Source: Candidatus Saccharimonadota bacterium
GTDB lineage: Bacteria > Patescibacteriota > Gracilibacteria > Absconditabacterales > Absconditicoccaceae
NCBI GenBank assembly: GCA_965231145.1
Contig: OZ246420.1
Coordinates: forward strand, 570,001-602,000
Direction of reading: 5' to 3'
DNA length: 32,000 nucleotides
Part shown: one piece after another, positions 1 through 32,000 of the stretch
Layout of the letters: each line of letters starts with the position of its first letter
Numbering within the stretch: the stretch's first letter is position 1
Notes under the pieces: model-generated
Database searches by the model: none
What the model was told of the DNA's origin: nothing
What the model saw: only the letters and a program-made list of their open reading frames with translations
Made by a program: the position numbers and the translations under genes

Positions 1-2
1 TC

Positions 3-320
3 CAGCGAGAGCCGACTCTCAATCATATAGGACACTACGTAAACATTTGACTTACTTACATTTATGGAAATACTAACTTATATAATGATTTTTTTCAATA
101 TCTAGGCGAGCTTAAAACCCAAGTCATAAAATGAGGCACTATAATAGAACAAAAGATAGCGAAAGCCCTGGAAAGAATTCATGGAAAAAACGCCTCTAAT
201 GATCAAATGGTAATAAAGAGTATTGCTCGTTTATTGAGAGTGTGAGTAGAAACGCAAAAAGAAAAATTAGGTACTATGAGTGCACATATAGAAGCATTAA
301 AACAAGATCCCGATTTCTAA
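3..320 (+). CDS. hypothetical protein, C-terminal fragment (5' end outside window)
   Basis: Frame 3 is open from the window edge to TAA 318-320 if three in-frame TGA are read as Gly (...LGELKTQVIKGGTIIEQKIAKALERIHGK...). It is followed by a hairpin terminator shared with convergent rplA. No family recognised. Confidence 0.45.
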
Positions 321-335
321 TACGGAATTTGACAC

Positions 336-367
336 AAAAAAACTCGGAACTATTTCCGAGTTTTTTA
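336..367. terminator. bidirectional intrinsic terminator between the convergent 5' fragment gene and rplA
   Basis: ACTCGGAA-ctat-TTCCGAGT is an 8-bp stem with an A-run on one side and a T-run on the other. Confidence 0.7.
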
Positions 368-412
368 CAATGATTAATTTTGCTGTCTGCCTTTTCAGCT
401 TTACTCTGTTTA

Positions 413-1090
413 TTAGTACTCAAGCTGAACACCAGGTCCCATAGTTGGAGAAAGAACAACTTTTTTGATAAGTTTTCCTTTTACACCTGCTGGCTTATTT
501 TCTTCGAGAGCCTTAAGAAATGCTTTCACATTGTCTGCGAGCTGCTCATCAGAGAACGAAAGTTTTCCGATACCTGAGTGGATATTTCCTGTCTTGTCCA
601 TTCTGAACTCGATACGACCCTTCTTTACTTCATTGATCGTAGCAGGAAGATCCATAGTTACCGTACCAGCCTTTGGTGAAGGCATGAGACCTTTAGGACC
701 GAGCATTTTTGCTACCTTTGCCATATCCTTGATCATGTCAGGAGTAGTCAAAAGGATATCAAAATCGATCTTTCCCTTCTCAATATCAGCTAAGAGCGAT
801 GAGTTTCCAGCGATATCAGCACCCGCATCTTTTGCCATGCTTACCTTATCATCAGAAACGTACACAGCGATCTTTACTGTCTTACCTACTCCGTGAGGAA
901 GGCTTGTTACAGCTCTGATCTGCTGATCATTATACTTAGGATCTGCAAATGTCTTCACAGCGATATTGAGCATACCGGTAAATTTTGAGTATGATCCTTT
1001 CTTTACAAGAGTAATAGCCTCTTCAATAGAGTATTTCTGCTCTGGATTGATAAGGTCTCTTACTGCTTTATACTTTTTTCCGTGTGCCAT
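413..1090 (-). CDS. rplA: 50S ribosomal protein L1 (uL1)
   Basis: Uninterrupted 225-aa ORF with ATG 1090 and TAA 413-415. MAHGKKYKAV..., GKTVKIAVY and LGPKGLMPSPKAGTVT are uL1 hallmarks. It lies downstream of rplK as in the conserved rplKA unit. No TGA codons. Confidence 0.95.
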   Translation of the reverse strand: MAHGKKYKAVRDLINPEQKYSIEEAITLVKKGSYSKFTGMLNIAVKTFADPKYNDQQIRAVTSLPHGVGKTVKIAVYVSDDKVSMAKDAGADIAGNSSLLADIEKGKIDFDILLTTPDMIKDMAKVAKMLGPKGLMPSPKAGTVTMDLPATINEVKKGRIEFRMDKTGNIHSGIGKLSFSDEQLADNVKAFLKALEENKPAGVKGKLIKKVVLSPTMGPGVQLEY

Positions 1091-1289
1091 AGTAATCTAC
1101 GTATAAACAACTAAAAGTGGTCATAACGCTAGGCAAAGCCAAGCTCCCACAGGTAATCATCCTCTCTTCCGCAGTGACAGGAAAACTAACCTCTTTATCT
1201 TATTCATAGCAATTAGATTATAGATATTAGATTATAGCATCTTGCTGATATCTAATATCAAACATCTAATTGCTTGTTATGTATTATGG
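1091..1289 (-). promoter_or_regulatory. structured rplK-rplA spacer, a candidate L1 autoregulatory leader
   Basis: The 199-nt spacer has a long nested hairpin (GCAATTAGAT...ATCTAATTGC around GATATTAGAT...ATCTAATATC, about 1209-1273). It also has a GC-richer segment reading AGGAUGAUUACCUGUGGGAGCUUGG on the minus strand. From memory, this resembles the 23S L1-stalk sequence AGGAUAGGUGGGAGGCUU. Confidence 0.35.
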
Positions 1290-1736
1290 TTATTTGATTT
1301 CAATTCCCATATTTTTTGCTGTACCTGCGATGATTTTCACGAGTGAATCCATCTTTGCAGTGTTCATAACAGGCTTCTTGATCTCTGCAATCTCTTCAAG
1401 ATCTTTCTTAGAAAGAGTACCGATCTTTGTCTTGTTTGGAGTAGCAGAACCTTGTTTCTGCTTAAGTTTCCACAAAAGAAGATGCGATGTAAGTGGAGGA
1501 AGAATTTCCATGTCATACGTTCTGTCTGAGTACACAGTAATCACTGCTGGAACTTTTACGTCTGTCCCACCAAATTTTGCTGCGATATCTCTTGTTTTAT
1601 CATTAAATTCCTTGATGAATGTTCCGATATTTACACCATTTTGACCAAGGATAGGACCCACTGGAGGTGCTGGCATAGCTTTACCGGCAGTCACATGGAG
1701 GGTAAATTTTTTCTGAATTTTCTTTACTGGAGCCAT
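1290..1736 (-). CDS. rplK: 50S ribosomal protein L11 (uL11)
   Basis: 148-aa ORF with a TAA stop. PAPPVGPILGQNGVNIGTFIKEFN matches the uL11 N-terminal motif. No TGA codons. Confidence 0.95.
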   Translation of the reverse strand: MAPVKKIQKKFTLHVTAGKAMPAPPVGPILGQNGVNIGTFIKEFNDKTRDIAAKFGGTDVKVPAVITVYSDRTYDMEILPPLTSHLLLWKLKQKQGSATPNKTKIGTLSKKDLEEIAEIKKPVMNTAKMDSLVKIIAGTAKNMGIEIK

Positions 1737-1775
1737 TGTTATAATAAATACAAGTAAAACGATACGCTGAACACA

Positions 1776-1849
1776 GTTTATAAAGTTTATAAAGTAGAAA
1801 GTTTATAAACCATAGAGGTTTTAACTTTACGAACTTTAAGAACCTTTAA
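1776..1849. repeat. 9-nt phased short repeats upstream of rplK
   Basis: GTTTATAAA occurs at 1776, 1785 and 1801. AAC(C)TTTA occurs at 1823, 1832 and 1841. Confidence 0.4.
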
Positions 1850-1861
1850 CTGTCGTTAGCC

Positions 1862-2593
1862 TTATTTACCAGTAAAAAGCTTTCTAATATACTTTTTATG
1901 TGCCTTATACTGACTGGCATCATCTTGGATCATCCAAAGGTCTGAACCTAACTGGATGAAGACGTTAACCTTTACATCTTTGTACTGCGGTAACTCGACG
2001 AAAGTTACTCTATCGCCAAAATAGAGATTGTTGATAATATCTTTTTGGGCATAGATTTCAATAGTTTTTCAGCCAAACTCCTGGGCAATTTCCCTGAGAT
2101 TATAGTTCTTATTACCACCAATATAGACATAATAGATATTATACTGATTATCTTTCAGAACATATTCGTAATTGATGCCTAATGTTTTCAAAACATCGAT
2201 ACTTCCTTGGAATAGACTAGTTCCTGAAAGCATCGTAACGCCGGTTCCCATATAGACTTCTGTATCATCACCAAAAAGCTGACTCAGTCCAGAAAATACA
2301 AGAGTCGTTCCTGTATTTTCAGTAGGCTTTTCCTGCTCGCCCGTCTGGATCACGCCTGTACTCACCTCATCTCCGGTAAAAGCGCTGTATTGGGCTATAT
2401 TTTCGTCATCTTCTTCTTGTGCTCCAGTACCATTATCGGTCAATGAGACAAAGTATTGGAGAGCTGATGACGCTTCCTGAGCTAAACTCTCCCCTTTTGT
2501 ATTAAAAAAAACAGCATATACTAAAACGATGCCGACAAGAAGTACAAACATAGTTATACGCACAAGCTGTTTATCGTTATACACCTTCCACAA
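1862..2593 (-). CDS. hypothetical membrane-anchored protein inserted between nusG and rplK
   Basis: Track ORF 2069..2593 ends in TGA 2069-2071, and the same frame continues 69 codons to TAA 1862-1864. The N-terminal hydrophobic segment FVLLVGIVLVYAVFF looks like a signal anchor. No family recognised. Confidence 0.6.
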
Positions 2594-2668
2594 TAATGTT
2601 AAATTCTAAATGCGAAATTCTAAATAATATTGAGAATTGAGACCTTAGAATCGAGAATAGTATATAAA

Positions 2669-3253
2669 TTAGTCTGTTGCTGAAACCTTATCAAAAGCTA
2701 CTGCGATAGGAGTAAGTCTTCAAAGTATTTCTACATTTACAACAACGATCCCCTTCTCTCCATCCACATCTTTCACATTTCCTTTCATCCCTGCGAAATC
2801 ACCTTCTTTCAGCATAACAACATCACCTTTGAGGAAAGGCACAAATATCTCTGCTTTTTCATTACTCTTTTCAACCTGAGCCATAATATTTGCATGCTCC
2901 TGCTCGGTAAGAGGGATAGGACGGGTTTCTGCTCCAACGATAAGTTTTACTCCAGGTGTATTTCTGATAACATACCAAAGCTTATCATTCATCCTGGTCT
3001 TAATGAAAATATATCCAGGGTAGATTTTTCTTGGCTTAATTACCTTCTTTCCTTTTGACACAGTCGCCTCATTTACCATAGGAACGAGAAAATCTACAAC
3101 ATCTTCTCAAAGATCTTGCTTCTTTACACGTTCTCTCAGATTTTCTACTACGAGCAATTCCTGTCCTGAAACCACACTCAGTGAGTACCATCTATGAACA
3201 TTATCCTCTATCTGTTTTTTTATGTCATTACTATTTGTTTGGAGTTTTTCCAT
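2669..3253 (-). CDS. nusG: transcription termination/antitermination factor NusG
   Basis: ATG 3253 overlaps the secE stop (TAATG). There are two in-frame TGA (3107-3109 and 2720-2722). The KOW tail VNVEIL[TGA]RLTPIAVAFDKV parallels E. coli VSVSIFGRATPVELDFSQV, with TGA on the Gly. The true stop is TAA 2669-2671. Confidence 0.9.
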
Positions 3254-3465
3254 TAGATTGCAGGAGTCATGATAGAATAAAAGATCTGGTATCCATTTGA
3301 AAACAGTGTATCAATAGCCACAAAGAAAATACCACCAATAATCACTGCAGCAAAAATTGCGAGTGTAAGATTGATATAGTCTTTCTTTGTTGGACGTTTC
3401 AACTTCTTTACCGTTTCAAGGCTATCATAGAAATAATTCATTGCCATCGTATTTTTCCCATTCAA
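3253..3465 (-). CDS. secE: preprotein translocase subunit SecE
   Basis: 70-aa ORF immediately upstream of nusG. A basic stretch KKLKRPTKKD is followed by one TM helix, LTLAIFAAVIIGGIFFVAI. The call rests on size, topology and synteny. Confidence 0.75.
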   Translation of the reverse strand: MNGKNTMAMNYFYDSLETVKKLKRPTKKDYINLTLAIFAAVIIGGIFFVAIDTLFSNGYQIFYSIMTPAI

Positions 3466-3486
3466 TAGATAAAATTGTACCGGTTC

Positions 3487-3514
3487 ACTATACTTATACG
3501 CTATGTGTTTTCAA
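3487..3514 (-). promoter_or_regulatory. possible sigma70-type promoter for secE-nusG
   Basis: On the minus strand: TTGAAA, a 16-nt spacer, then TATAGT, about 22 nt upstream of the secE ATG. Confidence 0.3.
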
Positions 3515-3542
3515 CCCCTAAATAGCTATAGGATGGAAGCTA

Positions 3543-4028
3543 TTACTCAGTAGTTTGGCATATTTGCGTTATATGATCCCACTGTCCTCCTTCATTGAGA
3601 CACTCATCCATGACCTGCTGCACTGTCTCTGTTCTCAGTTCACATGCAGCTTTTTGCTCATCCCACTGAGCGTTCATTGCAAGACATTGCTCTTTTGAAT
3701 ATTCACATACTTTTAGCTGTTCATTTCGCTGATTTCCCGCTGTGAGACAATTTTGCTCTGAGTACTCACATCTCTCTGTTTGCTCATCCCATTGATTGGC
3801 AGCGGAAAGACACGAGTTCTTTAGGTCTTGTCTCTCACATTCCTCATTCATATCATCTCGCTGAAATCCTCTGCCTAAACACTCTTTCTTTGCATCCCCA
3901 GTGGAAGTCGCTGTCGTTACTACGGGCACTACGCCTGTATTTGTTTCTGCATCTCATCCGAAAAATGTACATCCGGCAAGGAACATACCTGTCATTATCA
4001 TACTTATGAAGACATATATCTTTTTCAT
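3543..4028 (-). CDS. Cys-rich repeat lipoprotein (unknown family)
   Basis: ATG 4028. MKKIYVFISMIMTGMFLAGC is a signal peptide plus lipobox L-A-G-C. There is one TGA (3954-3956). Four tandem ~21-aa repeats follow the pattern CL...NQWDEQ....CE(Y/L). The stop is TAA 3543-3545. Confidence 0.65.
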
Positions 4029-4126
4029 GGACTCTCTTATAAAAAATAAAACACTTCTCTCATTCATTAAGAAGAATTATTCCTCAAATATAGTAGTAAT
4101 CATCGCACCGCTACTTTGCAAGGGAT

Positions 4127-4160
4127 AAAAAAAATGCAGGGTATATATGCCCCGCATTTT
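4127..4160 (-). terminator. intrinsic terminator
   Basis: Imperfect hairpin AATGCAGGG...CCCCGCATT. On the minus strand it is followed by T8. It lies downstream of the 55-aa ORF. Confidence 0.5.
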
Positions 4161-4175
4161 ACTGTTATTTACCTC

Positions 4176-4343
4176 TTATGAGGTAGTTTCTTGCCTCAGT
4201 AGATAGCTATCTACTCGATCACATATCCAACCGGCAACACCTATTAATGTGAACATATTAGTAATATATTCATCATGAAGGAGGCATACGATCAGCAGCC
4301 TTGCTCCGATACCGACTATGATAGAAATGATGATATGTTTCAT
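4176..4343 (-). CDS. possible small membrane protein (55 aa)
   Basis: ATG 4343 to TAA 4176-4178, below the ORF-track size cutoff. MKHIIISIIVGIGARLLIVCLL is hydrophobic. A hairpin plus T-run terminator follows. Confidence 0.3.
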   Translation of the reverse strand: MKHIIISIIVGIGARLLIVCLLHDEYITNMFTLIGVAGWICDRVDSYLLRQETTS

Positions 4344-4402
4344 ACAGTTTCATTTTAGCGATGAACCGATATTATATATATTTACCAAACAATAGCAACA
4401 CA

Positions 4403-4702
4403 TTAATATTGTGTTGTTTTACCGTTTTTCGACCGAGGGATCCATTGTTTTATAGGAATTTGTATTCGACTCAGTCGCATGAGTAAATCATCTCCAAGCA
4501 ACCCTTGATGTCTCTTTGCAAATGAGAAGATGAAAAAAGCCATCTCACCCCGTCTTTCTTTTGGATCGTCATAAGCAATATCTATCCATCTCAGTATCCT
4601 CTCAAGATGTTCTATCTCATCCCGTAGATTGTTTTTTCTATGGTGTTTCAGAACATGAAAAGATGTCCTGACTATCCCTTTTGGTAGTTTTTTTCTTTTC
4701 AT
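4403..4702 (-). CDS. hypothetical basic protein
   Basis: 99-aa ORF with a TAA stop and a very basic N-terminus (MKRKKLPKG...HHRKNN). No family recognised. Confidence 0.45.
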   Translation of the reverse strand: MKRKKLPKGIVRTSFHVLKHHRKNNLRDEIEHLERILRWIDIAYDDPKERRGEMAFFIFSFAKRHQGLLGDDLLMRLSRIQIPIKQWIPRSKNGKTTQY

Positions 4703-4773
4703 AGTCTCATGCCTTTGATGTGGCTAAAAGAAAATATAGATATATGTTTTTCTATAGCAATGTTTCTTTGCAT

Positions 4774-4802
4774 AAAAAAAGTCCTCAGAAATCATGAGGA
4801 CT
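4774..4802 (-). terminator. intrinsic terminator after the DHFR-like gene
   Basis: AGTCCTCA-loop-TGAGGACT is an 8-bp stem, followed on the minus strand by T7. Confidence 0.7.
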
Positions 4803-4822
4803 CGCATTGCGGTATAAAAGTA

Positions 4823-5782
4823 TTAGTTTTTGTACATTATAAGGTCTAACGGAGAGAGATTTTTTTCCTTAAGAGCATTTGCTAATTGCATACACTCAGC
4901 TTCATAAAGCTCTCCAGCATCACCAAATGTTTCTCCGGTTTCCATAACAGGCACCGTCGAAGTATCCATAAGATTTTGTTGTTCCTTGGTATACATACCG
5001 CGAAAGATGCTATGATAGTGGGGGCTTGCCTCATCTATGACAGTTTGCATATCGCAGAGTGAGACCTGTATGCTTCTGTCACGCTTATTCCATAAAAACT
5101 TTATGGGTAAATCTGATAAATTTACAGGAGGACCGCTGATACCGGCGTCTGCTAAAGCAGCGATACCATAATTGTATAAACTTTCTTTTTTGAGAACCTC
5201 TTTTTGTATAAGATTTTCTATGAATAGAACTTCTTTAGTAAGAGTAACAAAGCGCATGTTATAGGGGTTATCGGCGTCAGCTTTATAGAACTCTGTCGAT
5301 TGGATAGTATACGCGCTCATGGAAAGTGGTGGCAGAGATACATCTCCAATAGGCGCTACTTCTACTTCCGTCTTATAGATGATCTGTATCTCATCCTGAA
5401 ACAAAAGCCATATAGCGGGCCCACCTACCACAAAAATATTGCGGTTATGTATCGAAGCAAGATAGCTCATCACTTCTTCTTTACTATGAAGTATGACTAA
5501 CATATCCGACTCCTGTAACGAGGGGTCTAATTTGTTAAAATAGTCTTTATCATTGGTCATGAGAATATGAAGCCTGCCCTTCAAAAGCTTTCCGCCCCAC
5601 GATTCAAATGTCTTACGACCCATAATCATGACGGGGAGATTATCACTTTTATCTTTTTGCTTTGTAGTTTTTACAAAGCGCTTCATATCTTCTTTCAGTT
5701 TTGGCCAGGGTAAATCATTATTTTTACCGATGATGCCATTGGTCGCGACAGCGTATATTGCTGCAAAATTTTTGTGTAACAT
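4823..5782 (-). CDS. dihydrofolate reductase-like domain fused to an unknown ~135-aa C-terminal domain
   Basis: Residues 1 to about 185 align with DHFR (AAIYAVATNGIIGKNNDLPWP, PVMIMGRKTFES, IFVVGGPAIW). The remaining residues have no recognised family. The stop is TAA 4823-4825, followed by a terminator. No TGA codons. Confidence 0.75.
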   Translation of the reverse strand: MLHKNFAAIYAVATNGIIGKNNDLPWPKLKEDMKRFVKTTKQKDKSDNLPVMIMGRKTFESWGGKLLKGRLHILMTNDKDYFNKLDPSLQESDMLVILHSKEEVMSYLASIHNRNIFVVGGPAIWLLFQDEIQIIYKTEVEVAPIGDVSLPPLSMSAYTIQSTEFYKADADNPYNMRFVTLTKEVLFIENLIQKEVLKKESLYNYGIAALADAGISGPPVNLSDLPIKFLWNKRDRSIQVSLCDMQTVIDEASPHYHSIFRGMYTKEQQNLMDTSTVPVMETGETFGDAGELYEAECMQLANALKEKNLSPLDLIMYKN

Positions 5783-5803
5783 AAGGATTGTTCTGTTGTT
5801 TTT

Positions 5804-6349
5804 TTAGTTCAAAAATGGTTTTATAAATTCTTTAGTAAATACAATTGATGGCGTTCCACTACTCCAGCCTTCATCATATACCTCTACAGGAGCAACGTGT
5901 TGAGCTTTGTGATGCGTAGCAGCAGTGCTATATGGGAAAGCTATCTCAAACATATGTTGCCGTTGTCCGTTATCCTCCACAAGCGTACCGAGAAAGTCTA
6001 TAGACTCAAGTCTCGGTCCTCCTAGCCCCTGCATATCCCAAAACGCATGACTGAGTAGATACATGATATCAGGGATCTGCAACAATGCCTGTAAGCAAAA
6101 AACATCCAACGGAATATCTCCTGCTGCAATTATTCTGCGCAATTTTTCTTCTGCAGAAATCAATTCTTTAGCACCAACGTATGATTTGAAGATTGTATCC
6201 TTCAATAAATCGAATTGTTTCACTTTTGCAGCAATTGCATTTGTTTGTGAAATGGCAAATTTGCCTAACGGATCTTTTGATTGTATCAATACATTGATAT
6301 CAAAGGGTGTTCTATCTACCCCAACCATAAGTGATGTTTGTGTAGCCAT
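5804..6349 (-). CDS. hypothetical protein
   Basis: 181-aa ORF with ATG 6349 and a TAA stop, 21 nt upstream of the DHFR-like gene and downstream of dnaG. No family recognised. Confidence 0.55.
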   Translation of the reverse strand: MATQTSLMVGVDRTPFDINVLIQSKDPLGKFAISQTNAIAAKVKQFDLLKDTIFKSYVGAKELISAEEKLRRIIAAGDIPLDVFCLQALLQIPDIMYLLSHAFWDMQGLGGPRLESIDFLGTLVEDNGQRQHMFEIAFPYSTAATHHKAQHVAPVEVYDEGWSSGTPSIVFTKEFIKPFLN

Positions 6350-6473
6350 ACAAAATGTTTTTTATTGTAGTGAGTAATAATATGTTAATGAACGTTTGTT
6401 TGCCAAAAGAGGCTTCCTGGAAGGATAACCATACATGGCGCAATAGCAACCGAATCTTGACTTGTGAAAAAAA

Positions 6474-8198
6474 TTATTTTCCTAGAAAAATTTTATGCAT
6501 CTTTGCAAGAAGATCTTGTTTCTGTTCAGAGGAAATTTTTGGATATTTCATAAGACGCTGCATCGCGTGCTGGATGTATTTTTGTCCTAGACCTAGCACA
6601 TCCATCTGTTTTTTGTCATCAGTATGAGTGTCCCGTTGTCTTTCCCAAAACAGCTGCGTTTCAAGAAGTTGTTCCTTGAGATCTGCACTAACTTGTTCAC
6701 TAAAGATACTACTCAAAGGTTGATCTTCGAGAAGTACAGCAAGTTCACCAACGAGTTTTACTATCTCTTCAAGCTTCGGCGAAGAAATATTCATCTTTGT
6801 CAAAAAGTCCTGATAGAAAAAACTTGCAAAGGAAAGTTCATCTGCTTGCTTCACAGGTTTTTGTTCTTTATTTTTCTCAATGTTTTTCAGTATCAATGCC
6901 TGTGTTTTCGTAAAGTTTGTATATTGTTGCTTCAAGATATCATGACTTATTTTTAAGCGTTCTGAGATCTTTTCAAAGTACCATGCAAGAACAGTCAGGT
7001 CTTGTATATAAAGCAAGATACCAAACATCTGTTCGATAATACGTTTTCTTTCTATAGGACTATTATCATCATACTTTGCGAGAAGCTGAGTAAGGATATA
7101 GAGTACCCCATCCTCTGCTCCAGCAAAAAATGTGTTGATCTGTTGTTCTGTGGGAGAAATATTTGCCCGCTCATCGACGTCTTTAAATCCTTCCGGCAAA
7201 CGAAGAATTTTCGGATAACTGTCTTGTTCATATGCTATCTTCAGCGCACGAACAGTCGCATCAAATCCTGCAGGATCATTGTCAAAAAGAAGATACAAAT
7301 TTTGCGTATAACGCTTCATCAGCTTCATATGACCTGGTGTCAGTGATGTTCCACAGGTTGCAACTCCTATGTCCAATCATAGACGAGAAAGCCCAATAAC
7401 GTCCATATATCCTTCGACGACAATAAGCTTATCGTGTATCTTGATATTATTTTTTGCAATGTGTAATCCATACAATACTTTTGATTTATCGTACAATGGG
7501 CTGTCGCTGCTGTTCAGATATTTTGGATTATCGTTTGGATCTATGGCACGAGCACCAAAGCCAATAAGCGTACCGATATGATCATAGATAGGGAATGTAA
7601 TACGATTGCGATAGAAACTATAGAGATCTCCGGTTTGTCCTTTTTTACCAAGCGAAATAGTAGTAATATCTGCTTCAGTAAATCACTTTGTTCCCAAGAG
7701 CTGCGTGAGCCCATAGTGACTATCTGGCGCATATCCGAGTCCAAATTTTTCTATGATATCATCGCTAAGCTGACGACGTGTGTGAAGATACTCCGTTGCC
7801 ATCAGTGATTTTTTCAAGTTCTCTGAGAAAAATGACTGTGCTGTACGAAGCATCAGTTTATATTTTTCTTTTTCAGCCCCGAGAGACTCCTGCTTATCGT
7901 TCTTATTATATTCATATTTACTGATATCAATATTTGCTTGAGGCGCAAGGATCTTCACTGCATCTCGGAAATCAATTTTCTCTATCTCGATAATAAACTT
8001 GATTGCATTTCCCCCTATGCCTGTTGAAAAACACTTAAAGATCTGCTTCTCCGGAGAGACAGTGAACGATGGTGTTTTCTCATTGCGAAACGGCGAAAGC
8101 CCAACAAAATTGCGCCCGACTTTTTTCAGGGGCACATAGCGACTCACAACGTCGACAATATCTATATTTGCTAATATATCGTCTGCTATACGTGACAT
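6474..8198 (-). CDS. dnaG: DNA primase DnaG
   Basis: Track fragments 7683..8240 and 6474..7376, plus the unlisted middle part, are one frame joined by TGA 7683-7685 and 7377-7379. Primase motifs are [34 protein letters not shown] and the Toprim block LIVVEGYMDVIGLSRL[TGA]LDIGVATCGTS...LLFDNDPAG. ATG 8198 (MSRIADDIL...) is preferred over the TTG at 8240. Confidence 0.9.
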
Positions 8199-8307
8199 GA
8201 GAGCAGTATACTTATTTTCTTTATAGATTTCAATTGGCAAATTATGGCCTATTACCTACTAAGTTATTTACTTAACAGAACGACTCCCCCATCAGCAAGA
8301 GCTGCAA

Positions 8308-8334
8308 TAAAAAAATACCCGGTATCCCGGGTAT
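8308..8334 (-). terminator. intrinsic terminator after the small membrane protein
   Basis: ATACCCGG-tatc-CCGGGTAT is an 8-bp stem, followed on the minus strand by T7. Confidence 0.7.
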
Positions 8335-8337
8335 CAT

Positions 8338-8571
8338 TTAGCATAAACTGTTTTTTCTCTCTCTTACTTTCTTTGCAATAATGAACATCCATAAAGGAGC
8401 GCTACATCCAAAGCTAAGCCCACTGATAGTACCAAAAATGACTATCTTTATTCTATTTTCATCGGGACCCCAATCAGGCAAGTAAGGCCAGAGAAGAATC
8501 ATCATTTTAATGAAACAGGCTAAGGAGAGAACGGAAAGCACGACAGCTATGATTTCCAATATTTTTTTCAT
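8338..8571 (-). CDS. small membrane protein
   Basis: 77 aa from ATG 8571 (the track starts at a TTG two codons upstream). Two or three hydrophobic helices. Followed by a strong hairpin plus T-run terminator. Confidence 0.45.
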   Translation of the reverse strand: MKKILEIIAVVLSVLSLACFIKMMILLWPYLPDWGPDENRIKIVIFGTISGLSFGCSAPLWMFIIAKKVRERKNSLC

Positions 8572-8748
8572 AATCAAGAATGGAGATTGAGTGTGGGCAA
8601 ATTATAGTGATTTAGTGCTATTTAGCAATACCAGAGTGAACAATGTACAATCTCTATACACGTCTTTTTAGCTTGATTTTTTACGAAAGAGAGATATCAT
8701 TTCTTTCCATCCAAAAAATAAAACAACAACCATAAAAAGAGAAAAAAT

Positions 8749-9012
8749 ATGAGACATTCAAATCACGCATACTACGATGACGAGGAAGAAGATATCAACG
8801 TATCATCCAAAAAAGCTATAACACAATTCGTCGATGATGACGAAGAGATGGGGGGTGTATTATCACCTGAAATAGTAAATTTTGTCCTCACAAATGCTCT
8901 TACTGTACCAGATGGCGTAAGTCCTTCTGAACACTATAAGCATTTGCTTCAAACATCATCAAATTACCTCATACAACGAGGAGTTTGTATGATGCTCTCT
9001 CAACACTGCTAA
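8749..9012 (+). CDS. hypothetical acidic protein
   Basis: 87-aa ORF with ATG and TAA, rich in Asp/Glu (YYDDEEEDI, DDDEEMGG). No family recognised. Confidence 0.35.
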   Translation: MRHSNHAYYDDEEEDINVSSKKAITQFVDDDEEMGGVLSPEIVNFVLTNALTVPDGVSPSEHYKHLLQTSSNYLIQRGVCMMLSQHC

Positions 9013-9032
9013 CAAAAAAAAACAATACTACT

Positions 9033-9224
9033 ATGAGCAACACATCGAGCGACACGCCATTAAACACTGACGCCCACATCATCGATATCGATGAAATGCT
9101 GCGCAATCCAGATTGCGCCAACTCAAATCTGCTCTACATTTACGGAACAACGACGGACAAAACAATAAAGGACAAAATTCGTCCTTATTTAGATTGCCAT
9201 TTCGTAGGTCCGTCTCACCCCTAG
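9033..9224 (+). CDS. hypothetical protein
   Basis: ATG 9033 (MSNTSSDTPLNTDAH...) to TAG 9222-9224, followed by a bidirectional terminator. The track version starts at an upstream TTG that overlaps the previous ORF. Confidence 0.3.
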   Translation: MSNTSSDTPLNTDAHIIDIDEMLRNPDCANSNLLYIYGTTTDKTIKDKIRPYLDCHFVGPSHP

Positions 9225-9265
9225 GCCTTGTGAAAATATATCCAAGCCCCGAAAGCACTACACAT

Positions 9266-9305
9266 GAAAAACCGGCTGGAGAATATTCCAGTCGGCCTTT
9301 TTTTA
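9266..9305. terminator. bidirectional terminator between 9033..9224 and miaB
   Basis: CCGGCTGGA-gaatat-TCCAGTCGG has one G-U or mismatch, flanked by A5 and T7. It overlaps the last miaB codons. Confidence 0.6.
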
Positions 9306-10799
9306 TACTAATTTTCCAAAAAGTTTCATCGGTTCAACTTCGGTAATTTCCACTTCGACAAAGTCTCAAAGCTTAATTCCATGGTCATCTCTGTATCCAT
9401 CATCAGTATCAAGTTTAATAATGATGTTTTTCATATTGTCCGCGTAACCAGAAAAGAACTTATCCGTAACCTTATTGACCATCATAAGTCTCTTTGTTCC
9501 AATTTCTGCTTTATTGTTTTCTTCTGAGATGCGACGAAGAATCTCATTCATCCTCTGCCAGCGCTCTTTTTTCACTTCACGCGACACATCGTCTTTGAGT
9601 TTCTTTGCTGCTATCGTTCCTGGACGCGGTGAATAGATACCCATATAGACCATATCGAATTTTGCATACTCCATCAGATCAAGGGATGCCTGAAAATCTT
9701 CTTCTGTCTCACCACAAAAGCCGATGATAATATCTGTCGTAATACTTATTGGACGTTTTAATGCACGGATATTATCCACAAATTCTTTATATTGCTGTAC
9801 AGAATATCCTCTGAACATAGATTTTAATATCGTATCTGAGCCAGCCTGTAACGGCATGTGAATATGTGGACAAAGTTTTTCTTCCGTCTCGTGTAGCTCA
9901 AGCAATTCTTTTGGAAAATAAGTTGGATACGGCGACGTGTAACGAAGCCGGCGGAGCCCTTCGAGAGGTAAAATCTGACGCAGGATCTCGACAAAATCCG
10001 GATGTTTATTGACGATCTGTCCGAGAAGTGTTATCTCCTCTACTCCTTGTGAAAGATGATATTTTACTTCGGTGATAATCTCTTCGACCGGTCTATTTTT
10101 TTCCAAACCGCGCGAATACGGCACAATGCAATACGCACAAAATTGATTACAACCGGTAGAGATAGGCACATATGCGGTCTTCGTATTGTCTTTAAACAAT
10201 TGATTGGTTCCGTGAGGAATAATAGACGAATACTCATTAGTCAGCTCCACATCACCCTTCACTTCATATCACAATCTTTCTGCAAATTTTGGAAGCAGTC
10301 CAACATCATCGATACGGAAAAACAGTTCTACATTTGGAAATTTCATATTCACTTTTTTAAACAACGGATCGAATGCATAATTCACAAAAGCATAATCACC
10401 CGTCGGGCTATCAAATTTTTCATGACCTTCCAGGTCATCGACGTCGAGGCCAATGATCACAGGGTCGACTGTCTTCACACCTCCAATGAAGTTACCAAGC
10501 TGCAAAGCCTTCTGTTCTTTTTTGTCACGATGTTTGATAATTTTCGCAGTCTTTAAGTAATGTTGCACCATACAACCCGTCATCCATACTTTCTGTGTCG
10601 GCTTCACTTCAGTCATTATACCAAATACTTTGTCTTCAGACTTCTGTCTTACCGAACACGTATCGAAAATAACGATGTCAGCGCTGTCTCTGTCATCAAC
10701 ATATGAAAATCACGCATTGGTCAAAATAGCCTTAATGCGTGCACTGTCAGAATAGTTCATCTGACAACCAAAGATAACGATGTGAAATGTTTTATTCAT
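9303..10799 (-). CDS. miaB: MiaB-family radical-SAM tRNA methylthiotransferase
   Basis: ATG 10799. Three in-frame TGA (about 10710, 10269-10271 and 9366-9368) join the track fragments. The N-terminal domain has FGCQMNYSDS...DTCSVRQKSEDKV. The radical-SAM motif is GCNQFCAYCIVPYSRG. The TRAM tail is [TGA]DFVEVEITEV. The stop is TAA 9303-9305. Confidence 0.85.
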
Positions 10800-10916
10800 C
10801 ATGCTCAATTCGAAATATTAAACGTTAAGTACAATATTATATTTAGAATTTAGAATTCAACATTCAAAATTAGTAAGATAGTAGATAGTAAAGATTAGCG
10901 AGTAAGTTTCAATCTT

Positions 10917-10943
10917 CAAAAAAAACACCGGCTAATCCGGTGT
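10917..10943 (-). terminator. intrinsic terminator after 10932..11405
   Basis: ACACCGG-ctaat-CCGGTGT, followed on the minus strand by a T-run. The stop codon sits in the loop. Confidence 0.55.
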
Positions 10944-11405
10944 CGCTTCATTTTCTGTATGTACGCATGCACGTACAATGGCGTCTCTAATACCCCGACT
11001 CACGATGAAATAATGGAAAAGATACAAAAGACAGAAAACAGCAACAACTGCTATAAGCCATCCAATTTCTTTCATACCCCAGCGTTGATGATTTATAAAC
11101 ATCAGCCAAGCTGCCCCACCTACAATAGCAATAATAGTGAGACACATAATGAGAAAATTTTTCATTTCTGTATGCTGCACATAACTCAACAACCTTTTTT
11201 TCATTTCTATAGAGAGCGGCTCACCACCCTCTTCTAAAATGGTTTTTATAAGTTGATCAAATGCATTTTTTCTTCTGGTATGCGCATACGCATCACCAAA
11301 TGGCGCGTAGAGGCGAGTATCGGTCTCTTCTTTATTTAAATGATCTCGCGCATGTTTCATAACAAACTGATAACAATCTTTCGGTTTCCATATATGCTCA
11401 TTCAT
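10932..11405 (-). CDS. hypothetical membrane protein
   Basis: 157 aa from ATG 11405 (the track starts at an upstream TTG). Two C-terminal TM helices (FLIMCLTIIAIVGGAAWLMF and IGWLIAVVAVFCLLYLF). The TAG stop lies inside a terminator hairpin. Confidence 0.5.
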   Translation of the reverse strand: MNEHIWKPKDCYQFVMKHARDHLNKEETDTRLYAPFGDAYAHTRRKNAFDQLIKTILEEGGEPLSIEMKKRLLSYVQHTEMKNFLIMCLTIIAIVGGAAWLMFINHQRWGMKEIGWLIAVVAVFCLLYLFHYFIVSRGIRDAIVRACVHTENEATPD

Positions 11406-11535
11406 AATAAGAACTTTTTTAGTTTGAGTTAGTATTATATCGCACTTTATAGATGAAGTCAACCGGAAAGTATGGCACTTATACCTATATTTTATTGCTC
11501 TTTGCTAGTAAAAAGATACTCTGAAGAACATATTA

Positions 11536-11606
11536 GCAGCTAGATAGTAGATTTTTAGATATTAGCACTATGATCTGCCAAAATCTATAATCTATCATCT
11601 AAGTGC
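11536..11606. repeat. inverted array of TAGAT words in a divergent promoter region
   Basis: TAGAT at 11541, 11548 and 11556 faces ATCTA at 11583, 11590 and 11597. The period is 7-8 nt and the central gap is about 22 bp. Confidence 0.45.
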
Positions 11607-11628
11607 CTTTTATTAGTAAGTAAGTTCC

Positions 11629-13959
11629 ATGGCCGAGAATACTTCTACTCCTTCATCTAATCAGGCTGCTATCGTAAAGCCAGCTGTTGTGCAGTCTACT
11701 ATCAAAAAATGAAGAAAACTTTCTCCAAAAGCAGTAGTCTTTGGATGTCTTGGATTTATCGCGATATTTATTGTCGGACTATTTCTTGCACTCTACGTAG
11801 GACTCCAAAATCCAAGCAGGCTTATCAACATAGGTATCCAGCCTGCTAACGCAAAAAGCTTACTGATGATCATCGCAGGTGTGTTCTTTGGCGTTATTTT
11901 CCTCTTTGGATTTGGCTTTTTCGCTATCAACACCTATAGACTCGTCAGAAATAAAGGAGGAAGCAGAACAAAGTATCTTGCAGGTATGTTCTTTGGATTT
12001 ATACTCCTTGGTATATCTATTGGTCTTGGTGCTGCTGCAATCACTAGGATACAAGCTCTCAAAGTAGAAAGCTTTTCAAATACTGATGAGCTTGTTATTC
12101 CATATCTTATTACAAGTAGCAATAATACTGCTAATACAAGCTATACCTATGCAAAAGCTCCTGGCATCGCCATGATTGCCCCACTCGATATTGCATATCA
12201 GGTAAATGCTGATGTACTCAATGCAAAATATAGAAACGTCGCAGGCAATACTAACCCGCTTGTTATGGTCCTTGACTGTGGCAATGGTACAAGACAAAGA
12301 GAAAGTCAGAAAGTAAACGGAAATGGATACGTCGCAGGCAATAATGCTTTCTTCGACACCACATGTCTCTATACGCAAAAAGGAACTTACTATCCAACCA
12401 TCACATTTACTTATAGAGACACGGTAAAACAACAAAACCAATCATTCACTCTTGACGCAGCAACTATTACTATCAACGCACAACTGAGTGTTTCAGTTGA
12501 TGGCAAGCCTATCATGACAAACAGTGGAAATTCTGAACTCATCGCTGGAGATGCACCAACGAGAATACAATTGGATGCAAAAAACATCTTCTCTGAAATC
12601 GGCATGCCAGACAATAGTATCATCTGGGATATGGAAAGTGACGGAAGCCCAGATAAGGAAAACAAAGTAACATTTGGATACAACTACATCGATCCAAAAC
12701 TCTATATGGTTTCATATAGATTTCCGGGAGCCGGAGATTTATCAACGCTCTGGTATCACTTTTATCTGAGAGTCAATCAAAGCGACACACCAAGATGTTC
12801 AGTAAGCGCAACTAACGATGGGAACACATACAAGTTTGCAACGCTTTGGTCTGGAGGCATCAGTACAACACAAGAGATTAGCACCTATCGTTGGGAGATC
12901 TATGATATTGATACAGAATCAACTGTTACATCAATACCAACGAGAAACGATTCGCTGGAATATACGTTCAATAAGCAATGAAATTACACCGCAAGACTTA
13001 ACTTTACGACGATTGATAATGCTCAGTGACTATGTGAATCAGAAATTGTGCGTGCGTGAGCTCCAGCATATGATGTAAAATATATCATCAGCTATAGAAA
13101 ACCTGGACAGAGAAACTTCACAGAATTCCCGATGACATGAACTATCTCTCAAAAAGATGATAGAGTCGTTATTGATACCATACCTATTGATCTTCAAATC
13201 CAAGTAACAGACATCTCACCAAAACCAGCCACAGCGGTCATAACAGCAAAAGTAGGTGATATCTTTATGATCAAGAGATCGTCAACACTTTTCCAGTCTA
13301 CAGTGAGTGATAAGAAAGATCAGGCGATTACAATCATCGTTGAAGACGAACAGGGAACGAAAATAGAAAAAGTAATCGACCTCACACTCAATCAGTCTAT
13401 CATACAAGGAGTACTCAAGGCTGATATCTATGCAGGATCAGAACCTCTTACGGTCAATCTTGATGCATCTACCACAAAGCTCAATGATGACAACGACGAA
13501 ATCATCTATTTTACATGGGATTTCGGAGATGGAGAAACAGCAAAAAATGTTTCACAAGGAAAGCTTTCTCATATCTATAAGTTCGATCAAAAAACTCAAT
13601 CAGGACAATATAGACCAAAGGTAACAGTGACTACAAAAAATGGTTTCCAATCAACCTTTGAGATAGATACGCCAATCTCTGTGACAAGAAAAGAATCAAC
13701 GGTAAAATTAACTCTTCCTTCTCATCCTACACAAGTCGCACTCAAAAACACACCGGTCGACATGGAAATGAATTCTGATGGTCCAATCAGTAAGATCAGT
13801 TGGAACTTTGGAGACGGAACAACGTTCTCATGTGATGATAGATCGTGCGCACAAATAAAGCACGGCTACAAAGAAGAAGGAGACTATACGATCAATGTGA
13901 TGGTAGAGTACCAGGATCGCCCTTTCGCACTCGATAGTATCAAGATAAAGATACAATAA
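11629..13959 (+). CDS. membrane-anchored surface protein with multiple PKD-like domains
   Basis: ATG 11629. Five in-frame TGA (11710, 12979, 13027, 13057, 13138) join 11866..12981 and 13267..13959, and all fragments share one frame. There are three N-terminal TM helices. PKD hallmarks are FTWDFGDGETAK...GQYRPKVTVT and ISWNFGDGTT...GDYTINVMV. TGA falls on Gly in FNKQ[TGA]NYTARL and DNAQ[TGA]. The stop is TAA 13957-13959. Confidence 0.8.
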
Positions 13960-13974
13960 ATATACCGTATTGTA

Positions 13975-13999
13975 GGGACGTAATATTTTACGTCCTTAA
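13975..13999 (+). terminator. possible terminator after the PKD protein gene
   Basis: GGACGTAA-tatt-TTACGTCC is an 8-bp stem, but the T tract is weak (TTAATAAG). Confidence 0.4.
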
Positions 14000-14035
14000 T
14001 AAGTAGGAATTTTATGTTTTGAAGCATAAGTTAAT

Positions 14036-15253
14036 ATGTATACATTGAAAAAGATAGCAGGCATAGATGTTATTTTTGCTGCTCATGACAGTAATTCAAC
14101 TACCATCGAGATACTGGTAAAAGCATGATCAATATATGAAACGAGGGAAACAAATGGTATCAGCCATTTTCTTGAACATATGTTTTTTAAAGGAGGAAAG
14201 AAATTTACCAATCCTCACGATGTTGCTGCATATGTTGATACATTTGGTGGCGAGTTCAATGCATTTACTGGAGAAGAATACGCAGGATACTATGTAAAAT
14301 CCGCGCCAGAACATGCGCCAAAGGCGCTGGATATGCTTGCTGATATGATGGTACATCCAACCTTTCCCGAGGAAGAACTGGAAAGAGAAAAGCTTGTGGT
14401 CATACAAGAGTTGAAAATGTATGAAGACAGACCCGATCGTCAGGCATATAATAAGTTTAAAAGATATATGTATGGAGACAATAGTTATGGCCGAGAGACT
14501 CTCTGACCTGAAGCAAATATCCGTGCCTTCACTCAGCAGGATTTGTTTACTCATAAGCGCAATCTTTATACCAAAGACAATATGCTAATTGTCATTGCAG
14601 GAAAGATTCATGACCAAGCGATCCTTGAACAGCTTATTGCATCTTTGTTCCATGAGATTCCTGAAAACAAACTTATAAATGTCCCTGCGTTTGTAGAACA
14701 CCTGCCTGCCAACCCTGTTGAAGTACATAATAAGTGAACACAGCAAACACATGTCGTCATAGGAGCCTGGGGCTATGATAGCACTCAACGCGAAAGATTT
14801 GCTGCATCACTCTTGGGGGTTATTCTCGGAGGAAATATGTCTTCAAGACTCTTTCAAAACATCAGGGAAAAGCTTGGTCTGTGTTATTATATTTATGGTT
14901 CTCACTATGCAAACACAGCAGATGGACTTTTCATCATAAGAGCCGGCATAGAAAAAGAAAGGTTTGAGATGTGAATGGATGCTATCTATAAAGAGATAGA
15001 AAGCATCGCCCAAGGAAATATATCGGAACAAGAATATATGAAAGCACAAGGCTTTATGACTGGCAAGACCCAGATGGGTATCGAGTCTTCGGATGAGCTT
15101 GCAGACTTCATAGGCGCACAACAGCTCTTGAAATGAGAAGTACAAACACTTGAGCAAATTCTCGATGAGTATAAGAAAGTAACGATAGAAGACCTGAAGC
15201 ATGTTGCAAAGAAACTCTCTCGTGAAAATTTGTATACTTACTATATCTCATAA
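14036..15253 (+). CDS. M16 family (pitrilysin/insulinase-like) zinc peptidase
   Basis: ATG 14036. Five in-frame TGA (14126, 14504, 14735, about 14972, about 15134). The inverted zinc motif HxxEH is present in LVKA[TGA]SIYETRETNGISHFLEHMFFKG. The stop is TAA 15251-15253. Confidence 0.85.
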
Positions 15254-15261
15254 GTGTATTT

Positions 15262-15366
15262 CATGCAAACCTCCCCCTTCATTTCCCCTCCTTTACAGGA
15301 GGGACAAATCTGTCTTCCCTGTAAAGGGAAGGTGGCCCGCAATGATCTGGGTCGGATGGGTTTGCT
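15262..15366. other. GC-rich multi-hairpin extragenic island A
   Basis: GCAAACC...GGTTTGC is a 7-bp closing stem. It encloses CCCTCC-tttaca-GGAGGG and CTTCCCT-gtaa-AGGGAAG. It lies between the M16 stop and the terminator. Confidence 0.45.
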
Positions 15367-15371
15367 TTAAT

Positions 15372-15405
15372 AAAAAAAGATCTCCTTGCGGGGATCTTTT
15401 TTTTA
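15372..15405. terminator. bidirectional terminator between the M16 peptidase and the ATPase-S1 gene
   Basis: A7-AGATCTCC-ttgc-GGGGATCT-T8. It overlaps the stop codon of the minus-strand gene. Confidence 0.7.
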
Positions 15406-18231
15406 TTGTTGGCTTCGCACTACTCTCTTTTCACCATTGATATCTTTGAATTCAACTGCTTTAACGCGGATTTTATCTCCGATATTATAGATATCTTTCC
15501 AGTTAATGCCTTCCGGTGCTTTCACAAAGTTTTTATGTAAGAGACCTTCTACTCACTTCACTGTAACGAATAATCCATAGTTATACTTAAGCTTCACAAA
15601 TCCATCGTACCAGTCTCCTATTTTCACATCGTTGATGGTAAAGGTTGTTTTACCCACCATAGGCACTCCTACTTCGTTAATCTTCATAGTAGTGTCAAAT
15701 CATGATGTTTGTCCTACAGCCTTAGCAGGCTGTTGTACTGGAGTTGACACAGAACTCTGAGGCACGCTACTCGTTGCTGACTGCGGATTACTAGCAGGCA
15801 CTGGTTCTTCCTTCTTTAATTCTGAATTCTGCACTTTGATTTCCGCACTTGCTTGCTGCTCATGTTTCCATCTTTCTGTATCAGCAACATCAGGGATAGA
15901 TGAAGTATTATCTATTGCTGGTGAAGCGCCTTCTTGAGCTGCTTCCATCGCTTTTTCCATCGCTTTCTCGACTGGCGAGAAAGTCTTATTTGACCAGATC
16001 TTAATCAGTTCTTCTAGTTTCCCACGCTCCATCGCATAACGCTGACGAGACTGAGTACGTATCTTGTCTTTGATCTCCTGTGAGAGATCCGGCTGTGACA
16101 ATGGCAGTGTCGACATACTAAATACGTCTGACATGATACCATCGACCATCAGTCTTATATACGCACGAAATTTTGGTATCGAAATAAGATCGTTTGCTGT
16201 CAGCAATCATTTGAACTGCTGCGCAATATCTACTGCGTCGTCATATCCTACGTTAAACGAAACGATAGAACCCACGTTACCAAAAATCGCATTACGAATA
16301 GTCTCTGAAAGCTGCGACGTATACTGATTCGCAACAATAAGCGCTAAGCGGTACTTACGAGCTTCGGAAAGGATCACTGCAAACGAGTCTGTTGCAAAGT
16401 TCTGAAACTCGTCAATATGCAGGTAGAAAGGACGTCTTTCCTTTTCAGGAATATTTGCACGAGACATTGCATCGATCTGCAGCTTCGTCACGATAAATGA
16501 ACCAATCATCTCAGTATTATCTTCACCGATCTTACCTTTCGAAAGATTGATCAGAAGGATCTTTCCTTCATCCATTACCTTTCTCATATTAAGCTTCGAC
16601 ATTGGCTGACCAAAGATATTTCTCACGATAGACGACGAAAGGAACTGACCAACTTTATTTGTAATAGGTGCAATGGCTTCATTTCTTTGGACATCTGACC
16701 ACTTATCAAACTCAGCACGCCGAAACTTCATAACGATGGGGTCTTTCACATATTCAAGTACCTCTTCACGGAAATTCTTATCGGTCAATACACGCATGAT
16801 ATGCAACATCGTTGCATTTGGATACTCCACAACAGAAAGCATTACATTACGAAGTACATACTCCAATCTTGGTCCCCAACTGGTACCGAACATCTTTTTA
16901 AATGTAGCAACCACTCACGAAACGATAATATTTTTCTCGTCCTCCGTGTTGTACTGCAGAAGATTAAATCCTATCGGATTTTGACTGTCGGAGACGTCAA
17001 ATAAAATAACGTCGTTAGTACGCCATGATGGGATATGCTCCATAACCGTATCCACAAGATCACCGTGTGGATCGATAAGACACAGTCCTTTGTTGGTATA
17101 CATATGTGATTTGATAATATTCGAGAGAAACGTAGATTTACCAGTACCTGTTTTTCCGACAATATAGAGATGACGAAACGAGTCTTCATCTTTCACACCA
17201 AAGCGAACCTCCTGTCCACGGAAGTCTGTTTTTCCCAAAAGCGTTAATGCATTCTTCTCTGTTGCTTCAGGCGTTGGTAGGTTTGATGGATAGTGAAGCT
17301 TACGATAGACAGAATAATCAAGGGTTTTGATAAAATAATCATTTGTTGGCAAGTGGAAAAAGTTTACGAGCTGTGGAAGCGCAAGTGATGTTGATTTTGG
17401 TTCAGGAATAATAGATGCGCCACCCTTCTGAACAAACTTATTGAAAACAGATTTCATCGCCATTTTCACTCACTGTTGTTTTTGAGCATCCCCAATACTG
17501 GTTCAAAATCCTATGCGCAAACCAAATTTCATAACATCATCTTCTGGTTTCTCTTTTTTCTCATCCTCCTTCTTTACTTCTTTCTTCACAAACATAGCAA
17601 AAAATTTTTTCACAGACTGTATATACTTCTTTCGCGGATCCTCTTTCTTCTTGAAAATATACGAGAATTGAAGCGTCACATTATTCAAATGATCTACTGT
17701 CTCATAAACCGAAAAGATATCTTTCATCGGATCAAGATAGCTTCCATCTTTCGTAAAGTCCTTGTCAGTCGCGATCACATCTTTATCACCATAAGCGACA
17801 TAATCAGTGATAGCAACCTGTGGTATCGCTTCTACAGGAATAAGTTCTGATGTTGGAAAACTTGAGTAAAATACATTTTCAAAATAGAATTGGATACTTG
17901 CCGGTATCTTTGCATACAGCCCTGATGAGTGGTTATTTCCTATGATCAGAAAGTGGATCGGATCAGTGATATCAGAAAAAGACTTAAGAAAACCCTGCCA
18001 GTAACCAGTACCTAAGTCGTTATCTCTAAAAGCTTTGATACGATAGAAAAAATATCCCGATGTAGGGAGCTGTTGTGGTTTTGGTGTCGGAGCAACCTCA
18101 CCCTGCATAGGCTGAGCTACTTGCTCCTTCGGAGCCTGAGTGGTTTTTACTGGTACAGAAATAACCTGCGAATTTTTACTCGCAAGTTTCTTTCCTAACG
18201 ACTCTGCTGCATCAAGTATTTTATCAAGCAT
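15403..18231 (-). CDS. VirD4/TraG-like (FtsK-HerA superfamily) P-loop ATPase with an unknown N-terminal domain and a C-terminal S1 domain
   Basis: Track fragments 17503..18231, 16915..17469, 16207..16914 and 15700..16206 share one frame. They are joined by TGA at 17503, 17470, 16915, 16207 and 15700, and there is one more TGA at 15553. Walker A is YIVGKTGTGKST, Walker B is FYLHIDEFQNF, and LALIVANQYTSQL follows. The C-terminal S1 fold is IGDWYDGFVKLKYNYGLFVTVK[TGA]VEGLLH...GDKIRVKAVEF. The stop is TAA 15403-15405. Confidence 0.75.
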
Positions 18232-18478
18232 AGGGAATTGGGTGAAATGAGGTTTTTACTTACCTTATAAGTATACTGAAATAAGTAAAAAATGCAAAAA
18301 AACGAGAGGAAAAATGACCCTTGGTAATTGTGGCATTATGTCGTTCAAAAGCCACTTATAGCATATTATATCATATTTGAAGAATAGCGCAATATATCTT
18401 TTTTATATTATCTTTACACGCGTAGATATTTGCATATAGAAGGGAAAACACCTCTTAATCCTCTTTTGACCTTCCTCC

Positions 18479-19351
18479 ATGACAAAAAAACATCTTATAT
18501 ACACGGTATTTTCACTTTTCGCAGCTACTGTATTTTTTAGTGGAAGCCAAGCACAGGCTGCATCAAACACGTATGATGCGGAAGCGAATGCCTTGGTAGC
18601 AAATATCCTACAGATCCTTGATAATGATGTTCCACCTGCAGAAGAAAGCGGCAATAACGTCGTAGTTTTCTCGAGCAATGAGATTATCGCGATGAATGTG
18701 CTTACTCCTTTTGTTCAGAAAAACGACACCTATGCGCTGACATCAAAAAGTCTCAATGAAAGACGAAATGGCGGTGTGTTACTCAAAGATGCTCAGAGCG
18801 CTATAAATTATATTGCCGAACAAAAGCTCACTAAATATACAACCGTTGAGTCATTTCAGCCTGAAGCACCACTGAGAAGAGATGAAGCAGCAAAATTCTT
18901 TTCTCTCTTTGCAAAGCAAGTAATGAATAAAAGTGTTAATGAGTCTAAAGAATGCTCCTTTAAAGACATGGCAGAGTGACATACAGACTTACAAGGCGAC
19001 GTGATAAGTGCTTGTAAACTCAACATATTCAACGGAAAAGATGGCTTCTTCAACCCTACAAAATCACTTACCAATGGAGAAGCACTCGCAGTTCTCATCA
19101 GAATAATTGATGGAATGATGGATGAAACAAGTAGTGAGCATTGGGCAAAAACATATCTGGAGAAAGCTCAATCATATGGACTCACTCAATGAACATTTCT
19201 TGATAGCATAACCTATCTCGATCAACCAATGACAAGAGGAAACATGGCTCGTCTTCTTGAAGCAGCAAGCTATATCGCCCCCCTTAAACTCCAGCTCGGT
19301 GGAAATGTCTCATACTCCTTTACTGCACAGTGATTTGTACGTAGTAATTAA
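18479..19351 (+). CDS. secreted protein with S-layer-homology (SLH)-like repeats
   Basis: Signal peptide MTKKHLIYTVFSLFAATVFFSGSQAQA. TGA at 18977, 19190 and 19331 join 18479..18979 and 19001..19192. The SLH-like blocks are FKDMAE.HTDLQGDVISACKLNIFNGKDGFFNPTKSLTNGEALAVLIR and HWAKTYLEKAQSYGLTQ...MTRGNMARLL. The stop is TAA 19349-19351. Confidence 0.65.
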
Positions 19352-19488
19352 ATGAGATCTCAAAAAATAGATTGAAATAGTTAATCTGATGTATACAACA
19401 TAAGTATCATATAGCGGTGCATGAGCTATATCTCTATTTATTTGGGGATATTTGTGCATCGATGAATATAGCTCTTCATTTCTTCAAT

Positions 19489-19527
19489 CCTTCTGATATG
19501 CATCCACCGCCTGCAGAAGGTTTTTTT
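19489..19527 (+). terminator. hairpin plus T7, either a terminator or an attenuator upstream of the rhodanese gene
   Basis: CCTTCTG-(18-nt loop)-CAGAAGG followed by TTTTTTT. It lies about 140 nt after the SLH gene stop and about 40 nt before the rhodanese ATG. Confidence 0.4.
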
Positions 19528-19564
19528 ATTGTTTCATTATTTTATCTTTCTTATCACGACACAT

Positions 19565-20065
19565 ATGACAACAAATGAATCACGTATGATCATTATCAGT
19601 GCACTAGTAGCCGTAGTAGCAAGTTTATTAACAGGTTATTTCATCAATAGACCATCAGATAACCAAAGAATATTTGACTATTACCATACAGTAAACGTAG
19701 CTGAAGTAAGTCCGCATGTCCTTATTGAAAGAGTGAAGAATGGAGAAAAAATAACTATCGTGGATGTTCGCGATCCAGCAGCGTATGCAGCAGCTCACAT
19801 AGAAGGCGCTATCAATATTCCTGCTAGTGACGAAGAGCTTGTTGCAAAATTTAAGGCATTAGATCAAAGTAATGCTATAGTCACATACTGTTATACACAA
19901 GATTGTATGGCATCAAGACAGGTTGGGAAAATTCTCTCAGAAAATGGCATCTACGTACAGCATCTCAACGTATGATATACTGAACGGGAAGCAAAAGAGT
20001 GAACAGGCAATGTGTTTAGCGGATGAAAAGGATCATGTCCTCTCACCGGCTCAGCATGATGTTAA
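19565..20065 (+). CDS. membrane-anchored rhodanese-domain protein
   Basis: ATG 19565 (the track starts at an upstream TTG). One TM helix, then a rhodanese fold: ITIVDVRDPAAYAAAHIEGAINIP...IVTYCYTQDCMASRQ. The track stop 19973-19975 is TGA, and the frame continues through three more TGA to TAA 20063-20065. Confidence 0.65.
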
Positions 20066-20094
20066 AAGAAAATCCGCTACATTGCGGGTTTTTC
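20064..20094. terminator. possible bidirectional terminator between the rhodanese gene and queA
   Basis: AATCCGC-tacatt-GCGGGTT (includes a G-U pair), flanked by an A-run and a T-run in the 29-nt convergent gap. Confidence 0.4.
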
Positions 20095-21276
20095 TTATCT
20101 TCTTAATAGCATAGCATCTCCAAACGAAAAAAACCTATACTTATTTTCTATAGCATAAGCATATAACTCCATGACTTTTTCATAGCCAATAAACGATGCA
20201 ACAAGCATGAGTAATGTGGATCCTGGCAAATGAAAGTTAGTAATTAATCCATCTACTAGTTTCCATGCAAACCCAGGATAGATAAATATCCTTGTCTGAC
20301 AAACTATCTTCGTGCCTTCTCTTTTCCACGAATGAATGTACTTCATACACTCTTCCAGAGAAATTTTTTCTGTTACTGCATCTCGATATTCGTAATTCTT
20401 AATTTGAAATTCGTCATTACCTTTGCTCTCTGCTCTTTGCTCTTTCATCTGTTTATATAAGTACGGCAAAGTCTCCAGTGTCCTTGCGACAGTTGTCCCT
20501 ACAGCAATGCTGTTTTTTCACTGAGATTTTTCTTCAGCAATAGTCGAGAAAATAGACTCATCAATAATAAGCATTTCTTCATGTATATGATACTCACGAA
20601 TATCTTCGGTATCTACCGGTTTAAATGTTCCCAGCCCTACATGAAGCGTCAGAAAGTGAGAATCGACTCATTGTGCGCGCAATGAGTGTAACAGATCATC
20701 AGTAAAATGAAGCGATGCAGTCGGTGCTGCAACAGATCCAAGATGCTCAGCAAAGCGAGTCTGATAGCGCTTCTCTTTTTCTGCGCTATGAGAAATATAT
20801 GGGGGAAGTGGCATCTGTCCATACATTTCAAAAAACAATACCGCATACACTCATGTGATATGAAAGATAACTCATTTGTCTGTTAGCTCTTCTACTGTGA
20901 GTTTTATCCTTTCACTGACATGGATAACTGCTCATTTTCTTACTCTCTTTGTCAAAGAAATGAGTCACTCAAATCTATAATCATCTATCAGCTGCAACAA
21001 AAAGATTTCTCACTCATCTACTACTCTACTCGCACTAGTATGATGCGGGATCTCTACAAAGACATCTTTTAACGGTACACGAGCTTTTACGACCTTAGTA
21101 TCGTTAAAGAAAATTACATCTTTCGATGTGAGAAGCGTTAGGATATCATAAAAATGATAGTCATGAAATGATGTTCCGTCAGGAACAAGTAATTTTGAAG
21201 AATCCGCTGGTGATACAGGTTCCTGCGCTATACGAGACTCAGGCAGTTCATAGTTATAATCAGAAAGTTTGTACAT
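20095..21276 (-). CDS. queA: S-adenosylmethionine:tRNA ribosyltransferase-isomerase QueA
   Basis: ATG 21276 ([20 protein letters not shown]). Seven in-frame TGA. The core motifs are [32 protein letters not shown][TGA][18 protein letters not shown] and [TGA][15 protein letters not shown]. The stop is TAA 20095-20097. Confidence 0.9.
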
Positions 21277-21326
21277 CCAATGAGATAATAAATAAGGAAT
21301 AATAGATAATAGATATTAACCGAGCG

Positions 21327-21364
21327 AAAAAAAGAAAAAAAATCCCTGCGTATAACGCAAGGAC
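21327..21364 (-). terminator. intrinsic terminator after 21375..21833
   Basis: On the minus strand: TCCTTGCG-ttata-CGCAGGGA followed by T8CT7. Confidence 0.6.
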
Positions 21365-21374
21365 TAAAGCCGTA

Positions 21375-21833
21375 TTATAATTCGATAGCTGCAAGCTGCT
21401 GAGACCAACGCGCATGTACAAGCTCGCTCTGCTGTTCATAATAGCGCTCTTTCGCAGTAAAACGAACTCGCATAGCATATAATGCAATACATAAGATGCT
21501 CCACAGTGAGATACATATGGGCAGGGCAATGTTGCGGGCCAGATTGTTACCTACGATAGCAACCACCACAATAGTGAGAATTATAGCTATCCAGCTATAA
21601 GAAAAGCGCTGATAGAGCATTTTCTCACGACTCTTATAGTTTGCATTCATATAGGCCGACATAGCTTCTAACTGCTGAACAGCCTGCTTATGTAAAAACA
21701 GTTTTATTGCCCTACGGGCTGCTTTGGGAAGTTTTGTTTTTTTCATACAAAAAAAGTTTAGTACGGCAATGATACTAAACTTATCCAATAATGTCAATGA
21801 AGAGGTTATAGCACTAATCACGGAGAAATTCAT
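21375..21833 (-). CDS. hypothetical membrane protein
   Basis: 152-aa ORF from ATG 21833, overlapping the upstream gene by 20 nt. An alternative ATG at 21746 gives MKKTKLPKAARR.... TM helices include WIAIILTIVVVAIVG and LPICISLWSILCIALYA. A terminator follows. Confidence 0.45.
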   Translation of the reverse strand: MNFSVISAITSSLTLLDKFSIIAVLNFFCMKKTKLPKAARRAIKLFLHKQAVQQLEAMSAYMNANYKSREKMLYQRFSYSWIAIILTIVVVAIVGNNLARNIALPICISLWSILCIALYAMRVRFTAKERYYEQQSELVHARWSQQLAAIEL

Positions 21834-22779
21834 CTACTTTTTTCATACCGAACCTGATAACATCTTTTTTTTCAAGAAGTACTTTATAATGCTGGTAGCG
21901 TTTCAGCTGATTTTCATATGCAGCTCTTTGAGTTTCATCTTCTGTTGATGCCATTTTTACTTTCAATTCTTGTTCTTCTTGCACCAAAAGATCACTGCTT
22001 GCGAGAAGAGTACGATACATACGAGTGTTTTCCTGAAATTCCTGACGCAAAGGATAAACATTCCTCTGTCCAAATAGATTGCTGGCAAATGGAGAGCATA
22101 CGATCATGTATCTTATATCATGCTTTTGTTGTAATTCTGTCAGCGTTTTTCTAAGCCACTGATGAGCATGATTGATACGACTGTTGTCTTCTCCTTCATA
22201 CGACTCATAGGGCATATTTTCTATATGCACAACATAGAGCATCTCTCCTGTCAATAAAGGATACTTTCTGTCTGTGACATGCGAAACAAAAGCTTCACTT
22301 TCATGCGTGCCTTTTACTATCTCAACCGAAATTATTCCTGTTGGTTCGTGTATCACTTCCTGCGTTTTCCAGTTATCATCTATAGGCGATGAGTTATTTG
22401 CATGTTGCAGTATAATAGTGTAGATCATCTTACGCTTTGCTACTTCCATCTTATCTTCTTTATCTTCAGCGTCGATGATACGTTTTAAGTTCCCACGCAT
22501 TCTATTACCATATGAATTGGAAGGCATACCTTCATTGATCCATTCAATGACTTTACGAATATCGTACTCATGCTCAGTACCAATATAGTGTTGGAAAAAA
22601 TTGCTAATAGTTGGATTATGATCTACTCAAAAACTATAGGAAAGTACCGGCATCTGAGGAGTAGCCAATACATGGTGTACTTCTTTTTTTGTTGTAGCAA
22701 CCGCTGCCGACTTCGGGGAGGCGGGTTCAGGTTCAGGAGATACAGCAAATGCAGAAAGGAAACTAGCTAATAATGTCAT
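21814..22779 (-). CDS. hypothetical protein, possibly exported
   Basis: ATG 22779 (MTLLASFLSAFAVSPEPEP...). One TGA (about 22628) joins it to track ORF 21814..22527. The C-terminus is predicted coiled-coil-like (VQEEQELKVKMASTEDETQRAAYENQLKRYQ). The stop is TAG 21814-21816. Confidence 0.55.
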
Positions 22780-22836
22780 GAAAAGTAACTCTTTTGAGAG
22801 ATAAGGTAAATAGGTCTTTATTATAGTTATTTAGCC

Positions 22837-23313
22837 TTATTTGACAATAGATTTACACTTCGTCATGATCGTATCATGGATACGTTTAAAGTCGACCACT
22901 TTCATACGCATCTGCGAACCATGGACAAATTCTGTTGCCTGAAACAGGAAGATCGCCTTGATCTTCTGCATGATCTTCTGCACGATGACTGAATAGGTCG
23001 CGATAGCCGTTACCTTTTCGCCGAGAACACGCTGTCCTCTACGAGAAAAGAAAAAGTCAACGTTTTCCATCTTTGTTTTTGCAAGGCACGCTTTTGCAAG
23101 CATAAGCTTCACCTGCTTTGTCTGCTGATCATCCAAGAGGAGCATATATTTTTTGAAGAGCGAAAAATTCGTCTTCAGATTTTCGAGTTTGTAGCTATTG
23201 AGATGCTTCAGAAAATATTCGCATTCACTCTTAAGATATCCTGCAATATCCAATTGTGATACCTTCGCGAGTATCTGCTCTCTGAGCCTTTGTGCTTGCT
23301 CCAATTCAGTCAT
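22837..23313 (-). CDS. hypothetical protein
   Basis: 158-aa ORF with ATG 23313, 15 nt after the ftsE stop, ending in TAA. No TM helices and no family recognised. Confidence 0.5.
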   Translation of the reverse strand: MTELEQAQRLREQILAKVSQLDIAGYLKSECEYFLKHLNSYKLENLKTNFSLFKKYMLLLDDQQTKQVKLMLAKACLAKTKMENVDFFFSRRGQRVLGEKVTAIATYSVIVQKIMQKIKAIFLFQATEFVHGSQMRMKVVDFKRIHDTIMTKCKSIVK

Positions 23314-23328
23314 GGTATAACTCGCGGC

Positions 23329-23976
23329 TTACATACTAAAGAGACGAATATTGTGTTTGTTCTGTACATACTGTAGCAACTGCTTGCTGTGTGTAATCAG
23401 CATGATGGTATTTCCTGCATCATGAGCTTCTATAAGCAAATCTGCAATCATCTTCGATGCCTCCCGATCAAGATTTCCTGTAGGCTCATCAGCGATAATA
23501 AACTCAGGATCGGTAATCAGTGCACGCGCAATCGCAACTTTTTGCTTCTCTCCTCCACTCAATTCATATGCTTTTTCATGCATCTTATGTGTCATATGTA
23601 CACGCTCAAGCACTTTTTCAAGCTTCTTTTGCGCGACATCATGAGGCACATGATTCATCTCTAACGGATAGAGCACATTTTCTGCAACGGTCTTGTCTGC
23701 AACAAGTTTATAGTCCTGGAAGATGATACCAATCTTTCTTCTATAGTGCTGCACTTCCTCATCGGTAAATCTTGAAATATCCTCGTTCTTATAAAATACC
23801 TTTGCACGTGGCGTTTCTATCTGCCTTGTGAGTATCTTGATAAGCGTCGTTTTACCGGTACCCGATGGGCCCATAATAAAACACATATCTCCTTTGTCGA
23901 GAGTAAAGTGAAGATCACTAAATAATGGTGCTTCCGGCTTATATCCCCATGTCAATCCTGTTACATTGATAAGCAT
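23329..23976 (-). CDS. ftsE: FtsE-like ABC ATPase
   Basis: 215-aa ORF. Walker A is GPSGTGKTT, followed by IIFQDYKLV, signature LSGGEKQKVAIARA and Walker B FIIADEPTGNLD. Size and motifs match FtsE. No TGA codons, and the stop is TAA. Confidence 0.75.
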   Translation of the reverse strand: MLINVTGLTWGYKPEAPLFSDLHFTLDKGDMCFIMGPSGTGKTTLIKILTRQIETPRAKVFYKNEDISRFTDEEVQHYRRKIGIIFQDYKLVADKTVAENVLYPLEMNHVPHDVAQKKLEKVLERVHMTHKMHEKAYELSGGEKQKVAIARALITDPEFIIADEPTGNLDREASKMIADLLIEAHDAGNTIMLITHSKQLLQYVQNKHNIRLFSM

Positions 23977-24038
23977 ATGCGTCGTTTCGATAGATAAATA
24001 CTAACATACATATTATAAAGCATAGAAAATCAAATAAC

Positions 24039-24062
24039 AAAAAAGCGGTCCCTCCGGCCCGC
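24039..24062 (-). terminator. orphan GC-rich hairpin plus T-run inside the ftsE 5' leader
   Basis: On the minus strand: GCGGGCC-ggag-GGACCGC followed by TTTTTT. There is no upstream minus-strand gene for it to terminate. See findings. Confidence 0.45.
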
Positions 24063-24164
24063 ATATCACATCCTCTCCCCCACCAATTATATCGAATAGT
24101 GATATAGATATTGACTTAATAGCTTGTAAATATATGATCTTTTATAATAAAATATATACAAAAC

Positions 24165-24887
24165 ATGATTATACACACTATCGCCTTAGCAGGCATCGAC
24201 AACAATGTCTCTATTGAAGACATTTTAGAACTTGTTCATTCCTTTCCTCAAGTGGAATTAGGAATATGTCTTTCCCAAGCAAGTATGGGAAAGGCTCGCT
24301 ATCCTACTATCGATTATCTGACGGCATTAGCCGAGCACAAGCATGTTAGACTATCTGCGCACATATGCGGTCAATGGATGAAAGACATCCTACTCGGAAA
24401 AGCTACGATAAAAGAAGATCTGAGCAGCATATGGGATAGGTTCAGCAGGATACAGTTCAATTATGTTGACTACCTTACCAATGAAGAGAAGGTAGCCGGC
24501 GATTACAAAACCAAAGCAGAAAACCTGCTGCGGACTGTCAAAGAAAATTATTTTACCGGTAAAGGACTTATTTTTCCACTGAATCCCCATTCTGAAGTTC
24601 TCCTTAACGAGTACGTACTGGGGCATCATTTTGCACAGGTATTACATGATTGTTCTATGGGACTTGGAAAGCTACCGGAAAAATGGCCAGCCCCATTCCA
24701 TAGCTACCATACAGGATATGCTGGGGGGCTGAGCCCCGAAAATATTGCTACAGAGGTAGTCCGTATATCCGAAGTTGTCCCAGATAATACAGCAATATGG
24801 ATAGACGCTGAGTCTGGATTGCGGACGAACAATGAGTTTGATATGCAGAAAGCAATCACGTTTTGCCAAATTGCTAACTCATATTAA
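24165..24887 (+). CDS. TIM-barrel protein resembling phosphoribosylanthranilate isomerase (TrpF-like)
   Basis: 240-aa ORF. The C-terminal half, GYAGGLSPENIATEVV...IWIDAESGLRTNNEFDMQKAITF, parallels TrpF (SGGLNPENV...AVDVSSGVE..G.KD..KI..F). The N-terminal IALAGID replaces the TrpF KICGIT. No TGA codons, and the stop is TAA. Confidence 0.55.
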   Translation: MIIHTIALAGIDNNVSIEDILELVHSFPQVELGICLSQASMGKARYPTIDYLTALAEHKHVRLSAHICGQWMKDILLGKATIKEDLSSIWDRFSRIQFNYVDYLTNEEKVAGDYKTKAENLLRTVKENYFTGKGLIFPLNPHSEVLLNEYVLGHHFAQVLHDCSMGLGKLPEKWPAPFHSYHTGYAGGLSPENIATEVVRISEVVPDNTAIWIDAESGLRTNNEFDMQKAITFCQIANSY

Positions 24888-24910
24888 GTATAGTGAAAGA
24901 CACTTATTAT

Positions 24911-24936
24911 AAAAAGCCCGGCATGTCCGGGCTTTT
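24911..24936. terminator. bidirectional terminator between the TrpF-like gene and the 1016-aa gene
   Basis: A5-AGCCCGG-catgt-CCGGGCT-T4. Confidence 0.65.
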
Positions 24937-24969
24937 CTTATTAACATATAATATAAGTTCAAAATATTT

Positions 24970-27900
24970 TTACAACTTTATCGTTCCTTTCTGTTTAGAA
25001 GTTAGTTTATCGTATTTTTGCTGAATAGCTGCATAGAGTAGTCCTTCCTTAGGTTTTCAATCCTGCTCCCACATTTCAATTAACTGTTTAATATTAGTAA
25101 GCGTTTCCGCTTCCTTTCTTTGTTGTTTTTCTTTCTTATTTTTTGAAGAAATCGTAGATATTTCTTCAACTTTCTTTCATTCTTTTTGTTTTTTACGTGC
25201 CTCTTTTTCCTTTTTAAGAATAGTAGAAGAACCTCATTTTAATACACCATTACTGTCGTATTCAACACCGTTAACTTCTATCATTATTGCATTTTGCTCA
25301 TCATCATGGAAAACAACAAATCAGGCCGAATGGGCATCACTTGCGACCACAACATCTTTTCAATCTACATATAATCCACCATTATATCCTGAAAGGAGTC
25401 ATAATTTTCTATGAAGCATCATTCTAAAGATTTGCATATCATGACAGACACCTGCGAATATCTTCTCTTCAAAAAATATTTTCTTTTCTGGATGATAAAT
25501 ATAGAGATCTGTTATTCTATCCATACATACTTGCATCTGCTCTGAAAGGCTTTTATTTTTCTTTTTATCTAATGTTTCTTGGTTATCCCAATCATAATAT
25601 CGCGTATCTATAATGAAATCTTCTACTGCCAATATTTGCTCCTTAGGAGTGAGCTTCTGAGCAGCTTTTATAAATCATTCGCATTCCAATGGAAGCTGAC
25701 CAAGATCGCTACTCAGATCTATGCTAGGATTTGCAATTTTAAATGTCCCTTTTACTTTTTCATATGCTTCTTTTGATATAGTAGGTATTGTCGGAGATGC
25801 TGAAGATAACTGTAATTTGTAAGAAAAAATACACTGAGGCTCGGAAGGAATAATACTTACGTATCATGCCTCATCCTCTTCCATGTCAAAATCAACAGAG
25901 AGGCCTGCTGCATTTACACACTTTATTGATGCTTTTTCAATAAGAGTATTTATACCTTTTGGCAATATTTTAGATGACATATCATTATCTAATTGGATAA
26001 CAATCTCTACCTGATCTATGGGCTCCCATAACTGTGGTACATAATTATACGAAGTTCATTTCCATACTTTTCCATCAAAATGAGAAAATAAATTTATAGA
26101 AAGCATTTGTGTTATAGGCTTACTCAAGCGTAATATTTCTGCATGATTATCTTCTTCAAAACTTTCTTTACTTCCTCCTTGTATCTGTTTATCTTGTTGA
26201 TTTCTTAAATGATCGTGCTCTGTTTGCTCTAAGATCTTTTTATGCTCTTGATGAAACAAATCTGCATAGTCCTTACTGCTTTCACTCCCATTTGTATGTG
26301 CTGCTGATCACGCTGTAGATCAGAAAATCGTTTGCAGAAGTTTTTCTTGAGCAGTAAGCTGAGGGACTTGTTGTACATTGAAAAGTTTCTTCATTATCCT
26401 ATAGACTCCTACCTCATTTTTCACGAGTCAAGGCAACTGCCCCATATAGTGCTTCAGACCTTCCTTTTCCTTCAGCATCATCGTAGAGAGATGCGAGTCC
26501 ATGAAATAATTAGAGGCAAGTACGTTTTCTATTTCTTTTTCATATGCTGACAATGCAAATGCATCAAGAAATTGCGAGCGCATCTTGCCTTCCTTATCAT
26601 CAATACAATTTAGCAAAAATAATTTCTTTTTTACGTCCAGAGAAATAGCATTTGGACGAATTACTGGCACTTCTATTTTTAGAATTGTACCTTGCATGGT
26701 CTTTGCTGTAACCGTAATCAGCCCATCCGAGCCATGTTCTACATGAAAATTTTTTATCGGTTGTCATATGTGATCTCATATTACTTCACTCGCATATCTA
26801 TCCATCATATGGAGACAACCATCCTGATCTCTCAGTATGAGGAGCTGATTATATTCATTGCTATAAAATCAATTATATGCTCATTTCTCTAAATAAGTCT
26901 CACCAAAAAAATCTAGCATATATTCTTTGCTCTTATCATTATCCCAATTATCTACATCGTCGTCGTTATCTGCCATGTCACTAGTTGATGATTCGTATTT
27001 TATAACATGCACAAATCACTGGCACAAATTATTAAAGGTGATCTCTGCTGGCAATCACGACATGAATTCATCATATCTCTCTAAAAATCTTTTAGTAGGA
27101 TCAAATGAGGTTAGATTTCCATGAACTCTAACTACCCGAGCTTGTAATTGTTCATCTTTGACTATTTCATATCCCACTGGAATGTCTTCATTTATAGAGG
27201 CTACTATATCACGAATAAGCATACCTTTAGCACTATCTGCATATGGATATAATGCTCCATGCCATTCTTTAGTCTCCTCTTTTTGGGCTTCACGGAGATA
27301 CTCAATATAATTCATTGTTTCTTTTATAACACGTTTACTTTCATGGCATGCATCAAACTCTAGAGGCGCATATCTTCTATGAACTAACAAATGAGCATAG
27401 TATTCATCTATCTCATGTCTCAATGAACTATACTTACGAGACAATATCAGAGGTTTATCGAGATTGTATTCTTTGACATAGATCCCCGTATAAAGCATTT
27501 TTTTCGCACTGTCTAACATGAAACTAGGGGCATCAATATTCTTAAGTTTTCTTAATCTTTCGACCCTCTCTGGAGAAAGGAAATACGCCCTAATACCTTC
27601 TATTTTTTCTTTATTTATATTTTTATGCTTTGCAATCAATTTCGTTAACGAATTATTTACCTTCTGCATAAAAAATTTGTAGTTCTTGATTACATCCAAA
27701 TTGAGAATAATTGGTATAAGGATCTCGTTTAAGTTCTCCTCGCTATGATATAATCTCAATAACATATTAATTCCATCATCAAGCGAGATACTACAAATAT
27801 ACTTTAAAAACTCTCTTTGTTCTTTTAGAGGAAGAGCTCTTATTTCTTCAAATATCTTATTCTTTTTTTTGATAAATTCTCTCGTCTCTGAAATTTTCAA

Positions 27901-28020
27901 AGTGTCTGAAAAGTATCATGATGTATCAATATTATCATCATAATGACGAGAAACCTCATCTGTTGTGAGATTCACCATATTTTGTTCGCTAGATGCTCTT
28001 TGGGGGCTTACAGATGCCAT
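24970..28020 (-). CDS. large (1016 aa) hypothetical protein with a possible C-terminal transglutaminase-like cysteine protease core
   Basis: ATG 28020. Track fragments 27055..27900, 26428..26697, 26056..26259 and 25399..25632 share one frame. I hand-translated the gaps between them and found only TGA, with no TAA or TAG. There are about 19 sense TGA. The stop is TAA 24970-24972. The candidate core is FAGVCHDMQIFRMMLHRKL...ASDAHSA.FVVFHDDEQ. Confidence 0.7.
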
Positions 28021-28073
28021 ACTATGATTATAGCTGAAAAGCCATTTTAAGCAAATAATTTAAGGAAATTCTG

Positions 28074-28721
28074 CTATCTTTTCCACGCTCCATAACAGAT
28101 CGTTTCTCCTTTGTCTAAAGCCATTTTCTCGTAATCTGTCACGATAGAGAAATGTTCCGGCAAATAAGGCGACTGGTAGAGATCGGTCGTTTGGGCAAAA
28201 GTTTCCCAACCTGCAAGCTGAAATTGCTCTACAGAATAGTGAAATAAGGGATGATCGTCTGTCTTTAGTTTTACCTGTCCTTCTGGCACAAGTAGTGAGT
28301 TATACATCGAGATAAACCTTGGACTCGTAAGACGACGTTTTTCGTCTGACTCTCTGGGTCTTGGATCAGGATGAACTATCCAGATCTCATCTATCTCTCC
28401 GGCATCAAATCGTCTATCGAGATGGTGGATGATTCCACGGATAAATCTGACGTTTTGTAATCCTTGTTCGTTTGCTTGCTGGATACCACGCGACATTCTA
28501 TCACCTTTGATATCAATACCTATGAAAAGTGTATCAGGAAAATGCGGTGCTAGGCCTACGCTATATTGCCCTTTGCCGCAGGCAAGCTCCAGCACGATCT
28601 TCTTATAACCAAACGTTTCCTTTCGTTTTCCTTTATAAGAAATAGAAAAATCTTCTGCTGGAGTAATCAGCAGATCACTGGTATTTGCTATCTTATAGAA
28701 ACGAAGTTTTTGCTTAGCCAT
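28074..28721 (-). CDS. trmB: tRNA (guanine-N7)-methyltransferase TrmB
   Basis: 215-aa ORF. The SAM-binding motif is VLELACGKGQYSVGLA, followed by FIGIDIKG and IWIVHPDPRPRESDEKRRL (compare FPDPWxKxRHxKRR). The stop is TAG. No TGA codons. Confidence 0.85.
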   Translation of the reverse strand: MAKQKLRFYKIANTSDLLITPAEDFSISYKGKRKETFGYKKIVLELACGKGQYSVGLAPHFPDTLFIGIDIKGDRMSRGIQQANEQGLQNVRFIRGIIHHLDRRFDAGEIDEIWIVHPDPRPRESDEKRRLTSPRFISMYNSLLVPEGQVKLKTDDHPLFHYSVEQFQLAGWETFAQTTDLYQSPYLPEHFSIVTDYEKMALDKGETICYGAWKR

Positions 28722-28723
28722 GG

Positions 28724-29041
28724 TTACTGGTTTCTTGGATCATTGAGGTCAATATCATATCATGCATAGTCCACTTTACTACCACCGGTATTTATATCAA
28801 GACAGGTTCACGACTCTGCATGCCGCTTGCCATCGGATACGATACTATGAAAATTGTCTTGCACACCATAAATTATATGATGCTCTTTTAATAAAGCAGC
28901 TTCTTCACTTGCTTCAAGCTTTGTCTTATTGAGAATCTGTAAAATAGTATATGCATAGTGTCCGAGGTCATCTGCATATCTTCTCATATTTATTTTCTGC
29001 TCAGTAGTTGTTATATATTGTTTTTCTGGCTCAAGTCTCAT
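28724..29041 (-). CDS. hypothetical protein
   Basis: ATG 29041. Track ORF 28808..29041 ends in TGA, and the frame continues through a second TGA (28760-28762) to TAA 28724-28726, 2 nt before the trmB ATG. Confidence 0.45.
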
Positions 29042-29104
29042 GTTAATAACGTTAAGAAACCAATGCTGATAGTATATGTTTATACATCCTTATGTCTATG
29101 CTTT

Positions 29105-29234
29105 CTTACCGAGCCTTTAGCTTATAACTCGTATACCAATCCCTCTCCTCGCCAAGGGCTCGGCATCCCCCTTTATAAAAGGGGGAAGACACCCGCGAAA
29201 ATGCGGGTGTAGGGGGATTAGAGGGGTTTACAAG
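29105..29234. other. GC-rich multi-hairpin extragenic island B
   Basis: Four stems: CCGAGCC...GGCTCGG, CCCCCTTT-ata-AAAGGGGG, ACACCCGC-gaaaat-GCGGGTGT and GGGTTT...AAACCC. It lies directly after the ABC exporter stop. Confidence 0.45.
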
Positions 29235-30986
29235 CTAAAACCCACTTTGCAATTCTAGCATCTTCGCATAGACTCCTCCGCTCTTTACGAGAGAGTCATG
29301 ATTTCCTTCTTCAACTATTTTCCCATGATCGAGTACGATGATTCTGTCTGCTTTCTTCACTGTTTGGAGTCTATGTGCAATAACCACTACTGTTCTTCAC
29401 TGGAAAAGATTATTGAACGCCTTCGTTACCTCTTCTTCAGAGAATGAGTCTAAAGCCGAAGTTGGCTCATCGAGCAAGATGATCTGAGGGTTCTTAAGCA
29501 TGACTTTTGCGATAGCGAGTCTTTGTCTCTGACCTCATGAAAGCTTTACACCCTTCTCTCCGATTTCTGTTTGTACGCCATCAGGAAACTCATAGATGAA
29601 TTGGCACTGGGCGCCATTGATAGCCTGTTCAAGTTCTTCTTGAGATGGTTCATGATCAAGCGCATACGTGAGATTTTCATAGATGGTGCCATCGAACACA
29701 TTTGGTTCTTGGGTCAGATAACCGATATGCTTATAGTATGATTTGAGTGAGACATAGTTCTTATTAGTCTCGTTTGGCAGTGGCTGTCAGTCAATAAGTA
29801 CTTCTCCTTTTTGCGGATGGATGTATCCCGCTATAAGTTTAATGAGCGTAGACTTTCCACTTCCTGATATACCAACAAGAGCTGTTTTTTTTCATCATTC
29901 AAGGGTGAGAGAGAAATCTTTGAGCACTTCTCCTTTTCCATAGCCATAAGTAATATTTTGCAACTCAACATCTCATACACTTAATTCTATTTTTTTTCAT
30001 TCATTATATCATATTAATGAAGGTATATTATCAAATGTATCTCGAAGCTTTTGAATATAAATATTGTCCTGATGGAATGACGTAATGTAATCATTTAAAT
30101 CCATAATACTTCCATAAATTTGATTTAATATCATCCGAAACAGAGCAAGATCTCCAACAGTAAATTCTCCACGTCATATACGAACGATAACATAAAACAT
30201 AATACCAATACGTAGAATAGTGAAAGTAAATTTCTGCAAATCAAACGTTACAAGCATCTTTCTTGATTCTCTTGTTCGCATTTTATAAATCTTTCTGAAA
30301 AATGAGTCTATTTTATCTGATTCGTAGCCAAGTTTATTGTTCTGTAAAATTTCAAATTTAGACATAATCATTCTCGTTGTATTTCTATCTAATTCTGTAG
30401 ACAGATCTCTTCTTTCTTTTCTATATTTTGCCAATTTTTTATTGGCAAATTGTATAAATATAAATGAAGCTATAAAGATAACTACAAATGTGACAAAACC
30501 TTTTCGTCAAAGATTGATTGCTACAACAACAAATCATGTTATAATTGACACTCACATTCTAATTGCACTTCAAAAGAGTGATTGAAGATTAAGTCTCCAG
30601 GTAGGCAGTCATTTAGATATAATATTATTGATTCTTCACGTCCCTAAAGATTCAAAGCTATTATTATCTCCTATGGCATATTTAACGATATATTCTTGCC
30701 ATAGATTTGATTCTATAGACCAACCCATTGTACTAGAAAGTTGACGAAAAAAGTATGCAGGCAAGTCTGATAGTGCGAAGACAACACCCATAACGACTAA
30801 CCACGTATATACTATCTTCATATTTCCAACAGCTAGGCCATCAATCATTTGTTGCATTGCAATAGCTACTATGGATCCTTGTAATCCAACTTGGATAGCT
30901 CTAATTGATATAATCGTAGCAGCTCACTTAAACCCACTAATCGGAGCGAAGAATCTTTTACACCATAATCGTCTAGATTCTTTCAT
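29235..30986 (-). CDS. ABC exporter, fused permease and ATPase (MsbA-type half transporter)
   Basis: ATG 30986 to TAG 29235-29237, 583 aa, with about 16 sense TGA. The TMD is followed by LTLE[TGA][TGA][15 protein letters not shown] (Walker A), GYLTQEP (Q-loop), KLS[TGA][10 protein letters not shown] (signature), [11 protein letters not shown] (Walker B) and VIAHRL (H-loop). Confidence 0.9.
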
Positions 30987-31144
30987 AGTTGCTTAGGTAA
31001 AATACATAAAATATGATGTGCTGCATAATACATACGAACTTTTAAAAACATAGATATAATAGCTCTTTTGTGACAACTATTGCCTAGCGTTTTTTTCCTG
31101 ATTTTACTTGTTTTCTTGAAAACTATGTTTATAGTGATATCATC

Positions 31145-31182
31145 AAAAAGAGAGAAACCGGCTCACACGTGCCGGTTTTTTT
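31145..31182. terminator. terminator downstream of tgt
   Basis: AAACCGGC-(8-nt loop)-GCCGGTTT. There is a T7 on the plus side and CTCTCTTTTT on the minus side, immediately after the tgt stop. Confidence 0.6.
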
Positions 31183-31183
31183 G

Positions 31184-32000
31184 TTAGCTTTCTAAAATCT
31201 CCTTCTTGATCGTCTCTACTAAATTGTGCAGATACCAAATATTGTGCAATGAAAGCAATGTTCACGCCAGCATCTCGTTTTCTCTGACGAGATGGTGCAG
31301 ATATGCTTTTGTGTAGTTACGTGATACGATACAGTCGCTGTCAGGATCAAGCGGCGTATGATCGTCGCGATATTGTGCATTTGAAAGTTTGATATTTCCA
31401 TCTTTTGTCATCGCGACTCCGTGGCGTCCAAGTCTTGTCGGGAGGACACAGTCGAACATGTCGAAGCCGTTATCGATTGCATGACGAATCATGGCTTCTG
31501 TTCCAACTCCCATGAGATAGTGGGGCACAGCCTGCGGCAATTTTGGCCCGACAAATGAGACAATACGTGCTACATCGTCATGCGACTCACCCACGCTCAC
31601 TCCTCCCACTGCGATACCGTCAGTTGCAAATGGCGTCAATGCATCTATCGACTCCTGACGAAACTCTTCATAAAGTCCTCACTGAACGATAGGAAACAAG
31701 ACTCATTTTGCTTTGTCATAGACTTTCTGGAAGTGCTCGTATTGTTGTTTCGCCCGCTTATGCGTGAGATTCATCTGCTGCTTAAATTTCTTTTCTGAGA
31801 TACCCGGAGGCGAACACACATCGAGCATCATCATGATATCAGAACCTATGTTCATCTGGATATCCACACATCCTTCTGGTGAAAAGAAATGCTGAGATCC
31901 ATCGTGGATACTACGAAATTTAATTCATTCTGCCGTAATTTTCGAGAGCGGCTTTCTTTTCTTCACTCATTCTTCGTCTAGCCCTTGTCCCTTATCCCTC
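31184..32000 (-). CDS. tgt: queuine tRNA-ribosyltransferase Tgt (5' end outside window)
   Basis: The frame is open from the window edge. Motifs are [24 protein letters not shown][TGA][35 protein letters not shown] and [13 protein letters not shown][TGA]TLLSLHN. There are five sense TGA. The stop is TAA 31184-31186. Confidence 0.9.

Follow-up and report, generated by a model that had tools for sequence, protein, structure and literature searches.

The question raised by this locus is which genetic code it should be translated with, and every other call made in the 32,000-nucleotide stretch of DNA analysed here (the window) rests on the answer. The meanings of the three codons at issue were derived from alignment to standard-code proteins and from codon-by-codon comparison with relatives. 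In the latter, each of 62 codons was scored with BLOSUM against the unambiguous codons of the relatives. Across 17,774 aligned codon pairs from nine relatives' loci, the only departures from table 11 were TGA, which scored 3.63 as glycine, and CGA and CGG, which scored 6.14 and 6.85, respectively, as tryptophan (-2.14 and -2.0 as arginine). The other 59 codons evaluated were standard, including TGG, which had been said to still encode tryptophan. The source is very probably an uncultured member of the Patescibacteria (GTDB class JAEDAM01) that belongs to the Absconditabacteria/SR1 lineage, and in its code UGA would be glycine, CGA and CGG would be tryptophan alongside UGG, AGA, AGG, CGU and CGC would be arginine, and only UAA and UAG would be stops.

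The best named homologues belonged to candidate division SR1 or the Absconditabacterales (50-55% identity), with Gracilibacteria at approximately 40%, and the closest genome was GCA_017992195.1, labelled "Patescibacteria group bacterium". Protein fragments identical to those of the window are also encoded on an NCBI contig of 1.1 Mb. An affiliation with the Absconditabacteria/Gracilibacteria (GTDB class JAEDAM01) is thus indicated at the sequence level. For Absconditabacteria, the combination of UGA as glycine with CGA and CGG as tryptophan was predicted by Codetta (Shulgina and Eddy 2021, eLife, PMC8629427) and restated in 2026. This code is thus not new, though annotation depends on it. The features of the window are listed in Table 1.

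Table 1. Features of the window. Positions are counted from its first nucleotide; "quoted" marks TGAs named in the sequence-only reading.
Feature	Coordinates	Strand	Basis and remarks	TGA	CGA/CGG
Whole window	1..32000		Cellular DNA, ~38% G+C	Very probably Gly (vs table 11)	Very probably both Trp (vs table 11)
rplA + rplK	413..1736	-	Pfam; highly expressed	None	None
nusG	2669..3253	-	Pfam NusG+KOW	2, read through (3107-3109; quoted, 2720-2722)	
Lipoprotein-like orphan	3543..4067	-	Five C-L-x5-Q-W-[DN]-x5-C repeats	1	2 CGA
dnaG	6474..8240 (start approximate)	-	Pfam Zn_ribbon_DnaG+DNAG_N+Toprim	2 (quoted, 7377-7379)	3
MiaB/RimO-family methylthiotransferase	9303..10808	-	Pfam UPF0004+Radical_SAM	3	CGG 9948-9950
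PKD-domain membrane protein	11629..13959	+	Pfam PKD; orthologues L091, L092, L093	5	
M16 peptidase	14036..15253	+	Pfam M16+M16_C	5 (quoted, 14126-14128)	CGA 14492-14494
HerA/FtsK-like ATPase, C-terminal S1 domain	15403..18231	-	Pfam DUF87, TrwB, S1	6	3
SLH-domain protein	18479..19351	+	Pfam SLH	3	
Rhodanese-domain protein	19529..20065	+	Pfam Rhodanese	4	CGG 19985-19987
queA	20095..21276	-	Pfam Queuosine_synth full length, E = 1e-99	7 (quoted, 20668-20670)	
1016-aa orphan protein	24970..28020	-	Pfam search, no family matched	19	2
trmB	28074..28721	-	Pfam Methyltransf_4		CGA 28623-28625, 28410-28412
ABC exporter	29235..30986	-	PDB alignments, 78 standard-code homologues, 120 relatives	16, incl. 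LSGGQ signature (quoted, 29535-29537) and double TGA (29892-29897)	5
tgt (cut by window end)	31184..31999	-		5 (quoted, 31679-31681 and 31262-31264)	CGG 31754-31756

The sequence-only reading had assigned the window to translation table 25. Its glycine meaning of UGA and its UAA and UAG stops held, but CGA and CGG, which are arginine in that table, act as tryptophan. If plain table 25, the official code for the lineage, did apply, the pairings of these two codons with TGG would have to be genuine Arg/Trp substitutions, which is highly improbable given the comparison with relatives. The 36 CGA and CGG codons make up 35% of all tryptophan codons in the window. An aligned relative was available for 25 of them, and 13 of these 25 show TGG. 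In 53 pairs, the relatives' codon was TGG in 18, CGA or CGG in 26, another arginine codon in just one and some other codon in eight. Conversely, opposite TGG of the window, the relatives had CGA or CGG 37 times and another arginine codon once. The remaining four arginine codons behaved differently: AGA, AGG, CGT and CGC were never found opposite TGG (0/599; Fisher p = 1e-21 vs CGA/CGG), and they stood opposite other arginine codons 406 times, CGA/CGG once. On this comparison, CGU, CGC, AGA and AGG appear to be arginine still. Each of the two codons showed the same tendency separately. CGA, although two mutations away from TGG, stood opposite it nine times and opposite other arginine codons once; CGG stood opposite TGG nine times and opposite other arginine codons never.

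Plain table 25 is also difficult to reconcile with the protein alignments. CGA or CGG occupies invariant tryptophans of TrmB and Tgt: CGA33 of trmB lies opposite Trp in all three bacterial TrmB structures (..YKGKW..), and CGG82 of tgt lies opposite Trp of the Z. mobilis enzyme (..MRWAK..). CGG287 of the methylthiotransferase likewise matches a Trp in the RimO structure, in a column that is W61/R59 among 120 relatives. Aromatic residues were found in solved structures at DnaG 92 and 358 (Phe opposite CGA92 and CGG358), ABC 315 and TrmB 104 (Y, V or F opposite CGA104). At the five CGA/CGG columns of the ABC gene, standard-code homologues had 0% Arg. A few CGA and CGG codons do fall on non-aromatic variable columns (ABC 237, ftsE 171 and M16 153), as plain table 25 would allow; at M16 CGA153, a variable column, one of three structures has Arg, and relatives have TGG, CGA and CGA.

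Exchange between TGG and CGA was also observed inside the window. In the lipoprotein-like orphan, the repeat tryptophan is encoded by TGG at 3789-3791, 3663-3665 and 3579-3581 and by CGA at 3858-3860 and 3726-3728, the last two being TGG in the L091 orthologue. Codons 358 and 536 of dnaG correspond to TGG or CGA in relatives. In the HerA/FtsK-like ATPase, CGA939 (15415-15417) is opposite TGG in three relatives, and CGG504 is opposite TGG, TGG and CGA. In the Rhodanese-domain protein, ungapped alignment of the tail with 3nhv (..GGIEYWRKENG..) gave G, W and G, the PDB alignment of this tail being ambiguous.

A transitional or ambiguous decoding, in which CGA and/or CGG would yield Trp in some cases and Arg in others (or, for CGG, something else), giving mixed products, is a shade less probable again. 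It could account for three CGG sites opposite Gln or Asp codons (ftsE 171 and g24165 123 and 220), all in variable columns, and for CGA237 of the ABC gene, which is opposite AGA once, corresponds to Gly in BmrA and also lies in a variable column. Shulgina and Eddy (PMC8629427) raised the prospect of ambiguous decoding and, for the sister clade, of a complicated CGG history. However, these codons are used at invariant Trp positions of enzymes, and because they provide 35% of the Trp codons, frequent insertion of Arg would be hard to tolerate.

The meaning of TGA was examined in the same way. Against homologues with solved structures, 17 of 35 TGA columns were Gly and none was clearly Trp (binomial p = 6e-11, background 7.3%). 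When 78 metagenomic ABC homologues that use the standard code were compared at the DNA level, Gly made up 44% of the TGA columns and Trp 0%. In 162 codon pairs from nine loci, TGA of the window was opposite GGN 75 times, TGA 51 times, other codons 35 times and TGG once; in the reverse direction, TGA of the relatives was opposite GGN of the window 141 times (Fisher p = 3e-109). A conserved Gly occupied approximately half of the TGA columns, which is the share shown by ordinary GGN codons in the same alignments (23-91% Gly).

Individual genes agreed with this. TGA115, TGA203 and TGA252 of queA are Gly in every solved QueA structure, TGA31 and TGA155 of the M16 peptidase in all three structures (TGA366 in two of three), TGA33 and TGA481 of the methylthiotransferase in MiaB and RimO structures alike, and TGA288 of dnaG in two of three solved primases. 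TGA178 of nusG is opposite Gly of E. coli NusG (..SIFGRATP..), and TGA25 and TGA107 of tgt are opposite Gly in Z. mobilis. Among relatives, L085 has GGA or GGC at four TGA sites of tgt; L004 and L085 have GGN or TGA opposite all three TGAs of the SLH-domain protein; and in the L085 orthologue (1004 aa) of the 1016-aa orphan, 13 of the 19 TGA sites are TGA or GGN and the two CGA/CGG sites are TGG.

The assignment of UGA to Gly and not Trp, and the enrichment for Gly expected from a tabulation of residues at TGA columns, were thus borne out. The statement that the TGAs fall on invariant glycines was correct in part: of two adjoining TGAs in the ABC exporter, codon 365 corresponds to a conserved Gly, but codon 364 is variable (standard-code homologues have A, P, R or K). 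Similarly, the second TGA quoted for tgt does not itself lie on the conserved Gly but adjoins it (Z. mobilis ..LGA.. vs ..LA[TGA]..), although L085 has GGC there. Table 4, the Mycoplasma-type code with UGA as Trp, shares with the glycine assignment the premise that UGA is clearly a sense codon, and some of the organism's public Logan gene calls follow it, with W at every TGA of the database proteins P0001 and P0002. These W residues are a translation artefact, by which the invariant ABC signature LSGGQ becomes LSWGQ, or LSWWQ in the relatives' consensus. Table 4 failed both the TGA to TGG exchange test (1/162) and the Trp column test described above; it is refuted, and its probability is extremely low.

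That UGA is a sense codon at all was evident from the reading frames. Under table 11, the longest stop-to-stop ORF was 422 codons, and none reached 500. With TAA and TAG as the sole stops, six ORFs exceeded 500 codons (1029, 950, 779, 593, 585 and 504), the random maximum in 200 first-order Markov simulations being 359 codons. Removal of TAG instead of TGA from the stop set left the ORFs unchanged, and removal of TAA gave one ORF of more than 500 codons. The stitched set comprised 28 genes, which together take up 86% of the window; 24 of them end in TAA, four in TAG and none in TGA, as the claim of TAA and TAG ends had implied. It contains 68 TGG codons and 85 in-frame TGAs (82 with the trmB start placed at Met 28721), which reproduces the hand count of about 85. 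All seven quoted TGAs were found on the strand and in the frame given for them, and each of the same-frame fragments listed as abutting ends in an in-frame TGA beyond which the frame runs on. Pfam domains extended at full length across TGAs (e.g., Queuosine_synth 1-322/322 over seven of them), and this, with the fusion of ORFs on removal of TGA, upheld the view that the ORF track has to be re-stitched. The standard code, which was used for table 11 calls in public records, is otherwise only a formal possibility of negligible probability, since pseudogene lesions, sequencing errors, selenocysteine or programmed read-through would have to explain 82-85 TGAs, spread over 17 of 28 genes (the essential dnaG and nusG among them), that recur in assemblies made independently from several sequencing runs and are kept as TGA or GGN in relatives, with no in-frame TAA or TAG and no gene end at TGA, and it is refuted by these conserved TGAs and by the ORF and gene-end pattern.

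As for the decoding machinery, the literature suggests that release factor 2 would have been lost and UGA taken over by a tRNA-Gly(UCA), that CGA and CGG would be read by tRNA(UCG) and tRNA(CCG) with tryptophan identity elements (G73, no A20), and CGU and CGC by tRNA-Arg(GCG), and that low G+C may first have made UGA, CGA and CGG rare (Campbell 2013; Rinke 2013; PMC8629427). Evidence on tRNAs for the Absconditabacteria code was given by Shulgina and Eddy 2021 (PMC8629427). The window contained no tRNA gene, no tRNA with anticodon UCA, UCG or CCG was found in approximately 200 kb of relatives' DNA, and none of these was found in neighbouring contigs of the same organism.

Compared with known codes, the window shares with NCBI table 25 of SR1/Gracilibacteria (Campbell et al. 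2013, Rinke et al. 2013) UGA as Gly, UAA and UAG stops, UGG as Trp, low G+C and membership in the Patescibacteria, but CGA and CGG stay Arg there. NCBI table 4 (Mycoplasmatales, Entomoplasmatales and some insect endosymbionts) also turns the UGA stop into a sense codon in a small, low-G+C genome, but into Trp instead of Gly. In Anaerococcus and RFN20 Bacilli (Onthovivens), a CGN arginine codon was likewise taken by Trp at low G+C (PMC8629427; NAR 2026, PMC13092985), but only CGG is altered, CGA being Arg and UGA unchanged, and the phyla are unrelated. Nothing qualitative distinguishes the window from the Absconditabacteria code (PMC8629427): the three reassignments are the same, AGA is the main Arg codon (155 of 321 codons still Arg), the G+C of 0.38 falls within the reported range of 0.26-0.38, and usage per 10,000 codons (CGA 21, CGG 18, UGG 74) is near the upper end of that reported. 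The right label, on the codon comparisons, would be the Absconditabacteria code (Shulgina and Eddy 2021, PMC8629427), table 25 appearing incomplete.

CGG may keep some residual ambiguity, as the three sites opposite Gln or Asp codons might suggest. It may tentatively be proposed that the change of CGA and CGG to Trp is far advanced in a lineage so far labelled only "Patescibacteria group bacterium", extending to invariant tryptophans of catalytic domains, and so could be older in class JAEDAM01, and more widely spread there, than its prediction from a handful of Absconditabacteria genomes implies.

When the window was read with table 11, the longest stop-to-stop ORF comprised 422 codons. With TAA and TAG as the only stops, six ORFs exceeded 500 codons, with a maximum of 1029; dropping TAG from the stops instead of TGA changed nothing, and dropping TAA gave one ORF of more than 500 codons. 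The longest ORF expected at random was at most 359 codons (200 Markov simulations). A set of 28 genes covered 86% of the window and contained 68 TGG and 85 TGA sense codons (82 with the shorter trmB start), in agreement with the hand count of about 85 made in a sequence-only reading, which had proposed that UGA encodes Gly. The other observations of that reading were also reproduced: the seven TGA codons that it quoted and a double TGA were all in frame, each ORF fragment said to abut a same-frame neighbor stopped at an in-frame TGA after which the frame continued, and the genes ended with TAA (24) or TAG (4) but never with TGA. Full-length Pfam domains ran across the TGA codons. Selenocysteine, read-through and pseudogenes were rejected in view of the number of TGA codons, their conservation and their correspondence to Gly.

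The meaning of UGA was assessed along three independent lines, namely, solved structures, standard-code ABC homologues and codon pairing with relatives. To keep the alignments unbiased, TGA was masked as X. Among homologues with solved structures, essentially all from standard-code organisms, Gly was the majority residue at 17 of 35 alignable TGA columns (binomial p = 6e-11 against a Gly background of 7.3%), and a clear Trp was found at none. The rhodanese tail in the PDB alignment, ambiguous by register because masked codons score nothing, and codons 160/161 of the ABC exporter, ambiguous by one residue against BmrA for the same reason, were excluded from the counts. When metagenomes were scanned with the ABC alignment, most hits were generic ABC transporters, and these served as a standard-code control rather than as relatives. 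In 78 such homologues without in-frame TGA, compared at the DNA level, the TGA columns held 44% Gly and 0% Trp, and the GGN columns of the window in the same alignments held 23-91% Gly.

Many database homologues had been translated with table 4 and show W at TGA; the comparison was therefore moved to DNA and carried out codon by codon, with nine relatives' loci supplying 17,774 aligned codons. TGA of the window was found opposite GGN 75 times, TGA 51 times, TGG once and other codons 35 times, and TGA of the relatives was opposite GGN of the window in 141 pairs (Fisher p = 3e-109 for TGA/GGN pairing). TGA accounted for 15% of the Gly codons in the window. The W at TGA columns of many database homologues arises artefactually from gene calling with table 4. 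The assignment of UGA to Gly was therefore established, and its assignment to Trp (table 4) was rejected.

In public records, genes of the same organism (contigs L001-L003 and L094, database proteins P0001 and P0002) were called inconsistently, with table 11 used on some Logan contigs and TGA read as Trp on others. Table 11 calls break dnaG, nusG and miaB into fragments and split 17 of the 28 window genes. Calls with TGA as Trp convert the ABC signature LSGGQ to LSWGQ, which is impossible as an ABC signature, and the database consensus of relatives reads LSWWQ. The current public gene calls for this organism, by table 11 or table 4, are wrong.

A first hint of a further reassignment came from the first relative compared, in which CGA and CGG were found opposite TGG of the window. 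The window contains 19 CGA and 17 CGG codons (21 and 18 per 10,000 codons, respectively, with UGG at 74), which make up 35% of its Trp codons; an aligned relative exists for 25 of the 36. Across all relatives, CGA/CGG of the window was paired with TGG 18 times, with CGA/CGG 26 times, with other Arg codons once and with other codons 8 times. TGG of the window was paired with TGG 55 times, with CGA/CGG 37 times and with other Arg codons once, and AGA, AGG, CGT and CGC were paired with other Arg codons 406 times, with CGA/CGG once and never with TGG. CGA/CGG thus differed from the other Arg codons in pairing with TGG (Fisher p = 1e-21). Conversion between CGA and TGG takes two substitutions, and since 9 such pairs were counted, the pattern was not due to mutational proximity. 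When 62 codons were scored with BLOSUM62 against the unambiguous codons of the relatives, only three departed from table 11: TGA as G, CGA as W and CGG as W. A correct translation of the window needs TGA as Gly together with CGA and CGG as Trp. Of table 25, which the sequence-only reading had proposed, the UGA part held and the assignment of CGA and CGG to Arg did not, as both codons pair with TGG and score as Trp; the finding was real and its interpretation right as far as it went, but the CGA/CGG part was missed.

Standard-code proteins were also considered. In each of the three bacterial TrmB structures, the residue at CGA33 was the Trp of YKGKW. CGG82 of Tgt corresponded to the Trp of MRWAK, and CGG287 of MiaB to a Trp in RimO, the latter column being W61/R59 across 120 relatives. 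The column of TrmB CGA104 held Y, V or F, and codons 92 and 358 of DnaG and 315 of the ABC exporter fell on Phe columns. The five CGA/CGG columns of the ABC exporter held 0% Arg in the 78 standard-code homologues, where F, Y, W and L were frequent. Additionally, a lipoprotein-like orphan provided the window's own control: the Trp of its five internal repeats, C-L-x5-Q-W-[DN]-x5-C, was encoded by TGG in three and by CGA in two, and both CGA sites read TGG in the orthologue from a relative (locus L091).

Several sites leave room for ambiguous decoding of CGA/CGG. CGG171 of the ftsE-like gene and CGG123 and CGG220 of an orphan (g24165) were opposite CAG/CAA or GAC in relatives, CGA237 of the ABC exporter was paired once with AGA and shared its column with Gly in BmrA, and CGA153 of M16 corresponded to Arg in one of three structures. 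The three Gln/Asp-paired sites, located in variable columns, may reflect noise or point to residual CGG ambiguity. All the exceptional sites are variable columns and do not contradict the assignment to Trp. Separately, a 99-codon ORF with five CGA/CGG codons would be strongly Trp-rich if recoded (..WLSWIQIPIKQWIPW..). This ORF may be spurious; a homologue was sought in the syntenic regions of relatives and none was found, nor was a Pfam family.

Positions of features in the window
Feature	Position (strand)	TGA codons on Gly columns	Observations
rplA/rplK	413-1736 (-)		zero TGA, CGA, CGG
nusG	2669-3253 (-)	178
secE	3253-3465 (-)		zero TGA, CGA, CGG
Lipoprotein-like orphan	3543-4067 (-)		no Pfam family
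99-codon ORF	4403-4702 (-)		5 CGA/CGG, 2 TGG
DHFR-like gene	4823-5782 (-)		DHFR domain (residues 7-182), C-terminal extension of ~137 residues without known family; 0 TGA, 0 CGA/CGG
dnaG	6474-8240 (-)	288
MiaB/RimO-family gene	9303-10808 (-)	33, 481
M16 peptidase	14036-15253 (+)	31, 155, 366
HerA/FtsK/TrwB-like P-loop ATPase	15403-18231 (-)		942 aa, C-terminal S1 RNA-binding domain; conserved and syntenic in four relatives, 62-78% identity
queA	20095-21276 (-)	115, 203, 252
ftsE-like CGG171	23464-23466
g24165 CGG123	24531-24533		orphan at 24165-24887
g24165 CGG220	24822-24824
1016-aa orphan	24970-28020 (-)		19 TGA, top load in window; no Pfam family; sole homologue found, a syntenic 1004-aa gene in a relative (L085), 46% identity
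trmB	28074-28721 (-)
ABC exporter	29235-30986 (-)	338, 365, 400, 484 (LSGGQ), 530
tgt	31184-31999 (-)	25, 107

The window has a G+C content of ~38%. On the basis of Pfam, it carries ordinary cellular genes: rplA, rplK, nusG, secE, a DHFR-like gene, dnaG, a MiaB/RimO-family methylthiotransferase, a PKD protein, an M16 peptidase, a HerA/FtsK-like ATPase with an S1 domain, an SLH protein, rhodanese, queA, an ftsE-like ATPase, trmB, an ABC exporter and tgt. Ten orphan genes matched no Pfam family after re-translation in which TGA was read as Gly and CGA/CGG as Trp, and an Rfam search of the window gave no family above threshold. The codon counts of rplA, rplK and secE, a small sample, fit the idea that highly expressed genes avoid reassigned codons. 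Logan assemblies of runs ERR4405439-41 and ERR7850080 contained proteins identical to those of the window, and cluster data placed identical table-11 fragments of the MiaB gene on an NCBI contig of 1,107,293 bases. Within the GTDB species set, GCA_017992195.1 ('Patescibacteria group bacterium Gw_Eff_bin_18') was the closest genome; it was syntenic, with protein identities of 70-90%. The nearest named homologues, from candidate division SR1/Absconditabacterales, were 50-55% identical, and a genome-collection scan with QueA as the sole query yielded one locus. Past tgt at the right window end, the same organism's contig L094 (1-5213) carries a type I restriction-modification system (HsdS, HsdR), a YgjP-like protein and an S24 peptidase, and L085 has a different set (methylase/SNF2) in the same place.

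The codon meanings were demonstrated by the above comparisons, and their decoding is suggested by published work on the lineage (PMC8629427). Low G+C would first have made the codons rare; UGA would be read by tRNA-Gly(UCA) with RF2 lost, CGA/CGG by tRNA(UCG)/tRNA(CCG) with Trp identity, and CGU/CGC by tRNA-Arg(GCG). tRNA scans of the window, which gave no tRNA at all, of the same organism's neighboring contigs (L001-L003 and L094), and of the nine loci of relatives revealed no anticodon UCA, UCG or CCG; the tRNAs detected were limited to Thr-GGT, Trp-CCA and Gly-CCC, all in distant loci.

UGA as Gly is common to the window and NCBI table 25, known since 2013, whereas 36 codons of the window, a third of all tryptophans, would be wrongly read as Arg under that table. 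To our knowledge, no NCBI translation table combines TGA as Gly with CGA/CGG as Trp, and bacterial sense-codon reassignment is very rare. CGA/CGG as Trp in addition to UGA as Gly was predicted by Codetta for Absconditabacteria in 2021 (PMC8629427), and a 2026 NAR paper (PMC13092985) takes it as established. The class JAEDAM01 is still plain 'table 25' in current tools. The window matches the 2021 code in all testable respects, with codon usage near the upper end of that report. Because both reassignments are already known biology, the scientific novelty is low. The present comparisons provide independent codon-level support, obtained without profile HMMs, for a reassignment so far resting on computational prediction only. 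The translation table governs all downstream calls in the window, and the practical weight of the finding is high. Incorrect amino acids at conserved Trp and Gly sites weaken homology searches, protein family models and the prediction of structures in a lineage whose proteins are already mostly orphans.

Follow-up and report, generated by a model that had tools for sequence, protein, structure and literature searches.

A TGA-recoded, coupling-protein-like ATPase of the CPR with a predicted VirB4-like N-domain and a C-terminal S1 domain

What might a VirD4/TraG-type ATPase do when it is soluble and is tied to an S1 domain? This question is raised by the minus-strand region 15403-18231 of the window, that is, of the whole 32,000-nucleotide stretch of DNA analysed here. 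The original prediction saw in its product a VirD4/TraG-type ATPase that is soluble and bears an additional N-domain as well as S1 at the C-terminus, and Pfam searches, PDB profile searches, hydropathy and structure models all support this description. The structure models used are stand-ins for the window protein, made for a homologue (P0003, 61-66% identical) and for an N-terminal fragment (P0123).

The nature of the reading frame was examined by translation and by comparison with homologues. Translation of 15403-18231 (943 codons) gave 942 codons followed by a TAA stop at 15403-15405, and the sole internal stops were six TGA at codons 243, 254, 439, 675, 844 and 893. The first ATG is located at 18231, with the upstream limit of the open frame at 18255, and this ATG agrees with the N-termini of orthologues. 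By our estimate from base composition, the chance of finding 942 codons without TAA or TAG at 38% GC is about 1e-20. Among 37 homologues, two of the TGA codons are aligned with conserved Gly, codon 439 with 28 G and 8 W and codon 893 with 20 G and 14 W; W at these positions is TGA as well, rendered under table 4 in the databases. TAA or TAG closes every one of the 32 ORFs called greedily in the window, and in-frame TGA is present in many of them (up to 19 per ORF). The identical 942-residue protein, with W in place of every TGA, is found in public collections (P0194), and an orthologue of 993 codons (P0043; L002 8167-11148) contains no TGA at all. Every module is covered by homologues of 820-1074 residues, and orthologues of the same clade keep all three modules together in a single ORF. 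As judged from these sequence comparisons, the genome reads TGA as Gly in the manner of Absconditabacteria/Gracilibacteria; no tRNA for UGA was found in the 32-kb window. The region is one intact gene, and the predicted 942-codon ORF with six sense TGA was borne out. Table 11 splits it into ORFs of 251, 185, 236 and 169 codons, and fragments of this type exist in the databases (for instance P0121, 242 residues), but its reading as a pseudogene, as several small genes with true TGA stops or as a fusion created by assembly error is virtually impossible and was rejected, since it is refuted by the conserved Gly positions, the TAA or TAG closure of the window ORFs, the long homologues, the TGA-free orthologue and the location of codons 243 and 254 inside a confidently modelled fold.

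The protein is predicted to be composed of three folded modules, an N-domain, an ATPase and an S1 barrel, the last two being joined by a disordered linker. The start of the protein is conserved among orthologues and forms a putative N-terminal helix at residues 1-20 (18172-18231, minus strand; MLDKILDAAESLGKKLASKN), corresponding to helix 2-21 of the P0003 model. It is followed by a disordered low-complexity stretch at about residues 21-57 (pLDDT below 40 for residues 20-80 of the P0003 model). The N-domain, an alpha/beta fold in the P0123 model, then extends over about residues 58-303 (17323-18060, minus strand). An N-terminal part of 242 residues, joined to the ATPase by a 12-codon linker holding two TGA, had been proposed, and both boundaries have to be corrected. 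Codons 243 and 254 fall in a beta-strand and a helix of the N-domain (pLDDT about 90 in the modelled homologue), so that no linker exists there and the boundary at 242 is an artefact of TGA placement. An invariant NFFHxPT motif at 290-296 is also located inside this domain.

With respect to sequence, the earlier designation of the N-domain as unknown still holds, because neither Pfam nor the PDB profile search gave a match. A phmmer search with residues 1-242 against 1.84 billion representatives yielded 62 matches, all of them full-length orthologues or table-11 fragments, indicating that single-sequence search finds no N-domain outside this family. Profile search with an alignment of the N-domain added just 14 fragments and no new architectures. 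With respect to structure, the designation no longer applies. Using the N-domain model (pLDDT 84, pTM 0.76), the top 10 Foldseek matches in the PDB were all TrwK/VirB4, with E 4.5e-5 to 1e-3 and low TM of 0.34-0.41, a likeness of structure only; matches in BFVD were to proteins of Bacillus phages Slash, JL and G (gp156/gp155). By these models the N-domain is predicted to fold as VirB4 (TrwK) does at its N-terminus.

According to Pfam, PDB profile search and Foldseek, about residues 329-745 (15997-17247, minus strand) form an ATPase of the FtsK-HerA superfamily, VirD4/TrwB in type, in agreement with the predicted P-loop NTPase of TraG/TraD/VirD4 kind. The best Pfam match was DUF87/HerA over 338-582 (E 8e-10, 39.6 bits, above the 23.2-bit cut-off), and TrwB_AAD_bind over 353-644 was likewise above its cut-off (E 7e-7, 28.9 bits against 20.5). 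Matches to the coupling-protein/HerA families and to S1 were thus significant, while FtsK_SpoIIIE was marginal and TraG-D_C itself, over 601-662, stayed below cut-off (19.7 bits against 22). T4SS-DNA_transf gave no reported match for the window protein and was matched by a Saccharibacteria orthologue. All NCBIfam coupling-protein models were far under their cut-offs, for example VirD4-like CD1115 (37 bits against 250) and SXT_TraD (28.8 against 366), as were the HerA equivalog models. Among VirB4 sequence models, CagE_TrbE_VirB gave no reported match and TIGR00929 gave E 0.023 (12.9 bits against a cut-off of 643), the other VirB4 NCBIfam models being at E 0.023 or worse except for one marginal Mycoplasma ICE model. 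A weak match to CedD was also detected (E 2e-9, 36 bits against a cut-off of 600).

TrwB was found with the ATPase in the PDB profile search, and Foldseek with the P0003 model gave TrwB, DotL, Cag-beta, HerA and VirB4, with probability 1.00 for the first three. In this model an all-alpha insert of eight helices lies between two core strands at about 430-555. All the motifs quoted in the original prediction were found in the translation. Walker A, G359-KTGTGK-S366, is encoded at 17134-17157, and Walker B, Y603-LHID-E608, followed by invariant FQNFA, at 16408-16425 (both minus strand, read from the sequence). Across 38 sequences, K360, K365 and S366 of Walker A and D607, E608, F609, Q610, N611, F612 and A613 are invariant. 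The SEARKY and ANQ blocks likewise show no variation.

The expected Ser/Pro/Gln-rich linker of about 80 residues was observed at about residues 776-857 (15661-15906, minus strand). It is predicted to be disordered, with pLDDT 25-33 for the equivalent stretch of the P0003 model, and both its length and its sequence differ from orthologue to orthologue. The S1/OB-fold domain at residues 858-942 (15406-15660, minus strand) was found by Pfam, PDB profile search and model alike, in line with the earlier call. The Pfam S1 model (PF00575) matched 869-927 above cut-off (E 1e-5, 26.2 bits against 22), in the PDB profile search the C-terminal 85 residues hit S1 domains from bS1 (1e-9), from PNPase and from RNase R, and the region forms a five-strand barrel in the P0003 model. 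Residues K880, L881, N884, Y885, F888, L897, L898, H899 and K900 are invariant in this domain, and Y885, F888 and H899 occupy conserved aromatic/His positions of the predicted S1 surface.

The tails of 56 orthologues were then compared. S1 was present in six, all TGA-recoded, and is limited among these tails to the TGA-recoded Gracilibacteria/SR1 clade. In other clades this position is taken by a CxxC-x17-CxxC zinc finger (PF23477, E 1e-13 to 1e-16; 25 tails), which occurs in Parcubacteria-type lineages, or by a K/R-rich basic tail (11 tails), and 12 tails fall outside these three classes. Search with the zinc-finger alignment revealed only stand-alone CxxC-x17-CxxC proteins of 43-79 residues and no larger carriers, and is therefore of no help in deciding between RNA and DNA. 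S1 domains also bind single-stranded DNA and occasionally proteins, and basic tails are non-specific.

Hydropathy over the whole protein confirmed the predicted lack of a transmembrane helix, the highest 19-residue Kyte-Doolittle mean being 1.05. Transmembrane helices are present at the N-terminus of many non-recoded orthologues of other CPR classes and in split N-domain ORFs; in the clade of the window protein they are absent, and their place is occupied by the short helix and the disordered segment. The neighbouring genes code for an M16 peptidase, a PKD-domain membrane protein, an SLH protein, a rhodanese, QueA and MiaB. Neither a relaxase, VirB4, pilin or type IV secretion gene, in accordance with the earlier reading, nor a second copy of any module was detected within the 32-kb window. 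The gene stands alone, with a divergent intergenic region on one side and a terminator-like hairpin on the other. This hairpin (15372-15403), with a 14-pair stem flanked by an A-run and a T-run, abuts the stop codon between two convergent genes and is readable on both strands. Neighbour clustering over 69 related loci, a comparison proposed at the outset, found no conserved partner gene alongside the recoded orthologues and no synteny kept among them, and the surroundings give no functional clue.

As judged from sequence relationships, the window protein is the local orthologue of a coupling-protein-like FtsK-HerA ATPase spread throughout the CPR/Patescibacteria. More than 595 loci of the family were found across the CPR. 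In Saccharibacteria, Parcubacteria groups, Microgenomates, Berkelbacteria and Peregrinibacteria, the core of the ATPase shows 40-50% identity. Members elsewhere are usually membrane-anchored and carry a lineage-specific C-terminal tail. The N-domain is fused to the ATPase in long forms, and in short forms of Parcubacteria-type genomes it is a separate ORF directly upstream on the same strand. The claim that the N-terminal part cannot be a separate gene is therefore right for the fused protein of the window but not outside its clade, where the adjacent genes indicate that the modules are separable in evolution. A paralogue of about 830 residues stops soon past the ATPase, and in loci of Saccharibacteria or Berkelbacteria type another member of the family is found at a distance of 1.5-2.5 kb. 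According to PMC12102498, VirD4-like ATPases occur in about 96% of CPR genomes at about two per genome, with 5,713 homologues in 2,918 genomes and only 148 near virB4, and they may have been exapted. The original prediction did not recognize this architecture as a described system. The literature searches brought up no account of S1 fused to a coupling ATPase; the ATPase family itself had almost certainly been counted CPR-wide already in that paper.

For the function of the window protein, we consider it somewhat more probable than an even chance that it works as a ring motor on single-stranded nucleic acid, RNA being the probable one, and by hypothesis helps the cell to take up or process nucleic acid obtained from its host. 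The oligomer state, the substrate and the direction in which it is transported are inferred in this proposal. The ATPase would form a ring and hydrolyse NTP as do TrwB, HerA and FtsK, a proposal based on the invariant Walker A, Walker B, SEARKY and ANQ blocks. The flexibly tethered S1 domain may capture single-stranded nucleic acid, RNA more likely than DNA, and hand it to the ring or hold it there. The N-domain may dock the ring to a partner, possibly a membrane-anchored paralogue or a type IV secretion machinery encoded elsewhere. CPR/Patescibacteria are not known to make nucleotides. We know of no way in which a protein without a membrane anchor could by itself move cargo across a membrane, and this counts against the mechanism. 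In its favour, uptake of host RNA is reported for a cultivated Patescibacterium, by a mechanism left unresolved in that study (bioRxiv 10.64898/2026.06.21.733656), and Southlakia stays viable without comEC but not without its type IV secretion system (PMC12857230). On the other hand, the Southlakia homologue of the T4CP family was reported in PMC12102498 to be non-essential for epibiotic growth, in contrast to the essential secretion genes, and this argues against a sole, indispensable uptake route.

Among the alternatives, the best surviving but still unlikely one is an ordinary coupling protein, the substrate receptor of a CPR type IV secretion system encoded elsewhere, which recruits protein or DNA for export towards the host and uses S1 as an accessory adaptor. 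The matches to coupling-protein families (TrwB_AAD_bind, TraG-D_C below cut-off, and T4SS-DNA_transf in the Saccharibacteria orthologue), the structural likeness to TrwB, DotL and Cag-beta, and the nearby second family member in Saccharibacteria- and Berkelbacteria-type loci all agree with such a role. Moreover, CPR possess a type IV secretion system, and genes of this kind are often far from virB4 (PMC12857230; PMC12102498). However, the window protein has no membrane anchor and the 32-kb window has no relaxase or secretion gene. PMC12102498 lists only 109 relaxases in 3,035 CPR genomes and places the family in more of these genomes than VirB4 (2,918 against 2,417), and the dispensable Southlakia homologue also speaks against this role.

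A lower probability is given to a cytoplasmic HerA/FtsK-like DNA translocase or helicase for repair, recombination or chromosome handling, with S1 acting on single-stranded DNA ends. The protein is soluble, DUF87/HerA is its top Pfam match, and HerA structures are among the top Foldseek matches. In place of a HAS-barrel N-domain, however, a VirB4-like one is predicted; the HerA equivalog models were matched only far below their cut-offs; and most orthologues of other CPR classes are membrane-anchored, which fits a repair helicase poorly. The specific HerA-NurA form of this repair role was rejected, because the HAS barrel is absent and no NurA-like nuclease adjoins the gene here or in the 69 related loci. 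A component of anti-phage defence, either like mad8 of MADS or of HerA type, is very improbable and was also rejected: residues 330-649 are hit by the PADLOC mad8 model (E 1.2e-19), with weak hits from several HerA defence models, but no other gene of the eight-gene mad operon is adjacent, the gene lies among housekeeping genes, and 40-50% identity across a phylum-level radiation is what a core gene inherited vertically would show, and not a defence island. The MADS literature searched does not state the nature of mad8.

The ring-motor proposal can be extended to the whole family, in a form that we regard as speculative and rather unlikely. The CPR-wide ATPase would be the motor or cytoplasmic receiver for host nucleic acid, RNA especially, with swappable C-terminal modules (S1, treble-clef zinc finger and basic tails) for substrate capture, and the anchor-less S1 form would work together with the anchored paralogue or a type IV secretion apparatus. 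If this were true, the machinery missing from the host-RNA feeding of the cultivated Patescibacterium would be supplied, and the protein would be the first coupling-type ATPase dedicated to RNA. If it is instead a routine coupling protein, the result is still a useful correction of annotation for thousands of genes called 'DUF87 domain-containing'. Nearly every CPR genome carries two paralogous VirD4-like ATPases, one of which is now seen to have an N-domain of predicted VirB4-like fold, split or fused depending on class. The C-terminus of the family carries different small modules of nucleic-acid-binding type in different classes, which in this case means a bona fide S1 domain accompanied by loss of the anchor, and the window protein is therefore a concrete and testable candidate for nucleic-acid handling in CPR. 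As one protein joins the N-terminal architecture of VirB4, as modelled, to the ATPase signature of VirD4, it also bears on the relationship between these two ATPases.

With the type IV coupling proteins (VirD4, TrwB, TraG, TraD, DotL and Cag-beta), the window protein has in common the RecA-like FtsK-HerA nucleotide-binding domain with its all-alpha insert and the Walker A and B motifs, and for TrwB the Foldseek TM, normalised to TrwB, is about 0.5 over about 350-385 columns. It differs from them in lacking their N-terminal transmembrane domain and, within the 32-kb window, linked relaxase or secretion genes, and in adding an N-domain of about 245 residues and the C-terminal S1. A two-part build resembling the one modelled here, with the ATPase placed C-terminally behind a soluble domain, is that of VirB4/TrwK of R388. 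TrwK was the best match of the full-length P0003 model, colinear over about 800 columns (E 3.6e-11), a likeness that is structural only, whereas the ATPase of the window protein scores better on coupling-protein models than on AAA_10.

The orphan 'T4CP homologues' of Patescibacteria (Quinonero-Coronel et al. 2025, PMC12102498) almost certainly belong to the same protein family, since the two paralogues and the distribution seen here fit the counts in that paper. The passages of it that were searched give only counts and gene locations; they say nothing of an N-domain like that of VirB4, of split as against fused forms, of the lineage-specific tails or of the S1 variant without anchor. The same arrangement of N-domain and ATPase was also detected in Bacillus phage G gp156 and its relatives (phrog_5156; SPO1-like phages, Slash and JL), annotated as 'MsbA-like' or 'hypothetical'. 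The phrog_5156 profile matched residues 333-743 with E 3.5e-62, and for the N-domain, gp156 was matched by profile with E 3.5e-5 and by Foldseek of the model with E 3e-12. The identity to these phage proteins is only 21-29%, and they are without S1; the phage-encoded gp156 adjoins a VirB-like gene, gp155. HerA and CedB/CedD belong to the same ATPase superfamily and have Pfam DUF87 in common with the window protein. HerA is, however, built with a HAS barrel and partnered by NurA; here the N-domain is alpha/beta and VirB4-like in the model, and no adjacent gene codes for a NurA-like nuclease. The Ced system shows that VirB4-like ATPases can drive the import of nucleic acid (PMC11868833). Finally, the S1 domain is shared with bS1, PNPase and RNase R, and in the window protein a single S1 is tethered to a conjugation-type, putatively ring-forming ATPase.

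The gene at 15403-18231 (minus strand) was translated into 943 codons with a terminal TAA; apart from six TGA, at codons 243, 254, 439, 675, 844 and 893, it has no internal stop. Codons 439 and 893 align with glycines conserved in 37 homologues; the W at these positions in database entries is the same TGA codon translated under table 4, and an identical 942-residue protein in public collections (P0194) carries W at every TGA position. All 32 non-overlapping long ORFs of the window end in TAA or TAG, and in-frame TGA is frequent in its long ORFs, with a maximum of 19. In addition, the orthologue P0043 (993 codons; locus L002, 8167-11148) contains all three modules and zero TGA. Since the TGA-codon, ORF-ending and orthologue data agree, 15403-18231 is one gene under a code reading TGA as Gly, and the original prediction of six sense TGAs within one 942-codon ORF was borne out. 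A pseudogene or several genes at this site was rejected from the glycine alignment, the TAA/TAG endings and the intact TGA-free orthologue. Immediately adjoining the stop codon is a terminator-like hairpin (15372-15403) that can be read on either strand. The gene's upstream neighbour is divergent, and the gene looks monocistronic.

Elsewhere in the window, a 1016-codon ORF for a large protein without Pfam match at E 0.01 or better (24970-28020, minus strand) carries the 19 in-frame TGA, and an ABC transporter gene (29235-30986, minus strand) carries 16; no tRNA gene was found in the 32,000 nt. The contig of P0043 (JGI contig Ga0466708_089058, labelled Candidatus Peribacteria) has neighbouring genes that look fragmented under table 11, the total long-ORF length being 14.4 kb under table 11 versus 25.0 kb with TGA read through. 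This contig probably also recodes TGA, and its taxonomic label or gene calls may therefore be unreliable.

The protein consists of three modules, as originally described, and is soluble. Pfam matches above curated cut-offs were obtained for DUF87/HerA (338-582), TrwB_AAD_bind (353-644) and S1 (869-927), supporting both the coupling-type (VirD4/TraG) ATPase and the C-terminal S1/OB domain. FtsK_SpoIIIE was marginal, TraG-D_C fell slightly below cut-off, and the NCBIfam models for VirD4-like proteins, TraD, CedD, HerA and ribosomal protein S1 matched weakly, far below threshold. Searched against solved structures, a profile of 38 homologues hit ribosomal protein bS1 (1e-9) and TrwB (6e-5), and the S1 core residues are kept in all 38 aligned close homologues. 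No 19-residue stretch reaches a hydropathy of 1.1, and thus the protein has no transmembrane helix, as predicted.

For the full-length structure we used the AlphaFold model of the homologue P0003 (61-66% identical, mean pLDDT 70). In residues of the window protein, this model predicts an N-terminal helix (~1-20), a disordered segment (~21-57), an alpha/beta N-domain (~58-303), a RecA-like ATPase core (~329-745) with an eight-helix insert (~430-555), a disordered linker (~776-857; ~100 residues in P0003) and a five-strand S1 barrel (~858-942). The 12-codon linker with two TGA proposed earlier was not recovered, codons 243 and 254 lying in one strand and one helix of the N-domain that are modelled with high confidence; the proposed 242-residue N-terminal part is likewise an artefact of the first TGA position. 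The linker before S1 is a Ser/Pro/Gln-rich stretch only. Five homologues (P0024, P0043, P0071, P0093 and P0022) carry there an extra conserved segment of ~130 residues, common in Gracilibacteria/SR1 orthologues (…FxxYxIDGxxxDAxxxDxxxxxHKxIWYxKP…IWVGxxxxV…), which the window protein lacks.

The protein is the form taken in Gracilibacteria/SR1 by a family that spans the phylum. Scanning one genome per species gave at least 595 loci; in Saccharibacteria, many Parcubacteria groups, Microgenomates, Berkelbacteria and Peregrinibacteria the ATPase core shows 40-50% identity. For 56 loci, the complete ORFs were searched with profiles of the three modules. In long forms (800-1100 aa) the N-domain is fused to the ATPase; in short forms (526-771 aa) it resides in an ORF of 420-590 aa directly upstream on the same strand, usually ending at most ~240 bases, often at most 10, from the ATPase start. 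Many non-recoded orthologues, and the split N-domain ORFs, possess strongly hydrophobic N-terminal helices. A second paralogue of ~820-850 aa, with one N-terminal transmembrane helix, N-domain, ATPase and no long tail, lies a few kb from the orthologue at L043 (16192-18672, minus strand, an oral SR1 genome), L033 (1913-4459), L075 (3897-6413) and L026 (7005-9455). The tail type differs by lineage. Six of the 56 orthologues, each TGA-recoded, end in S1; 25 carry a treble-clef zinc finger of the CxxC-x17-CxxC type (PF23477, E 1e-13 to 1e-16), 11 have a K/R-rich tail, 12 have other tails and two are truncated.

The window neighbours are housekeeping or envelope genes, and no conserved neighbourhood was detected among recoded orthologues. 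A large PKD-domain membrane/surface protein is encoded a few kb away (11629-13959, plus strand), as it is in two distant orthologous loci (L001 14912-17926 and L002 18765-19700), which may be coincidence, as clustering showed no conserved synteny. Two minus-strand ORFs overlapping by 20 bases (21375-21833 and 21814-22779), neither with a Pfam match and the downstream one with several hydrophobic segments, may form a small operon. In 37 of 69 related loci (L016-L082), the N-domain/ATPase module is immediately preceded on its own strand by a gene for a ~330-440 aa protein with Sigma70_r4, HARE-HTH and DUF3320 (for instance, L048 6581-7675; L050 5475-6536), which suggests that most CPR classes have a unit of three genes; this protein is absent from the window and the other TGA-recoded loci.

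One small nucleic-acid-binding-type module repeatedly replaces another at the same position, and this is our main argument for nucleic acid as the substrate; S1 weakly favours RNA over DNA. The protein would form an NTP-driven ring like those of TrwB and HerA; single-stranded nucleic acid could be captured by the flexibly tethered S1 domain, and the N-domain may dock the ring to a partner. Against a unique role in uptake are the missing membrane anchor, the 12 unclassed tails and the non-essential Southlakia homologue (PMC12102498). An ordinary coupling protein serving a distant secretion system is a plausible minority reading. A HerA/FtsK-like translocase for repair or segregation is rather unlikely. 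A defence-system component, indicated by a PADLOC mad8 match (1.2e-19), is very improbable, contradicted by gene context and vertical conservation, and an artefact hardly deserves consideration.

[quoted passage not shown] The anchor-less, S1-tailed protein offers a concrete handle on how CPR bacteria deal with host nucleic acid, its functional link to the latter being conjecture. Quinonero-Coronel et al. (PMC12102498) tallied 5,713 VirD4-like homologues across 2,918 of 3,035 CPR genomes, with only 148 near virB4, and concluded that exaptation "cannot be ruled out"; the consulted passages of that paper do not describe the domain architecture. Literature searches gave no relevant report of a coupling protein joined to S1. 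A coupling-type ATPase with an S1 tail and no anchor is thus an undescribed architecture within a known but uncharacterised CPR family.

The observation and its interpretation were supported overall, to be amended in that the family is known, the supposed linker belongs to the N-domain fold, and this domain looks VirB4-like. The N-domain, predicted as unknown, indeed gave no Pfam or PDB sequence match, and a single-sequence search found it only at the N-terminus of this ATPase family; its fold resembles phage and VirB4 proteins. Among predicted viral structures it matched Bacillus phages Slash (E 6e-15) and JL (E 1.5e-12), and phage G gp156 (E 3e-12) and gp155 (annotated 'VirB-like', E 1e-5). 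Following gp155, gp156 (L083, JN638751.1 90859-93336; 825 aa, labelled 'MsbA-like') carries N-domain and coupling-type ATPase. The family thus reaches phages, matched by phrog_5156 at E 3.5e-62, with 47 other Bacillus-group phage records and SPO1-like relatives at ~24% identity. When the N-terminal fragment P0123 was modelled on its own (pLDDT 84, pTM 0.76), all top ten PDB matches were chains of TrwK, the VirB4 of plasmid R388 (E 4.5e-5 to 1e-3, TM 0.34-0.41), and TrwK was also the best match of the full-length P0003 model, colinear over ~800 columns. The N-terminal architecture looks alike, but sequence signal is absent and TM scores are modest; homology to the VirB4 N-domain is likely rather than proven. 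From these structure matches and the ATPase family scores, the protein appears to pair an N-terminal architecture resembling that of VirB4 with an ATPase whose scores are those of a coupling protein.
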